Shown: positions 1 to 64,000 of the stretch, piece after piece
Numbering within the stretch: position 1 is the stretch's first letter
Layout: every line of letters starts with the position of its first letter
Assembly: GCA_011390575.1 (NCBI GenBank)
Contig: JAABSE010000001.1
Coordinates: 42,328-106,327 of the forward strand
Length of the DNA stretch: 64,000 bases
Direction: 5' to 3'
Source of the DNA: Sphingobacteriia bacterium
Lineage (GTDB): Bacteria; Bacteroidota; Bacteroidia; Bacteroidales; UBA7960
Made by a program: the position numbers and the translations under genes
Notes under the pieces: model-generated
What the model was told of the DNA's origin: nothing
The model's database searches: none
Seen by the model: only the letters and a program-made list of their open reading frames with translations

Positions 1-465
1 GATTCAGAAGCAATGAGTGGTTTTGCTGCCACATTTTCCAATTTTCTGGGATTCTGGTATAACTTTACTTTTGCTACCCTGATTATTCTCTTTACCTACT
101 TCTATACAGCTATTACTGTTAATCCTAACCAGATGGCTGAGGATATGAAGAAGAACGGTGGTTTTATTCCGGGAGTGAAACCGGGAAAACGTACCGCCGA
201 ATTTATTGATAATGTAATGTCAAAGATTACCCTGCCTGGCTCTATTTTCCTTGCTTTTGTTGCTATTATGCCTGCAATTGTGAGTTTGATGGGTGTAACA
301 GGTCAGTTTGCACAGTTCTTTGGAGGTACTTCTCTGTTGATTATGGTAGGTGTAGTATTAGATACCTTACAGCAGATAGAAAGTCATCTGTTAATGCGTC
401 ATTACGATGGTTTGACCAAATCAGGCAGAATTAAAGGACGTTCATCCATGGGAATGACAGGTTAA
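1..465 (+). CDS. secY: Preprotein translocase SecY, C-terminal part (5' end outside window)
   Basis: FFGGTSLLIMVGVVLDT and GGFIPGVKPGKRT motifs; frame open from base 1; upstream of map-infA. Confidence 0.97.
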   Translation, partial: DSEAMSGFAATFSNFLGFWYNFTFATLIILFTYFYTAITVNPNQMAEDMKKNGGFIPGVKPGKRTAEFIDNVMSKITLPGSIFLAFVAIMPAIVSLMGVTGQFAQFFGGTSLLIMVGVVLDTLQQIESHLLMRHYDGLTKSGRIKGRSSMGMTG

Positions 466-476
466 TTTAACCTATA

Positions 477-1277
477 ATGATAGAATATAAATCCGAGAAA
501 GAAATAGAATTAATTCGGGAGAGTTCTTTGCTTGTTGCGAAAACTTTAGGCGAGGTTGCGAAAGTTATTCGACCGGGAATTAAAACCATTGAACTGGATA
601 AACTTGCAGAAGAGTTTATTCTTGATAATGGAGCTAAACCTGGTTTTAAAGGCTATCACGGTTTTAGCGGAAGCTTATGTATATCACCTAATGAACAGGT
701 TGTTCATGGTATCCCCGGACAAAGGGAACTTAAGGATGGTGACATTGTTTCTATTGACTGTGGAGTGTTAAAGAATGGCTTTTATGGCGACTCTGCCTTC
801 ACCTTTGCCATTGGAGAAATTGAGGAATCTGTCAGGCGGCTGTTGAATGTTACCCACGAATGTTTGCTACTAGGTATTGAACAAGCGGTAGAAGGTAATA
901 CACTGGGAGATATCTCATTTACTATCCAGGATCATGCTGAAAAAGCTGGATACACAGTAGTACGTGAATTGGTAGGTCACGGTTTAGGCCGTAACCTTCA
1001 TGAAGCACCTGAAGTACCTAATTTTGGCAAAAAGGGCAAAGGGTTGACCTTAAGAAAAGGATTGGTTATAGCCATTGAACCTATGATCAACCTGGGTAAG
1101 CGATTTGTTGTACAGGAAAAGGATGGCTGGACCATTCGTACTTCCGACCGTCAACCCTCGGCACACTACGAGCATACCATTTCCGTAGGAAAAGAAAAAG
1201 CCGATATTTTGTCATCGTTTTCGTATGTAAGAGAAGCGCTCAAATCTAATATAAACAACAAATTAATTATTGAATAA
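477..1277 (+). CDS. map: Type I methionine aminopeptidase
   Basis: VHGIP, GFYGDSA, GHGLG..HEAP, AIEPMI, SAHYEHT motifs; conserved synteny. Confidence 0.97.
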
Positions 1278-1279
1278 GT

Positions 1280-1498
1280 ATGGCAAAACAAGCCTCGATA
1301 CAACAAGACGGAACCGTAATAGAGTCATTGGGAAATGCAATGTTTCGTGTTGAATTGGAGAATGGACATATAATTACTGCCCATATCTCAGGGAAGATGC
1401 GCATGCACTATATCAAAATTCTACCCGGAGATAAGGTGAAGATTGAAATGTCGCCGTACGATTTATCCAAAGGTAGAATAACTTTTAGGTACAAGTAA
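1280..1498 (+). CDS. infA: Translation initiation factor IF-1
   Basis: [18 protein letters not shown] signature. Confidence 0.98.
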
Positions 1499-1532
1499 TA
1501 AGTATAATCTGAACACAGTAAAAAACTGCCAA

Positions 1533-1649
1533 ATGAAAGTAAGAGTATCTGTAAAAAAAAGAAGCCCCGAATGTAAGATTGTACGTCGCAAGGGCAGGAT
1601 TTATGTAATCAACAAAAAGAACCCCAAGTTTAAACAACGTCAGGGATAA
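1533..1649 (+). CDS. rpmJ: 50S ribosomal protein L36 (below ORF-track cutoff)
   Basis: Translated by eye: [38 protein letters not shown]. Confidence 0.97.
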
Positions 1650-1678
1650 TTTTGATAAAATTTTAATATTAGAAATAT

Positions 1679-2056
1679 ATGGCACGTATTGCAGGAATTG
1701 ATATCCCCAAGAACAAACGAGGTGAAATTGCCCTTACCTACATTTTTGGTATTGGCAAAAGCACAGCGCAGAAAATTCTGGTAGAAGCCGGTGTTGATGT
1801 TAGCATCAAAGTTCAGGACTGGAATGATGATCAAATTACCAATATTCGTAATATTATCAATGATAACTACAAAGTAGAAGGTGGTTTGCGTTCTGAAGTA
1901 CAGATGAACATTAAGCGCCTGATGGATATTGGATGCTACAGAGGTATACGTCACAGAATCGGGTTACCCCTCAGAGGTCAGAAGACCAAGAACAATGCCC
2001 GCACCCGCAAAGGGAAGAAAAAAACTGTGGCCAACAAGAAAAAAGCTACCAAATAA
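1679..2056 (+). CDS. rpsM: 30S ribosomal protein S13
   Basis: [10 protein letters not shown]...[28 protein letters not shown]. Confidence 0.98.
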
Positions 2057-2125
2057 AGTAATTATTTTTATTGAAGCCACTTATCTCCGGATAGGTTGCT
2101 TGATCAGAGAAATTTTAAGAAAATT

Positions 2126-2524
2126 ATGGCAAAATCAACCAAAGGAGCACGTAGTAGCAAGAAACGTGTAGTAAAAGTAGAGGCTGTAGGCCAGGCCCAC
2201 ATCTTTGCTTCTTTTAATAATATTATTATTTCCCTAACCAATAACAGCGGGCAGGTTATCTCCTGGGCTTCTGCAGGGAAAATGGGCTTTAAAGGTTCAA
2301 AGAAAAATACTCCGTATGCAGGACAGCTTGCCGCTACCGATGCTGCTAAAACTGCATATGACGCTGGTTTGCGCAAAGTAAAAGTGTTTGTTAAAGGACC
2401 CGGCTCAGGGAGAGAATCTGCAATCAGAACATTGCATTCTTCAGGTATTGAAGTCATTGAAATTATGGATGTTACTCCATTACCCCACAATGGTTGCAGA
2501 CCACCCAAAAGAAGAAGAGTTTAA
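2126..2524 (+). CDS. rpsK: 30S ribosomal protein S11 (start placed at ATG 2126)
   Basis: [37 protein letters not shown]. Confidence 0.98.
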
Positions 2525-2568
2525 TTCTAATCAAACACGATTTTTTAAAATAGTATTATAACAAGAAT

Positions 2569-3174
2569 ATGGCAAGATATAGAGGACCCAAGACAAAGAT
2601 TGCACGAAAATTTGGTGATGCGATTTTTGGTGCCGATAAAGCATTTGAAAAGAAAAAGTATCCTCCGGGGATGCATGGCGCTAACAAAAGAAGAAAAAAG
2701 CAGTCAGAATATGGTATTCAGCTGCAGGAAAAGCAAAAAGCGAAATATACCTATGGTTTGCTTGAAAAGCAGTTTGCTAACTTGTTTGAGAAAGCCACCC
2801 GTAAAAAAGGTATTACCGGTGAAATTTTGCTCCAGTTACTCGAAGCAAGACTTGATAATGTAGTTTACCGTTTGGGTATTGCACCCACACGAAGTGCTGC
2901 ACGTCAATTTGTAGGACACAGACACATTACCGTTAACGGAGAAGTGGTTAATATACCTTCTTACACAGTACGTCCCGGTGATGTTATCGGAGTAAGAGAA
3001 AAATCCAAAAGCCTTGAAGCGATTACCGATTCACTCAGTGGAAGATCCAATATCTTTGGCTGGCTGGAATGGGACGAGCAAAAAATGGAAGGCAAGTTTC
3101 TGAATATGCCTGAAAGGGACATTATTCCTGAAAATATCAAAGAACAGCTCATCGTCGAGTTGTACTCTAAGTAA
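2569..3174 (+). CDS. rpsD: 30S ribosomal protein S4
   Basis: MARYRGP..., [20 protein letters not shown]. Confidence 0.98.
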
Positions 3175-3219
3175 TAAACAATTGAATTGAGTTATCGTAA
3201 AAATAAAACCCACTGATAA

Positions 3220-4212
3220 ATGGCAATATTAGCTTTTCAAAAACCGGATAAAGTCATAATGCTCGAGTCTGATGGGAGCTTTGGAAAATTTGAATTCAGA
3301 CCCCTTGAACCGGGGTATGGAATTACCGTTGGTAATTCTCTCAGACGAATCCTGCTCTCTTCTCTTGAAGGTTTTGCCGTTACATCTATACGGATTGATA
3401 GTGTAGAACATGAGTTCTCCTCAATAAAAGGTGTTGTAGAAGATGTAACCGAAATCGTGCTTAACCTGAAGAAAGTCCGGTTCAGACAGAAAGTTGAAGA
3501 GGAGGATAGTGAAAAAGTAACCATCAATATATCGGGACAGGATGTATTTAAAGCCGGGGATCTGAATAACTCACTTTCTAATTTTCAGGTGATCAATACT
3601 GAAGAAGTTATCTGTAATATGGAACCTTCAGTCAATCTCAATATTGAGTTGACCATCGAAAAAGGAAGAGGGTATGTTCCTGCTGAAGAAAACAAACCGT
3701 TAAACCCGGTTATTGGGCAAATTGCAATAGATTCAATTTTCACGCCGGTGAAAAATGTTAAGTTTTTTGTTGAAAACTATCGTGTTGAACAAAAAACTGA
3801 CTATGAAAAGCTTGTAATTGAGATCCTTACCGATGGCTCTATTACTCCCAAAGAAGCTCTGAAAGAGGCAGCAAAGATCCTCATTTTCCACTTTATGCTT
3901 TTCTCTGACGAAAAGATAACCCTGGATGCTGAAGAAAAAGCTACCAGCGAAGAGTTTGATGAGACTTCACTACACATGCGCCAGTTGCTTAAAACCAAAC
4001 TGGTTGACCTGGACCTTAGTGTCAGGGCACTCAACTGCCTGAAAGCAGCTGACGTGGAAACACTGGCTGATCTCGTATCACTCAACAAGCATGACCTTCT
4101 CAAATTCAGGAATTTTGGTAAAAAATCTCTTACTGAACTTGAAGAACTTATTAAGTCCAAAAACCTTAGTTTTGGCATGAATCTTTCAAAATACAAATTA
4201 GATAAGGACTAA
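3220..4212 (+). CDS. rpoA: RNA polymerase alpha subunit
   Basis: [41 protein letters not shown]. Confidence 0.98.
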
Positions 4213-4217
4213 TTGAA

Positions 4218-4844
4218 ATGAGACACAGAAAGAAAATAAATCATTTGGGAAGAAAATCTCAGCACCGCAAGGCAATGCTGTCCAATATGGCTTCTTCCCT
4301 TATCATGAATAAAAGAATTTTCACTACCCTTGCCAAAGCGAAAGCTTTGAGAGTTTATGTGGAACCTCTGATCACCAAATCTAAAGAAGACTCTACCCAT
4401 TCACGCAGAACCGTTTTTTCTTATCTGCAGGATAAGCAAGCTGTCAGTGAATTGTTCAGAGAAGTTTCACAGAAAATTGCCGACAGACCCGGAGGGTATA
4501 CCCGTATTCTTAAAACAGGTTTCAGAAAAGGTGATGCTGCTGAGATGTGCTTTATCGAACTGGTTGATTACAATACCAATATGCTGAAAACAGCTGAGGA
4601 CGAAACCAAAAAGACACGCAGAAGTCGCAGAGGTAAAAAATCATCGGCTACAACCGCTGAGAAACCTGCTGCTCCTGTTGCTGAAGAAACAACTCCTGAA
4701 CAACCCGAAGCAGAAGTGAAAGAGGAGGTGAAAGCAGATGCTTCTGCCGAAGAAACGACTGAAACTCCTGCTGAAGAAACCTCTGAATCACCTGAGGCTT
4801 CTAAGGAAGAAAAGGAAGAAGACAACAAGAAAAAGGAAGAATAG
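4218..4844 (+). CDS. rplQ: 50S ribosomal protein L17 with acidic low-complexity C-terminal extension
   Basis: [24 protein letters not shown]; E/A/T/P-rich tail. Confidence 0.97.
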
Positions 4845-4944
4845 TCAGTTTCTGACCTGTATCCTTTTACAATGTTGTACTGATGACAATCAGATTTAAA
4901 TCCCGGTTTTTCTAACACGCAGAAAGGCAAAGGGTACACAACCG

Positions 4945-4982
4945 AAAAGAGGATAAAGTGAAAAGCTTTATCCTCTTTTTTT
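4945..4982 (+). terminator. Intrinsic terminator of the alpha operon
   Basis: AAAAGAGGATAAAG-tgaaaag-CTTTATCCTCTTTT followed by T tract. Confidence 0.85.
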
Positions 4983-5033
4983 ATAATTTGAACAATTTAT
5001 TTTTTTAAAATAAATTTGTATATTGGAATTTAA

Positions 5034-6356
<1,323 letters not shown>

Positions 6357-6380
6357 ATCTTTTATCCCGGCGATAAAACC

Positions 6381-6419
6381 ACCAGAGGGAGGCCCGCAAA
6401 GCCTCCCTCTGGTATTTTG
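6381..6419 (+). terminator. Intrinsic terminator after eno
   Basis: ACCAGAGGGAGGC-ccgcaaa-GCCTCCCTCTGGT then ATTTT. Confidence 0.85.
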
Positions 6420-6539
6420 TGGGTATGCCAATTACAGTTAAATCAGAAACCGGAGCTAAGCTCTTTTCTACCTACCATCATTGAATTTCATACTTTTGCC
6501 TTCCCTTGCAATTAAAGATTATTTTCAATTCTTTTTCGA

Positions 6540-7832
6540 ATGACTAAATTATACATAAAGACTACATTGCTGGTGTTTTTGCTGGCAACTTCTGTAGTTT
6601 CAGCACAGGATACCCTGAGAATGATGCAGTACAACCTCTTGTTTTATGGATACTACACTGACTCTTGTACGCCTGAAAACAATAATGCTGACCAGAAAGA
6701 TCAGTATCTGAAAACTATACTCGGGCAGTTTCATCCTCATATATTTGTTGTGAATGAAATGGGAACCGGAGCACACAATGTGACCCGGTTGAGAGATAAT
6801 GCACTTAATGTTGATGGGATTAATTATTATGAACATGCGACCTACACCAATTCTACCAACAGCTGGTTTGCCAATGCATTGTATTATGATACGAGAAAAT
6901 TTGGATTGATTCATGAAGCTGTACCGGGCTCTCTTGTGCGCGATATTAACCTTTACACCCTTTATTACAAATCAGAAGATCTTGCTGTAACCGGCGATAC
7001 AATTTTTCTGACCTGCATTGTAGCACATCTTAAAGCCGGGCAAAGTTCTTCGGATCAACAAACCCGCACCAGCATGGTTAACAATGTAATGTCTTACCTT
7101 GAAACGAATAATTATTCGGGCAATATTCTGTTTATGGGTGATTTTAATATGAAATCATCCTTCGAACAGGCCTACCAGCGTATGGTTTCGCATGCCAACT
7201 CTGAGATCAGGTTTTATGATCCTATTGCCATTACAGGAGTATGGGGGAATAATCCGGATATGGCGGCCTATCATACTCAAAGTCCGCGAACCGGAAGCCA
7301 CGATTGCTTTGTTACCGGGGGACTGGACGACAGATACGACTTTATTCTTGCTTCCAATTCCATCATGCAGGGACTGGATGGTTTTCAATATGTGGAGAAT
7401 AGTTATACCACCATAGGGCAGGACGGAAATCGCTTTAATCAATCCTTGATAAGCCCTCCCAATTACAGCCAGCCGCAGGAAGTACTATCAGCCTTGTACA
7501 ATATGTCGGATCATTTGCCTGTGATGATGGATGTGATAGTTTCTTCACCCGTGAGTATTCCTTCGGTACCAGGAGACTTTAATTTGTCTGTTTCCTTTCA
7601 AAACCCCGTAGAAGACAGGTTGAAATTTGAAGTAAGGAATGGTAAATCAGGAGAAATGAATGTTTCTTTTTATGCTTTGACGGGTTCTCTGGCTTACGAG
7701 GAAAGCCTGGTTAAGAGCGCCGGAACTGTAACCTTTGAAATTGAGATTGATGATCTTCCTTCAGGTATTTATCTGATGCGAATTGATCTGTCAGGAGAAG
7801 CAACGTTTTCTGACAAAGTTGTTAAACTGTAA
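6540..7832 (+). CDS. Secreted endonuclease/exonuclease/phosphatase-domain protein with T9SS C-terminal sorting domain
   Basis: Signal peptide; YN, AHLKA, GDFN, YDFIL, SDHLPV EEP motifs; NPV...LPSGIYL...KVVKL CTD. Confidence 0.85.
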   Translation: MTKLYIKTTLLVFLLATSVVSAQDTLRMMQYNLLFYGYYTDSCTPENNNADQKDQYLKTILGQFHPHIFVVNEMGTGAHNVTRLRDNALNVDGINYYEHATYTNSTNSWFANALYYDTRKFGLIHEAVPGSLVRDINLYTLYYKSEDLAVTGDTIFLTCIVAHLKAGQSSSDQQTRTSMVNNVMSYLETNNYSGNILFMGDFNMKSSFEQAYQRMVSHANSEIRFYDPIAITGVWGNNPDMAAYHTQSPRTGSHDCFVTGGLDDRYDFILASNSIMQGLDGFQYVENSYTTIGQDGNRFNQSLISPPNYSQPQEVLSALYNMSDHLPVMMDVIVSSPVSIPSVPGDFNLSVSFQNPVEDRLKFEVRNGKSGEMNVSFYALTGSLAYEESLVKSAGTVTFEIEIDDLPSGIYLMRIDLSGEATFSDKVVKL

Positions 7833-7873
7833 TTTTTTGTAGAATGTATTGAGAGTTATTTGTACTTTTAGCT

Positions 7874-7912
7874 TTCACATTTATTTAATAGTCTCTTAAC
7901 CTAAACTTAACA
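7874..7912 (+). promoter_or_regulatory. Putative Pho-box-like tandem repeats upstream of the phosphate transporter
   Basis: TTCACA/TTAATA/TTAACC/TTAACA at 7874, 7885, 7896, 7907 (11-bp period). Confidence 0.55.
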
Positions 7913-7976
7913 CAGGATCAGGTTAACCAGCATGGGAAAGGTTTATTTTTGCCAAGAAAATTAAACTTAATATTAG

Positions 7977-10226
7977 ATGGACAACATTTACCTATTCTTT
8001 GTTATCGCCCTCTTTATTTTAGCCATTTCTGACCTTGTTGTTGGTGTTGGAAATGATGCTGTTAACTTTTTAAATTCCGCCATAGGCTCTAAGGTTGCTC
8101 CTTATAAAGTAATTTTAGCTATTGCCGGTGCCGGGGTCCTGGTAGGGACCACTTTTTCCAGTGGAATGATGGAGGTTGCCAGAAGTGGTGTGTTTTTCCC
8201 TGACCAGTTTTATTTTAATGAAATAATGATTTTATTTCTGGCGGTTATGATTACCGATATCATATTGCTGGATACCTTTAATACTTTCGGTTTACCTACC
8301 TCTACTACAGTATCTATTATTTTTGAATTGCTGGGAGCTGCTGTTGCTGTATCTTTATTTAAGATTTATATGTCTTCAGACAGTATCCAGGATCTGGGCA
8401 ATTATATTAATTCAGCGAGGGCCTTAACGATTATTTCCGGAATTCTGTTATCTGTGGTAGTCGCATTTACTGTGGGTGCCATTGTGCAGTTTTTGTCCAG
8501 GGTATTGTTTACGTTTAATTTTGAAAGGAATCTGCCCTATTTTGGTGCATTGTGGGGAAGCCTTGCCATAACTTCCATCATTTATTTCATTCTTGTAAAA
8601 GGAGCCAGCGGATCCTCATTTATGACAGAGCAGAATGTGCAATGGATCTCTGATAATACTTTTCTCTTGTTGTCTTCATGTTTTGTTGTGTTTGCTGTTA
8701 TTTCGCAAATCTTAATTTCGCTTTTCAAGGTCAATATTCTCAGGGTCATTGTATTAATTGGTACCTTTTCTATTGCCATGGCCTTTGCCGGCAATGACCT
8801 GGTGAATTTTATCGGTGTACCCCTTGCAGGTTATGAATCTTATCTGTTTTTCATCAACGACCCTACTTTGGATCCTACTACCTACACTATGGAGTCGTTG
8901 CTTGAACCGGTAAGGACGCCAACGTACTTTTTATTGGGAGCAGGGATTATTATGATACTTGCCTTATTCTTTTCCAAAAAAGCCCGTTCGGTTACTCAGA
9001 CAGAGGTGGATCTTGCCCGGCAAACTGAAGGATATGAAAGATTCTCTTCATCTGTTTTTGCCCGCACCCTTGTTAGAAAGGCTATAGATTTTAGCCAGGT
9101 ATTACAAAAAATACTACCAGGAAGTTTTTTCCGGTTTCTCGATAAGCGTTTTGATGAATCATTATCCAAAAGAAGAAAAAAAATCAGGAAAGATGATGCA
9201 CATTTTGACCAGGTCAGGGCTTCAGTAAACATGTTTGTTGCCAGTATCCTGATAGCATTGGCTACTTCCTTAAAATTACCATTGTCTACTACTTATGTGA
9301 CGTTTATGGTGGCCATGGGGTCTTCCTTTTCTGACCGTGCCTGGGGCAGGGAAAGTGCAGTTTATCGCATAACCGGTGTTATTACCGTAATAGGAGGATG
9401 GTTCTTTACTGCTTTCACTGCCTTTTCTGCTGCTTTTATTTTTGCATTATTCATTAGCTGGGGCGGTATAACAGCAGCAATAATTGCCATCATAATTGCA
9501 TTTGGTTTTGTTATCCGTACCAATTTTATTCATAAACGCAGAAGTGAATCCAAGAAAAAAGAAGAGGCCAAACTTACCAGGGAATGGGACGAAGAGAGCG
9601 TAATGAAAGAATGTAAGCTCAATATTAAAAATACACTTCTGGTAGTCAGAGACGTTCATCCTGGAGTTATTAACTCCTTTACACGGGAAGAACGCAAAAA
9701 ACTAAAGAAAGCCAACAAGAAAATCAAAGATTTGAATGTGTACACAAAGGGGTTGAAGAAGGATGTATATATAACCCTGAAAAAGCTTGAAGAGGATTAT
9801 GTTGATACAGGACATCATTATGTTCAGGTCCTTGATTATTTGAGAGAAATTGCCCATTGTCTTAATTTTATCATTGAGCCTTTATATGAACATGTTGAGA
9901 ATAATCATGCTACTACTATTCCGGAACAAACCAAAGAACTTACCCAGCTAAGTAGTGGGATGAGTGAATTATTTGGAATGATACTCTCCATTATAGAGTC
10001 CAATGATTTTGAACAAATGCCAAAGGTGATTGAATTGAATAATGCACTGCTGGATAAAATTGAGAGAATTAAATTGCTCCAGATTAAACTGATCAAGGCA
10101 GAGAAAATTGGTACCAGAAACAGTATGGTGGTCTTTAATTTGCTTACCGAAACCAAAAATGTTTTATTGCACACGGTAAATGTTCTTAAATCACACAGAG
10201 ACTTTTACCTTAGGAATGGGTATTGA
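7977..10226 (+). CDS. PiT-family inorganic phosphate transporter with PhoU-like helical C-terminus
   Basis: GVGNDAVN and FAGNDLVN repeats, GLPTSTT, LPLSTTY. Confidence 0.9.
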   Translation: MDNIYLFFVIALFILAISDLVVGVGNDAVNFLNSAIGSKVAPYKVILAIAGAGVLVGTTFSSGMMEVARSGVFFPDQFYFNEIMILFLAVMITDIILLDTFNTFGLPTSTTVSIIFELLGAAVAVSLFKIYMSSDSIQDLGNYINSARALTIISGILLSVVVAFTVGAIVQFLSRVLFTFNFERNLPYFGALWGSLAITSIIYFILVKGASGSSFMTEQNVQWISDNTFLLLSSCFVVFAVISQILISLFKVNILRVIVLIGTFSIAMAFAGNDLVNFIGVPLAGYESYLFFINDPTLDPTTYTMESLLEPVRTPTYFLLGAGIIMILALFFSKKARSVTQTEVDLARQTEGYERFSSSVFARTLVRKAIDFSQVLQKILPGSFFRFLDKRFDESLSKRRKKIRKDDAHFDQVRASVNMFVASILIALATSLKLPLSTTYVTFMVAMGSSFSDRAWGRESAVYRITGVITVIGGWFFTAFTAFSAAFIFALFISWGGITAAIIAIIIAFGFVIRTNFIHKRRSESKKKEEAKLTREWDEESVMKECKLNIKNTLLVVRDVHPGVINSFTREERKKLKKANKKIKDLNVYTKGLKKDVYITLKKLEEDYVDTGHHYVQVLDYLREIAHCLNFIIEPLYEHVENNHATTIPEQTKELTQLSSGMSELFGMILSIIESNDFEQMPKVIELNNALLDKIERIKLLQIKLIKAEKIGTRNSMVVFNLLTETKNVLLHTVNVLKSHRDFYLRNGY

Positions 10227-10291
10227 TAAATTGGGTTTATCCCTGATTTCTTGATATTTATAACTTATTGATTTTATTTTGTCGCTAATGT

Positions 10292-10322
10292 CAAAGGCCT
10301 GGAAGTATCTTTCGGGCCTTTG
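10292..10322 (+). terminator. Possible terminator hairpin
   Basis: CAAAGGCCTGGA...TTCGGGCCTTTG; weak U tract. Confidence 0.45.
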
Positions 10323-10527
10323 GCGGCTTTGGTTCAATATAAAAGCGTTTTTTTCAATATTAATTTATTGTTAAGCTATAGCGCCCTGATTAGTTTTATT
10401 ATTTTTGCAATCCCATTTACAGCTAATATATTTTGAGAGGTAATACAAAAAGGGGCCTGGTGAAAAGTTACAGTTGCCTTCCATGAGTTTTCATAGAGGA
10501 GCAGAATAATAACCTAAGAATTGTAGG

Positions 10528-12228
10528 ATGAATTTTAGTTTTATTGATTTTCTGACCTTGTTTGGAGCGCTAAGCTTGTTTCTCTTTGGAATGAAGGTGA
10601 TGAGTGAAGGCATCCAAAAGCTTGCCGGAGATAAAATGCGCGGATTTCTCAGCGCTATGACCTCCAACCGATTTTTGGGTGTATTGACTGGTTTTTTCGT
10701 AACTACACTCGTGCAGTCTTCTTCAGCTTCTACAGTGATGGTAGTGAGCTTTGTTAATGCCGGACTGTTAAATCTTGTACAATCTGTTGGTGTTATCATG
10801 GGCGCCAATATAGGCACCACAACCACCGCCTGGCTGATTTCTTTTCTGGGGTTTAAACTCAATATTGCAGCTCTGTCGCTCCCCATTATCGGTATTGCAT
10901 TCCCCATGCTTTACTTCAGCAAGGATAAGATGACTTCACTGGGGGAAACATTGCTGGGATTTGCCCTTTTATTTATGGGATTAGGCTTGCTGCAGAGCTC
11001 TGTTCCGGATTTAAGAGAGAATCCGCAGATGTTTGAGGCGCTGCAAAACCTGACTGATTATGGGTTTGGAAGTATATTAATATTTCTGGGGATTGGGACT
11101 TTGCTTACTATCGTGCTGCAATCTTCCAGTGCTACCATGGCACTTACCCTGGTTATGTGCAATAATGGATGGATTGGCTTCGAGCATGGTGCTGCAATTG
11201 TTCTGGGTGAAAATATCGGTACCACCATTACGGCCAATCTTGCTGCTCTCGTGGGAAATGTGCATGCCAAACGCACAGCTCTTGCCCATACCTTGTTTAA
11301 TATTTTCGGGGTTGTCTGGATGCTTTTGATTTTCAGAATCTTTATCGGACAGATTGATGCTTATATGGTTGGTATTGGGCTGAATTCCCCCATGGTAGAT
11401 GCTGCAATGGTTCCATTTGGTTTGGCGATTTTTCATACAGCCTTCAATATTACCAATACCTTACTGCTGATAGGGTTTATAAAATATATTGTGATGGGGG
11501 TGGAAAGGATTATTCCTTCCAAAGGAAAAACAGATGAACGGCATCAACTGGAGTATTTCGGACAAGGCTTTTTGCATATGTCGGAGTTGTCTGTTTTACA
11601 GGCCAAAAGAGAAACATTACGTTATTGTGATCTGGGCCAAAGGATGTTCAATTTCATTCCCGAAATGATATATCAGACCGACAAAAAGAAATTCGCTAAG
11701 TACCTGGCACGGGTGAGCAAGTACGAAGAGATTACCGATAGGGTAGAGGTTGAAATCACCACTTTTCTTATCAAGGTTTCGCGAAAACAACTTTCTTTAA
11801 ATGCTTCAGAGCAACTGCGCAGAATGAGACTGATTTGCAGTGAAGTGGAAAAAATCGGCGATATTTGTTTTAAAATGGCCACCCTTCTGGAAAAGAAAAG
11901 GGAAGAAAAAGCTTATTATACCCCAAAGCAAAGGGAAGCACTGGATAAAATGTTTGCCCTGGTCAATGAAGCTTTTGATGAAATGATGCTGAATGTGGAA
12001 AGAGGTGAAGTTTTTGCCAGAACCAACATTAACAAGTCTTATGTGCTTGAAAAGAGAATCAATGAATTTCGCGATAAAGTAAGTGTTGGTGTGATTGATG
12101 ACCTGGAAAAGGGAGGTGCTCACGTAAAAAGTGGCTTTTACTTCAACAAAATGATTTCTTCCTGCGAAAAAGTGGGCGATTCTGTGCTAAATATCAATGA
12201 AGCTGCCGCAGGGGTGAATATAGAGTAA
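10528..12228 (+). CDS. Na+/Pi cotransporter (NptA/YjbB family)
   Basis: Two QSSSA motifs, GANIGTT/GENIGTT, PhoU-like C-terminal domain. Confidence 0.92.
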   Translation: MNFSFIDFLTLFGALSLFLFGMKVMSEGIQKLAGDKMRGFLSAMTSNRFLGVLTGFFVTTLVQSSSASTVMVVSFVNAGLLNLVQSVGVIMGANIGTTTTAWLISFLGFKLNIAALSLPIIGIAFPMLYFSKDKMTSLGETLLGFALLFMGLGLLQSSVPDLRENPQMFEALQNLTDYGFGSILIFLGIGTLLTIVLQSSSATMALTLVMCNNGWIGFEHGAAIVLGENIGTTITANLAALVGNVHAKRTALAHTLFNIFGVVWMLLIFRIFIGQIDAYMVGIGLNSPMVDAAMVPFGLAIFHTAFNITNTLLLIGFIKYIVMGVERIIPSKGKTDERHQLEYFGQGFLHMSELSVLQAKRETLRYCDLGQRMFNFIPEMIYQTDKKKFAKYLARVSKYEEITDRVEVEITTFLIKVSRKQLSLNASEQLRRMRLICSEVEKIGDICFKMATLLEKKREEKAYYTPKQREALDKMFALVNEAFDEMMLNVERGEVFARTNINKSYVLEKRINEFRDKVSVGVIDDLEKGGAHVKSGFYFNKMISSCEKVGDSVLNINEAAAGVNIE

Positions 12229-12234
12229 TAACTG

Positions 12235-13965
12235 TCACCTTACAGCCTTCTGCAAGCTTAGCTCAATTTCAATTGCAATTTTCTCAGGACTGTCTTCTTC
12301 CAGATCAAAAAGGGTAATGTCACCTACATTCCATTTGCGCATAAAGGGTTTAACCAGCCGTTTCCTGATTATCCAAAACTGCGCACAGCAATTGGCTTCA
12401 ATAGCATTTTCAATGGCTGGTGCCCACCCTCTGTCATTCATTTCCATGGGTCCGAGTTCATCAATAACCAATAAATCTATGGGTTTAGTAATGCTGTCTG
12501 TAATGATGCTGCAGCCTTTTTCTATTCCTTTTTTATCGAAATAGTACCTACCAACATGAAGTTTTGTTTTGTCTGGTTCAGAAGAACATAATTGCTCTTC
12601 TTCGCCCGATTGAATATCTTTGACTTTGTAAGCATTACGATTGCTGTCGTTGGTATTACCCAAAGAAACGAATCCCCTTACTGTTAATCCCTCTTTTTGC
12701 AACCTCTCGATCACTTGCCGGGTAAGACTGGTTTTTCCCTGGTTGATACCTCCTGTGAGGATAAATACCGGTTTACGTTTTTCTTCTGCTTTGCGGAATG
12801 CCTCCAGCAATGCCCGGGAGCGGCCAAGCATGGCGTAGGCGAGTTTTTTGAATCCTTTTATACGCTGCGAGTGGCTGTAAAATTCTTCCATGATACCGGG
12901 CAGTGCCGAAAAAGCCAATTCTACTGACTGGTACAGGTTCTGGAAACCCCGGTTGTACAACAGGTTTTTCACCACCGGGTTTTTCAGCTCCGCGCTGATT
13001 ACGGCAAAGCAGGTGAGCAGCAACAATGCCCTGAAGCTCATTTTTAACCCGATAGCTAATCCTTCGGGGCTGAACAATTGCTCCAGCCCGTTTTTAAAAA
13101 GAGCTGATAACAGGATGATAATGACCAATTGTATCCACAGGGCAGGCTTTCGCAAATACCTCATATTGCCGGGATACTGCAGATAGCCCAGAATCAGTAC
13201 CATGAAAACCAAAATGGCCGAGACCCATAATGCTGAACGGGTAATCACCAGCATGCCTGCCACCAGTACAGCAAAACTCAGAAACAGCAGGAGTATGGAG
13301 TGATTGTTTTTTCGGGTGTGTTTAAACAGGTCGCTTTGACCGTGGGTTTGTACAGGCTGATAAGCAGTGCTGTCTGCCTGTTCTTTTACATAATTTTTGC
13401 CGGTTATGAAACCCATAAAACCTGCCAGTGCTCCACTGAAAAGATACACAAGGCTGAGCAATACCAGCAACCAGGAAGGGGGCAATTGTTCTACTCTCAA
13501 TTGCCGGGCTGCAAAAAAATACATGTTTTCAAGCAGCAATACAAAATCCCAACCATACAGGATGAGCAAGGTAAGGGCTTTTTGCGCCAGCGCACTGAAA
13601 ACCGCCAAAGCACCGCCTACTAAATAGGAAAACAGATTCTTCCCTGTCAGCCGGATCATCATATCCAGGATAATGGCCTGGGAAAGAATGCCCACCATGG
13701 GCCCCAGGATGATGGCACTGGGCGAAATGGACTTCATCAGGGCACAAATCAGTCCCGCCCGCCAAATCAAACCATGATCTTTCCACACCTGGAAAAAAGA
13801 GATAACAAGATATACAGTGATAAAAGAGAGAACAGAACCTGCCAGAGGCAATTTCAGGTTGTGCAACAAACTTCCCAATACAATCTCTACGGTAGCCCAT
13901 AAACTGCCCACCACGGCTGCCTTAAGCCATTTTTCGGAAAGTTGTTTTTTGGGGTAGATCCTCAT
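12235..13965 (-). CDS. Multi-pass membrane protein fused to a C-terminal P-loop NTPase (NTPase_1/DUF2478-like)
   Basis: Many hydrophobic segments followed by LTGGINQGKTS (Walker A) and LLVIDELGPME (Walker B). Confidence 0.8.
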   Translation of the reverse strand: MRIYPKKQLSEKWLKAAVVGSLWATVEIVLGSLLHNLKLPLAGSVLSFITVYLVISFFQVWKDHGLIWRAGLICALMKSISPSAIILGPMVGILSQAIILDMMIRLTGKNLFSYLVGGALAVFSALAQKALTLLILYGWDFVLLLENMYFFAARQLRVEQLPPSWLLVLLSLVYLFSGALAGFMGFITGKNYVKEQADSTAYQPVQTHGQSDLFKHTRKNNHSILLLFLSFAVLVAGMLVITRSALWVSAILVFMVLILGYLQYPGNMRYLRKPALWIQLVIIILLSALFKNGLEQLFSPEGLAIGLKMSFRALLLLTCFAVISAELKNPVVKNLLYNRGFQNLYQSVELAFSALPGIMEEFYSHSQRIKGFKKLAYAMLGRSRALLEAFRKAEEKRKPVFILTGGINQGKTSLTRQVIERLQKEGLTVRGFVSLGNTNDSNRNAYKVKDIQSGEEEQLCSSEPDKTKLHVGRYYFDKKGIEKGCSIITDSITKPIDLLVIDELGPMEMNDRGWAPAIENAIEANCCAQFWIIRKRLVKPFMRKWNVGDITLFDLEEDSPEKIAIEIELSLQKAVR

Positions 13966-14042
13966 TTTGGTATATCGTTTATTGCTGCGGGCTTGCCCGA
14001 AGTCCCGCGAATGCGGTATTTATTTGTTGAAAGGGTTTATCG

Positions 14043-14080
14043 CTTAACCTCAACCTCAACCTCAATCTCAGCCTCAGTCT
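14043..14080. repeat. Degenerate hexamer microsatellite (CTCAAC-like)
   Basis: CTTAAC CTCAAC CTCAAC CTCAAT CTCAGC CTCAGT. Confidence 0.7.
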
Positions 14081-14658
14081 ATATCTTCCCTGTAATTAAC
14101 ATTAGCAAATAGCTTTTCATTATAGAACGTTTCATTGTCTATTTCAGGATAAAATGTTTTCAGTGGGGCTATGGCATCAAATATTTTATATCGTTTTTCC
14201 TGCAGGGCTTTCTCTAAAGTTACAGTGCAACTTTTATGATAGTAGCTGGCCATGGTTTCTCTGAATCCTTTGTGCCTGGGCATAACTACCTGGTAGTTGT
14301 GGCTGTTTTGCAGGATAAATTCGAATAATCGGGTATCGAGCCAGGGTAAATCGCAACCGATAACCAGGTTATGCTCTGTATTGGATTGTGCAAGGCAGGC
14401 GTGAATCCCCGCCACGGGTCCGCTGGCTGGGAAAAGATCGGCAACAGTGGGCAGTCCGGTAAATGTAAATTTTTCCGGTTCATTGGTGCTGAGCAATAGT
14501 TGTCCGCAAAGAGGTTTCAGGGTTTCTATAGAATATTCCACCAGCTTCTTTCCCTTATATTCAAACAGGGCCTTATTGCTTCCAAAGCGGCTGCTTTTGC
14601 CCCCCGCAAGGATGATACCTGTTATCTGTTCTTTGTTGATGGAAACCGATCCAGTCAT
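14074..14658 (-). CDS. mobA: Molybdenum cofactor guanylyltransferase (MobA-like)
   Basis: GIILAGGKSSRFGSNKAL, GPVAGI, GCDLP, ANVNYRED. Confidence 0.85.
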   Translation of the reverse strand: MTGSVSINKEQITGIILAGGKSSRFGSNKALFEYKGKKLVEYSIETLKPLCGQLLLSTNEPEKFTFTGLPTVADLFPASGPVAGIHACLAQSNTEHNLVIGCDLPWLDTRLFEFILQNSHNYQVVMPRHKGFRETMASYYHKSCTVTLEKALQEKRYKIFDAIAPLKTFYPEIDNETFYNEKLFANVNYREDID

Positions 14659-14760
14659 GTTTAACCTTTCTGATAGCTATATTTTATTTTGGTTACTTTG
14701 AGAAATCCCCATAGCTTTGGTGTTGATATGATTTCTGTTTGCTGTGCAAAACTAAGATTT

Positions 14761-15219
14761 ATGCGGATTTATTGGTTCATTATTTTTAATGTTTTTGTGG
14801 CTGTTGCTTTGTCAGGACAAAATACCCAGGGAATTTCATCGGCTGATTTTTATGAAAAGTATGCCCTGTTGGTTGATGATACCAGTGTGGTGATAATAGA
14901 CGGCCGAACCTTGCAAATGTATTCTACAGGACACCTGAAAAATGCCGTATGTATTGACGCCGATGATGATAATCTTGAAACTCTTCTGAGAGAAAATGTT
15001 TCCCGGGCCGATACTGTAGTGGTTTATTGCACTACCAATAGAAGAACTACCCAAATCGTTCAATGTCTTGAAAGTTTTTATAAGGGAGACATCATTTTTA
15101 TTAAAGATGGCATCAGGGGGTGGAAAACCCATGAACTTCCCTGTATTGTTGCTGACAGTATCAATAAACCGATAGAAGGAAGGAAAGGTCCGGTGAGTCC
15201 TGAGTTCAAGAATCGGTAA
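14761..15219 (+). CDS. Exported rhodanese-like protein (start placed at ATG 14761)
   Basis: Signal peptide; IIDGRT...GHLKNA...VVVYCTTNRRT...DGIRGW. Confidence 0.75.
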   Translation: MRIYWFIIFNVFVAVALSGQNTQGISSADFYEKYALLVDDTSVVIIDGRTLQMYSTGHLKNAVCIDADDDNLETLLRENVSRADTVVVYCTTNRRTTQIVQCLESFYKGDIIFIKDGIRGWKTHELPCIVADSINKPIEGRKGPVSPEFKNR

Positions 15220-15291
15220 TCCTGCAACCCAGCGCACAATACATCTCGTTTCATGAAAAAGAAAGAAAATAATTGTTGATTGTAAATAATC

Positions 15292-15311
15292 ATTTCGTAA
15301 TTTTGCGAAAT
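15292..15311 (+). promoter_or_regulatory. Putative ArsR operator overlapping the -7 promoter element
   Basis: Imperfect palindrome ATTTCGTAA-TT-TTGCGAAAT containing TAATTTTG (15298-15305). Confidence 0.65.
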
Positions 15312-15350
15312 ATAAAAACGATTTTGATTGTAATTTTAAAACGAAGCAAT

Positions 15351-15596
15351 ATGATTATAAAAATTCTGGGAACAGGCTGTCCCAAATGCAAAAACCTTGA
15401 AAAACTAACCACCGAAGTGGTGGCTGAGAATAATATCGAAGCAGAAATCTCCAAAGTAGAGGATATTATTGAAATTATGAAATACGGTGTGTTGTCTACC
15501 CCGGGTTTGGTTATCAATGAAAAAGTAGCCATCAGTGGACGCGTACCCTCGAAAGATGAAATAAAAAACCAGATTGAAAAACACCAAAATGGTTAA
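15351..15596 (+). CDS. Small redox-active disulfide protein (thioredoxin-like, ars-associated)
   Basis: IKILGTGCPKC...YGVLSTPGLVINEKV..GRVP. Confidence 0.9.
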   Translation: MIIKILGTGCPKCKNLEKLTTEVVAENNIEAEISKVEDIIEIMKYGVLSTPGLVINEKVAISGRVPSKDEIKNQIEKHQNG

Positions 15597-15918
15597 GAAA
15601 GTAGAATTATCAGCTGATTTACAGGAGATAGCAAGATTTGCAAAAGCCTTGAGTCATCCTGTAAGGGTTTATATTCTTAAAAAACTGGCTGGACTGAATG
15701 CCTGTTGTTATAGTGGTGATTTGGTGGATGAACTTCCGGTAGGCAGATCGGCATTGTCGCAGCATCTCAAAGAATTGAAGCATGCGGGTTTGATACAGGG
15801 TGAAATTGAAGCCCCTTTTATTAAGTATTGTCTGAATAAAGAGAACTGGAAGAAACTTAAAGAAGCTTTTGCCGAATATCTTACCGAAGAAACAGAACAA
15901 GTACAAATCAAAAAATGA
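15589..15918 (+). CDS. arsR: ArsR/SmtB family metalloregulator
   Basis: KALSHPVRV, ACC, LSQHLKELKHAGLI, KYC. Confidence 0.88.
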   Translation: MVKKVELSADLQEIARFAKALSHPVRVYILKKLAGLNACCYSGDLVDELPVGRSALSQHLKELKHAGLIQGEIEAPFIKYCLNKENWKKLKEAFAEYLTEETEQVQIKK

Positions 15919-15925
15919 AATTCCT

Positions 15926-16345
15926 ATGAAGCCATTGACAATTATTGGGGTTCTATTCTTTTTATTGGCTGGCTGCTCACAATCAACAAGCAGCGATCAA
16001 AATAATCAGGAAACCCTTTCAACGACCGATGCCAAAGTCACCGTTTATTATTTTTATGGCCAGATGCGCTGTACTACCTGTATAACCCTTCAGGAAGTAG
16101 CACAGGAAGCCGTCGCTGAAAACTTCGCCAACAACGAAGATGTGGCGTTTCAGGAAATTGATTTTTCTGAAAAAGCCAATGCAGCACTTGCTGAAAAGTA
16201 TGAAGTTGTATTCAGTAGCCTTATTATTGCTGATGAAAATAACTACAAAGATATTAGCGGGGAGGCTTTTGCTCTGGTAATGGGAGAGCCTCAAAAACTG
16301 AAGGAATTGATAGTTCAGGAAACTAATGCTTATCTTTCTGAATAA
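15926..16345 (+). CDS. ArsF-like thioredoxin-fold lipoprotein
   Basis: LAGC lipobox; VYYFYGQMRCTTC; upstream of an ArsG-like gene. Confidence 0.75.
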   Translation: MKPLTIIGVLFFLLAGCSQSTSSDQNNQETLSTTDAKVTVYYFYGQMRCTTCITLQEVAQEAVAENFANNEDVAFQEIDFSEKANAALAEKYEVVFSSLIIADENNYKDISGEAFALVMGEPQKLKELIVQETNAYLSE

Positions 16346-16356
16346 GTACTATTTCT

Positions 16357-17073
16357 ATGGAATATTTACAACAGATTGTAAGCAGTACCGAATTCCCCTT
16401 ACTGGCGGCTTTTATTTTAGGTATCATGACCGCCGTAAGTCCCTGTCCGCTGGCTACCAATTTATCTGCCATTGGCTTTATCAGCAAAGATCTTACGAAC
16501 AAACGCAGGGTTTTTCTCAATGGACTGCTATACACATTAGGGAGAGCGATATCCTATTCCGTAGTGGGGATAATTCTCATTGTAACCCTGAAAGAGGGGG
16601 CAAGCACCTATAAATTGCAAAAAGCCATCAGCACCTATGGCGAACTTTTTATTGGCCCCTTATTGATTCTGATTGGTGTTTTTATGCTTGATTGGATCAG
16701 AATAAAAATCCCTTTCGCCGGCAAGTTTTCTTTTAATATGGAAGAACGGGCCAAAAAAGGGAGCGTGTGGAGTGCTCTTCTGCTGGGTGTGGTGTTTGCT
16801 CTTGCATTCTGCCCCTATAGCGGGGTGCTGTTTTTTGGTGGATTGATTCCCTTGTCTGTATCCTCATCCGCAGGATACGTAATGCCATTTGTTTTTGCCA
16901 TTGCCACAGGGTTACCCGTTATAATATTTGCATGGATACTGGCTTACAGCATTTCCGGACTGGGCACGGTATATAATAAGGTCAAGATCTTTGAATACTG
17001 GTTCAGGCGGGTTGTTGCCGTAGTTTTCATTCTTGTGGGCTTCTATTATTTGTGGTTAATTTATATCAAATAA
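16357..17073 (+). CDS. ArsG-like (CcdA/DsbD-type) membrane protein
   Basis: AVSPCPLATN and ALAFCPYSG Cys motifs; multiple TM helices. Confidence 0.8.
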   Translation: MEYLQQIVSSTEFPLLAAFILGIMTAVSPCPLATNLSAIGFISKDLTNKRRVFLNGLLYTLGRAISYSVVGIILIVTLKEGASTYKLQKAISTYGELFIGPLLILIGVFMLDWIRIKIPFAGKFSFNMEERAKKGSVWSALLLGVVFALAFCPYSGVLFFGGLIPLSVSSSAGYVMPFVFAIATGLPVIIFAWILAYSISGLGTVYNKVKIFEYWFRRVVAVVFILVGFYYLWLIYIK

Positions 17074-17088
17074 ATTTTTTAAACTATC

Positions 17089-17108
17089 ATTTCATTATTT
17101 TACGAAAT
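17089..17108 (+). promoter_or_regulatory. Second putative ArsR operator
   Basis: ATTTCATTA-TT-TTACGAAAT, 17/20 identical to 15292-15311. Confidence 0.5.
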
Positions 17109-17122
17109 ACTAAAACGTTTGT

Positions 17123-18466
17123 ATGGAAACCAGGAAAGAACTCAAAATATTATTGTGGATAATTGTCCTGTTTGTCGTTGCCTTTTTTCTGCCCATTGAA
17201 AGTGCACGATTCAACACGGCTGTAATAGCCACCTTTGATTTGGTAAAATGGTATGCCCGCGAGCATGTTGTATTGTGCCTGTTGCCTGCCTTTTTTATTG
17301 CCGGGGTTATTTCTGTATTTGTAAGCCAGGGCTCTGTTTTAAAATACTTTGGGGCCAATGCCAAAAAGTGGCTGGCTTATAGTGTTGCTGCCGTTTCGGG
17401 TACGATTCTGGCCGTTTGCAGTTGTACTATTTTACCTCTGTTCTCCAGCATTCATAAGCGTGGAGCAGGTTTGGGCCCTGCCGTTGCATTTTTATATTCC
17501 GGCCCGGCTATCAATATATTAGCCATTATTCTTACGGCACGCATCCTTGGATTTGAAATGGGAGTAGCCCGTATCATTGGGGCTGTTTCATTCAGTATTA
17601 TCATAGGTTTGGTCATGTCGTTGATATACCGCAAAGAAGAAAAAGCCAAAAGAGAAGAGCAGATGAATATTCAACTGCCTCCCGAAAAGAGACCCATCTG
17701 GCAGACTTCTTTCCACTTTTTCACCCTGGTATTGATCCTGGTTTTTGCCAACTGGGGCAGCCCTTCCGGTGATGATACATCCAGTGCATGGTATTATATC
17801 TGGGCTTACAAATGGTATATTACGGGGTTTTTCTCCTTATTGCTTGCATATTCATTGATTTTTATCCTGAAGATAAAATGGCAATGGGTGCTGGGCGCTG
17901 TTGTTGCCACGGCTATTTCTGCTTTGCTGGCAACCCATTTTATTTCAGACCCCAAACTTGCTCCCATAATCCCTATGTTGGTTGGAATAGGGGCTTTGAG
18001 CATCATTACCCTGTATGATAAGCGAGACGAAGAAAACCGGGAGTGGACTATCTCTGCCTGGGGATTTACAAAGCAGATTATGCCTTTACTGGCTGTGGGT
18101 GTAGTAACGGCAGGCTTTCTTCTGGGTTCTACCCACGACAATGTAGCTATTCCCGGCATCATTCCCAATGAATGGATTGCATGGCTGGTAGGAGGCAATT
18201 CTGTGTTTGCTAACTTCTTTGCTTCCATCGTAGGTGCTTTTATGTATTTTGCCACCCTGACCGAGGTGCCGATTCTGCAAGGTTTGATAGCTTCCGGTAT
18301 GGGCAAAGGTCCTGCTCTGGCATTGCTTCTTGCAGGTCCGTCTCTTTCGCTTCCCAACATGCTGGTAATACGCGGAGTAATGGGAACACAGAAAACACTG
18401 GTATATATATCATTGGTGGTTATTATGGCTACCATTTCGGGCATGATTTACGGTAGTTTCTTTTAA
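17123..18466 (+). CDS. ArsP/DUF318-family permease
   Basis: AVCSCTILPLF, AFLYSGPAIN, YFATLTEVP, GPALALLLAGPSLSLP. Confidence 0.88.
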   Translation: METRKELKILLWIIVLFVVAFFLPIESARFNTAVIATFDLVKWYAREHVVLCLLPAFFIAGVISVFVSQGSVLKYFGANAKKWLAYSVAAVSGTILAVCSCTILPLFSSIHKRGAGLGPAVAFLYSGPAINILAIILTARILGFEMGVARIIGAVSFSIIIGLVMSLIYRKEEKAKREEQMNIQLPPEKRPIWQTSFHFFTLVLILVFANWGSPSGDDTSSAWYYIWAYKWYITGFFSLLLAYSLIFILKIKWQWVLGAVVATAISALLATHFISDPKLAPIIPMLVGIGALSIITLYDKRDEENREWTISAWGFTKQIMPLLAVGVVTAGFLLGSTHDNVAIPGIIPNEWIAWLVGGNSVFANFFASIVGAFMYFATLTEVPILQGLIASGMGKGPALALLLAGPSLSLPNMLVIRGVMGTQKTLVYISLVVIMATISGMIYGSFF

Positions 18467-18680
18467 ACCAAAAGTACACTCCGAAAAATACAATCCCCCC
18501 CGTCCTACACGTGCGGGAAGTTTGCAACTAACTGAAATTGAAATAAGTATGATGATTTCATTTTGATTAATATCCGGAAAATGACTTTTCAGAGTGGACT
18601 CAGCTATAATTCTAAAATATTTTTTAATACTTTCACCCTGTTGTTTGAAAAAATTCAAAAATGCATTTAAAAAATACAGT

Positions 18681-18917
18681 ATGATGGATATAAAAATTCT
18701 TGGGTCAGGATGCCCCAACTGTATCAGGCTGGAAAACCTGTGCAAAGAAGTAATTGAAGAAAACAACCTGGAGGCTACCATCGAAAAGGTTACGGATATG
18801 AACCGTTTTCCCGATTATGGAGTGATGATAACACCCGGATTGGTGGTGAATGAAAAAGTGCTGAGCCAGGGAAAGGTTCCTACAAAAACGACCCTGGTTA
18901 ACTGGCTGAAAAAATAG
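18681..18917 (+). CDS. Second small redox-active disulfide protein
   Basis: IKILGSGCPNC...YGVMITPGLVVNEKV; paralog of 15351-15596. Confidence 0.88.
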   Translation: MMDIKILGSGCPNCIRLENLCKEVIEENNLEATIEKVTDMNRFPDYGVMITPGLVVNEKVLSQGKVPTKTTLVNWLKK

Positions 18918-18980
18918 TTTGTCCAGCGTTGTAATTCTGGAATCGATGATTTTTAGACAGAAAACATTAAGCAGGTTGTT

Positions 18981-19460
18981 ATGATAGCAGTAGTTTTTAT
19001 CGCACTGGCATTGGTACTGATTTCTTTTCTTGTTGATAGAAAGAAAACCTTGCAGGCCATCCGAAAGGGGATGTTGCAGTTTTTCCGCATACTACCAACG
19101 CTCTTATCAGTAATTATGATCATTAGTATTGTTCTGTATTTTGTTTCTGAAGAGGTGATAATAAGGTACCTGGGTGAAGGGGCCGGATGGGAGGCTTATT
19201 TTTCTGCGGCTATCCTGGGCTCAGTTTCCCTTATTCCCGGATTTATTGCTTTTCCACTTGCAGGGATTCTTGTAAAATCAGGTGTGGCCTATACTGTGAT
19301 TGCTGTCTTTATTACCACTTTGCTGATGGTTGGGTTGCTTACAATACCCATTGAAGCAAAATATTTTGGTCTGAAAACCAGTCTGCTGCGAAACGCTCTG
19401 AGCTTTCTGGGTGCTGTTGTTATAGGAATTGTTATGGTTATTATTTATACGTTTACCTGA
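18981..19460 (+). CDS. Short permease (DUF318-like half)
   Basis: LGSVSLIPGFIAFPLA; hydrophobic. Confidence 0.75.
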   Translation: MIAVVFIALALVLISFLVDRKKTLQAIRKGMLQFFRILPTLLSVIMIISIVLYFVSEEVIIRYLGEGAGWEAYFSAAILGSVSLIPGFIAFPLAGILVKSGVAYTVIAVFITTLLMVGLLTIPIEAKYFGLKTSLLRNALSFLGAVVIGIVMVIIYTFT

Positions 19461-19467
19461 ATGCTCA

Positions 19468-20001
19468 ATGAAAGTGATAATGAAAAAATACCGGTTCGAT
19501 TTTCTCATAATTGTTGCCTTCTCAATTTTTACGAGTATTTCATATTTCTCGTACTATGAGCCGGGAATTTTGATTTTCAGGGAGAACTTCTGGGTTTTCT
19601 TCAAAGAAATGATGATTATTCTTCCTGCAATGTTTATTGTCATAGGACTTTTAGATGTATGGGTTCCCAAAGAACGGATTCAAAAACATATCGGAGAAGC
19701 TTCCGGAGTTAAGGGGATGCTTTGGGTAATGTTACTGGCTTTTATGCAGGCAGGGCCTTTATATGCTGCCTTCCCCATGGCTTACCTGTTGTGGAAAAAA
19801 GGATCTTCGGCCACCAATATTTTTATTTACCTGGGTGCATTTACTACTGCAAAAATTCCGATGCTTGCTTTTGAAATGGGATTCCTGGGGGTAAAGTTCT
19901 CTTTGTTGAGAATACTGATCTCCATCCCTGTTTTTATAATTATAGGATTGGTAATGGGTAGATATTTTACCAAAAACAATTTCGTAATGCATGATTCTTG
20001 A
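19468..20001 (+). CDS. Short permease (DUF318-like half)
   Basis: GLLDVWVP, AGPLYAAFP, KIPMLAFE. Confidence 0.75.
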   Translation: MKVIMKKYRFDFLIIVAFSIFTSISYFSYYEPGILIFRENFWVFFKEMMIILPAMFIVIGLLDVWVPKERIQKHIGEASGVKGMLWVMLLAFMQAGPLYAAFPMAYLLWKKGSSATNIFIYLGAFTTAKIPMLAFEMGFLGVKFSLLRILISIPVFIIIGLVMGRYFTKNNFVMHDS

Positions 20002-20219
20002 GCAGTCCGAATGACTGCTGAAGAATACTGGTTTGCGCAGGAAATGAATTTAAAGATGAATAACAACAATCACATAAAACATAAATGTATAATAAATACA
20101 TAAAAGAAAAAGATTTCAAAGGATTGAGCTTACGAGCAGCAATTCTTATAAGTGATAGCGAATTCAAATATAGTTTAAGCAAGTTAATATAACCATTTAT
20201 TTAAACAAATTTTATTCTA

Positions 20220-20654
20220 ATGAATATAAATGATAAACCCCAACACCAGGAATTTGAAATAGAAGGAGTAAAACATATCAGTCCTTCCGATGCCCTTGAA
20301 GCCATTCGAAAGGGTGAAGCCGTGCTGATTGATGTACGGGAAGAAGACGAAGTAAAGCTGGAATACATTCCGCTTGACAATGTATTGAATCATCCCATGT
20401 CAGTTATCCTGGAACGGTTGCCTTATATTGCCAAAGATCAGCAAATCATATTGGGTTGCCCGGGTGGAGTACGCAGCTCCAAAGTAGCGAATCTGCTCAA
20501 TCTGCAGGGGTATCCTCATGTAGCCAATCTCGACGGAGGGTTTACCCTGTGGAAAACAAAAGGTTTTCCCATGAAAAGCAATGCATCTTCTGCCAGTGGG
20601 TGTGGTTGCGGATGCGGCCCGGTAAGTGGCGAACCCAATGGGGGTTGCTGTTAG
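20220..20654 (+). CDS. Rhodanese-like protein with Cys-rich tail
   Basis: LIDVRE, CPGGVRS active loop, NLDGGF; tail GCGCGCG...GGCC. Confidence 0.85.
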   Translation: MNINDKPQHQEFEIEGVKHISPSDALEAIRKGEAVLIDVREEDEVKLEYIPLDNVLNHPMSVILERLPYIAKDQQIILGCPGGVRSSKVANLLNLQGYPHVANLDGGFTLWKTKGFPMKSNASSASGCGCGCGPVSGEPNGGCC

Positions 20655-20660
20655 AACAAT

Positions 20661-20711
20661 AGACCTCCAAGGTTAGAGAGACCTCCAGGGTTTTAGAAAC
20701 CCTGGAGGTCT
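20661..20711. repeat. REP-like palindrome with a partial upstream duplicate
   Basis: AGACCTCCAGGGTTT-tag-AAACCCTGGAGGTCT (20679-20711) preceded by AGACCTCCAAGGTT. Confidence 0.7.
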
Positions 20712-20768
20712 TACAAGAATAGAAAAAACAAAACAATATTTTAATTCTAAAACCTTAAAACCGAGACA

Positions 20769-21218
20769 ATGAAGACAACCATTTTTTTGCAATTTTCACT
20801 GCTGTTCTTTTTGATGACATTTCTGGCAACCGGATGCAGCGGAAACAAACCTCAAAATGAAACGCAACAAGGAACTCAACAGGTTGAATTAAGCCAGAAA
20901 CAGCCCGCTGCTGAGCAGGATGATGAAAAGGAGAAAATTCTGGTAACTTTTATCGAACTGGGATCAGTGCGTTGTATCCCCTGCCAGAAAATGATGCCCA
21001 TTATGGAATCGGTAGAAGAGAAATACGGTGATCAGGTAGAGGTGGTTTTTCATGACGTGTGGACACCCGAAGGAAAACCGTATGGTGAAAAATATGGTAT
21101 CCGCTCTATCCCTACCCAGATATTCCTGGATGAGAATGGCGAAGAGTTTTTCAGACACACGGGCTTTTTCCCGGAAGAGGAATTGGTAGCAGTACTCAAA
21201 TCTAAGGGAGTAAAATAA
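20769..21218 (+). CDS. Thioredoxin-family lipoprotein
   Basis: ATGC lipobox; ELGSVRCIPC; YGIRSIPTQIF. Confidence 0.88.
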   Translation: MKTTIFLQFSLLFFLMTFLATGCSGNKPQNETQQGTQQVELSQKQPAAEQDDEKEKILVTFIELGSVRCIPCQKMMPIMESVEEKYGDQVEVVFHDVWTPEGKPYGEKYGIRSIPTQIFLDENGEEFFRHTGFFPEEELVAVLKSKGVK

Positions 21219-21322
21219 TCCCGTTCATAGATTCGGAATCAGGGGGTAAGTTGTTGAAGGAGAGTAGTTTTTCTGTTTTTTGATTGATAAGATTCCAAGC
21301 AATACTGTCATTATTAAATATT

Positions 21323-21867
21323 GGGGCTGAAGCCCCCTGAGCTTCTGAGCATCTCTGATCCGTCAGTTAAAACTGACGGCAATAGATAAGAGCAGTGCTG
21401 AATATTATGAACAGGATAAATTGAGCTTTCAGTTCATTGTCCTTCTTTCGAGAATGGGGCTGAAGCCCCCTGAGCTTCTGAGCATCTCTGATCCGTCAGT
21501 TAAAACTGACGGCAATAGATAAGAGCAGTGCTGAATATTATGAACAGGATAAATTGAGCTTTCAGTTCATTGTCTTTCTTTCGAGAATGGGGCTGAAGCC
21601 CCTTAATCTTTTAAGCATCTCTTATCCGTCAGTTAAAACTGACGGCAATAGATAAGTGTAGTGTGGATTATAATGAGCAATGGATAACAGTAGCAGAACA
21701 TTTCTTGCTTCAACTCTCCAGTCATTATGTAATTGTTCAGATATTTCTTTTGCAGCACCATATCTATTGCCCTTATATTTTGGCAATTAGATTGCAGAAT
21801 CTTGTCCGTTGCCGTAGGTTTTAACCAACGGATAAAAAGTTGGCACAACTAAGGGGGCTTTAGCCCC
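21323..21867. repeat. REP/BIME-like array 1: three tandem 133-bp units plus one inverted unit
   Basis: GGGGCTGAAGCCCC...CCGTCAGTTAAAACTGACGGCAATAGATAAG starting at 21323, 21456, 21589; inverted copy ~21808-21867. Confidence 0.92.
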
Positions 21868-21981
21868 ATTTAGACATCATTCATAATTTCCTTTGTACCT
21901 TTGCAGGTATAAATGATTATTGATGCAGGCATCAGCCTGTATTTCAGACATAAGACGTTACATGGCAAAAATCTTTTTTTT

Positions 21982-22404
21982 ATGAAAGACCTTTTCAGAA
22001 ACCACGGAATACAAACAAGAGGAATCTTGTCATTCACCCCACGCGAAACCCATGAACTGGTGAACCAGGGAGTTTTCCTGATAGATTTGCGCAACACTGA
22101 TTTTTCCGATTATAAGGCCTTTGATGTGCCCAATGTTCTTAACTTTCCCATGGAAGGATTTGAACAGCATTTTGAAGAACTGGATAAGGAAGGCCATTAT
22201 ATCCTGGCCGATTCTTCCGGATTGAAAAGTCGCGACTATGTTCAGAAAATGGTAGACAAAGGGTTTATGCACGCTGGGAGTATGAGTGGCGGTTTTGTGG
22301 AATGGGAAAGGGATGGATTGCCTGTAAAAGTGGATGTGAATGAAAGACTCACGGGTGCTTGTGCCTGCCAGTTGAAACCCAGGGAGCGGGGGAAAAGCGA
22401 ATAG
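21982..22404 (+). CDS. Rhodanese-like protein, apparently lacking the catalytic Cys
   Basis: LIDLR, ILADSSGLKS (Asp at the Cys position), MSGGFVEW; C-terminal GACAC. Confidence 0.75.
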   Translation: MKDLFRNHGIQTRGILSFTPRETHELVNQGVFLIDLRNTDFSDYKAFDVPNVLNFPMEGFEQHFEELDKEGHYILADSSGLKSRDYVQKMVDKGFMHAGSMSGGFVEWERDGLPVKVDVNERLTGACACQLKPRERGKSE

Positions 22405-22618
22405 GGAATGTAAAATTGCAGTCAGATACCCGGATAACTACTTCAGTTTTTTGGAAAGATGGTTTTATCTGAACACCTAATGGGCTGACAGACAGATAAT
22501 AAGTAGTTTCCTTAAAATAAAATTACCGAAATTTTGCTTTTTTACAACAAAAAGTCATAACTTTCCAAGCATTTATGTCGAAACCCGTAAGGCATAAGTT
22601 TTAAAAATCAGTTGATTC

Positions 22619-23203
22619 ATGCAATCTAGTCCCGAAGTAAAAGTGAAGCTTTACATCAAGTATATGGTTAGCCTTCGGTGCAAGCTGTTGGTGGAGGAAG
22701 AACTCAGGAGATCAGGAATCAGGAATTCGCTGATCGATCTGGGAGTGGTAACATTGCAGGAAGAAATAACTCCGGAACAGCACGAACAACTCAAGACAAA
22801 TCTTTTAAAGTCGGGACTGGAACTGCTTGATGATAAAAAAAGCATTCTGATTGAAAGAATAAAGAATGTGGTCATTGAAATGATTCATTATTCTGAGGAA
22901 CTCCCCAAAGTAAATTACTCAGACTACATCAGCGAAAAACTAGGATACGATTATACCTACCTTTCGAATATATTTTCTGAGGAAAAAGGCATTACCATTC
23001 AGCAGTATATCATCAACAATAAAATTGAAAGAGTAAAGGAACTTTTGTTGTATGACGAGCTTAACCTTACCGAAATTTCTTACCGGCTTCATTATAGCAG
23101 TGTTGCCCATCTCTCCAATCAATTCAAGAAAATTACAGGGATATCTCCTTCCTATTTCAAGAAATTGAAGCTGAAGCGCAGGGGAAATCTTGAAAACCTG
23201 TGA
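22619..23203 (+). CDS. Short AraC-family transcriptional regulator with small N-terminal domain
   Basis: YTYLSNIFS, KIERVKELL, LTEISYRLHYSSVAHLSNQFKKITGISPS double HTH. Confidence 0.92.
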   Translation: MQSSPEVKVKLYIKYMVSLRCKLLVEEELRRSGIRNSLIDLGVVTLQEEITPEQHEQLKTNLLKSGLELLDDKKSILIERIKNVVIEMIHYSEELPKVNYSDYISEKLGYDYTYLSNIFSEEKGITIQQYIINNKIERVKELLLYDELNLTEISYRLHYSSVAHLSNQFKKITGISPSYFKKLKLKRRGNLENL

Positions 23204-23263
23204 TTTATGTAAGACTTTACATTCAGGGTGTAACACAAAAACTTCAGGTGAATACTAATTTTA
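23198..23263 (+). promoter_or_regulatory. Island promoter module, site 1 (overlaps the AraC stop codon)
   Basis: CTGTGATTTATGTAA; TGTAA at 23208 and 23229; TAATTTTA at 23256. Confidence 0.75.
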
Positions 23264-23325
23264 TAGGGTAAAACTATTTACACCTGATTGCGCCAGATGC
23301 GTGAATCCTGAAAACATTTATCACC

Positions 23326-23733
23326 ATGAAAAGTCTTGTAACCTTGTTTGCTGTAGCAGTCTTGCTATTTGCTTCGAATCCAGCCAACCTGAAGGCAGAA
23401 ACCACGATTGATCCTGCTTCGGCAGAAGCTGCAAAATCTGAACTTTTACTCATTACATCAGCAGAGACCAGCCAGTCTGTACTTTCTATTCCGGAAGGTG
23501 AACTGGCAATGGTAAGTTCTGCTGAAGCAGCTGAAACCGCCCATGCTAATGCACTACTCGATAGATTGAATGAAATAAACGAAATGGATATGTCTTCCAT
23601 GAGTTCATCAGAAAAGAATGATCTGAAGAAAGAGGTTCGTGCGATACAAAAAGAACAAAAACAGTCAGGGGGTATTTATATATCTGTTGGCGCAGCTATT
23701 CTTATTGTATTGCTTCTTATTCTATTGCTTTAA
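23326..23733 (+). CDS. Exported protein with C-terminal hydrophobic anchor
   Basis: Signal peptide, SAE-rich linker, helical segment, GGIYISVGAAILIVLLLILLL end. Confidence 0.8.
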   Translation: MKSLVTLFAVAVLLFASNPANLKAETTIDPASAEAAKSELLLITSAETSQSVLSIPEGELAMVSSAEAAETAHANALLDRLNEINEMDMSSMSSSEKNDLKKEVRAIQKEQKQSGGIYISVGAAILIVLLLILLL

Positions 23734-23743
23734 TCTTTAAAAA

Positions 23744-23959
23744 ATGAAGACAACAGGCATAGTGATACTGGTGATAGGTATCCTTATTACCATCTTTACC
23801 GGATTTCAGTTTGTTACCCGGGAAAAAGTAGTGGATATTGGCGAAATACAGATCTCCCGCGACAAAGAACATAGTCTTGCCTGGTCTCCGTTTATCGGGG
23901 TTGCAGTGATGGCATTGGGCGGAGGTATTCTCTTGTTTGGGGCAAAGAAAAAGCCCTGA
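23744..23959 (+). CDS. Small two-TM membrane protein
   Basis: TREKVVDIGEIQIS loop between two hydrophobic helices. Confidence 0.8.
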   Translation: MKTTGIVILVIGILITIFTGFQFVTREKVVDIGEIQISRDKEHSLAWSPFIGVAVMALGGGILLFGAKKKP

Positions 23960-24100
23960 GAATGATTTATACAAATCAACTACTATCTGGTAAAAACAGT
24001 TCCTTCTCAGCTTAACTATTATGGCTGCACTGCAGCTTTTTATTGCATAAACTAAGTTATTGACAAAACGTATTTATTTAACAATTTAAAAATTAAAATC

Positions 24101-24253
24101 ATGGGAAATTTACTTTATATCATTGCCGTAATATTGCTAATTGCTTGGGCCATTGGATTTATAGGCTATAGCGCAGGTGGGATTATACATATTCTGTTGG
24201 TTATTGCAGTTATTGCTGTAATTTTCAGACTCATTTCCGGACGGAAAGTCTAA
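24101..24253 (+). CDS. lmo0937-like small membrane protein (missed by ORF track)
   Basis: MGNLLYIIAVILLIAWAIGFIGYSAGGIIHILLVIAVIAVIFRLISGRKV*. Confidence 0.88.
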   Translation: MGNLLYIIAVILLIAWAIGFIGYSAGGIIHILLVIAVIAVIFRLISGRKV

Positions 24254-24268
24254 CACTTGTAATTTATG

Positions 24269-24396
24269 AGTCCACTCAATAAAAACAATTACCCAGGAAT
24301 GGCAGTAGTTTACGCGAGCTCAATTGTCATATAACCAGTTATTTAAGAGTTGTAAAATTAACTTGAATTCCCGAAAATTCGTTTTGGGAGTGGACT
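24269..24396. repeat. MITE-like element with imperfect terminal inverted repeats
   Basis: AGTCCACTCAATAAAAACAATT...AATTCGTTTTGGGAGTGGACT. Confidence 0.45.
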
Positions 24397-24521
24397 AAGT
24401 TATTGATTGGAATTACCTTCCATCAAAAAATTATACATAACGGGCATGATCCGTTAAACCCAATCATGGATAAAACTCATTATGCGGGTTTTTTCCTTTC
24501 TTAAATTAAATTTATCTATAA

Positions 24522-24800
24522 ATGAAAACAGGAAAAGGATTATTAGGCGTACTGATAGGTGCCACTGCCGGAGCATTGTTGGGCATGCTGTTCGCTCCTC
24601 AAAAAGGTGCCGATGCCCGCAGAAAAATTGAACAAATGAGCAAGGAATACTCAGATACCATCAAAGTGAAATACGACAAAACCCTTGACGATATAACGGA
24701 AAAATTCAGAATGACAAAAGACAAGGTTTCTGATCTTGCCCGTCATGTCAAAACCAGAGAAGAAAAATTAAAAAAAGGCAACGGGGTCAATATTGGTTAA
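24522..24800 (+). CDS. YtxH-domain protein
   Basis: LLGVLIGATAGALLGMLFAPQKGADARRKI. Confidence 0.88.
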   Translation: MKTGKGLLGVLIGATAGALLGMLFAPQKGADARRKIEQMSKEYSDTIKVKYDKTLDDITEKFRMTKDKVSDLARHVKTREEKLKKGNGVNIG

Positions 24801-24803
24801 GTT

Positions 24804-25145
24804 ATGGAAGACAATGTGAATATGTTTGAGGCGCTTTATGAAAAAGCGGTCGATTATGGCAAAACAAGCTTTGAGTTGAATAAACTCAAAGCAATTGAGA
24901 AAACAGCTGATCTCATTTCCTCATTCATACCTCATTTTGTTGTCTTTGTCCTGGTTTCTTTTTTTGTGCTTTCGTTCAATTTTGGTTTAGCATTTTGGAT
25001 AGGCGATGCTTTGGGTAAATTGGCTTACGGATTTTTCATTGTGGCCGGATTTTATTGTATTGCCGGAGCGATTACCCATTTCTTTTTTCACGAAAAGATA
25101 AAAAGGTTGTTTGGTAATTATGTTCTTGAATTATTATTTAAATAA
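24804..25145 (+). CDS. Holin-like/YqjE-like membrane protein
   Basis: ELNKLKAIEK helix followed by two TM segments; follows YtxH gene. Confidence 0.7.
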   Translation: MEDNVNMFEALYEKAVDYGKTSFELNKLKAIEKTADLISSFIPHFVVFVLVSFFVLSFNFGLAFWIGDALGKLAYGFFIVAGFYCIAGAITHFFFHEKIKRLFGNYVLELLFK

Positions 25146-25151
25146 TTACAA

Positions 25152-25550
25152 ATGGACAAAATAACTTCTATTTCCGAATTGAGGAATGCTATTGTGAAAT
25201 TAGAAACTGAACAGGAGGTCAGGGGGCAGTTGTTGCGACAACAATTTCAGTCGACCCTGGAGGGCTTGAAACCGGTTAATATATTAAAATCTGCCGTACA
25301 TGATATTTCGTTGACACCCCATCTGACTTCAAAACTTGCAGGAATGTCTGCCGGGCTGGGCCTGGGATATCTTACCCGAAAATTGGTAATTGGCGCATCA
25401 GGAAGCATTTATGTAAAAGTTTTGGGTTCTGTTGTTCAATTGGGTGTTACAAACCTTATTGCCCGACATTCGGCCAAAATAAAATCAATCACCCGGTTTG
25501 TCAAAAAATCGCTTTTGGGTAGAAGAATACCACACCCAGATGAGCAGTGA
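25152..25550 (+). CDS. Hypothetical protein (third gene of the YtxH triad)
   Basis: Tightly spaced ORF; helical N-terminus and GLGLGYL segment. Confidence 0.75.
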   Translation: MDKITSISELRNAIVKLETEQEVRGQLLRQQFQSTLEGLKPVNILKSAVHDISLTPHLTSKLAGMSAGLGLGYLTRKLVIGASGSIYVKVLGSVVQLGVTNLIARHSAKIKSITRFVKKSLLGRRIPHPDEQ

Positions 25551-25653
25551 GAGGTTTGGCCATACATAACTATTATTAATCGAATAGCCGGGATACACAG
25601 TTTACGAATAGGCTTGTATTCCGGTTTTTTACAACAAAAAAACAGTCTTTACG

Positions 25654-26766
25654 GTGAATATTTCTTTTCAAAAAACGTTTTTTGCCATAGCAACTACTTT
25701 TGCCTTGTTTGCAATATTTGTGGTGGCCAGGCCTATTCTTATCCCCATCAGTTTTGCCCTGCTCATCTCATTTATTCTTCTGCCCCTGGCCAACAGGTTC
25801 GAGAAATGGGGCATAAACCGCATGGCAGCTGCCTTGTTTGCTATTCTGGCAACCATATTATTACTGAGTGGAGGCATCTATCTTTTTTCGACCCAGATTG
25901 TTTCTATTGCCGGCGAATTTTCACATTTTCAGGAAAAAATAATAAATGTATTTGCCGAAGCCACCGCCTGGCTCAACAGCAACATTGGTGTGGTTCCTGA
26001 TCTGGGGAAAGATGAGCTGATGGATCAGCTTAAGAGTTGGCTGAGCAAATCTTCGGGCTCACTTGTTCAGCAAACCTTCAGTGGTTCCGCAGGCTTTGTG
26101 GCCGGATTGATTGCCACGATTATTTTTACTTTTTTGTTTTTGATTTATCGGAAAGGTTTTAAGCAGGCCGTTATTCTGTATTTTCCTGAAGAAAAAAGAG
26201 AAAGAGCCTTTAAAATGCTCAAATCCATTCAGATGGTAGGGCAGAAGTACCTTGTAGGTGTTATCCTGATTGTGATTATCATTGGTTTGATAAACAGTTT
26301 TGCATTATTGATCATCGGAATCGACTACCCCTTTTTATTCGGATTTCTGGCCGCAGTCCTGGCCATCATACCTTATGTAGGTACTACCCTCGGTTCCACC
26401 ATTGTGGTATTGTATGCTTTTATGTCGTATGACTCCCTCTGGATTCCTATTGCGGTGGTCATCACCTTTTGGATTATCCAGGTGGTGGAAAGCAATTTTC
26501 TGAGTCCGAAAATTGTGGGCGGAACTCTGAAAGTTAACGCCCTGGCAGCCATCATAAGTATCATTGTTGGGGCAACAGTATGGGGGATTGCCGGAATGAT
26601 TTTATTTCTTCCCATTACAGCCATGCTGAAAGTAGTTTGTCAGGAATATGAAGAATTGAAACCCATTGCATTGTTTATAGGAGAACAGAATGTTAAAGAG
26701 AAAAAACTGGATACAGAAATTCTGGACAAATTGAAAGGGAAAATTAAAAAAATTGCTTCAAAATAA
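25654..26766 (+). CDS. AI-2E/PerM family transporter
   Basis: IPYVGT, ESNFLSPKIVG, WGIAGMILFLP; GTG start. Confidence 0.9.
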   Translation: MNISFQKTFFAIATTFALFAIFVVARPILIPISFALLISFILLPLANRFEKWGINRMAAALFAILATILLLSGGIYLFSTQIVSIAGEFSHFQEKIINVFAEATAWLNSNIGVVPDLGKDELMDQLKSWLSKSSGSLVQQTFSGSAGFVAGLIATIIFTFLFLIYRKGFKQAVILYFPEEKRERAFKMLKSIQMVGQKYLVGVILIVIIIGLINSFALLIIGIDYPFLFGFLAAVLAIIPYVGTTLGSTIVVLYAFMSYDSLWIPIAVVITFWIIQVVESNFLSPKIVGGTLKVNALAAIISIIVGATVWGIAGMILFLPITAMLKVVCQEYEELKPIALFIGEQNVKEKKLDTEILDKLKGKIKKIASK

Positions 26767-26789
26767 ATTTTAAAACCCCGGATCATACT

Positions 26790-28511
26790 ATGTCACTATA
26801 CCCACAATCATCTAAAGAAGAGCTCCGCAAGCAGGCCGAAGAACGTTTGAAAACCATGCGTTCAACCATAGAACACCATTCTTCAGAAACAGATATCCTG
26901 AAGGTAGTTTATGAATTGCAGGTGTACCAGATAGAACTGGAAATGCAAAACGAAGAATTAAAAGCCGCAATGGAAAAGGCAGAGCTTGCAGAAAAGAAAT
27001 ATATTGAATTGTATGAATCAGCGCCCTCAGGTTATCTGACCCTTTCAAAAGAAGGAGATATTCTGGAGTTGAACCGCAGTGCAGCCATAATGCTGGGCAA
27101 GGAACCTTCAAAACTTATAGACAACCGGTTTGCTCTTTTTATTTCGGAAGAAACACGAGGTGTTTTTGTCCATTTTCTGGAATTGGTACTGAAAAACCAT
27201 CAGAAAGAGAACTGTGAAGTGATCCTGAAGACACCAGGCAATGCGCCTGTATATATAAATATTGTTGCCATTACCAGCAAGGATAAAGAGTTCTGTCTGC
27301 TGACCCTTGTAGATATTACCAAAAGTAAAGAAGCAGAGCAATCATTGTTTCAGCTTAAAGTGGCCAATGAATCCATTAAATTCAAACAGAACTTCCTGGC
27401 CAATATCAGCCACGAAATGCGAACACCCCTTACAGGAATCCTGGGAATGATTGATATTCTTGAACATACAGAACTGACCCCAACTCAAAAGGACTATTTC
27501 GATACCTTAAAACACTCCAGTGAAAATCTCAGAGAAATTATCAACCAGGTACTGGATTATTCTAAAATAGAAGCCGGAAAAGTGAAATTGAAACCGACCC
27601 ATTTTTCATTGAAAGAGTTGCTGGCAGAAACGAAGATGTTGTACAAAGGGAGTGTTAAGCCCGGGGTGCAATTCAGCACTGATTCCGACCTTAAAATCCC
27701 GGCTTTAATTCATGCCGACGAAAATCGCATAAAGCAGATCATCAACAATCTTGTCGCCAATGCCCTGAAATTTACCAATAAGGGTTCTGTAGTACTTAGC
27801 AGCCATTTGTTATCGCCCGACCCCCTCAGCAAACAGGCAATTGTTAAAATTGCTGTTACTGATAGTGGAATTGGTATTCCTTTTGAAATGCAGGAAAAGC
27901 TTTTTCGTCCCTTTTCGCAAATTGATGATAAAGACACACGTAAATATGAGGGCACCGGGTTAGGCTTGTCAATATGTAAAGAGCTTGTAATGCTTTTGGG
28001 AGGTAAAATTGGAGTGATAAGCGAATACCGCAAAGGTAGTACCTTTTGGTTTGTGTTTCCGGCAATATTAACAGACGCTAAAGCGAATACAACAAAACCG
28101 GCGGATCCGCATGATCAGGCATCCTCTGATGAAAAAATAAACAATAATCACAGCCTGAATATCCTGTTTGCTGAAGATAAACTGATAAACCAAAAGGTGA
28201 TAAGCCTTATTCTTACCTCTATGGGACATAAGGTTACCCTTGCCAGCAACGGTGAGCAGGCGCTAAGCTTATATAAACCCAGCGAATTTGATCTGATTCT
28301 GATGGATATCCAAATGCCTGTAATGGATGGTATTACTGCAACCAAAAAGCTAAAAGAAAAATACAAACATTTGCCACCCATTGTTGGTCTCAGTGCCAAT
28401 GCCTTTGAAGGAGACCGCGAAAAATACATGGTGCTGGGAATGGATGAATATCTTACCAAACCCTTTGAAAAAGAAGAGTTTGTTGAATTAACGGCTAAGC
28501 TCCTGCACTGA
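26790..28511 (+). CDS. Cytoplasmic hybrid histidine kinase (coiled coil-PAS-HisKA-HATPase-REC)
   Basis: QIELEMQNEEL; SHEMRTPL; NLVANALKFT; GTGLGLSI; LILMDIQMPVMDG. Confidence 0.93.
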   Translation: MSLYPQSSKEELRKQAEERLKTMRSTIEHHSSETDILKVVYELQVYQIELEMQNEELKAAMEKAELAEKKYIELYESAPSGYLTLSKEGDILELNRSAAIMLGKEPSKLIDNRFALFISEETRGVFVHFLELVLKNHQKENCEVILKTPGNAPVYINIVAITSKDKEFCLLTLVDITKSKEAEQSLFQLKVANESIKFKQNFLANISHEMRTPLTGILGMIDILEHTELTPTQKDYFDTLKHSSENLREIINQVLDYSKIEAGKVKLKPTHFSLKELLAETKMLYKGSVKPGVQFSTDSDLKIPALIHADENRIKQIINNLVANALKFTNKGSVVLSSHLLSPDPLSKQAIVKIAVTDSGIGIPFEMQEKLFRPFSQIDDKDTRKYEGTGLGLSICKELVMLLGGKIGVISEYRKGSTFWFVFPAILTDAKANTTKPADPHDQASSDEKINNNHSLNILFAEDKLINQKVISLILTSMGHKVTLASNGEQALSLYKPSEFDLILMDIQMPVMDGITATKKLKEKYKHLPPIVGLSANAFEGDREKYMVLGMDEYLTKPFEKEEFVELTAKLLH

Positions 28512-28595
28512 TCCTCTCTGTAAAACTTTACACCTTTCGGGTAAAGAGTTTTTCTGTGATTTTATTTGCAAAGAATGGTATTGTTGAATCAGTAC

Positions 28596-28661
28596 CTGTG
28601 AATTATGCAATTCTTAATGGCTATTGTATAATAGCTGCGTATTGCAATAGGCTTACCTTTA
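28596..28661 (+). promoter_or_regulatory. Island promoter module, site 2
   Basis: CTGTGAATTATGCAA; TGCAA 28606, TATAA 28627, TACCTTTA 28654. Confidence 0.75.
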
Positions 28662-28692
28662 CCTTGAACAAAACTACAAAACAAAAAACGAA

Positions 28693-29739
28693 ATGATACA
28701 AGTTATAAAGCATGGAGTATTGTTGTCAAAAACCGATCTGGATTTTGAAAACGAAAGTGTGTTGAATCCAGCCGTCATACGTGAGGGTGACAGCGTACAT
28801 ATTTATTACAGAGCTGTAAGCCTGGGAAATCATTCATCACTTGGCTATTGCCGGCTTGATGGCCCCCTGACCCTGGCCGAACGGTGGGATAAGCCTTTTA
28901 TGGTGCCTGAGTTTGATTTTGAATCACAGGGTGTGGAAGATGCCCGGGTCACGAAAATCGATGACGTTTTTTATATGACCTATACCGGGTACGATGGTCT
29001 GAATGCCAGGGGTGCTTTGGCTACATCCAGAGATTTGTTGCATTTCGAAAAGCATGGTTTGCTGGCACCACCGGTTACTTACGCCGAATTTGTATCCATT
29101 GTAGAATCATCCAACAAGGTAAATGAAGAATACTGGCTGAATCAAAAGTTTTATTATCAATCCACTGATATTGAAAAGAAAAAGCTGCTATGGGATAAAA
29201 ACATCATCTTCTTTCCCCGCAGAATCAATAATAAACTTGCATTTTTACATCGGTTAAGGCCAGGTATTCAGCTTGTTTTGGTAAATACAATTGAAGATCT
29301 TACCCGGGAATTCTGGCTGGATTATTTTCATGAACTCCATAAGCATGTTGTTCTTGATCCACACCCACATCATAATCACGAATCGTCCTATATAGGCGGC
29401 GGTTGCCCCCCCATTGAAACGCCTCACGGCTGGTTAATGATCTATCATGGAGTAGAAAAGACCGAACACGGATTTGTATATTCAGCCTGCGCTGCACTGC
29501 TGGATTTAGACAATCCTGCAAAAGTACTGGCGCGATTGCCTTATGCTTTGTTTTCACCGGAGTATGACTGGGAATTAAACGGTGAAGTTAATAATGTAGT
29601 GTTTCCAACCGGCACAGCCTTATTTGGCGACACTCTTTTTATTTATTATGGTGCAGCAGATTCGCACATCGCCATTGCATCGGTGAAACTGACTGAACTG
29701 GTTAATGAACTATTATCATACACGAAAAAAAATGGATAA
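28693..29739 (+). CDS. GH130-family glycosidase/phosphorylase
   Basis: VLNPAV, YYRA, GVEDAR, GGGCPPI, GEVNNVVFP, YYGAAD. Confidence 0.88.
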   Translation: MIQVIKHGVLLSKTDLDFENESVLNPAVIREGDSVHIYYRAVSLGNHSSLGYCRLDGPLTLAERWDKPFMVPEFDFESQGVEDARVTKIDDVFYMTYTGYDGLNARGALATSRDLLHFEKHGLLAPPVTYAEFVSIVESSNKVNEEYWLNQKFYYQSTDIEKKKLLWDKNIIFFPRRINNKLAFLHRLRPGIQLVLVNTIEDLTREFWLDYFHELHKHVVLDPHPHHNHESSYIGGGCPPIETPHGWLMIYHGVEKTEHGFVYSACAALLDLDNPAKVLARLPYALFSPEYDWELNGEVNNVVFPTGTALFGDTLFIYYGAADSHIAIASVKLTELVNELLSYTKKNG

Positions 29740-32104
29740 AAAAATCGTTTTAAACCATTATAATGGCAACGCTAATAAGCAACAACAATTAGAAGTTAAA
29801 AAAAGCCTGCGTATAGCCAGGACATCCAAAGAAAGAGGATTGATACAGCCTCAGGCAAAGCTCTCAATGCCTGCTGAAATATTATTGATTACTTCCTATC
29901 CTCCCAGAGAATGCGGAATAGCCACCTATTCTCAGGATTTGATTCAAGCGTTAAGCAACAAATTCAGTCAGTCCCTGCAATTAAAAGTTTGTGCCCTCGA
30001 GTCCGGGGAAGATACTTTTTCCTATCCTGAGGAAGTAAAATATACCTTAAAGACATTTTTGCCCGATGGATATGCAAAACTTGCCAATGCTATCAACCTG
30101 GACCCTGATATCCAAATCGTTTTAATTCAGCATGAGTTTGGTTTTTTTGCGTCGCAGCAGCAGGCATTTTTAGATTTCATAAACCAGCTCACCAAACCCC
30201 TGGTTATCGTTTTTCATACCGTATTACCGCGGCCTGATGCCTCACTAAAAACTGCAGTACAGCAAATAGCGGCTTCCTGCGCTTCTGTGATCGTTATGAC
30301 CCATAATTCGATGGGTATCCTGACACACGATTATGATGTGTCCCGGGATAAAATATCAGTTATTGCCCATGGCACCCACCTGGTTTCATTTGTATCCCGT
30401 GCAGTACTGAAAAAAAAGTATGCACTTGGAAACCGCAAAATCCTCACTACGTTTGGGTTACTCAGCCGGGGCAAAAGTATAGAAACCACTATTGAGGCAC
30501 TGCCACAGATTGTGAGCCGGTTTCCTGATGCATTGTTTCTTGTGATTGGCAAAACACATCCCGAAGTCGTTAAAAATGATGGCGAGGAATACCGTGAGAG
30601 CCTGGAGGAAAAAGTAAAAGCCTACGGATTGGAAAATCATGTACAGTTTATCAATAAATACCTTCCCTTGCCTGAGCTCCTGGAGTATCTGCAACTAACT
30701 GACATATACCTTTTTACTACCAACGACCCCAATCAGGCTGTTAGTGGCACATTTGCCTATGCCATGAGTTGCGGATGCCCTGTTATTTCTACACCCATAC
30801 CCCATGCGCGGGAGGTTTTAACCAAAGATACAGGTATTATTTTCGACTTTGGTAACTCCGGTCAACTGGCAGAAAAGGTTGTTGATCTGCTTGATCATAA
30901 AAAATTGCGGGTTAGCATCAGAAACAACGCACTGCAAGCTATGACAGCCACAGCCTGGGAAAATTCTGCCATTTCACATGCTCTGCAGTTCGAACAATTG
31001 AGCCAGGGCAAAATAATCCTTACATACAACCGTCCTGCTATCAATCTGGCACATTTTAAAGCCATGACTACCCGTACCGGAATTGTGCAATTTGCCAAAA
31101 ACAACCTGCCCGATATGCGTTCGGGCTATACCCTCGATGATAACGCCAGGGCACTGATTGCTTCCTGTATGCATTATAAATTGATGGATGATGCGAAGAG
31201 CATGGCTAATATTCATGTTTACTTCAGCTTTATAAAACGATGCATTCTCCCTTCGGGACATTTCCTCAATTACATGGACACAGAGTTCCGGTTTACAGAG
31301 CAAAACTATGCCACCAATCTTGAAGACGCCAACGGTAGAGCTTTATGGGCCCTGGGGTATTTCATTTCCATGAGTAAGATCTTACCCGAAGAAATGGTTG
31401 CTGAAGCAAGTATGCTATTTAAACAAGCCATGGGTAAAGCTGAAAAGATACACTCTACAAGGGCTATGGCATTTGTTATAAAGGGGCTGTGTTTTTATTA
31501 CAAAACCTTTAGCGAGCCTGATGTGCTGGATTTGATAAAATCACTTGCCAACAGGCTGGAACGGATGTACAAGCATGAATCAGAGGCAAACTGGAAATGG
31601 TTTGAATCAAGCCTGACCTATGCCAACAGCCTGTTGCCAGAGGCCATGTTGTATGCATGGCAGGTGACAAACGATCCCCTTTACAGGAATATTGCTCTCA
31701 ATTCGCTGGACTTCCTGTTATCAAAAACCTTTAACGATGAGGGTATTGCTGTTGTTTCAAACAGGGGATGGATGTTAAAAGGAGAAAAGCCCAATCGATT
31801 TGGAGAACAACCCATTGATGTAGCTTATACCGTTATGGCCTTAAGTGCATTCTATGAAGAGTTTAAAAATGATTCTTACCGCGATAAAATGAATATTGCC
31901 TTCAACTGGTTTCTGGGCCGGAACTATTTGCACCAGATTATTTACAACCCTGTTACCGGAGGTTGCTACGACGGATTAGAAGAAAAAAACGTGAACCTTA
32001 ACCAGGGTGCTGAGTCAACAGTAAGTTACCTGATGGCACGATTAACAGTGGAACAGTATGCAGACTCCGCGAGACACATCAAAAAGACATTGAGCATCAC
32101 TTAA
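29732..32104 (+). CDS. GT4 glycosyltransferase fused to a six-hairpin glycosidase-like domain
   Basis: SYPPRECGIATY, QHEFG, QAVSGTFAYAM; C-terminal GYTLDDNARAL, FGEQPID, NQGAEST. Confidence 0.88.
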   Translation: MDKKIVLNHYNGNANKQQQLEVKKSLRIARTSKERGLIQPQAKLSMPAEILLITSYPPRECGIATYSQDLIQALSNKFSQSLQLKVCALESGEDTFSYPEEVKYTLKTFLPDGYAKLANAINLDPDIQIVLIQHEFGFFASQQQAFLDFINQLTKPLVIVFHTVLPRPDASLKTAVQQIAASCASVIVMTHNSMGILTHDYDVSRDKISVIAHGTHLVSFVSRAVLKKKYALGNRKILTTFGLLSRGKSIETTIEALPQIVSRFPDALFLVIGKTHPEVVKNDGEEYRESLEEKVKAYGLENHVQFINKYLPLPELLEYLQLTDIYLFTTNDPNQAVSGTFAYAMSCGCPVISTPIPHAREVLTKDTGIIFDFGNSGQLAEKVVDLLDHKKLRVSIRNNALQAMTATAWENSAISHALQFEQLSQGKIILTYNRPAINLAHFKAMTTRTGIVQFAKNNLPDMRSGYTLDDNARALIASCMHYKLMDDAKSMANIHVYFSFIKRCILPSGHFLNYMDTEFRFTEQNYATNLEDANGRALWALGYFISMSKILPEEMVAEASMLFKQAMGKAEKIHSTRAMAFVIKGLCFYYKTFSEPDVLDLIKSLANRLERMYKHESEANWKWFESSLTYANSLLPEAMLYAWQVTNDPLYRNIALNSLDFLLSKTFNDEGIAVVSNRGWMLKGEKPNRFGEQPIDVAYTVMALSAFYEEFKNDSYRDKMNIAFNWFLGRNYLHQIIYNPVTGGCYDGLEEKNVNLNQGAESTVSYLMARLTVEQYADSARHIKKTLSIT

Positions 32105-32112
32105 ATACGATA

Positions 32113-32745
32113 ATGAAGCATGTAGCCATAATAGTTGCCCACCCCGATGATGAAACATTATGGGCAGGGGGTATAATTCTTAGCAAACCGCATTGGAGAT
32201 GTTTTATTGTTTCCCTTTGCAATGCTAATGATAAAAACCGTTCTCAATGTTTTTATAAAGCTTTAAAACAACTGAGAGTCAATGGTGTTATGGGGAACCT
32301 TGACGACGGGCCAACACAGGACCCGCTGTCATATGAAGTCGTTGAAAAAGAAATATTGAAGCTTTTACCTTCTCAGCCATACGATCTGATTATTACACAT
32401 AGTCCTTCCGGGGAGTATACCCGGCATTTGCGTCAAGAAGAAACAGGAGCTGCTGTAATTGCTATGTGGCTGGCCGGAAAGATAACGACAAAAAAGCTTT
32501 GGACCTTTGCCTATGAGGATGGAAACAAAGCGTATTATCCGGGATCTGCAAAGGACGCCACAATAAACATAATGCTGACAAAGCGATTATGGCAAAAAAA
32601 ATACAACCTCATTATCCATACATACGGTTTCAAAAAGAATAGCTGGGAGGCGCGGGTAACTCCTAAAAATGAATCTTTCCACGAATTTACCGACTCGTTG
32701 CATGCCTTGCAATGGTCATCGAATCTCAAAAAACAGCATGTATAA
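32113..32745 (+). CDS. PIG-L/LmbE family deacetylase
   Basis: VAHPDDE motif; THSPSGEYTRH. Confidence 0.8.
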   Translation: MKHVAIIVAHPDDETLWAGGIILSKPHWRCFIVSLCNANDKNRSQCFYKALKQLRVNGVMGNLDDGPTQDPLSYEVVEKEILKLLPSQPYDLIITHSPSGEYTRHLRQEETGAAVIAMWLAGKITTKKLWTFAYEDGNKAYYPGSAKDATINIMLTKRLWQKKYNLIIHTYGFKKNSWEARVTPKNESFHEFTDSLHALQWSSNLKKQHV

Positions 32746-32795
32746 TGCGATATTATATTACAGCATGATTTTTAAGTATCAAAATTCATCACAAT

Positions 32796-32861
32796 CTGTG
32801 AATTATGTAACTATTTCTTTATTGTATGTAACCCTTTTCAAGACAGGGAGATTTACCTTTA
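32796..32861 (+). promoter_or_regulatory. Island promoter module, site 3
   Basis: CTGTGAATTATGTAA; TGTAA 32806 and 32827; TACCTTTA 32854. Confidence 0.78.
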
Positions 32862-32900
32862 TGGAAGATTTAATTTATTCACATTTAAAAATCAATTGCA

Positions 32901-33086
32901 ATGGAAAAATCTGTTTGGAAAGGAAACTGGAACGAGCAAAAAGGCAAGCTCAAACAAAAATATGCTAATCTCACTGACGATGATCTGATGTATACTGAAG
33001 GTAAAGAAGATGAACTGTTGGGAAGACTTCAGAAAAAGCTTGGAAAATCAAAAGAAGAAGTTGAAAAGCTTATGTCAGACCTCTGA
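32901..33086 (+). CDS. CsbD/YjbJ general stress protein
   Basis: KGNWNEQKGKLKQKYANLTDDDL...GKEDELLGRLQKKLGK. Confidence 0.92.
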   Translation: MEKSVWKGNWNEQKGKLKQKYANLTDDDLMYTEGKEDELLGRLQKKLGKSKEEVEKLMSDL

Positions 33087-33123
33087 TAGAGAAGTATCGA
33101 CACTTATCGCCCAAAAACTTCAC

Positions 33124-33237
33124 CCTCACGCAGAGAGAACTCAGGGAAATTGCAGGATAAATAAAATTTGGAATACCGTATTTGTATTTGTTTTACTTCC
33201 GGAATCTTGCTTAAAAACCCAGAGTCTCTGCGTGAGG
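33124..33237. repeat. Inverted-repeat-bounded intergenic element
   Basis: CCTCACGCAGAGA...TCTCTGCGTGAGG (13-bp perfect inverted repeat). Confidence 0.55.
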
Positions 33238-33348
33238 TTCTATTCTGTCTTTTTATGAATGAAAACCTGGCACCATTCTAATCGAAAGCATTGTTTGAGC
33301 CATACTACATAATAAAACTGTTATTGCAACATACTCAAAGGTAATACT

Positions 33349-34194
33349 GTGAAAAAAATCATTTCCGTCAGAAAGATTATACCCAAACTGCCCGATGTAA
33401 AGAAACAGGCCATAAAGCTAAGCGAGACAACCCTTGATACAACAAAAAAAGCCAATGTTTTCTTTTCAGCGATAGGTGATTTTTTCCTGTTTCTTTGGCT
33501 AACAACAAAAGCAACATTTTCCCGTGGGTTTGAGTTTCAGGAGTTTCTAAGGCAATGTTATCAGATTGGCAATAAGACCTTGCCGCTTATTTCCGTCACC
33601 GGGCTTGTTATTGGTCTGGTGCTTACTATACAATCACGTCCGGTGCTGGTAGATTTTGGTGCAGAATCGATGCTTCCGGCAATGGTCGCCTTATCTATCA
33701 TAAGAGAGATGGGGCCGGTAGTTACTGCCTTGATATGTGCCGGAAAAATTGGGTCAGGAATGGGGGCCGAGCTGGGCTCCATGAAAGTGACTGAACAAAT
33801 TGACGCCATGGAAGTATCTTCGGCCAATCCCATCAGGTTTCTGGTGGTTACCAGGGTGCTTGCTGCAACCATCATGATACCCATTCTGGTATTGTATGCC
33901 GATGCCCTGGGCATATTAGGAAGCTGGGCCGGTGCGAATATAAAAGGGAGTGTAACATTCGTGTTATTTTTTACCCAGGCATTCAGTGCTATATCCTTTA
34001 TGGATTTTATTCCCGCAGTTATCAAAACATTCTTCTTTGGTGCCGCTATTGGATTTGTGGGTTGCTATAAAGGGTTTACTGCCGGGCGCGGTACCGAAAG
34101 TGTTGGTAAAGCTGCCAACTCTGCCGTGGTACTTGCTTCTTTGTTTGTGATACTTATCGATTTGATTGCTGTGCAAATTACCGACATGCTTTAA
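33349..34194 (+). CDS. MlaE-family ABC permease
   Basis: IREMGPV, GAELGSMKVTEQIDAMEV. Confidence 0.92.
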   Translation: MKKIISVRKIIPKLPDVKKQAIKLSETTLDTTKKANVFFSAIGDFFLFLWLTTKATFSRGFEFQEFLRQCYQIGNKTLPLISVTGLVIGLVLTIQSRPVLVDFGAESMLPAMVALSIIREMGPVVTALICAGKIGSGMGAELGSMKVTEQIDAMEVSSANPIRFLVVTRVLAATIMIPILVLYADALGILGSWAGANIKGSVTFVLFFTQAFSAISFMDFIPAVIKTFFFGAAIGFVGCYKGFTAGRGTESVGKAANSAVVLASLFVILIDLIAVQITDML

Positions 34195-34373
34195 AAAAAA
34201 AGAACCATGACAATTCTATTGACACACACACGGATGATTATAATACGCAGCATGGCAAAACACGCAGTCACAGTCTTGCTGGCGATTTATCCCGCTTTTC
34301 GCGGGAGCGCTCCACGTATGCGCGGGACAGGTATCTGACCGGATTAATCAAATTTTAAACAGAAGAACCAATC

Positions 34374-35147
34374 ATGGCTTCAACAGAAACCAATATAACG
34401 GAAAAAGTCGCCGCTGTCCGCACCCAGGTTATTGAAATAAATAATCTCAGGAAAAGCTTTGACAACGTGGCGGTTTTGAAAGACCTTTCTTTGTCACTTT
34501 TCGACAATGAAAACCTGGTGGTATTGGGCAAATCGGGTTCAGGCAAATCGGTACTGATCAAATGCATCGTGCGCTTATTATGGCCGGACCATGGAATTAT
34601 AAAGGTATTTGGCGAAAACGTGAACGAATTAAACAACAAAGAATTAGGTATTCTGCGACAAAAAATCGGATTTCTTTTTCAAAGTGGTGCATTGTATGAT
34701 TCCATGACCATCAAACAAAACCTGGAATTTCCTCTGAAAAGATTAAAAAAGAACCTTTCCCGAAGAGAAATGGACGAGAAAATAGCTGAGGTTTTAGAAA
34801 ATGTAGGTTTGTCCAATACTTCGAACAAAATGCCCTCCGAATTATCAGGAGGTATGCGCAAGCGGGCAAGTCTGGCACGCACCGTAGTGGTTGATCCCAT
34901 GATTATGCTATACGACGAACCCACAACAGGGCTCGACCCGGTAACTTCGGACGAAATAAGTTACCTTATCAATGATGTGCAGAAAAAGTACAAAACATCA
35001 TCCATCATCATCACACATGATATTGAATGCGCCCGTGCTACAGCCGATCGTGTTATCATGTTACAGGATGGAGAAGTGTATCTGGAAGGAGACATCGATG
35101 CCTTTAATGATTCAAAGGATGAACTGATAAAATCTTTTTTCAAATAA
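34374..35147 (+). CDS. MlaF-like ABC ATPase
   Basis: GKSGSGKS, FQSGALYDS, LSGGMRKR, YDEPTTGLDP. Confidence 0.93.
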   Translation: MASTETNITEKVAAVRTQVIEINNLRKSFDNVAVLKDLSLSLFDNENLVVLGKSGSGKSVLIKCIVRLLWPDHGIIKVFGENVNELNNKELGILRQKIGFLFQSGALYDSMTIKQNLEFPLKRLKKNLSRREMDEKIAEVLENVGLSNTSNKMPSELSGGMRKRASLARTVVVDPMIMLYDEPTTGLDPVTSDEISYLINDVQKKYKTSSIIITHDIECARATADRVIMLQDGEVYLEGDIDAFNDSKDELIKSFFK

Positions 35148-35181
35148 ACAAACAACAGCCAAAACACAAATAGCTAACAAG

Positions 35182-36150
35182 ATGGAAAATAATTCACCCG
35201 CTTTTAAAGCACGCTTAGGGCTCTTTATTTTTATAGGACTGGCAATTTTTGTCATTGCTATATTTTATATCGGGAAACAGCAAAACCTGTTTAATCCCGT
35301 TTTTAAAGTAACCGCTAATTACTTTAATGTTAGTGGTCTTCAGGTAGGCAATAATGTACGTTTTTCGGGTATCAACGTAGGGATTGTTGACAAAATCAGC
35401 ATTATTAATGATTCAACGGTTCAGGTTGACATGCTTATAAGAAAAAATGTGCAGGAGTTTATAAAAGCAGATAGCGAAGCAGCTATAGGCTCATCGGGTA
35501 TTATTGGCGATCGTATTGTTATTATAGCACAGGGTAGCAATAACGCAGCAACCGTTATCGACGGTCAACGCATCCGCTCTATTGAACCCGTTGAAACCGA
35601 TGCCATAATTGCAAGTTTACAGGTAACGGCCAGCAGTGCTGAAGTTATTACCAATCAACTTGCTGAAATTATGGAAAATATCAATAGCGGAAAAGGCATG
35701 CTTGGCCGGCTTATTGTAGACTCTACCATTGCCGAAAACGTAAATCAGACCATTGCCAACTTTATGAAAAGTTCGGAAGGGCTGGATGAAACCATTGAAG
35801 TAACCAAAGAAAACGTGTTTGAATTTATGGAGAAACTGCAACTCACCGTGGCCAAAACAGAAATTGCCTCCAATGCCCTGGGAGAGATCATGGTGAAGAT
35901 AAACAGTGGAGAGGGAACTTTGGGCATGTTGATTCAGGATACTACCATGGCATACAACCTGGACCGGACCCTGATCAACCTGAAGCAAAGCACGCGAGGG
36001 CTGGATGAGAACATGGAAGCCCTTAAGCACAACATATTTTTCAGAGGATATTTCAGGAAACAAGCAGAACAAAAAGAACTTGAAAGAAAGCAACAGGAGA
36101 AAGCAACACCCGCTAAACAAGACAGTATAACTGCCCCCGGAGAGCCTTAA
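35182..36150 (+). CDS. MlaD/MCE-domain protein with long helical extension
   Basis: GLQVGNNVRFSGINVG; repeated INSGxGxLG; FFRGYF. Confidence 0.9.
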   Translation: MENNSPAFKARLGLFIFIGLAIFVIAIFYIGKQQNLFNPVFKVTANYFNVSGLQVGNNVRFSGINVGIVDKISIINDSTVQVDMLIRKNVQEFIKADSEAAIGSSGIIGDRIVIIAQGSNNAATVIDGQRIRSIEPVETDAIIASLQVTASSAEVITNQLAEIMENINSGKGMLGRLIVDSTIAENVNQTIANFMKSSEGLDETIEVTKENVFEFMEKLQLTVAKTEIASNALGEIMVKINSGEGTLGMLIQDTTMAYNLDRTLINLKQSTRGLDENMEALKHNIFFRGYFRKQAEQKELERKQQEKATPAKQDSITAPGEP

Positions 36151-36151
36151 A

Positions 36152-37969
36152 ATGCAATGGAAAAGTATCATAATAGTTGCGATTGCAATAGGTTTGGCAA
36201 ATAGCTTTGCATTTGCTCAGCAGGATCCTGCACCTAAAGATACCACCCATTTATACGAAAATATTGAGACGTATTCCGAGCGCAGCAAATTTACTCAACT
36301 TATGTTCCGGCTGTTTTTTAAGCCGGTAGCCCCGGGCAATGTGACCAGCAAACCGGCAGCCAGGCTTAAGCAGGTTCCTTACAGCTCCTTTGAAGGAAAA
36401 ATTATCAGGCATATAAACATCGTAACACTCGATCCGTTTGGAAATTCTATAGGCGATACCATTTCAGGTTCACTAAGTTTCTTCACCCGCACGGGTAATA
36501 AGATGCACGTGAAAACCCGCGAAAGCACCATTCGCAATCTGCTGCTTTTTAAGGAAAACCAGGTTTTCGATTCGTTATTGGTAAAAGAATCAGAGCGATT
36601 GGTGCGCAGCAACGTTTATATTACCGACGTGTTATTTTATGTTGAGCAATCCAGCGAATACGCCGATTCGGTAGATGTTTTTATTCGCGAGCTGGATAAG
36701 TGGAGCATTATACCCGGAGGGAGCCTCTCCTCAACGCGCGTGACATTTACACTGAGAGAAGAGAACTTTATCGGGCTGGGACACGAGTTTCGCAATGGTA
36801 TTGTATGGAATCATACCACCGGAGATTATGCTTTCAGAACCAGATACCACATTCCTAACTTCCGCAACACCTTTATTAATGCAACGCTGCAATACGGAAC
36901 CGACGAATACGGGAATTTTGTCAAAAGATTTGCAATGGATCGCCCGTTTTATTCCCCGTTTGCCCGTTGGGCAGCAGGACTCGATATTTCGCAGCACCGG
37001 CGCAAGGATTCAGTCTGGGCCGGTAATTTTATGCAGTTTAAATACAATGCACAGGATGTGTGGGCAGGGAGTGCTATCCCTTTATTCAGTGGCAACACCG
37101 AATACAGTCGTACAACGAATTTGATCTCTGCTGTCCGGTTTATCCGGATACGTTACCTGGAAAAACCCCCGGCAACAGTGGATACACTGCAGTACTATAC
37201 CAACGAAAATTTTTACCTGGCCAGTATAGGAATTTCAACACGGCAATACGTACAAGATAAATATATTTTTAAATTTGGTATTACTGAAGATGTGCCCGTG
37301 GGCAGGGTAATGAGCTTTACCACAGGATATCAGCAAAAAAACAATTTTGGACGTTATTATCTGAAAGCCCGCTGGTCGTCGGGCAACTATCATCCCTGGG
37401 GATACCTGAGCTCACACCTGGAAGTGGCCTCTTTTGTTTATCGCTCTGCCACCCAGCAGGGGGTAGTGGATGCCGGGGCCAGTTATTTTACCAACATGAT
37501 AACCCTGGGAAACTGGAAACTCAGGCAATTCATTAAGCCACGGGCAACCTTTGGTATCAGGCGTACGGATTATGATCAGCTGAGCATAAATGACGGATAT
37601 GGGATTGACGGTTTCAGCAGCCCGCAACTGGCAGGAAACAGCAGGTTGCTTTTAACATCACAAACACAGGTATATGCACCCTGGGATTTCATTGGCTTTC
37701 ACTTTGGCCCTTATTTTACCTTCGCACTGGGAATGCTTGGCGACAGAGACAGTGGGTTTCGCAACAGCAAGGTGTATTCGCAATTCGGGGTGGGTGTTTT
37801 AATCAAAAACGACAACCTGGTGATGAATGCTTTTCAGGTTTCTCTTTCTTTTTATCCTGTTATGCCCGACAAAGGAAATAATATCTTTTTATTCAACTCT
37901 TTCCAGACTACTGACTTTGGATTTCGTGATTTTGAGATTGGGAAACCAGCAGTAGTGGTGTTTGAGTGA
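36152..37969 (+). CDS. Omp85/TamA-like outer-membrane protein
   Basis: Signal peptide; POTRA-like KTRESTIRNLLLFKE...ESERLVR; ENFIGLGH; aromatic beta-strands. Confidence 0.65.
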   Translation: MQWKSIIIVAIAIGLANSFAFAQQDPAPKDTTHLYENIETYSERSKFTQLMFRLFFKPVAPGNVTSKPAARLKQVPYSSFEGKIIRHINIVTLDPFGNSIGDTISGSLSFFTRTGNKMHVKTRESTIRNLLLFKENQVFDSLLVKESERLVRSNVYITDVLFYVEQSSEYADSVDVFIRELDKWSIIPGGSLSSTRVTFTLREENFIGLGHEFRNGIVWNHTTGDYAFRTRYHIPNFRNTFINATLQYGTDEYGNFVKRFAMDRPFYSPFARWAAGLDISQHRRKDSVWAGNFMQFKYNAQDVWAGSAIPLFSGNTEYSRTTNLISAVRFIRIRYLEKPPATVDTLQYYTNENFYLASIGISTRQYVQDKYIFKFGITEDVPVGRVMSFTTGYQQKNNFGRYYLKARWSSGNYHPWGYLSSHLEVASFVYRSATQQGVVDAGASYFTNMITLGNWKLRQFIKPRATFGIRRTDYDQLSINDGYGIDGFSSPQLAGNSRLLLTSQTQVYAPWDFIGFHFGPYFTFALGMLGDRDSGFRNSKVYSQFGVGVLIKNDNLVMNAFQVSLSFYPVMPDKGNNIFLFNSFQTTDFGFRDFEIGKPAVVVFE

Positions 37970-38012
37970 TATTTATTAACAATCTCGTTTTTTACATAAA
38001 ACTGATAGAAAT

Positions 38013-39335
38013 ATGAATTCAGAAGACCTTAATGTTAAGTCACTGGGCAAACCTGCCCTGCAGTCCATCTTAAAACCTTCTTCTTTGTCAAAAGACGATT
38101 CTTTTGGTTTTGTTGAAGATGAAGACAGGGTTTTGCTGGATGCATCCCTGAAGCATTTTTTGTATTGCAAAGAAAGTAATACTACACCGTTTTCTTTTGA
38201 AAAAGCCGGACCCCATCAGCATCTGTTTTTCAAATCCGAAGACACCAGGGTAGCCATTGTTACCTGTGGAGGATTGTGCCCGGGAGTAAACGATGTGATA
38301 CAAAGTCTGGTTAATCAATTAAGCTATCGGTATTATGTGAAGCAAATCATTGGCATTCAGTATGGTTTTCAGGGGTTTATCAAAGAATACAATCATCCGG
38401 TGGTTGAGCTTACTCCTAAAAGCATTGATAAAATACATCTCTTCGGGGGTACCTTGCTTGGAAGCTCACGCGGGAAACAGGATACAGCGCAGATTGTTGA
38501 CCGGCTGATTGAACTGGACATTGATATACTCTTCTGTATTGGCGGAGATGGTACCCTGAGAGGAGCACATGCCATACACCAGGAAATTGTAAAGCGAAAT
38601 CTTTTGATTGCTGTGGCTGGAATTCCCAAAACCATTGACAATGATATCAGCTTTATTGACAAATCTTTTGGGTTCGAAACAGCATTCACCATTGCAGGAG
38701 GTATCATTCGATCGGCTCATAATGAGGCCATTGGAGCGTGGAATGGTATAGCCCTCGTAAAACTTATGGGACGAAACTCCGGCTTTGTTGCCGCCAACGC
38801 TGCCCTTGCCATGCGCGAAGTGAATTTTGTTCTTGTACCCGAAGACCCATTCGAACTCCACGGTTCAAAAGGTTTTCTGAAGGCACTGCGCAAACGACTG
38901 GAAAATCGTCATCATGCCCTGGTGGTCATAGCTGAAGGTGCCGGACAAAATCTCTTTGATACTGCAAATACAGAGAAAGACGCATCCGGTAACATTTTAA
39001 ACAAAGACATAGGGCTGTTTCTGAAGCAAAAAATATCCGAAGAATTTCATTCGGCGAATTTCCCCTTTACGCTTAAATACATTGATCCCAGCTATATTCT
39101 GCGCAGTACCCCTGCCAATGCCAACGACAGCAAATTCTGCGGACTCCTTGCCCAGAATGCGGTGCATGCCGCAATGGCAGGCAAAACAGATTTTGTAGTA
39201 GGCCATTGGAATGACCATTTCACGCTGATACCTATTCCCCTGGCGGTATCGGAAACAAAAAGAATTGATGTGGATGGTGAGTTATGGTGGAATGTACTGG
39301 AATCCACAGGCCAGCCATCAAAGATGAGAACTTGA
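38013..39335 (+). CDS. 6-phosphofructokinase (PfkA family, likely ATP-dependent)
   Basis: TCGGLCPG, GGDGT, PKTIDND, MGR, AEGAGQ, YILR. Confidence 0.9.
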   Translation: MNSEDLNVKSLGKPALQSILKPSSLSKDDSFGFVEDEDRVLLDASLKHFLYCKESNTTPFSFEKAGPHQHLFFKSEDTRVAIVTCGGLCPGVNDVIQSLVNQLSYRYYVKQIIGIQYGFQGFIKEYNHPVVELTPKSIDKIHLFGGTLLGSSRGKQDTAQIVDRLIELDIDILFCIGGDGTLRGAHAIHQEIVKRNLLIAVAGIPKTIDNDISFIDKSFGFETAFTIAGGIIRSAHNEAIGAWNGIALVKLMGRNSGFVAANAALAMREVNFVLVPEDPFELHGSKGFLKALRKRLENRHHALVVIAEGAGQNLFDTANTEKDASGNILNKDIGLFLKQKISEEFHSANFPFTLKYIDPSYILRSTPANANDSKFCGLLAQNAVHAAMAGKTDFVVGHWNDHFTLIPIPLAVSETKRIDVDGELWWNVLESTGQPSKMRT

Positions 39336-39350
39336 ATTTACCGTCCGAAT

Positions 39351-39416
39351 CTGTGATTTATGTAATATTTTCAAAACTTTTCGTAACAATTTCAGTATTG
39401 GATTGGCTTACCTTTA
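39351..39416 (+). promoter_or_regulatory. Island promoter module, site 4
   Basis: CTGTGATTTATGTAA; TGTAA 39361, CGTAA 39382, TACCTTTA 39409. Confidence 0.78.
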
Positions 39417-39439
39417 AAGCTAACTTAAATTAGTATATT

Positions 39440-39625
39440 ATGCCACTCTTAACTATTTTTATTGTATTAATCGTTGCAGGTCTCTTGTTATGGCTTGTCA
39501 ATACCTTCATTCCTATGGATCGCAAAATCAAAAGCATCCTGAATGTGGTTGTTGTAATAGTTGTTATCATCTGGCTTCTCAATGTTTTTGGGGTTCTGGA
39601 TAATCTGGGCAGCATACACATTTAA
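39440..39625 (+). CDS. Small two-TM protein (Thivi_2564-like)
   Basis: LIVAGLLLWLVNTFIPMDRKIKSILNVVVVIVVIIWLL. Confidence 0.82.
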   Translation: MPLLTIFIVLIVAGLLLWLVNTFIPMDRKIKSILNVVVVIVVIIWLLNVFGVLDNLGSIHI

Positions 39626-39648
39626 TGTCTGTTTGAAGGCGGAAAATC

Positions 39649-40596
39649 ATGTCAGAATCAGAACAGGATAAGATCAGTTCACGGCGTTTCAGGTTCAAGC
39701 ATTTACCTGTCCTTTTAAAGGATACAGCTATATCCTGGAACAAGGATGATCCCTGGCGTTTAAGTGCCATCGTTGCTTATTACGCCATATTATCCTTGCC
39801 GGGATTGCTTGTAATTATCATTAGCATGCTGGGCTATTTCTGGGGGGCAGAAATTATTGAGGGAAAAGTATACGAAGAGATTCGTTCAAGTATGGGTGTA
39901 TCAACCGCCGATGCGGTAGAATCCATTTTTACCAATGCCAGTGAAGATGACACCTCATGGGTTGCAGCAATAATTGGAATAGGAGCGCTTTTATTTGGTG
40001 CAACCGGTGTGTTTTATCACCTTCAGATATCCCTGAACAGAATCTGGGAAGTGAAATCTGACCCCAAGAGCGGTATTTTACGCTATTTGATCGATCGCAC
40101 CAAAAGCTTCGGGTTTGTGCTGGTGATTGGGTTTTTACTTCTGGTAAGTTTTGTACTGTCTGCATTGCTTTCCGCCCTGAAAGATTACATTGCCCGATGG
40201 ATACCTGATATTGCCTATTACCTTCTTATCCTGTCTGACCTTATTATTTCATTTGGAGTGATAACCGTTTTATTTGCATTAATTTTTAAATACCTTCCTG
40301 ATGTAAATATTGGCTGGAAGAGTGTCTGGATTGGTGCTTTTATTACCTCATTCCTTTTTGCGGTCGGAAGAGAAGGTCTGAGTTATTATTTCGGAGCTGC
40401 CAGTCCGGGAAGTGTTTATGGTGCTGCAGGTTCTATTATTATCATGATGTTGTGGGTTACCTATTCTTGTCTTATTTTGTTTTTTGGCGCTGAATTTACC
40501 TGGGTGTTTACCAAAAAATACGGATTTAAAATGCAGCCCAAAAGTCATGCACGATTTATCAATAAATGGGATGTAGAAGAATGGGAAGGAAAATAA
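39649..40596 (+). CDS. YihY/BrkB family membrane protein
   Basis: AIVAYYAILSLPG, LNRIW, VYGAAGS, FFGAEF. Confidence 0.92.
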   Translation: MSESEQDKISSRRFRFKHLPVLLKDTAISWNKDDPWRLSAIVAYYAILSLPGLLVIIISMLGYFWGAEIIEGKVYEEIRSSMGVSTADAVESIFTNASEDDTSWVAAIIGIGALLFGATGVFYHLQISLNRIWEVKSDPKSGILRYLIDRTKSFGFVLVIGFLLLVSFVLSALLSALKDYIARWIPDIAYYLLILSDLIISFGVITVLFALIFKYLPDVNIGWKSVWIGAFITSFLFAVGREGLSYYFGAASPGSVYGAAGSIIIMMLWVTYSCLILFFGAEFTWVFTKKYGFKMQPKSHARFINKWDVEEWEGK

Positions 40597-40682
40597 CGGA
40601 AACCCTTGGTTTAAGCCAGCAATTGAAAATAGAATCATCCGTGTCATCAATAATGAATTCAAAACTTTAAAATCCAAAAGAT

Positions 40683-40820
40683 ATGTCAAAATCGAAAGAA
40701 GGTAAAAGTGAAAAGGGAGACAAGAAGGCTCCGGTTAAAAACCTGAAAGAAAAAAGAGCCGCCAAAGAGGCTAAACGGGAGGAGAAAAAGGCCAGTGGCA
40801 GAGCAGAAGGAACTTATTAG
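40683..40820 (+). CDS. Small Lys/Glu-rich hydrophilic protein (missed by ORF track)
   Basis: MSKSKEGKSEKGDKKAPVKNLKEKRAAKEAKREEKKASGRAEGTY*. Confidence 0.6.
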   Translation: MSKSKEGKSEKGDKKAPVKNLKEKRAAKEAKREEKKASGRAEGTY

Positions 40821-40828
40821 TTTGCAGA

Positions 40829-41113
40829 CTCTTATCCATTGCCATTGGCTTTAGCCAACGGATGAGGAATGGCCACACACCAGGGGGCTTTAGCCCCATT
40901 GAAATCAGTTTATTTACTGATTATAAAAGAGAATGGGGCTGAAGCCCCCTGAAGATTTGAGCATCTCAGATCCGTCAGTTAAAACTGACGGCAATAGATA
41001 AGCGCAGTGCTTAAAACAAGGAATTGAATAAGTTGAGAATTTTGTCCATTACCCTTTTTTTTAGTCAATTAATTTGCCGACTCTTGTCCATTGCCGTTGG
41101 CTTTAGCCAAAGG
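40829..41113. repeat. REP/BIME-like array 2
   Basis: Inverted unit (TTGGCTTTAGCCAACGGA...GGGGCTTTAGCCCC), direct unit (GGGGCTGAAGCCCC...CCGTCAGTTAAAACTGACGG), partial inverted unit. Confidence 0.9.
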
Positions 41114-41125
41114 AAAGATCAAAAT

Positions 41126-41191
41126 CTGTGATTTATGTAACATTTTTCATGGAAAATATTGCAACGTTAAACTGCATTATATTTACATTTG
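41126..41191 (+). promoter_or_regulatory. Island promoter module, site 5 (second box degenerate)
   Basis: CTGTGATTTATGTAA; TGTAA 41136; TACATTTG 41184 (+48). Confidence 0.7.
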
Positions 41192-41287
41192 TAGTTAATT
41201 CAAAAAAGTACAAACGAGATATCCCTCCTCTATCCGGCAATCCATTCAATTCTACTCGTTTTCATGATTAGCATAAATTATCAAAAC

Positions 41288-42604
41288 ATGAAGATCCTGC
41301 TTATCTCACCCGCTGTTGATGCCGAAAAACGAACCAACAAATGGCTCATGATGCCACAGCTTGCTCTTTACATCCTCGAAGGATTAACCCCACCGGGTCA
41401 TGAAGTAAAAATTATTGAAGAAGAAACCGAATTTGTTGACCCCGATCAGGAGTGTGACCTGGTGGCCATAAGCTGTATGACAGCCAATGCCCCGCGAGCC
41501 TATGAACTTTGTGCAGCATTCAGGGAAAGAGGAAAAACTGTGGTACTGGGCGGAGTGCATCCATCCATCCTGCCCGATGAAGCCATGCAGCATGCCGATA
41601 GTGTGGTCGTGGGCGAAGCTGAAGGAGTATGGGAAACAGTGCTCAATGATTTTCAGTCCCATAATTTGCAGAGTAAATACCACAATCCCGATCCTGATTT
41701 GAAGAAGTATGTTCCCAAAGACTTCAGCACGGTTATCAACAAAAGTAAATTTCACGTCATTCCCATCATGACCACCCGGGGATGCCCTTACGATTGTGAT
41801 TTTTGCTGTGTCACTGACCTTTACGGTAAAAAAATCAGACATATTCCCATCGAAAATGTAGTTCGCGATATTAAGAGTTCGGGAGCTAAAAACTTTCTGT
41901 TCCTCGACGACAATATTATTGGCCATAAGAAATATGCCAAAGAACTGTTCAGAGCCATTAAGCCGCTGAAGATAAAATGGGGCGGACAAGCCTCGGTATC
42001 ATTGCTTGTGGAAGACGATGAACTACTGCAACTGGCGGCTGAAAGTGGCTGCAAATCGCTTTTCGTGGGTATTGAAAGTGTGTCGGTAGAGCAGTTAAAG
42101 ACCATGCGAAAGGGGATCAAGGAAATTGCCCATCTGGAAGACAGCCTGAAAAAAATCAAAAAGATGGGGATCCTGATCCACGCATCCATGGTTTTTGGCT
42201 TTGACAACGATACCAAAGAAACCTTTGAAGAAACCGTGGCGTTTCTGCAGAAAAATAAAGCAAGCACTGCATCCTTCAACGTGCTAACCCCTTATCCCGG
42301 CACCAGGGTTTACGAAAACCTGAAAAAAGAAAACCGACTTACAACCACCGACTGGAAGTATTACGACCATAATACGGTTGTATTTCAACCGCGAAATATG
42401 ACTCCTTACGAACTTCAGATGGGAAAAATTTATGCCCGAAAAAGATTTTACAGCATCAACTCGGTAATGAAAAGAATGCTGGGCAACCTTTACAATCCGT
42501 TCACCTACTTTTTTATGAATTACGGGCATATGAAGCAGGTAAAAGTAGAGGCCCGGAGAATAGACCGGCTCAAATCAAAATTATTTGAGGATTTCCGGGA
42601 GTAA
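41288..42604 (+). CDS. B12-binding radical SAM protein
   Basis: VLGGVHPS...VVGEAE cobalamin-binding domain; RGCPYDCDFC. Confidence 0.92.
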   Translation: MKILLISPAVDAEKRTNKWLMMPQLALYILEGLTPPGHEVKIIEEETEFVDPDQECDLVAISCMTANAPRAYELCAAFRERGKTVVLGGVHPSILPDEAMQHADSVVVGEAEGVWETVLNDFQSHNLQSKYHNPDPDLKKYVPKDFSTVINKSKFHVIPIMTTRGCPYDCDFCCVTDLYGKKIRHIPIENVVRDIKSSGAKNFLFLDDNIIGHKKYAKELFRAIKPLKIKWGGQASVSLLVEDDELLQLAAESGCKSLFVGIESVSVEQLKTMRKGIKEIAHLEDSLKKIKKMGILIHASMVFGFDNDTKETFEETVAFLQKNKASTASFNVLTPYPGTRVYENLKKENRLTTTDWKYYDHNTVVFQPRNMTPYELQMGKIYARKRFYSINSVMKRMLGNLYNPFTYFFMNYGHMKQVKVEARRIDRLKSKLFEDFRE

Positions 42605-42832
42605 CAGTGATGCAATCAGGTATTTAGACTATAGGCTGAAGTCTTTTTTAAACACCTACAGCCTATCAACCTACAGTCTATAAACAGTGATAAATATGCT
42701 GACGGTGGCAAGCATTTCAGTGTAAAGGCACTAAGACCCAAAGAGACATTAAAGCCCTTCGATTTTCCGGTATTCTCAATCCTTCGAGCTTCAAGCTTCC
42801 AGCTTCGATCTAATCTGAAAAGCGCCTTAAAT

Positions 42833-42898
42833 GCGTGAATGATGTAACTTATGCCTCCCATTGTGTAACAAGTAACAGACTGGTTGCACGTACCTTTG
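42833..42898 (+). promoter_or_regulatory. Island promoter module, site 6
   Basis: GCGTGAATGATGTAA; TGTAA 42843 and 42864; TACCTTTG 42891. Confidence 0.75.
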
Positions 42899-42937
42899 TT
42901 TCGTGGAAATTCTTTCACAAACTAATATTAATGAAAA

Positions 42938-44011
42938 ATGAAGCTAAAACAATTATTCCCATTCCTGGGTATTCTACTTGTATTATTTGCAGTAAGTTGT
43001 GATAAAAATGATGATCTGCAGGACGAACGTCCACAGGTAACTTCGACCGTACCCTTAAGCGACGCACTGGATGTTGATATCAGTGTAGAAATCACTGCCG
43101 ATTTCAGTGTAGCCATGGATCCTGCAACAATCGATTCTACCACATTTACTGTAACCCGGGGATCCGCTCCGGTTCCGGGTGTTGTTTCGTATGCAGGAAG
43201 AACAGCAACTTTTATTCCTGCAGAGCCCTTGCTGCTCGATTCAGATTACACTGCTACAATATCTACAGAAGCGAAAGATACTGACGGTAATCCGTTGACA
43301 GCCGGCGTAGTGTGGAGTTTCACCACTTTCTCCCCCCAATCTCCCGATGCGGTTAATTTAATGGGTTCAGGAAATTATGTAATTCTGGCCAAAACCGCCA
43401 TTACCAATAATCCTACATCCAGCATTTCAGGCGATTTGGGGTTAAGCCCGGCAGCTACATCCTATATTACAGGATTTTCGTTGACAAATGAAACAGGCTA
43501 TGCTACTTCCACCCAGGTAACAGATGGCGGAAGGATTTATGCCGCCGATATGGCAGACCCAACACCAGTGAATCTTACCACAGCCGTTGAAAATATGATT
43601 ACTGCATATGACGACGCTGCAGGTCGCACAGCACCTCATTTTATTGAACTCAGCGCTGGAAACATTGGTGGAAAAACTTTGGTGCCGGGCCTTTATAAAT
43701 GGACCAATACCGTCACATTACCTACCAATATTACATTATCAGGTGGTGCCGACGATGTCTGGATTTTCCAGATCGCAGAAGACCTGACCGTAAGTAATAA
43801 CGTGACAGTAACCCTTGAAGGGGGAGCTCAGGCCAGCAATATTTTCTGGCAGGTAGCAGGTACAGCAACCTTTGGTACTGGATCGCACTTCGAAGGGATT
43901 ATTTTATCCAAGACTGGCATTACTTTTCAAACAGGTGCCACCTTTAACGGAAGAGCACTTGCACAAACATCCGTCATCCTCGATCAAAATACTGTTGTTC
44001 AACCTCAATAG
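42938..44011 (+). CDS. Lipoprotein with Ig-like domain and DUF3494 (ice-binding-like) domain
   Basis: AVSC lipobox; FSVAMDPATI...WSFTT; YVILAKTAI, GDLGLSP, TAYDDAAGR, PGLYKW, NIFWQVAG, GRALAQT. Confidence 0.9.
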   Translation: MKLKQLFPFLGILLVLFAVSCDKNDDLQDERPQVTSTVPLSDALDVDISVEITADFSVAMDPATIDSTTFTVTRGSAPVPGVVSYAGRTATFIPAEPLLLDSDYTATISTEAKDTDGNPLTAGVVWSFTTFSPQSPDAVNLMGSGNYVILAKTAITNNPTSSISGDLGLSPAATSYITGFSLTNETGYATSTQVTDGGRIYAADMADPTPVNLTTAVENMITAYDDAAGRTAPHFIELSAGNIGGKTLVPGLYKWTNTVTLPTNITLSGGADDVWIFQIAEDLTVSNNVTVTLEGGAQASNIFWQVAGTATFGTGSHFEGIILSKTGITFQTGATFNGRALAQTSVILDQNTVVQPQ

Positions 44012-44043
44012 ATACTTCAGTCCTCATTGTAAGTAAATGACAA

Positions 44044-44163
44044 GGGGCTGTTTCAGAAGTAGTTAATTTCCCGGACGCTGAGCTTGTCGAAGCATATCTG
44101 TCTGCTATTCAGCAGTCGTTTCGGCAGGCTCAACGGCCCCAAAGATACTTCTGAGACAGCCCC
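44044..44163. repeat. 120-bp nested inverted-repeat (MITE-like) element
   Basis: GGGGCTGTTTCAGAAGTA...TACTTCTGAGACAGCCCC enclosing CGCTGAGCTTGTCGAA...TTCGGCAGGCTCAACG. Confidence 0.75.
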
Positions 44164-44222
44164 GTTTTTTGTGTGCTGATTGTTTTGTATCGGGATTATC
44201 GAATTTCTTAAGTGGTTAAAAT

Positions 44223-44288
44223 GTGAGTTTTATGTAACTTTTTACCTGAATTGTGTAAGACAAATCGGTACTAAAAAGCCAATCTTTG
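44223..44288 (+). promoter_or_regulatory. Island promoter module, site 7
   Basis: GTGAGTTTTATGTAA; TGTAA 44233 and 44254; AATCTTTG 44281. Confidence 0.7.
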
Positions 44289-44348
44289 TACTTCATAAAA
44301 CTTCTTTTCCGATTTCTGTCTGTTGGAATTTTAATTAAAGCCCCCGAT

Positions 44349-44540
44349 ATGGAAACCTTACAATCCGGTAAATCACTAACATGGAATGATAAAAAGAGAA
44401 GACTCAAAAAAATCTTTCCTGCCATTACCGATGTTGATTTGCAATTTAATGATGGCAAGGAAAAAGTTATGATAGAGAGGCTGGCCTACAAGCTTGACAA
44501 GACTGTAGATGAGCTCCGCTATTTCATACATGCAATATAA
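44349..44540 (+). CDS. Divergent CsbD-like protein
   Basis: WNDKKRRLKKIFPAITDVDL...GKEKVMIERLAYKLDK aligns with 32901-33086. Confidence 0.75.
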   Translation: METLQSGKSLTWNDKKRRLKKIFPAITDVDLQFNDGKEKVMIERLAYKLDKTVDELRYFIHAI

Positions 44541-44585
44541 TAAATCTTTATTTCTGTTGAAAAAAATAATTCAAAACTTGATAAT

Positions 44586-45062
44586 ATGAAAAAAACAATT
44601 AGTACGACCCTGATTGCATTATGCTTTGTTACCATAAGCGTTGCACAGGATTACAATACAGGAATCGGTTTTAGAGGAGGACCGTTTACAGGTCTTACAG
44701 TTAAACATTTTGTAAGCGAGAAAACAGCATTTGAGTTTCTTCTGGCCAGCAGATGGAGAGGGTTTGAAATCACCGGACTCTATGAAATTCATAACAGGGC
44801 ATTTGATGCAGACAGATTGAAATGGTATTATGGATTTGGTGCCCATGCCGGTTTCTATGACGGAGACTATACGCACGATCGATGGGGTGAAAGGGGAACA
44901 ACTTACACAGTGCTGGGACTGGATGGAATCCTGGGATTGGAATACAGTTTTGATGAAATCCCATTTAATGTTAGTCTTGACTGGAAACCCACATTCAATT
45001 TTTATGGATATTCAGGCTTTTGGGGTGATGGTGGCGCACTTTCCATTCGATATATTTTTTAA
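44586..45062 (+). CDS. Small outer-membrane beta-barrel-like protein
   Basis: Signal peptide, alternating aromatic strands, C-terminal RYIF. Confidence 0.8.
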   Translation: MKKTISTTLIALCFVTISVAQDYNTGIGFRGGPFTGLTVKHFVSEKTAFEFLLASRWRGFEITGLYEIHNRAFDADRLKWYYGFGAHAGFYDGDYTHDRWGERGTTYTVLGLDGILGLEYSFDEIPFNVSLDWKPTFNFYGYSGFWGDGGALSIRYIF

Positions 45063-45177
45063 CGTAAAGAATACCTGGTCAATACTCTCCCGCAAAATGC
45101 GGGAGAGATTGCGAGGTGGCAGCGAAGCTAAATCTGAATATTTTAACCGGAAACCAATAGTAATAAAAGCGTGTATT

Positions 45178-46089
45178 ATGGAACCAAAACAATCATTTTT
45201 CCCGAAGGATACTAACTTCTACCGACCTCAAAACGGTTCTGCTGTTAACGGAGCTTCACATTCACTTAAGCCCAATGGAGTTAAAGCAGATGATGGTAAA
45301 GTCCTTAAAAGCCAAATCATGATGCGGTTGGAGGAACTGGAAAAACAAAATGACCGGCTTAAAAATATTATTGAACAGCGCAAAAACGAAATTTCTGAAC
45401 TTATTGCAGCCAATAAAGAATATATTTCTGTACTGGCACATGATCTGAAAAGCCCCTTTAGTACCATTTATGGCGTATTGGGCTTACTTAAGGACTGCGT
45501 TCATGAAGGCAATTATGAGGAAATGGAAGCGTATCTGGATATTGCGTCCAGCTCCTCTATCAATACAACCAACCTGATAGAAAATATCCTGGCATGGGCA
45601 CAAATGCAAGGCACAGAAAAACGGTTTAATCCCATTAGGGTAAATCTTGCACACCTTGTAGGGCGGGAAATAGAGAATAGTAACCTTGCCGTGAAGCTGA
45701 AAAAAATATCATTGAGCCATACTATTCCAGAGAATTTTATGGTGAGGGCTGACCTTCATATGTCTCAATCGATTGTAAGAAATCTGATCAGTAACGCCAT
45801 TAAATTTACAAATCCCGGAGGAAATATTACCATAAGTGCCAAAGAAGCGAATCCATTCATTGAAATAATGGTAAAAGACGATGGCATTGGAATCTCCACG
45901 AAAGACCAGCAGAGATTATTCAATAAGGATACCCCCGAAGAAGTTGCAGGCAACAGCAATGTAAAGGGCAAAGGACTTGGATTGATGCTTTGCAGAGAAT
46001 TCGTTGTCATGAATGGAGGAATCTTGTGGGTAGAAAGCCAGCCAGGCAAAGGAAGTAGTTTTATTTTCACCTTGCCTAATTACGAATAA
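45178..46089 (+). CDS. Sensorless cytoplasmic histidine kinase (start placed at ATG 45178)
   Basis: Coiled coil, AHDLKSP, RNLISNAIKFT, DDGIGI, GLGL. Confidence 0.88.
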   Translation: MEPKQSFFPKDTNFYRPQNGSAVNGASHSLKPNGVKADDGKVLKSQIMMRLEELEKQNDRLKNIIEQRKNEISELIAANKEYISVLAHDLKSPFSTIYGVLGLLKDCVHEGNYEEMEAYLDIASSSSINTTNLIENILAWAQMQGTEKRFNPIRVNLAHLVGREIENSNLAVKLKKISLSHTIPENFMVRADLHMSQSIVRNLISNAIKFTNPGGNITISAKEANPFIEIMVKDDGIGISTKDQQRLFNKDTPEEVAGNSNVKGKGLGLMLCREFVVMNGGILWVESQPGKGSSFIFTLPNYE

Positions 46090-46136
46090 TATACGAACGA
46101 AGCCATGACTGAGCGAATTAATAAAATTATAAACAA

Positions 46137-46934
46137 ATGAAGAAATGGACATTTTTCCTGCTGTCATTAGTCATTATGGTGGGATGTGCTAAGAACCTCT
46201 TGACAGGTCGCAGGCAACTTAAACTGGTAAGTGAGTCTGAAATGCAAATGATGGCTGTTGATCAATACAGAACCTTCATAACAGAACACAATGTGTTGGG
46301 TTCAGGAAACGATCAAGCTGCCATGGTCAAACGTGTGGGAAACCGCATTGCCAATGCAGTTACCAAATACTACACCGAACAAGGCAAACCTGAGTTATTG
46401 GAAGGATACGACTGGGAGTTTAATACTATAGAAAGTGAAGAAGTAAATGCCTGGGCTATGCCCGGGGGTAAGGTCATGGTATACTCAGGCATATTTGCTG
46501 TTACCCAAAATGAAACTGCACTTGCCATAGTGATGGGACATGAAATTGCCCATGCTGTTGCCAGGCATGGTAGTGAAAGAATGAGCCAGGCCCTGGCTCA
46601 GCAATTGGGCGGCATGGCATTGGATATTGCCCTGACTAATGAGCCTGAGCAAACCAGGAATCTGTTTTTATTGTCATATGGTATTGGAAGTCAGGTGGGT
46701 GCAATTCTTCCATGGTCGCGTCAACAGGAAACAGAAGCGGATAAGTATGGGCTGATTTTTTCTGCTATGGCGGGTTATAATCCCAGGGAGGCTATTCCTT
46801 TCTGGCAAAGAATGTCATCAGCAGGTGGAGCCAGTCCTCCTGAATTTCTTAGCACACACCCTTCAGATCAGACAAGAATGAAAAGGTTAGAGCAATTTAT
46901 GCCCGAAGCACTGAAGCATTATTCACCGAAGTAA
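46137..46934 (+). CDS. M48-family metallopeptidase lipoprotein
   Basis: VGC lipobox; NAWAMPGG; HEIAH; ETEAD; STHP. Confidence 0.92.
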   Translation: MKKWTFFLLSLVIMVGCAKNLLTGRRQLKLVSESEMQMMAVDQYRTFITEHNVLGSGNDQAAMVKRVGNRIANAVTKYYTEQGKPELLEGYDWEFNTIESEEVNAWAMPGGKVMVYSGIFAVTQNETALAIVMGHEIAHAVARHGSERMSQALAQQLGGMALDIALTNEPEQTRNLFLLSYGIGSQVGAILPWSRQQETEADKYGLIFSAMAGYNPREAIPFWQRMSSAGGASPPEFLSTHPSDQTRMKRLEQFMPEALKHYSPK

Positions 46935-47082
46935 TTTTACTGCTGATTTGCTAAAAATTACAATAATTGATTTTCGTGATTGATTTGTGGTTTTTTTTAA
47001 TTTAATTTGCATATTTATGTTTAAATAAACACCAGATTCATACATCTGGTTTCCTGCCCAACGACAAAATTACCTCATTGAA

Positions 47083-50025
47083 ATGGCCAAAACAGAGAAA
47101 TCAAAACCAGTGACTCCCAAAACCAGGGCAACCTCAAGAGAAAAAAAGCCGGCTGCTGATTCCGCATTATTTCCTGTCGTAGGGATTGGTGCATCAGCCG
47201 GAGGGCTGGAAGCCATAGAACAATTCCTGAAAAATGTACCTGAAGAAAGCGGAATGGCCTATGTGGTGGTTCAGCATCTGGATCCCACCCAGAAAGGGAT
47301 GCTTCCTGAGTTGCTTCAGCGGGTCACTCCACTGAAAGTTTATCAGGTTAAGGATAACATGAAGGTTAATCCCAATTGTGTTTATGTGATTCCTCCCAAT
47401 AAAAGCATGTCAATCCTTCATGGGAAACTTCAGCTGTTTCAACCTCTGGAATCAAGGGGGCTGCGTCTTCCCATTGATTTTTTTCTGCGATCCCTGGCCG
47501 ATGATCTTAGAGAGTGGAGTGTTGGGCTTATTCTCTCGGGGATGGGCTCTGATGGTAGTACAGGGTTACGTGCCATAAAAGAAAAAAACGGGATTGTAAT
47601 GGTGCAGGAGCCTGATACAGCAAAATACGATAGCATGCCCCGCAATGCCATTGAATCCGTGCTGGCAGATATTGTAGCACCTCCCCACGAGCTTTCCGGA
47701 AAACTTATCGAATTTTACAAGCATATCCCCCAGGTTAAGTCCAGTATAGATCTAGAAAACAAAGATCAGAGTGCGCTGGAAAAAATTATCTTGCTGCTTC
47801 GCAGCTATACCGGTAACGATTTTTCTCAATATAAAAAAAGCACCTTGTATCGCCGGATCGAAAGACGCATGGGGGTGCATAAAATAGGTAAGATAGCCTC
47901 TTACGTTACCCTCTTGCAGGATAATCCCACAGAAGGAGAAATACTTTTCAAGGAATTGATGATTGGTGTTACCAGTTTTTTTCGCGACCCCAAAGTATGG
48001 GAGAAACTGGGACAGGAGATTATTCCTGCTTATATTGGCAAACAAACGGAAAATACCTTATTGCGGGCCTGGGTGCCAGGTTGTTCTTCTGGCGAAGAGG
48101 CCTATAGTCTCGCCATTGTTTTAAAAGAAGCCCTGGAGATTATCAGTTCATCCAAAAATATTTCTTTACAGATTTTTGCCACCGACCTGGATCACGATGC
48201 TGTTGAAACAGCCCGAAAAGGACTTTTCCCTGTAAATATTGAAGCCGATGTGTCATCCCGCTACCTGTCGAAATATTTTGTGAAATCCGAGGACGGCTAT
48301 CGCGTAAATAGTGAAATACGAGAAATGGTGGTGTTTGCCCAGCACAATCTTATCATGCACCCCCCGTTTATTAATATCGATATCATCACTTGCCGCAATC
48401 TGCTTATATACCTGGATTCAGACCTTCAGAAAAAAATCCTCGGGCTTTTTTATTTTAGCCTCAATAATAAGGGAATTATGGTGCTGGGTAGTTCAGAAAC
48501 CCTGGGTGCCATGGGCAATCTTTTTGAAGCAACAGACAGTAAACTTAAAATATTTAGACGCGATGCCAATGCAGTGACACCTGATTTGCTGAGTTTTCCT
48601 TCAACGTACTCACGCTCAAAACCCGCCACTATTGAAAAACCGGCTACAGAGACCTCTCATTCCAATATACAAGCACTCGCTGACCGGATACTACTGCAGC
48701 AGTATTCTCCTCCGGGGGTTCTGGTAAATGATAGTGGCGACATATTATATATCAACGGGCGTACCGGTAAATATCTTGAACCCGCTGCAGGGAAAGCGAA
48801 CCTGAATATTTTTCCTATGCTGCGCGAAGGTTTGCGCCAGGAGTTTCATCTTGCTTTCCACCAGGTTAAGGCAAAAAAGGGGTCGATGGTATTGCACAAT
48901 TTAAAAGTGGGAACCAATGGTTCTGCCCAAACCCTTAATATTAGCATTCAATACGTTGAAAAACCAGGCCCACTAAGAGGTACGTTAATGATTATCTTTA
49001 TTGATGTTCCTGATAGCATTGATACCAAAGCTCAGCCCAAATCCGAGGGTAAAACCTCAAAGAGCAGTCGGGAAACCGAACTGGAGAAAGAACTCCAGTA
49101 TACCCGCGAAGAAATGCAAAGCACCCTGGAGGAAATGCAAACCTCACAGGAAGAACTTAAATCAACCAATGAAGAACTGCAATCGGCCAATGAGGAACTG
49201 CAATCGGCCAATGAAGAGCTTACCAGCTCAAAGGAAGAGATGCAAAGCCTCAACGAAGAACTGCAAACCCTCAATGCAGAACTCCTTGTAAAAGTAGAGG
49301 ATTATGTGAGGGTGGACAACGATATGAAGAACCTGCTCAACAGCACCGATATCGCTACGCTGTTTCTTGACAAAGAGCTTAATATTCGCCGTTTCACTAT
49401 CCAGGCCACCAAAATCTTTAAGCTTATAAAAAGCGATATCGGCAGACCATTTACAGACCAGGTTTCGGACCTCAATTACCCCGAAATGGCCGAAGATGCA
49501 AAGGAGGTATTGCGAACACTTGTATTTATTGAGAAGCAAATTCCCGGAAAAAACGGAAGCTGGTTTTCTATTCGCCTGATGCCTTATCGCACTTTTGATG
49601 ATCGGATTGACGGCCTGGTAATAACCTTTATAGATATTTCAGCACTGAAACGTATGGAAGAAAAATGCAGGGAGACCAGGCAGGTGCAAAGGTTGTTGTT
49701 AGATGCAGCAACAGATGTGATCATTAAATTGTCACCTGACCAGAAAATTGTGGAATTCAACTTTGAAGCTGAAAAGTTTTTTGGTGAAAAACGCGAAAAT
49801 ACCATAAAGCAGGACTTTGTTCAGATGTTTGTGCCCGAACCCAGGCAAAGAAAGACAAGTCAGTTACTGGCAAAGATGGTAAACAATTTGAAGGATGGGA
49901 GGTTGAAAACTGAAGTAATTGCAGCCAAAGGCACTACTTCTGAAGTGGTTTTTTCAGCCAAAGTATTGGTCGATACCATGAATAAGCTTACAGGAATGGT
50001 TTTAATAGGCGAATGGAACCGGTAG
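47083..50025 (+). CDS. CheB methylesterase-CheR methyltransferase-PAS-coiled coil-PAS fusion
   Basis: GASAGG, QHL, SGMGSDG (CheB); VTSFFRD, GCSSGEEAYS, CRNLLIY (CheR); EELQSANEEL heptads; no kinase domain. Confidence 0.92.
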   Translation: MAKTEKSKPVTPKTRATSREKKPAADSALFPVVGIGASAGGLEAIEQFLKNVPEESGMAYVVVQHLDPTQKGMLPELLQRVTPLKVYQVKDNMKVNPNCVYVIPPNKSMSILHGKLQLFQPLESRGLRLPIDFFLRSLADDLREWSVGLILSGMGSDGSTGLRAIKEKNGIVMVQEPDTAKYDSMPRNAIESVLADIVAPPHELSGKLIEFYKHIPQVKSSIDLENKDQSALEKIILLLRSYTGNDFSQYKKSTLYRRIERRMGVHKIGKIASYVTLLQDNPTEGEILFKELMIGVTSFFRDPKVWEKLGQEIIPAYIGKQTENTLLRAWVPGCSSGEEAYSLAIVLKEALEIISSSKNISLQIFATDLDHDAVETARKGLFPVNIEADVSSRYLSKYFVKSEDGYRVNSEIREMVVFAQHNLIMHPPFINIDIITCRNLLIYLDSDLQKKILGLFYFSLNNKGIMVLGSSETLGAMGNLFEATDSKLKIFRRDANAVTPDLLSFPSTYSRSKPATIEKPATETSHSNIQALADRILLQQYSPPGVLVNDSGDILYINGRTGKYLEPAAGKANLNIFPMLREGLRQEFHLAFHQVKAKKGSMVLHNLKVGTNGSAQTLNISIQYVEKPGPLRGTLMIIFIDVPDSIDTKAQPKSEGKTSKSSRETELEKELQYTREEMQSTLEEMQTSQEELKSTNEELQSANEELQSANEELTSSKEEMQSLNEELQTLNAELLVKVEDYVRVDNDMKNLLNSTDIATLFLDKELNIRRFTIQATKIFKLIKSDIGRPFTDQVSDLNYPEMAEDAKEVLRTLVFIEKQIPGKNGSWFSIRLMPYRTFDDRIDGLVITFIDISALKRMEEKCRETRQVQRLLLDAATDVIIKLSPDQKIVEFNFEAEKFFGEKRENTIKQDFVQMFVPEPRQRKTSQLLAKMVNNLKDGRLKTEVIAAKGTTSEVVFSAKVLVDTMNKLTGMVLIGEWNR

Positions 50026-50125
50026 TTTTGGTGGCCATGGAGTTAGGGTTGTGCCCCGGATGAAGACAAGAGGTATTGTTGAAAAAATACATACAATGAA
50101 TATATAGAAATTAATTTATAATACC

Positions 50126-50680
50126 ATGAAAACCGAAGAACCTGATTTTACAGATCCGCGCGCATTGCGCCAGCAGGCCGAGAAATTGCTTCAGCAAAAA
50201 ATGGAAAAAGCCATGCAGGAGGAGAAAAATGAAGCCGATGCCCAAAAGCTTTTACATGAATTACAGGTGCACCAGATAGAACTCGAAATGCAGAATGAGG
50301 AACTCCTTAAGGCTTATGAGACAGCAGAAGCCGCATTAAAGAAGTTTACCATTGTTTTCGACCAGGCACCCATGGGGTTTATTACCCTGGAAAGCGACGG
50401 TACGATTGCTGAATTGAACTTTGCTGCTGCAGAGATGCTTGGCGACCGGCGTTTTAGCCTTATGGGAAGCAATTTTAAGCTGTATATTGAAGACGAATCC
50501 AAAACTGCCTTTTCCGATTTTTTCAAAAAAACATACGCCACCCACCAGAAGCAATCATGCAATATATTGCTGGGTAACGACACAGAGTCTAATCATCAGA
50601 TATATATAGAAGGAATTGTAATTGAGAATGACGACAGATGCATGTTGTCTTTAGTGGATGTGACTAGTTTTACAGAATAA
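50126..50680 (+). CDS. Stand-alone coiled coil-PAS protein
   Basis: LQVHQIELEMQNEEL then PAS; homologous to the N-terminus of the kinase at 26790. Confidence 0.85.
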   Translation: MKTEEPDFTDPRALRQQAEKLLQQKMEKAMQEEKNEADAQKLLHELQVHQIELEMQNEELLKAYETAEAALKKFTIVFDQAPMGFITLESDGTIAELNFAAAEMLGDRRFSLMGSNFKLYIEDESKTAFSDFFKKTYATHQKQSCNILLGNDTESNHQIYIEGIVIENDDRCMLSLVDVTSFTE

Positions 50681-50692
50681 TTGGAAATAAAA

Positions 50693-50812
50693 AGTGCAGC
50701 CTTAAAACTACCTTCTGGTCGTCGTTGAGCTTGTCGAAAAGATATCTGCATATCAGGCTATAATATGCTTCGACAGGCTCAGCACCCGGGTAATATGTTT
50801 TAAGGCAGCACT
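50693..50812. repeat. 120-bp nested inverted-repeat (MITE-like) element
   Basis: AGTGCAGCCTTAAAAC...GTTTTAAGGCAGCACT enclosing GTTGAGCTTGTCGAA...TTCGACAGGCTCAGC. Confidence 0.75.
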
Positions 50813-50856
50813 CATGCTTATTCAAAGCCCTCTTCTAAGCGAATCAGAGCTGCAAT

Positions 50857-51525
50857 CTAAAACCGGTATCCTAATGAAAGTCCGAATCCGGTATTCATGA
50901 GGGATAATTCATTCTCCGGCAACCTGTTGTCTTCAGGATTTATCTTCAGCAGGCCCAGCTGCGCGTTGAGCTGGAAGAATAATCCGCTGGCCATTTCATA
51001 ACCCGCAAAAATATTTCCCCCTACATCAAGTGGTTTAAAATACGTTTCTGTTAAAGGGTCGCCTGCATCAACCGTATTGGTGAATTCAATATCACTCTCA
51101 TAGGATACCGAACCCCCTTCATGTTTTGCCTTACCCATGATTCCATAACCTACATAGGGGCCAAAACCAACCAGAACATATCCCTGGCCGAGCAAACCTT
51201 TATAAACAAAATTTAGTGGTAGTTCAAGATACGAAAGGTTATAAGTGCTTGTGATGGGGCCGGTGGTGGTTTTCGCTCCTTTGGTGGAGAAAAGCAAGCC
51301 GGGTTGAAAATAGAATTCAGGGGCTATGGGTATCTGTACGTTGGCTCCGATATGATAACCGACGATCATGTCATTGTCTAGTTGATCTCCATCCATATCT
51401 TTTCCATTCAGATTTTGGAAATTAACACCTCCTAAAAGGCCAAAAGCAGGCCCTGTAGTTTGAGCAAAGGTAAATGTTGCTGAAAGCAAGAGCATTATAG
51501 CAATAGATGTTATTTTGAATTTCAT
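50857..51525 (-). CDS. Outer-membrane beta-barrel (porin-family) protein
   Basis: Signal peptide; FQPGLLFSTKG, YLELPL, GFGPY, GLSLGYRF. Confidence 0.85.
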   Translation of the reverse strand: MKFKITSIAIMLLLSATFTFAQTTGPAFGLLGGVNFQNLNGKDMDGDQLDNDMIVGYHIGANVQIPIAPEFYFQPGLLFSTKGAKTTTGPITSTYNLSYLELPLNFVYKGLLGQGYVLVGFGPYVGYGIMGKAKHEGGSVSYESDIEFTNTVDAGDPLTETYFKPLDVGGNIFAGYEMASGLFFQLNAQLGLLKINPEDNRLPENELSLMNTGFGLSLGYRF

Positions 51526-51557
51526 GTTTGTTTTTTTTATAGTTATAATGAATAGAA

Positions 51558-52229
51558 TTATTTGGCAGCTTCCTTTTCAGCCTCAGCTTTCATTTTTTCG
51601 TTGGCAGTAATCAGAAACTCGACTCTGCGGTTCTGTCGGCGGCCTTCGGCTGAACTGTTATCATATCTGGGTGTATTCTCACCAAAACCTCTCACGGTAA
51701 GTCGTAAACTGGAAATGCCTTTTTGTGAAAGGTAATTGGATACGGCACCGGCGCGTTGAATAGAAAGATTCTGGTTGTAGGCTTCAGATCCTCTGCTATC
51801 GGTGTGTCCCTGTATTTCAATATCTGTTTCATCATAGCTGTTCAGAACCAAAACCAGCTTGTCAAGGTTAGTTTTCGCCTCATCAGACAACCCAGACTGG
51901 TCAAAACCAAACAGAATGTTGCTGTTAAACTCCACAACAATACCTTCGCCAACCCGCTCTACCCTTGCATCGGGTACATTTCTCTGGATTTCTTCAGCCT
52001 GCTTATCCATTTCATTGCCTATTACAGCACCTGCGGCACCTCCAACGGTAGCCCCTATGATTGCACCCAGGGCCGTGTTACCTGATGCTCTTCCTATTAC
52101 GGCACCTGCTGCTCCGCCTGTGGCGGTTCCTGCAGCAGCACCTTTCTGGGTTTTGTTCCAGGAAGCGCAGCCCGCAAAAAGAATTGCTGCAACGAATGCC
52201 ATTATTAAACTTAATTTGATTTTTTCCAT
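51558..52229 (-). CDS. OmpA-family lipoprotein with glycine zipper (YiaD-like)
   Basis: FAGC lipobox, Gly-zipper, GHTDSRG...NQNLSIQRA, NRRVE. Confidence 0.92.
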   Translation of the reverse strand: MEKIKLSLIMAFVAAILFAGCASWNKTQKGAAAGTATGGAAGAVIGRASGNTALGAIIGATVGGAAGAVIGNEMDKQAEEIQRNVPDARVERVGEGIVVEFNSNILFGFDQSGLSDEAKTNLDKLVLVLNSYDETDIEIQGHTDSRGSEAYNQNLSIQRAGAVSNYLSQKGISSLRLTVRGFGENTPRYDNSSAEGRRQNRRVEFLITANEKMKAEAEKEAAK

Positions 52230-52433
52230 TATTATAAATTTTAAATGTAAGGCCGGATGCAATCCGCAAGATGAATAAGCATCCGTGTTTTGTTAACGAA
52301 TCATGCTCGCTGTATTATGTATCGATGGTTAAGATTAGATAGATTTAGAACATCAGCCATGGGCAATACAAAATATCTTTGTATTGCTTCCATGGCATGA
52401 TTTTTAGTCATTATCAAAAAAGAATTCAACAAT

Positions 52434-52499
52434 CAAAATTACTTCCCTCTTAGCCGGAAAGTGTTACATCTATTATTAAATAAGTTGCATGATTCCCAC
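52434..52499 (-). promoter_or_regulatory. Island promoter module, site 8 (minus strand, facing ompA)
   Basis: Reverse complement GTGGGAATCATGCAA; TGCAA 52489, TGTAA 52468, TAATTTTG 52441. Confidence 0.75.
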
Positions 52500-52556
52500 A
52501 TGGAGGGGGCATGATTGTCTGCTGGAGGGTTCGATTGTAAAGGGGCATCTTGCAAA

Positions 52557-53368
52557 AGATAAGATTCTGCAAATTAATTGACTGAAAGGAAGGGCAATGA
52601 ACAAAATCCTCAACTTATTCAATTCTTTTTATTCTGCATTGCCTTTATCTATTGCCATCAGTTTTAACTCATAGAGCTGGAAGCTAAAAAAATCAGGGGG
52701 CATTAGTTGTTTTAATTATGAGATTGCATCCTTCCAACTGATTATCTTCTCCATATAATCCCAATGCACTGCCCTTATCTATTGCCGATCTAGAGCAAGG
52801 GGCTTCAGCCTCATTCTCCTGAAATCATTGAATGGCTTTCCTGCTATGGGGCTAAAGCCCCCTTAAACTTTGGCAACAACTTATCCGTTCCGTTTAGCGG
52901 AACGGCAATAGACAAGAGTCTACCTATTGATTGCCATCAGTTTTAACTCATGGAGCAGGAAGCTAAAAAGATCTGGGGGCTATGATTTAATTATGAGATT
53001 GCATCCTTCCAACTGATTATCCTCTCCATATAATCCCAATGCACTGCCCTTATCTATTGCCGTCAGTTTTAACTGACGGACAGAAGATGCTAAAAAGATT
53101 AAGGGGCTTCAGCCCCATTCTCCTGAAATTATTGAATAAATTGAATGCAATGGGGCTGAAGCCCCCTTAATTATTGCATAATGTAATCCGTTGGCTGAAG
53201 CCAACGGCAATAGATAAGAGTCTGCAAGCTAATTGACTGAAAGAAAGGGAAATGGACAGAATACTATACTAATTCAGTCCTTTAAATAATGCACTGCCCT
53301 TATCTATTGCCGTCAGTTTTAACTGACGGATCTGAGGTGCTCAAAAGTTCAGGGGGGCTTTAGCCCCA
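52557..53368. repeat. REP/BIME-like array 3, left of transposase
   Basis: Alternately oriented GGGGCTRAAGCCCC and CCGT..ACGG-CAATAGATAAG units with shared linkers; more degenerate distally. Confidence 0.9.
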
Positions 53369-53427
53369 ATAACAAATTATGATTAATTTTAAGAATTGAA
53401 TATCTGTGTAACTAAAAAATCTGAAAA

Positions 53428-53865
53428 ATGAGTTGGGTAAGAGTTTATATTCACTATGTCTTTGCCACAAAAAACAGAACTCCTTTTTTGTCTTCCAGAG
53501 AGCTTAGATTCAAGGTTTTTGAACATATAAAACTAAATGCTAAGGAGAAAGGAATATGGTTGGATTGTGTTAATGGATACCATGATCATATCCATTGTCT
53601 GGTTTCCCTGGGAACAACACAAACAATAAGTGATATAGCAAGACTTATAAAAGGGGAGTCTTCATTTTGGATCAATAAAAATAAACTGACCAAAGAAAAA
53701 TTCAGCTGGCAGGATGATTATTGGGCAGTGGGAGTAAGTGAAAGTCATTTGGATGAAGTTAGAAATTATATTCACTCACAGGAAGAAAAACACAGGGAGG
53801 TCCCTTTCTCTGAAGAAATAGATGTGTTTATGAAAAAGGGCGGATGGAAAATAATTAAGGGTTAA
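53428..53865 (+). mobile_element. tnpA: IS200/IS605-family Y1 HUH transposase flanked by REP arrays (RAYT-like)
   Basis: HYVFATKNR, DHIH (HUH), KGESSFWIN, WQDDY, NYIHSQ (catalytic Tyr); no tnpB. Confidence 0.9.
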
Positions 53866-53871
53866 TTTAAT

Positions 53872-54339
53872 GGGGCTAAAGCCCCCTTAAAATCAGGAGC
53901 TACAAGTCCGTTGGCTGAAGCCAACGGCAATGGATAAGATTCTGCAAATTAATTGACTGAAAGAAAGGGAAATGGACAGAATACTATACTAATTCAGTCC
54001 TTAATATGATGCACTGCCCTTATCTATTGCCGTCAGTTTCAACTGACGGACAGAAGATGCTTAGAAGTTCAGGGGGCTTCAGCCCCATTCTCTTTAAGAA
54101 TCATTGAATATACTGATTGCAATGGGGCTGAAGCCCCTTTAAAATCAGGAGCTACAAGTCCGTTGGCTGAAGCCAACGGCAATGGATAAGATTCTGCAAA
54201 TTAATTGACTGGAAGAAAGGGAAATGGACAGAATACTATACTAATTCAGTTCTTAATATAATGCACTGCCCTTATCTATTGCCGTCAGTTTTAACTGACG
54301 GTTCTGAGATGCTCAAAAGATCTAGGGGCTTCAGCCCCA
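53872..54339. repeat. REP/BIME-like array 3, right of transposase
   Basis: Two near-identical doublets with 252-bp period (53872, 54124). Confidence 0.92.
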
Positions 54340-54352
54340 TTATTTGAAAGAA

Positions 54353-55369
54353 TCAGGAAGCAATATCTGCATTCTGCAAAATCCCTGCCTTTTCCGGGTG
54401 GGATGCAAGGGCGCCTTCGACCCTGGTGAGTGTAATCTTTTGTTCATTTTGCACTACCCTTACCTGTGCACAATGGCTAAGATGAATTACCTCAAACGGA
54501 AGTGAGGGGTCAAATTCAAAAGCAGCGCGAAACACCGAGTTGCACTCCATGACTCCTTCGGGTGAATAGCGCGTGATGTGGAAGTAATCATCCTGCTTTT
54601 GGGTAATATGAAACCACGAACCGGCACCTTCTCCGGATATCCACCGGGCGTCTGAGGGGATTTTGTGGCTAATCTTAAAAGCCGGCAACGTGCGCTGCAA
54701 ATCACCCTTAGATGGCTTTTTGTCAGGCGAAAACAATGGCCATGGCTGATGGCCGTTTATCCTTGTTTTGACCGCTAAAGCTTTTACATTGCTGATAGGA
54801 GTGGGGGTAAGGGGAACATTGTAGCGAAGAAGCATTGTATGCTTCAGGTTGGGCTTACCTGCAAGTATCACTGTTTGCACAAAGCGGGAACAGTTGGTGC
54901 CTTTGTGTACAAAAGGACCATAGGGCCACGGACTGTCGGCCTGCATACTTGTAGCTTTGTTGTATGCCTGCTGAAAATCAACCTCAGTGTAAGAGCCATG
55001 TAAATCTTCATTGCCATGGCAGGCCTGGTTTTGGTGAAGAAAACCAAGGATTTCGTCAAAATTCAGAATATTTTTACCATCCGCTGATATGCGGGCTTTA
55101 ATGTTGATGGTCAGGTCATGGTCTGTGAAAGCACTTCTTACCCTGCCGTATTTTACAGGTGCATGATATCGTCCGAAGTCGAAATAATGGCATTGGCCGC
55201 TCTCCTTATCAATAAGCACCAATGCGGCATGTCCCACCCGATAATAGTGGTTTTTGCTAAATCCCAATGCAACCATAAGGCCATCATACCAGGCGTTGGA
55301 CTGCTTGCACCAGGTCCTGGGCCAGGCAAGGGCTATGGCAAAACCGGTATATTTATTTCTGGTATTCAT
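54353..55369 (-). CDS. Hypothetical protein with permuted papain/NlpC-P60-like motifs
   Basis: VGHAAL...YFDFGRY...TNCSRFV (His before Cys); ATG overlaps the end of the decarboxylase gene. Confidence 0.65.
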   Translation of the reverse strand: MNTRNKYTGFAIALAWPRTWCKQSNAWYDGLMVALGFSKNHYYRVGHAALVLIDKESGQCHYFDFGRYHAPVKYGRVRSAFTDHDLTINIKARISADGKNILNFDEILGFLHQNQACHGNEDLHGSYTEVDFQQAYNKATSMQADSPWPYGPFVHKGTNCSRFVQTVILAGKPNLKHTMLLRYNVPLTPTPISNVKALAVKTRINGHQPWPLFSPDKKPSKGDLQRTLPAFKISHKIPSDARWISGEGAGSWFHITQKQDDYFHITRYSPEGVMECNSVFRAAFEFDPSLPFEVIHLSHCAQVRVVQNEQKITLTRVEGALASHPEKAGILQNADIAS

Positions 55370-56786
55370 AAACTTCAGCAGCAAATTGGTTTTCAAATAG
55401 ATGGGCTGTACTTAACAGATTGTCAAAAAACTGCTCTATATCTGTTTTCGTAAGTTCTCCATTGGATGTTACCAGGCGGATGGTGAGTTCTTTTCCGATA
55501 AAGCCGAAATTCACCATGGACTGTCCTGATTTACGAAGATTCTCGCGCAAGGCGAGATTAAACTCATTGAGGTCGGTTTCGAACTCAGGCACATATCTAA
55601 AGCATACATTGAACGATTGCCTGGGGGCCATCAATTCAAGCCTGGGATGCTCTTTTACAATTTCTTCAGCATAAGCCGACATATCCAACAGATTTTCTAT
55701 GCGTTTTGCATATCCTTGCTTGCCATAGTATTTCCAGGCAAACCAGAGTTTAACAGCATCAACATGGCGACCACACTGGATGGACTTTTTGCCCGGGTCT
55801 TCAATATCTTCTAAATCGTGGTAAATATAATCGGTATTTATATCCGTTAGGTTATGCTGCAATACTCCTTTGTTCTTTACCAGCAAAACCGAACAAACCA
55901 AAGGTATATTCATAAGTTTATGTGCATCCCACGAGAATGAATCGGTTCTTTCAATGCCTTTCATTTTGTCGCGGTATTTATCGCTAAGCAAAATGGAGCC
56001 ACCGAAAGCTCCATCGGCATGCAACCACAAACCATACTTTTGGGTAATATCGGCTATCTCGTCGATAGGATCATAGGCTGCCAGCAGGGTAGTTGAGCAT
56101 GTCGCTGCCACGAAAAAGGGTTTTCGGCCCATGGAAAGTGTTTTCTCAATCTCCCGTTCCAGTTCTTGTGGAAGCATTCTTCCATCTTTTCCTGCTTTTA
56201 CCTTTATTACATTGTCTGAACCAATACCCAGCAGGTTGGCAGCTGTATCGAACGAGTAATGAGATTGTTCGTTTACATAGGCCACCAGGTGCTCTTGCTG
56301 GTTATAGCCCTGAAAACGACTTTGGGGTAGAAAATTGTTCCGGGCTGAAAGCATGGCAATCAGGTTTCCGTTGCTGCCGCCCGTAAGAAAAGTGCCATCA
56401 CCATGGGTGTATCCGGCATAGCTGCTCATCAGCTTGATCATTTCCGCTTCGATTAAACTGGCGGCAGGTGCAGCTTCGTATGTGTAGAGCGAGGTATTGG
56501 TAAGCGTGGTAAGCATATCGCCGATAAATGCCGGCAGATTAAACCCCGAATAAAGCTGGTTGAAAAACTGCTTGTTGTTGGTTTTTACGGCATAGGTAAG
56601 ATAGTTATTGACCAGTTGTAAAAACTCATTTTCAGTAACCGGATCGTCTGTTATTTGTGGGCTGAGGATATTCCTTAACTGGGCGGGTTCTTTGTAGTTG
56701 ACTACTGGGGTGTTTTCTTCGTGTTCATTTTGCCGGATGTAGCTTTTAATTTTTTCAAAAGTGGAATTCAGAATTTTCTCGTTCAT
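55353..56786 (-). CDS. Group II PLP-dependent amino-acid decarboxylase (GAD/CSAD-like)
   Basis: FFNQLY, GGSNGN, HYS, WLHADGAFGG, WDAHK, SIQCGRHVD. Confidence 0.92.
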   Translation of the reverse strand: MNEKILNSTFEKIKSYIRQNEHEENTPVVNYKEPAQLRNILSPQITDDPVTENEFLQLVNNYLTYAVKTNNKQFFNQLYSGFNLPAFIGDMLTTLTNTSLYTYEAAPAASLIEAEMIKLMSSYAGYTHGDGTFLTGGSNGNLIAMLSARNNFLPQSRFQGYNQQEHLVAYVNEQSHYSFDTAANLLGIGSDNVIKVKAGKDGRMLPQELEREIEKTLSMGRKPFFVAATCSTTLLAAYDPIDEIADITQKYGLWLHADGAFGGSILLSDKYRDKMKGIERTDSFSWDAHKLMNIPLVCSVLLVKNKGVLQHNLTDINTDYIYHDLEDIEDPGKKSIQCGRHVDAVKLWFAWKYYGKQGYAKRIENLLDMSAYAEEIVKEHPRLELMAPRQSFNVCFRYVPEFETDLNEFNLALRENLRKSGQSMVNFGFIGKELTIRLVTSNGELTKTDIEQFFDNLLSTAHLFENQFAAEVYEYQK

Positions 56787-56994
56787 GTAAATTGGGTTAT
56801 CGGAAATAGATTTCTTTTTTTTGATGAATAGTCCTGCTAATTAAAACAAAATCAATAAGTAGAACTTCAAAAAAAAAGTTTATAAGTGGGTGCAAAAGTA
56901 ACCATGAATTATGGGACACTATAATTTAACCTGTTATTTTGTGATTTTTTCTGTGATTCATACAGTTGTTTTTTTTAGCAAAAATCAGCTGGAG

Positions 56995-57178
56995 CGAATG
57001 GTTAAAAGGGCAGAGAATCGTTTTAAAACTGCTCATGTGGTACCTCTTTCCAGTCTTGTTTATTCTCAACGTTGGTTGTTGTTTCAGGAAAATTACGAAA
57101 GAATAGGTTAATATCTTCTTTCTGAAGGGCCCCATTGGCAGTAACCAAACGAATAGTGAGCTCTCTGCCCAGATAATC
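56995..57178 (-). pseudogene. Relic: 3' end of a paralogous decarboxylase plus 5' end of a following gene
   Basis: YLGRELTIRLVTANGALQKEDINLFFRN matches FIGKELTIRLVTSNGELTKTDIEQFFDN; overlapping MSSFKTILCPF start at 57036. Confidence 0.7.
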
Positions 57179-57327
57179 AAATGTACAAACCTTTTGTTTC
57201 TGACAGAAATTTTTACTATTTTCAAGATTTCCTAATAAGAAAGGGTTTTTAAGAAAAGTGTCAGATAAACCAAATTTAACGACATATAAACAGGAATCCA
57301 TCCAGCTCACCTTTCAATCTAAATTTT

Positions 57328-58479
57328 ATGTTACACACTTCCTACATCGAGCTAAATAAAGACGCGTTAAACAATAACATTCAGTTTTTGAAAAAAAGAA
57401 TCGGAAGTCATGCCAGGTATTCTATGGTGGTTAAGGCCAATGCCTATGGACATGGAATTGAAGAGCTGCTCCCATTGGTTGAGGACTGCGGGGTAGATCA
57501 TTATGCCGTGTTCAGTGTAGCCGAGGCTATGCGTGCCTGGGAAATCAAAAAAGATTTTTGTGAGTTGATGATCATGGGATTTATTGACGATGACTACCTG
57601 GAGTGGGCCATTGAGAAAGATGTCTCTTTCTTTGTTTTTACACCTGAAAGGCTGCGGAAGGTTATTGAAGTGTCGAAAAAAACGAAAAAACCTGCAAGGA
57701 TTCACATTGAGCTGGAAACAGGAATGTATCGGACCGGATTTTGTGAAGACCAGCTGGAGGAAGTATCTGTTCTGCTCAAAAAACATGCTTCAAACCTTGT
57801 GCTTGAAGGTATATGTTCGCATATGGCGGGTGCCGAAAGCATTGTCAACTACCGGCGAATGCTCGAACAAATAGATGCTTTTAATAAGCTCTGCAGCTGG
57901 TTTCATGCCGAAGGATTTCAACCCCGGTATCGTCACCTGGCCTGCTCGGCAGGGGTATTGAATTATCCTGATTCGGTAATGGACATGGCACGGGTAGGAA
58001 TTGCAAGCTATGGTTTCTGGCCCAGCGAAGAGATGAAAATGATGCATCTTAAAGAGGTAGGGTTTGATGAAAACCCCCTCCAGAGGGTGCTCTCATGGAA
58101 AAGCGTTATCATGAGTGTAAACAACGTACCCAAAGGAAAATACGTGAGCTACGGAAAAAGTTTTATGACCAACAGGAAAAGCAAAATTGCTACCGTTCCT
58201 GTGGGTTATGGCTATGGTTTTAGTCGCACGCTAAGCAATAACGGACATGTGCTGGTTGATGGCAAAAGAGTAAGGGTCATTGGCAGTGTAAATATGAATA
58301 TGGCTGTGTTAGATGTTACAGATGTTGAAAATGTAAAAGTGGGAGACAGTGTGGTTCTTATTGGTGAGCAAGGGGATGAAAGTATTTCTGTGGAGTCTTT
58401 CAGCGATATGAACAACAGCATGAATTATGAACTCCTGACCCGACTGCCTCATCATATCCCCAGAAGAGAAGCACCATAA
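57328..58479 (+). CDS. alr: Alanine racemase
   Basis: VVKANAYGHG, ETGMYRTG, VSYG, VPVGYGYG, YELLTRL. Confidence 0.88.
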   Translation: MLHTSYIELNKDALNNNIQFLKKRIGSHARYSMVVKANAYGHGIEELLPLVEDCGVDHYAVFSVAEAMRAWEIKKDFCELMIMGFIDDDYLEWAIEKDVSFFVFTPERLRKVIEVSKKTKKPARIHIELETGMYRTGFCEDQLEEVSVLLKKHASNLVLEGICSHMAGAESIVNYRRMLEQIDAFNKLCSWFHAEGFQPRYRHLACSAGVLNYPDSVMDMARVGIASYGFWPSEEMKMMHLKEVGFDENPLQRVLSWKSVIMSVNNVPKGKYVSYGKSFMTNRKSKIATVPVGYGYGFSRTLSNNGHVLVDGKRVRVIGSVNMNMAVLDVTDVENVKVGDSVVLIGEQGDESISVESFSDMNNSMNYELLTRLPHHIPRREAP

Positions 58480-58718
58480 ATACCGTTCACTGGTAGTCCG
58501 TTGTCGTGAATGCTATTTGGCTGATTGTTTTTCTTTTGAGAAAGAATTTTGTCAGGATTGTATCATAACCCGACTTTTAATTAGAAACCAAAAGTAAAGC
58601 TCTGGTTCTGACATTCAGAGCAAGGCATTAATTACCGGGGCTGGCATGGTTATAACTCGGGTTATGGCAGCCTGAACAGACATGAATCGATTCAATTAAA
58701 CCCCAAAATTATTGTATT

Positions 58719-59429
58719 ATGAGCAAACAAAACTTTACCGGCCTGAAGGCCATGTATGTAAACTGTACGCTAAAGAAGTCTCCTGAATTGACCCACACGC
58801 AGGGATTAATGAATGTTTCCATAAAAATCATGGAGAAGGAAGGTGTTCAGGTGGATCAGATCAGGCTGGTGGATCATGACGTTGCATCGGGCGTTTACCC
58901 CGATATGAAAGAGCACGGCTGGAAAACAGATGAGTGGCCTCAATTATTTGAGCGGATTTTTGATGCAGACATCCTGGTGATTGGCACCCCGATCTGGCTG
59001 GGCGAAAAGTCATCCGTAGCGCAAAAACTGATTGAGCGGCTGTATAGCATGAGTGGCGAAACCAATGAAAAAGGCCAGTATCTTTATTACGGAAAAGTGG
59101 GCGGATGTGTCATTACCGGTAATGAAGACGGGGTGAAGCATTGTGCTATGGGAATGCTGTATGCTTTGCAACATATTGGTTACAGCATTGCTCCCCAGGC
59201 AGATAGCGGCTGGATTGGTGAAGTAGGGCCTGGGCCCAGCTACCTGGATAAAGAATCCCATGCAGCACAGAATGATTTCACCAACCGCAACACCACCTTT
59301 ATGACCTACAATATGCTGCATCTGGCCACATTGCTAAAATCCAACCAGGGATACCCTGCTTATGGAAATTCGCGCAAGGACTGGGACCAGGGGTCGCGAT
59401 GGAATTTTGAAAACCCGGAGTACAGGTAA
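58719..59429 (+). CDS. Flavodoxin-family / NAD(P)H-dependent FMN reductase-like protein
   Basis: NCTLKKSP..HT, GTPIWLG, ITGNEDG. Confidence 0.85.
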   Translation: MSKQNFTGLKAMYVNCTLKKSPELTHTQGLMNVSIKIMEKEGVQVDQIRLVDHDVASGVYPDMKEHGWKTDEWPQLFERIFDADILVIGTPIWLGEKSSVAQKLIERLYSMSGETNEKGQYLYYGKVGGCVITGNEDGVKHCAMGMLYALQHIGYSIAPQADSGWIGEVGPGPSYLDKESHAAQNDFTNRNTTFMTYNMLHLATLLKSNQGYPAYGNSRKDWDQGSRWNFENPEYR

Positions 59430-59655
59430 ATTAAAAGTCGACTGTTTATAAGCTTCTTTTCTAATGCCTTGCGTGTCAGTGTTTTTTATTGTAAAACAAC
59501 AATGCAATCAGTATAAAGCCTACACCTGTAAGAGCAGGTGGCAAAATGGATGCTCTTGCACCGAGTACAATCATTACAACGGCAACTATCAACAATAGGA
59601 TTAATAATACATTTTTCATAGGATAAAGGTTTAAATGATTACGGAATGGTTTCGT

Positions 59656-60279
59656 TTATAATTTCTTCAGGGATTCCACGATATCTTTTACCGATGAACG
59701 TTTCCGGTAATCGGGGTCGAAATGGCGCCAGGCGATTTTACCGTCCTTGCCAATTACAAAGGTTGCCGGGATGGGCAGTTGCTGCGAATCATCGGAGTGG
59801 GCTTCTTTCAGGTTCGCTCCCAAAGCGGTATTGTACATTACTCTTTGCATAGAATCAGGCCTGAATTGCACATCAAATGCTTCAGCTATGTGGTAGTTTT
59901 TATCATGTAGCAGGGTGAATTCAGCGCCGGTTTTTTCGGCGGTTTTGCCCAGCAGACGTACCTGTTCTGGCGATACAGCTATGAGTGTAGCATTGTATTG
60001 TTGTATCACACCCAGCGAGTCCTGCAGGGTTTTCAGGTGCTTGTTGCATACCGGGCACCAATGACCACGGTAGAAGATAATCACCACAGGCCCCTGTTCC
60101 AGGGCTTCCTGCAATGAAAAATCATTGCCCTGCATATCTTTGGCATGAAACATTGGAGCCTCTGCTCCCGTTTCAAGCCCCCGGGCTTCTTTAGCACTTC
60201 GGTAGTTTTGCGACATAATGGGGTTTGGCATTAAAATAGTAATGAGGAAGAAAAATATAATAAAACTGAAGTTTTTCAT
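59656..60279 (-). CDS. Exported peroxiredoxin-like AhpC/TSA protein
   Basis: FYRGHWCPVC, LPIPATFVI, DPDYRKR. Confidence 0.88.
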   Translation of the reverse strand: MKNFSFIIFFFLITILMPNPIMSQNYRSAKEARGLETGAEAPMFHAKDMQGNDFSLQEALEQGPVVIIFYRGHWCPVCNKHLKTLQDSLGVIQQYNATLIAVSPEQVRLLGKTAEKTGAEFTLLHDKNYHIAEAFDVQFRPDSMQRVMYNTALGANLKEAHSDDSQQLPIPATFVIGKDGKIAWRHFDPDYRKRSSVKDIVESLKKL

Positions 60280-60578
60280 AATATTTGATTTTTAAATGTT
60301 AATTGAATTTTTATAGTCGTTATTTTCCATGTTTCCGGTTGTTTACATGTGATTCCAGTTCGGTTACCAGTTCCTGTCTGCCAATTGCTTTTTATCAATT
60401 GTTTTACTGTTTTAACTGACGGGATTTATTTCATTCCTGACAATTGTATAATTTCTGAAATTCAGGTTGCTGCCAATATATGTATCAGGCCGAAGATTTT
60501 ATTAAATGGTCAGCAGAAGTTCAGGTTGGGTTGGATGCAGGAACTTTCAGCCCTCTCGCTTGCATTTCAAATCAATGA

Positions 60579-61826
60579 CTACCTGTGTTCCCATCTTCTC
60601 ATTACAGGCCTGGCAGATAATCCATGGATAAAAACAGAAAGAATGATAATGACGGCAACAAGCGCAAGGAGCTGCCGCGATTGCTCAAAATCAGCATGAT
60701 AAAAAGCATACAATAAATAATAAATGGAGCCTATGCCCCGGATACCATAAAAGGATATTATCCACTTTTTCTCCTTTGAAAGCCCGGTGCCGGTCAGGCT
60801 GATAAATCCTGTGAGCGGACGGATCAGAAAAATAATTACCAGGGCAGCCGGGATCATATACCATTGAAAATCTTCCAGGAATCCGTGGCTGATATAGATG
60901 CCGGCAACCGTAAAAAGTACTGCCACCATTATCTTTTCAATCTCTTCGGAGAAATCATGGAGGATTTCCAGATGGTTATGTGTTGATTCTTGCTGTCGAA
61001 ACATACATGCAGCGACAAAAACAGCAATAAACCCATAGGAGTGTAACATTTCTGCCAGCCCATAGGGCAAGAGCGTGAGGCTAAGTGCAAGCAGTCCTAC
61101 TGTCAATGCAGATTCATGGGTGACGGGTTTGGGACTGAGGAAAATTATTTTGGCAAGAAGCCAGCCTGAGGCAAGGCCGGTTAAGGTTCCCACAATAATT
61201 TTGTACAGAAAATCGGTATACAACCAGTCCATGAACCAGTCACCGGGATGGATACTTATCAAAGCCATGGCTATGGCCATGTTGGTAAAAGGAAAAGCCA
61301 GTCCGTCATTAAGACCTGCCTCAGTTGTTAATGCCAGTCGTGAACTGGAAACATCGTCTTCCAGTGGAGGGGTCGTTTGGATATCTGATGCAAGCACGGG
61401 GTCTGTAGGTGCAATAACAGCTCCCAGCAACATGGCTGAAGCGGGAGCTAATCCAAGCATGGACCAGCCAAATAAAAATACCAGCACAATGGTTAAGGGC
61501 ATGGTAAATGCCAGTAAACGAAAAGAAATGCGCCACGTCTCCCAGGCAAAAGGACGTTTGAGTTTTAACCCTGCTGCGGTAAGAGAAACGATGACACCGA
61601 ATTCGGTGAGCCGTTTTCCGTAATAAGGATGTTCTGCAAGATGGGGAAGAGGACTTTCTTTGAACGAAATAAAAACGAGCACCGCAAAAGCCAGGTAAGC
61701 TATGGGAGCTGTAATGATATAACTGGATAAAAATCTTGGGAATAGCGTGGCTACCAATATGATAAAACCCAGATAGAACAGGATGATATTGTAGTTGTCC
61801 GGAGTAAGTAGGTGTGTAAAGTCCAT
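60579..61826 (-). CDS. Cation:proton antiporter (CPA1/NhaP-like)
   Basis: APTDPVLA, EAGLNDG, YGIRGIGSIYY. Confidence 0.9.
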   Translation of the reverse strand: MDFTHLLTPDNYNIILFYLGFIILVATLFPRFLSSYIITAPIAYLAFAVLVFISFKESPLPHLAEHPYYGKRLTEFGVIVSLTAAGLKLKRPFAWETWRISFRLLAFTMPLTIVLVFLFGWSMLGLAPASAMLLGAVIAPTDPVLASDIQTTPPLEDDVSSSRLALTTEAGLNDGLAFPFTNMAIAMALISIHPGDWFMDWLYTDFLYKIIVGTLTGLASGWLLAKIIFLSPKPVTHESALTVGLLALSLTLLPYGLAEMLHSYGFIAVFVAACMFRQQESTHNHLEILHDFSEEIEKIMVAVLFTVAGIYISHGFLEDFQWYMIPAALVIIFLIRPLTGFISLTGTGLSKEKKWIISFYGIRGIGSIYYLLYAFYHADFEQSRQLLALVAVIIILSVFIHGLSARPVMRRWEHR

Positions 61827-61997
61827 GTTAATAGTGCAAGCAGGCAAAAAAAGCTAAACATTACTTTTGTTGCGCTAAATTACACAGAATTCTGGTACGA
61901 ATACAGATTCCCGGATTCGTATTATCAACCTGATTGCATTCATTGTGAAGAATGCTATAGCTGGTATCATCTGAATTGTACCCCCTGATGAGGTAAA

Positions 61998-62423
61998 TCA
62001 GAAAGTCAGCACGTGAGCACCGCTTTTCAAATATTCTGTCAATGGCTTACCCATGCCTTGCACATCGAAGCCCATGGCCTTTAAATCTTCGTTAACCTCA
62101 TACATGTTGGCACATACAATGCATGCCCTGATTTCCACTCCGTCTTCCTGCATGACTTTTAGCTTTTCCTGTATTTTAACGTTTTCGGCTACCATCTTAG
62201 CGGAAGGGCCCCAGATGATCAGGGTTACTTCTTCAAACCAGCCGGCGGTTTTGGAAGTATGGGCATACATTAAAACCATGCGTTCGGCGGTGTAGGAGTC
62301 ATCACTGGTCCAAACGATAACGAGCTTGTTGGAGGCTTCATCCTGAACTTGTTTTTCTGCCTGCAGGGTATCGTGCGAAAGCAACATAAATACGGTGAGA
62401 AGTAATAGGGCTGTGTTCTTCAT
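61998..62423 (-). CDS. Exported DsrE-family protein
   Basis: LIIWGPS, RACIVCA, VLTF. Confidence 0.82.
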   Translation of the reverse strand: MKNTALLLLTVFMLLSHDTLQAEKQVQDEASNKLVIVWTSDDSYTAERMVLMYAHTSKTAGWFEEVTLIIWGPSAKMVAENVKIQEKLKVMQEDGVEIRACIVCANMYEVNEDLKAMGFDVQGMGKPLTEYLKSGAHVLTF

Positions 62424-62577
62424 AAGATTAATATTTAAAGGGTTTTGATGGGAATAATTATGTTCTTATTGTTTAAAAATCATATAGGGTAACATCGGGA
62501 TAAAAGGCGGCGAAAGAAAACCAGTACCCCATCATTTGGGTTTCCTGCTGTAGTTGCTGCCCGGCGCATGGGCACAA

Positions 62578-62608
62578 AACGGGCGAAACCCATCGTTCCG
62601 CCCGTTTG
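62578..62608 (-). terminator. Possible terminator hairpin
   Basis: AACGGGCG...CGCCCGTT; T-rich on the minus strand downstream. Confidence 0.45.
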
Positions 62609-62661
62609 CCTGGTTAAAAAACACTTAACCCAAATTGAGCGATTTTCGCTCTCACCTTATC

Positions 62662-63069
62662 TTACTTAGCGCCTTCACGAGCTGTTTTCATGGCTGCTGC
62701 AAGTTCTTCATTGGTTTTTGCAACACTGACTTTGTTGATGAGTTCTTTGGATTCAGCATCGAAAAAATAAGCAACACCCGTTAATTTGTTTGCTTTCATG
62801 GCATCCTGTAATCCATGTTTTTTTAGTTTATCTGCAGAAGCTTTTTTGGTTTCGTCTGTTGATAAATCATTTACAATAAAATGGATGGCTTCATCCTGGT
62901 TGTTTTCCATAAAGATAACCTGGGCTCTTTCACCGTTTCCTACACATGTGGGACACCACTCTGCATGATTTACCACGGCAACAACTTTTGCACTGGATTG
63001 AGCCATGCTAAAGACCGATACAAACAGAACAAGTATCATTGTCGCGAATATTGATTTTAATATTTTCAT
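62662..63069 (-). CDS. Exported thioredoxin-fold protein
   Basis: Signal peptide; HAEWCPTC. Confidence 0.78.
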   Translation of the reverse strand: MKILKSIFATMILVLFVSVFSMAQSSAKVVAVVNHAEWCPTCVGNGERAQVIFMENNQDEAIHFIVNDLSTDETKKASADKLKKHGLQDAMKANKLTGVAYFFDAESKELINKVSVAKTNEELAAAMKTAREGAK

Positions 63070-63188
63070 GAGTTCTAAAAATTTGGGGTTATACGATTAC
63101 GTTTATTATTCATTGATTTGATAGATTCGACGAGGGCGAATTGCAATCCTGACAAGTTAATGTCAAAGGTTTTTCATGTTTCCCCTTG

Positions 63189-63725
63189 TCAGGAAAGTGT
63201 GGGAGCTTCAGGAAAATCTATCGGGATATTGGTTACTTTGTGAAGGAAATTGGTTATGGTCTTTTCTCCGACGGCCAGGATAACATCCACCAGGCTGCCT
63301 TTGTCGTATCCTGCACTGAAGAATGCATTCAGCGTGGTATCATCTACACTGCCCCGGTTTTCAATGATGCTTTTGGCCAGTTTTACCAGGGCATCAAATT
63401 TTGTATCGAAGGATGCACTGCCTTTTCTCAGCTCCAGAATCTGTTCATCGGTAAAGCCGGTCATTTTGCCAACGGCTGTATGTGCTGCCAGGCAATAGGT
63501 GCAGCCGTTTACCTGACTTACAATCAGGTTGATGACCTCTTTCTCTTTGGCATTGAGGCTGGTTTTGCCGGAGGCAAAATTCATATATCGACCCAGTGCG
63601 TCTTCTGAGAAAGCATAGGTAGCGTAAATGTTGGGTACAAAACCCAGCTGGCTGTTCAGCTTATCAAAGATTTGCTGGTTTTCGGGGGTTACTTGTTCGC
63701 GGGTGGGAACTTCAAATTTTGTCAT
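63189..63725 (-). CDS. Carboxymuconolactone decarboxylase / AhpD-like protein
   Basis: GFVPNIY, EVINLIVSQVNGCTYCLAAH. Confidence 0.9.
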   Translation of the reverse strand: MTKFEVPTREQVTPENQQIFDKLNSQLGFVPNIYATYAFSEDALGRYMNFASGKTSLNAKEKEVINLIVSQVNGCTYCLAAHTAVGKMTGFTDEQILELRKGSASFDTKFDALVKLAKSIIENRGSVDDTTLNAFFSAGYDKGSLVDVILAVGEKTITNFLHKVTNIPIDFPEAPTLS

Positions 63726-63822
63726 AATAGTATCTGATTTTAAAAATGAAACATTGTATTAATTGATGGTACAAAGTTGCAACGAAACAAGTCCTTATAA
63801 AATGGCTGTTTAACCCTTTGGC

Positions 63823-63916
63823 ATGTCAAAACTGCCCGAATGCCATTTTTTTAATTATTAAAATTGTCTTAATGATGGGCTGCGGTGGGAATTGGGATAT
63901 GTCAAAACTGCCCGAA
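63823..63916 (-). promoter_or_regulatory. 18-bp perfect direct repeat upstream of the AhpD-like gene
   Basis: ATGTCAAAACTGCCCGAA at 63823 and 63899. Confidence 0.55.
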
Positions 63917-64000
63917 AGCAATTTTTTTGTGTTTTTCACGGAATTGCTGAATGCTAAGGTTTGTGTTGTTTTTGAAAAAGCGGCTGAACCGGGAAGGGTC

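Follow-up and report, generated by a model that had tools for sequence, protein, structure and literature searches.

AraC/XylS proteins are mostly activators. In E. coli, AraC binds araBAD at I1–I2, direct-repeat half-sites 21 nt apart of which the proximal one reaches the upstream promoter element. It carries an arabinose-binding cupin/dimerisation domain and serves few sugar operons. MarA, SoxS and Rob of the Enterobacteria act through the housekeeping sigma factor on a multi-operon stress regulon, using an asymmetric ~16–20 nt box with two contacts one helical turn apart; MarA and SoxS lack a sensor domain and use single boxes. The large, heterogeneous regulons of SigB (Firmicutes) and RpoS (Proteobacteria) depend on alternative sigma promoters, and in Firmicutes the hallmarks of the general stress response include CsbD, YtxH and lmo0937-family genes. 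Bacteroidota housekeeping promoters have the consensus TTTG at −33 and TAnnTTTG at −7, and ECF sigma promoters typically have −35 elements that end in AAC.

Here we analyse a 64,000-nt stretch of the genome of a Bacteroidota bacterium (the window), in which a promoter-like module recurs beside a gene for a small AraC-type protein. The module and its putative regulator resemble AraC at I1–I2 in the type of DNA-binding domain and in the 21-nt direct repeats, but differ in having a heavy-metal-associated (HMA)-like ferredoxin fold in place of the cupin domain, at least 12 units and a Bacteroidota −7/−33 promoter type; no looping site like that of the AraC system was seen. With MarA/SoxS/Rob they share the fold of the DNA-binding domain, the asymmetric box and the predicted regulon architecture, but the boxes are in tandem in one fixed register and the HMA-like domain is N-terminal, whereas the extra domain of Rob is C-terminal and unrelated. 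The targets overlap with those of SigB/RpoS in CsbD, YtxH and lmo0937-family genes and are similarly numerous and heterogeneous, although control is proposed to run through an activator site in a housekeeping promoter. A literature search found no description of this module/regulator system.

Geometry and rarity of the module

The features of the window are listed below; modules were identified by alignment and matrix.

22619–23203, + strand: regulator gene, HMA-like N-terminal domain plus AraC/MarA-type DNA-binding domain (Pfam, AF2 model, Foldseek)
23196–23265, +: module 1 (site 23198), overlapping the regulator stop codon
23326–28511, +: gene block 1, inferred to be a single operon; 135-aa protein, 71-aa protein, lmo0937-family 50-aa membrane protein (24101–24253, +), YtxH (24522–24800, +), holin-like 113-aa protein, 132-aa protein, AI-2E transporter, PAS hybrid histidine kinase with receiver domain; conserved behind the module in 4–6 compared genomes
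28594–28663, +: module 2 (site 28596)
28693–32745, +: gene block 2; GH130 phosphorylase (behind the module in 4 genomes), 799-aa GT4 glycosyltransferase, PIG-L-like deacetylase
32794–32863, +: module 3 (site 32796)
32901–39335, +: gene block 3; CsbD (32901–33086, directly behind the module in 7 genomes), MlaE, MlaF-type ABC ATPase, MlaD, 605-aa protein, phosphofructokinase-family protein
39349–39418, +: module 4 (site 39351)
39440–40596, +: gene block 4; Thivi_2564-family 61-aa membrane protein, BrkB-family membrane protein; conserved behind the module in 5 genomes
41124–41193, +: module 5 (site 41126), box 2 displaced 3 nt
41264–42604, +: B12-binding radical SAM protein; behind the module in 6 genomes
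42831–42900, +: module 6 (site 42833)
42938–44011, +: Big_5 plus ice-binding-like (DUF3494) protein
44221–44290, +: module 7 (site 44223)
44349–50680, +: gene block 7; second CsbD paralog (44349–44540), 158-aa protein, histidine kinase, M48 peptidase, CheB-CheR-PAS fusion, PAS protein
50857–52262, −: gene block 8; OmpA/glycine-zipper lipoprotein-like protein, OMP β-barrel protein; conserved behind the module in 4–5 genomes
52432–52501, −: module 8 (site 52499)
53428–53865: IS200-like transposase gene, adjoining the end of the island

All eight sites named in the original prediction are present at the coordinates given and align without gaps, anchored on the first TGYAA, to the consensus CTGTGAWTTA-TGTAAC-N15-TGTAAC-N21-TAnnTTTR. 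Box 1 is exactly TGTGAWTTATGYAA at five of them, and sites 42833, 44223 and 52499 depart from consensus at 1–3 positions. The predicted spacings recur in our counts: box 2 (TGTAA/TATAA/CGTAA) starts exactly 21 nt after the first TGYAA in 7/8 sites, the exception being site 41126 with TGCAAC at +24, and a −7 element (TAnnTTTR; AATCTTTG in module 7) starts exactly at +48 in 8/8, matching the −7 half of the Bacteroidota housekeeping promoter at a fixed offset. The −33 half is missing: the window modules have no conserved TTTG at the expected distance of ~19 nt before the −7 element, where the 3′ end of the TGTAAC of box 2 lies instead. Because of this replacement we call the module a putative activator-dependent promoter; the class II-like arrangement proposed earlier, with the proximal of two direct repeats 21 nt apart where TTTG would be, also holds. 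Conservation is confined to the boxes, and the spacers vary among copies (mean column identity 67%). In other orders the offset of the −7 element is mostly occupied by CAyCTTTG.

The rarity of the module is equally an observation. The exact box 1 14-mer occurs six times in the 4.1 Mb genome, five of them inside the window. A 70-nt matrix built from the eight window sites and scanned over the whole genome scores its own sites at 50–62 bits (32–53 bits on leave-one-out) and finds four further modules (23.6–41.5 bits) on two other contigs; beyond these 12 modules, nothing in the genome exceeds 17 bits. With a 12-site matrix there are 14 matches above 20 bits in the forward genome and none in the reversed genome, where the maximum is 14.5. 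When only box 1 is searched for, 55 matches are found in the genome, of which seven are accompanied by box 2 at +21 and by the −7 element at +48, all of them modules; none of the remaining 48 has both. A chance origin of the module is excluded. Confinement of the regulon to this island proved too narrow: eight units do lie in the window, but at least two other contigs of this genome carry modules and the system is phylum-wide.

In all 12 modules of the genome a same-strand open reading frame (ORF) starts 21–202 nt beyond the module end, in agreement with the proposal that each copy heads and faces a gene block. This orientation bears on the idea that the modules are a dispersed repeat, such as a mobile promoter or MITE-like element, without a shared regulator. 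The copies do cluster in islands, and the transposase gene lies beside the end of this one. Yet a repeat would not be expected to conserve only the boxes while its spacers differ, to face an ORF start in 12/12 copies, or to stand with different spacers before orthologous genes in other orders, and we regard this explanation as extremely improbable.

The putative regulator and its paralogs

The regulator ORF as listed encodes 194 aa. Its true start is probably the GTG at 22643, because orthologs start at MKLY, which would give a 186-aa protein beginning MKLYIKYMVSLRCK. At its other end, CTGTGA of module 1 forms the last Leu codon and the TGA stop. The protein matches Pfam HTH_18 (61.6 bits, cut-off 33.6) and HTH_AraC (54.4 bits, cut-off 26.6) and is modelled by AF2 with a pLDDT of 85.8. 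Its DNA-binding domain has the ~100-aa C-terminal form with two helix-turn-helix motifs that characterises the AraC/XylS family, and Foldseek aligns it to the DNA-binding domains of MarA, AraC, AdpA and SoxS (TMt 0.65–0.81; MarA/SoxS structures 1bl0, 1xs9 and 7w5w).

The N-terminal domain has the β-α-β-β-α-β ferredoxin-like order of an HMA fold in the AF2 model (E9-14, H19-31, E37-40, E43-46, H52-64, E68-70), and Foldseek relates it to CopZ (6ff2), Atx1 (2xmv), ZiaA (2ofg), CadA (2aj0) and GolB (4y2i) with TMt 0.64–0.73. The E-values of these matches are only 0.05–0.12 because the query was the whole protein; the Pfam HMA profile does not match the regulator at E ≤ 0.01. The two-cysteine metal loop of HMA domains (GMTCxxC) is absent too, the loop reading MVSLRC, with Ser18 and Cys21 invariant in 22/22 aligned orthologs. 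Mean identity of the regulator across the phylum is 77%, both recognition helices included, which is in keeping with the conservation of the boxes. That it is a sequence-specific DNA-binding activator is inferred from genome comparison only, without binding or expression data.

A paralog class of HMA–AraC proteins (20 loci) retains CxxC in 18 loci. These proteins share with the regulator the domain order, the module geometry and an operator over their own stop codon; they differ in the retained CxxC, in TGTAAAT-type boxes and in serving one metal-efflux operon, whereas for the SxxC class the sites are numerous in each genome. In 13/20 loci the variant box 1 covers the TAA stop codon of the paralog itself, and the variant module, measured at one locus (L146), has the same offsets as the module (30 nt to box 2, 57 nt to −7). 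Genes for an HMA chaperone, a P1B-type ATPase and an RND pump come after the CxxC paralog of the source genome (contig C163), whose site aligns ungapped to the module matrix at 22.9 bits. The genome also encodes a second SxxC-type paralog (contig C173), 65% identical to the regulator and differing from it at two positions of the recognition helices; there is no module beside its gene. We cannot tell whether the module is read by the regulator copy in the window, by the C173 paralog or by both.

Co-occurrence and linkage of module and regulator

Modules track the regulator across genomes. Among 41 relatives (the source genome included), with orthologs defined by at least 57% identity over full length (for G002 a fragment at the edge of a contig, 87% identical, was accepted), 15/15 genomes with an ortholog carry 7–18 modules each. 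Of the 26 without, 21 have no module, three have one, G010 has two and G001, which is 82% complete, has four. G010, at 96% completeness, stands as an exception: no ortholog was found to go with its two modules. A further 150 genomes were sampled from the class; counting modules at E ≤ 1e-4 and full-length orthologs at ≥57% identity, 28/32 ortholog-bearing genomes, one of which (G134) is unpublished, have modules, versus 9/118 others; two of these nine have partial matches of 59–62% identity. Three of the four ortholog-bearing genomes without a module at this threshold have a matrix match of 23–30 bits beside the ortholog, and G147 reaches only 16.9 bits.

Presence and absence of module and regulator vary together even within single genera (g25, g26, g29 and g43). 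In four ortholog-lacking congeners, none of five csbD homologs has a module within 400 nt upstream (best scores below 0). SxxC-type relatives at 52–55% identity (G142, G053 and G188) have weak nearby sites or none. Among 114 box-1-only matches in loci of other genomes, which had been picked for holding model hits, box 2 stands at exactly +21 in 100 and NTTTR at +51 in 95; every other offset stays below 15%.

Module and regulator are also co-located, and this arrangement is conserved across orders. A module lies within about 3 kb of the ortholog in 60/80 loci (orthologs 71–86% identical), with linked loci in Bacteroidales, Chitinophagales, Cytophagales, Flavobacteriales and one Balneolaceae-labelled MAG. 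There are 92 module matches in 481 kb of ortholog loci versus none in the same loci reversed. In 27/80 loci, phylum-wide, the last codon of the regulator gene and its stop form the beginning of the module. No match above 20 bits was found in 20/80 loci, including 8/11 from Chryseobacterium. Modules stand directly upstream of a regulator gene copy in G025, G033 and G035 and, by coordinates, upstream of the regulator gene in G043, G047, G095, G096, G133 and G150. In the window there is no module upstream of the regulator gene, only an ordinary-looking TTTG-N20-TAACTTTC. These comparisons, namely co-occurrence, linkage, upstream modules and the variant module of the paralogs, lend strong support to the proposal that the cognate regulator is the short AraC protein at 22619, though no experiment does.

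The same co-occurrence would be seen if another factor read the modules and the regulator gene merely belonged to that factor's regulon in every genome. Such a factor could be the C173 paralog, an unrecognised DNA-binding protein or an ECF-type sigma factor using TGTAAC as a −35 element, and co-occurrence and linkage cannot separate a protein that binds the module from one that is always regulated by it. The C173 paralog has the SxxC motif and nearly identical recognition helices, and TGTAAC has an ECF-like AAC ending. A sigma factor, however, would not account for conserved positions reaching ~60 nt upstream of the −7 element in two direct repeats, which is too long, and 21 nt separate box 2 from the housekeeping TAnnTTTR, where 16–17 nt would be expected for ECF. 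Among the 30 ORFs scanned in the island, no sigma-factor, other helix-turn-helix or other DNA-binding domain was found beyond the regulator. The variant module over the paralogs' own stop codons is hard to explain unless the family reads such sites, and relatives with only 39–51% paralogs are mostly module-free (G003, G008, G016, G022, G032 and G039); class-sample genomes G094 and G136, also with only such paralogs, have two module matches each. A different reader is on balance distinctly unlikely.

Targets and proposed mode of action

We read the modules as activator-dependent promoters of the Bacteroidota housekeeping sigma factor, controlled by the 186-aa regulator in a regulon that here comprises at least 12 transcription units, eight of them in the window, and give this reading a probability of roughly 0.7. 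Each 70-nt copy would combine a normal −7 element (TAnnTTTR) with two direct-repeat operators in place of the −33 TTTG, their TGTAAC cores exactly 21 nt, or two helical turns, apart and with TGTGAA, one turn upstream of the distal core, as a second contact of that operator. The most likely reader (22619–23203) would pair an HMA-like ferredoxin fold, its metal-binding CxxC reduced to SxxC with the Cys invariant, with a MarA-type two-helix-turn-helix domain. One DNA-binding domain may occupy each operator, with the proximal copy abutting RNA polymerase in a class II-like manner, as AraC does at I1–I2. Direct binding, two-copy binding, activation rather than repression, and induction by stress are all inferred, as no binding, transcription-start or expression data exist for them; contigs from two RNA libraries cover csbD but can show neither induction nor a transcription start.

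The predicted regulon encodes small stress proteins along with envelope and signalling proteins. Behind site 44223 the first gene, originally taken to be an 84-aa ORF, is instead the 63-aa CsbD paralog. Secreted Big_5/ice-binding-like proteins are the commonest first-gene family behind modules (10/150 ORFs scanned). The 'general stress' label is an inference that fits the CsbD, YtxH, lmo0937, OmpA/glycine-zipper, MlaEFD and KaiCB families; nothing but family names supports it directly, and for many targets the function is not known. It also fits the fact that only one region-3-bearing sigma factor gene was found in the ~90% complete genome.

An unlikely alternative is that the regulator represses, or acts as a dual regulator, or that the regulon is narrower than general stress, answering to envelope, osmotic, cold or desiccation stress, or to a metal/thiol signal from its HMA ancestry. 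A protein bound at box 2, over the −33 position, could occlude polymerase. Against repression, absence of the −33 TTTG from 8/8 window copies leads us to expect a weak promoter, an inference that favours activation, as does the prevalence of activators among AraC/XylS members. A narrower programme could draw on the envelope and surface targets (OmpA, OMP barrels, MlaEFD, BrkB and ice-binding-like proteins that end in Por secretion tails), and a metal/thiol signal on the invariant Cys kept in the HMA-like loop and on the nearest paralog class standing before metal-efflux genes; the Firmicutes-type general-stress hallmarks CsbD, YtxH and lmo0937 argue for the broader label.

The role of the regulator as a substitute for a stress sigma factor, as originally suggested, remains an inference without expression or binding data. 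The module travels across the Bacteroidota in the company of a single small AraC-type regulator of high conservation, a possible master stress switch for the phylum.

A rigid promoter module and the genes behind it

The original prediction held that eight sites in the window share one sequence of fixed internal geometry. The eight are real and align without gaps when anchored on the first TGYAA, with a box 1 of CTGTGAWTTA-TGTAAC. A second box, claimed to lie exactly 21 nt further on, recurs as TGTAAC at +21 nt from the first TGYAA in seven of the eight, the exception being site 41126 (TGCAAC at +24), and the proposed −7 element, TAnnTTTR, starts at +48 in all eight. The exact 14-mer TGTGAWTTATGYAA occurs six times in the 4.1-Mb source assembly (198 contigs, 89.85% complete), five of these inside the window. 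The copy outside the island (contig C22, position 41036) has neither box 2 nor −7 element and was rejected as a chance match.

A 70-nt matrix trained on the eight window sites, which score 50–62 bits (32–53 bits in leave-one-out), retrieves four extra sites in the genome at 23.6–41.5 bits: C27:4176(−), C27:7648(−) and C27:4253(+) on one contig and C170:3381(+) on another. Beyond these 12 sites the scan with this matrix found nothing above 17 bits. Retrained on all 12 sites, the matrix gives 14 matches above 20 bits in the forward genome (the 12 modules, a 20.1-bit site and a variant module of a paralog), compared with none in the reversed genome, where the maximum is 14.5 bits. Among 55 genome matches to box 1 alone, seven combine box 2 at +21 with the −7 element at +48, and every one of these is a module; the combination is absent from the remaining 48. 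The predicted orientation towards genes also extends to all 12 modules, each having a same-strand ORF start 21–202 nt away. A weak module-like site of 20.1 bits at C109:111530 (+), about 5 kb past the window end, may be a thirteenth, degenerate copy.

Regulator gene and genes headed by the modules of the source genome
22619-23203 (+): regulator, an HMA-like plus AraC protein; module 1 overlaps its stop codon
23198 (+): 135-aa protein, 71-aa protein, lmo0937-family membrane protein, YtxH, holin-like protein, 132-aa protein, AI-2E transporter, PAS hybrid kinase
28596 (+): GH130, GT4 glycosyltransferase, PIG-L-like protein
32796 (+): CsbD, MlaE, MlaF, MlaD, 605-aa protein, PFK-family protein
39351 (+): Thivi_2564-family peptide, BrkB
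41126 (+): B12-binding radical SAM protein
42833 (+): Big_5 plus ice-binding-like protein
44223 (+): second CsbD, 158-aa protein, kinase, M48 peptidase, CheB-CheR-PAS fusion, PAS protein
52499 (−): OmpA/glycine-zipper protein, OMP barrel
C27:4176(−) and C27:4253(+), divergent modules (locus L001): PLP enzyme/flavoprotein/decarboxylase operon on one side, MarC on the other
C27, 5228-7648 (−) (L001): unknown 202-aa protein, PRC-barrel protein, baeRF (bacterial eRF1-like) protein
C170, 3381-6756 (locus L002): kaiC-kaiB-kaiB-PAS operon

A KaiCB timer or switch thus appears to be part of the regulon. The listed 419-aa histidine-kinase ORF at 44830-46089 (+) overlaps the conserved 158-aa ORF at 44586-45062; to judge from three congener homologues of 303 aa, it probably begins further downstream than listed. 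An IS200-like (Y1 transposase) gene at 53428-53865 (+) lies just past the last module, at the island edge.

Conservation of the module and its association with the regulator

A sequence-only covariance model built from the 12 sites was used on relatives and on a class sample. Of 40 relatives, 14 have 7–18 module copies each by this model, including four from other families of the same order. In the class sample of 150 further genomes, 37 have copies at E ≤ 1e-4, with a maximum of 29 in one genome; these class-sample counts are minima, since scoring was limited to 33 candidates per genome. The ungapped matrix recovers the same sites in fetched loci (80 and 52 matches in two locus sets), so the geometry is rigid. 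Consistent spacing is also seen in 114 box-1-only matches in the fetched loci, which were selected for containing model matches: box 2 lies at exactly +21 in 100 and NTTTR at +51 in 95. Because their spacers are not conserved, the modules are constrained sites rather than recent repeat copies. In other orders (loci L127–L145 of genomes G047 and G043, and L017–L023 of G033) the −7 element is mostly CAyCTTTG, not TAnnTTTG, and the box spacer often contains an AACTT...AAGTT inverted repeat that is missing from the source genome.

Clustering of downstream ORFs reveals a core shared across orders. CsbD stands immediately behind a module in seven genomes and the YtxH block in four to six; other members are ice-binding-like proteins, radical SAM proteins, OmpA with an OMP barrel, a 61-aa peptide with BrkB, MlaEFD, the kinase with M48 and CheBR, and GH130 with GT4. 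Pfam families were tallied for 150 of 179 candidate first ORFs (the omitted 29 include the window ORFs, which were scanned separately), giving Ice_binding (10 ORFs), OmpA (5), AraC, CsbD, B12-binding and Por_Secre_tail (4 each), MlaE, BrkB, GH130 and Response_reg (3 each), and Dodecin and YtxH (2 each).

The original prediction tied the module to this type of AraC gene, and the two do co-occur. All 15 genomes among the relatives that carry an ortholog, the source genome included, have at least seven modules (orthology here meaning a full-length identity of 57% or more; for G002 it is 87% over a contig-edge fragment). The 26 relatives without an ortholog comprise 21 with no module, three with one, G010 with two and G001 with four; the G001 assembly is 82% complete, and the expected regulator-gene position falls off a contig start. 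Paralogs of 40–51% identity alone show no association with modules in these relatives. The class sample behaves likewise, with modules in 28 of 32 genomes with an ortholog (one being the unpublished genome G134) versus 9 of 118 without. Two of those nine contain partial matches of 59–62% identity, and three of the four module-less ortholog genomes have, on inspection, a 23–30-bit site beside the regulator gene. Within single genera of this sample, ortholog and module switch presence and absence together, a pattern that argues for repeated joint gain or loss. As related genomes are not independent, no P value is given for this phyletic profile. No module was found upstream of five csbD homologues in four congeners lacking the regulator ortholog.

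A collection scan returned 558 relatives of the regulator, the best 80 of which are 71–86% identical and labelled Bacteroidales, Chitinophagaceae, Saprospiraceae, Cyclobacteriaceae, Chryseolinea, Ohtaekwangia, Chryseobacterium, Empedobacter, Aquimarina and Galbibacter, with one Balneolaceae-labelled MAG; a few MAG titles are clearly wrong. A module lies within about 3 kb in 60 of these best 80 ortholog loci (92 matches versus 0 in the reversed loci). The present matrix misses most of the Chryseobacterium loci. In 27 of the 80 the module starts 4 nt before the end of the last sense codon, and there, as in the window, the final Leu codon and TGA stop form the CTGTGA of box 1. Genomes G025, G033 and G035 have a module directly upstream of a regulator-gene copy, as do G043, G047, G095, G096, G133 and G150 upstream of the regulator gene by coordinates, which suggests positive feedback in these lineages. 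No module was found upstream of the window regulator gene (22619).

The 135-aa gene was considered as a universal partner and rejected: only 5 of 76 ortholog loci with a locatable gene end have it behind the regulator, and its only family match is DUF6272 at E 0.003, below the cut-off. CsbD is encoded within 3 kb downstream of the regulator in 19 of these 76 loci. Directly upstream of the window regulator (20220-22404, +) lie two rhodanese-domain genes and a thioredoxin-like gene, all without a module; this sulfur/thiol context beside a regulator with an invariant cysteine may or may not be meaningful.

The regulator family and a proposed mechanism

Orthologs start with MKLYIKYMVSLRCK and finish with NLENL, and by this comparison the GTG at 22643 is the probable start of the window gene. 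Across 22 sequences from several orders the mean column identity is 77%, and both recognition helices, Ser18, Arg20, Cys21 and Lys22 are invariant. In an AlphaFold model (pLDDT 85.8), residues 9–70 form a β-α-β-β-α-β domain, followed by a linker helix and an AraC domain of seven helices. By Foldseek, MarA, SoxS, AraC and AdpA match the C-terminal part. Its matches for the N-terminal part have the metallochaperone HMA fold (CopZ, Atx1, ZiaA, CadA and GolB); the E-values of these HMA matches are weak because the whole protein was the query. The regulator loop has SxxC in place of the canonical CxxC.

The source genome also encodes an HMA–AraC paralog that keeps CxxC (C163:10176-10754, minus strand, locus L126; 48% identical), behind which lie an HMA chaperone, a P1B-type ATPase and an RND pump. 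A variant module with TGTAAAT-type boxes lies across the gene's own TAA stop and aligns ungapped to the module matrix at 22.9 bits. In paralog loci from other genomes a TGTAAAT-type box covers the stop codon in 13 of 20 and CxxC is kept in 18 of 20; at one of them (L146), the distances from box 1, 30 nt to box 2 and 57 nt to the −7 element, match the module offsets. Such paralogs look like a class of local metal-efflux regulators related to the stress regulator. The strongest sign that the modules are read by this family itself is that two related subfamilies each have their own box variant at their own stop codon.

A second SxxC-type paralog (C173:3462-4013, locus L125; 65% identical) differs slightly in its recognition helices, and no module was found beside it. 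On contig C32 (L004), an intergenic stretch at about 2101-2170 contains four TGTAAC cores with an exact 21-nt period; the gene downstream encodes a 1341-aa hybrid two-component protein ending in an AraC-type domain. The cores may form an array of operators for a different AraC-type protein.

The module has a housekeeping −7 element and no −33 TTTG, the 3′ end of box 2 occupying the −33 place. Its distal operator combines TGTGAA and TGTAAC one helical turn apart, and the TGTAAC core recurs two turns further on, in the proximal operator. In MarA–DNA structures, two contacts one turn apart suit one two-helix-turn-helix domain. A −7 element without −33, box 2 in its place and paired contacts together point to a class II-type, activator-dependent promoter for two regulator copies, like that of AraC at I1–I2. 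One two-helix-turn-helix domain would engage the contact pair of the distal operator, and two regulator copies would occupy the module; binding, stoichiometry, sign of regulation and input signal are all inferred. A homodimer prediction for two copies scored 0.00, which counts neither for nor against binding. More speculatively, the invariant cysteine in the HMA-like loop could serve as a thiol or metal-bridged switch, and the kinases, CheBR fusion and KaiCB of the regulon could add further feedback layers. That the regulator both reads and activates the module is, in our view, likely.

A candidate stress programme for Bacteroidota

CsbD, YtxH and lmo0937-family proteins are products of classical SigB-type genes, and OmpA, MlaEFD and BrkB (envelope), GH130 and GT4 (sugar-modifying) and KaiCB fit a survival programme. 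Bacteroidota are not known to have RpoS- or SigB-type sigma factors. The search for sigma-70 region 3 returned only one ORF in the roughly 90% complete source genome, which agrees with the absence of such factors. Two salt-lake metatranscriptome runs, available as contigs only, had small word shares (0.16 and 0.07). When their contigs were compared with 22501-42500, near-identical ones covered csbD at 32889-33111 (X1) and 32915-33112 (X2), with one mismatch each and different ends; neither reaches module 3, they give no start, strand or level, and the libraries may contain DNA.

The boldest reading is of a general stress or dormancy programme across the phylum, which may be governed by an ultra-conserved HMA-like AraC activator that would have begun as a local metal-efflux regulator and lost one metal-binding cysteine. 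It would act through a fixed 70-nt class II cassette spread before dozens of operons (at least 29 in one genome), often including its own gene and KaiCB, as the counterpart of a stress sigma factor. We put the probability of this reading at roughly 0.45. That the regulator is the general stress master regulator of the phylum remains a tentative proposal, held at a little under even odds.

A full-text search, which did not extend to supplements or most subscription journals, found no published description of the regulator, motif or regulon. AraC-family activators, direct repeats 21 nt apart and Bacteroidota −7 promoters are of known kinds. What appears new is their combination: an HMA-like sensor domain joined to an AraC domain, an operator placed on the stop codon of the regulator gene itself, a rigid cassette of 70 nt that has spread to between a dozen and dozens of stress-type operons, and phylum-wide conservation.

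Bacteroidota lack the RpoS and SigB systems known from the model phyla, so how their general stress response is organised is not settled. The 186-aa protein family, about 77% identical across orders, is a testable candidate for this control, with a predicted regulon and an operator/promoter grammar precise enough to scan any genome. Culturable carriers exist in Chryseobacterium, Empedobacter, Algoriphagus, Ohtaekwangia, Aquimarina and Galbibacter, and the module, if activator-dependent, would give Bacteroidota genetics a ready inducible promoter cassette. The pair of SxxC and CxxC paralogs is a natural example of how a metal regulator with a local role may turn into a global one. If the reading is true, the regulator would fill the role of a stress sigma factor in Bacteroidota.
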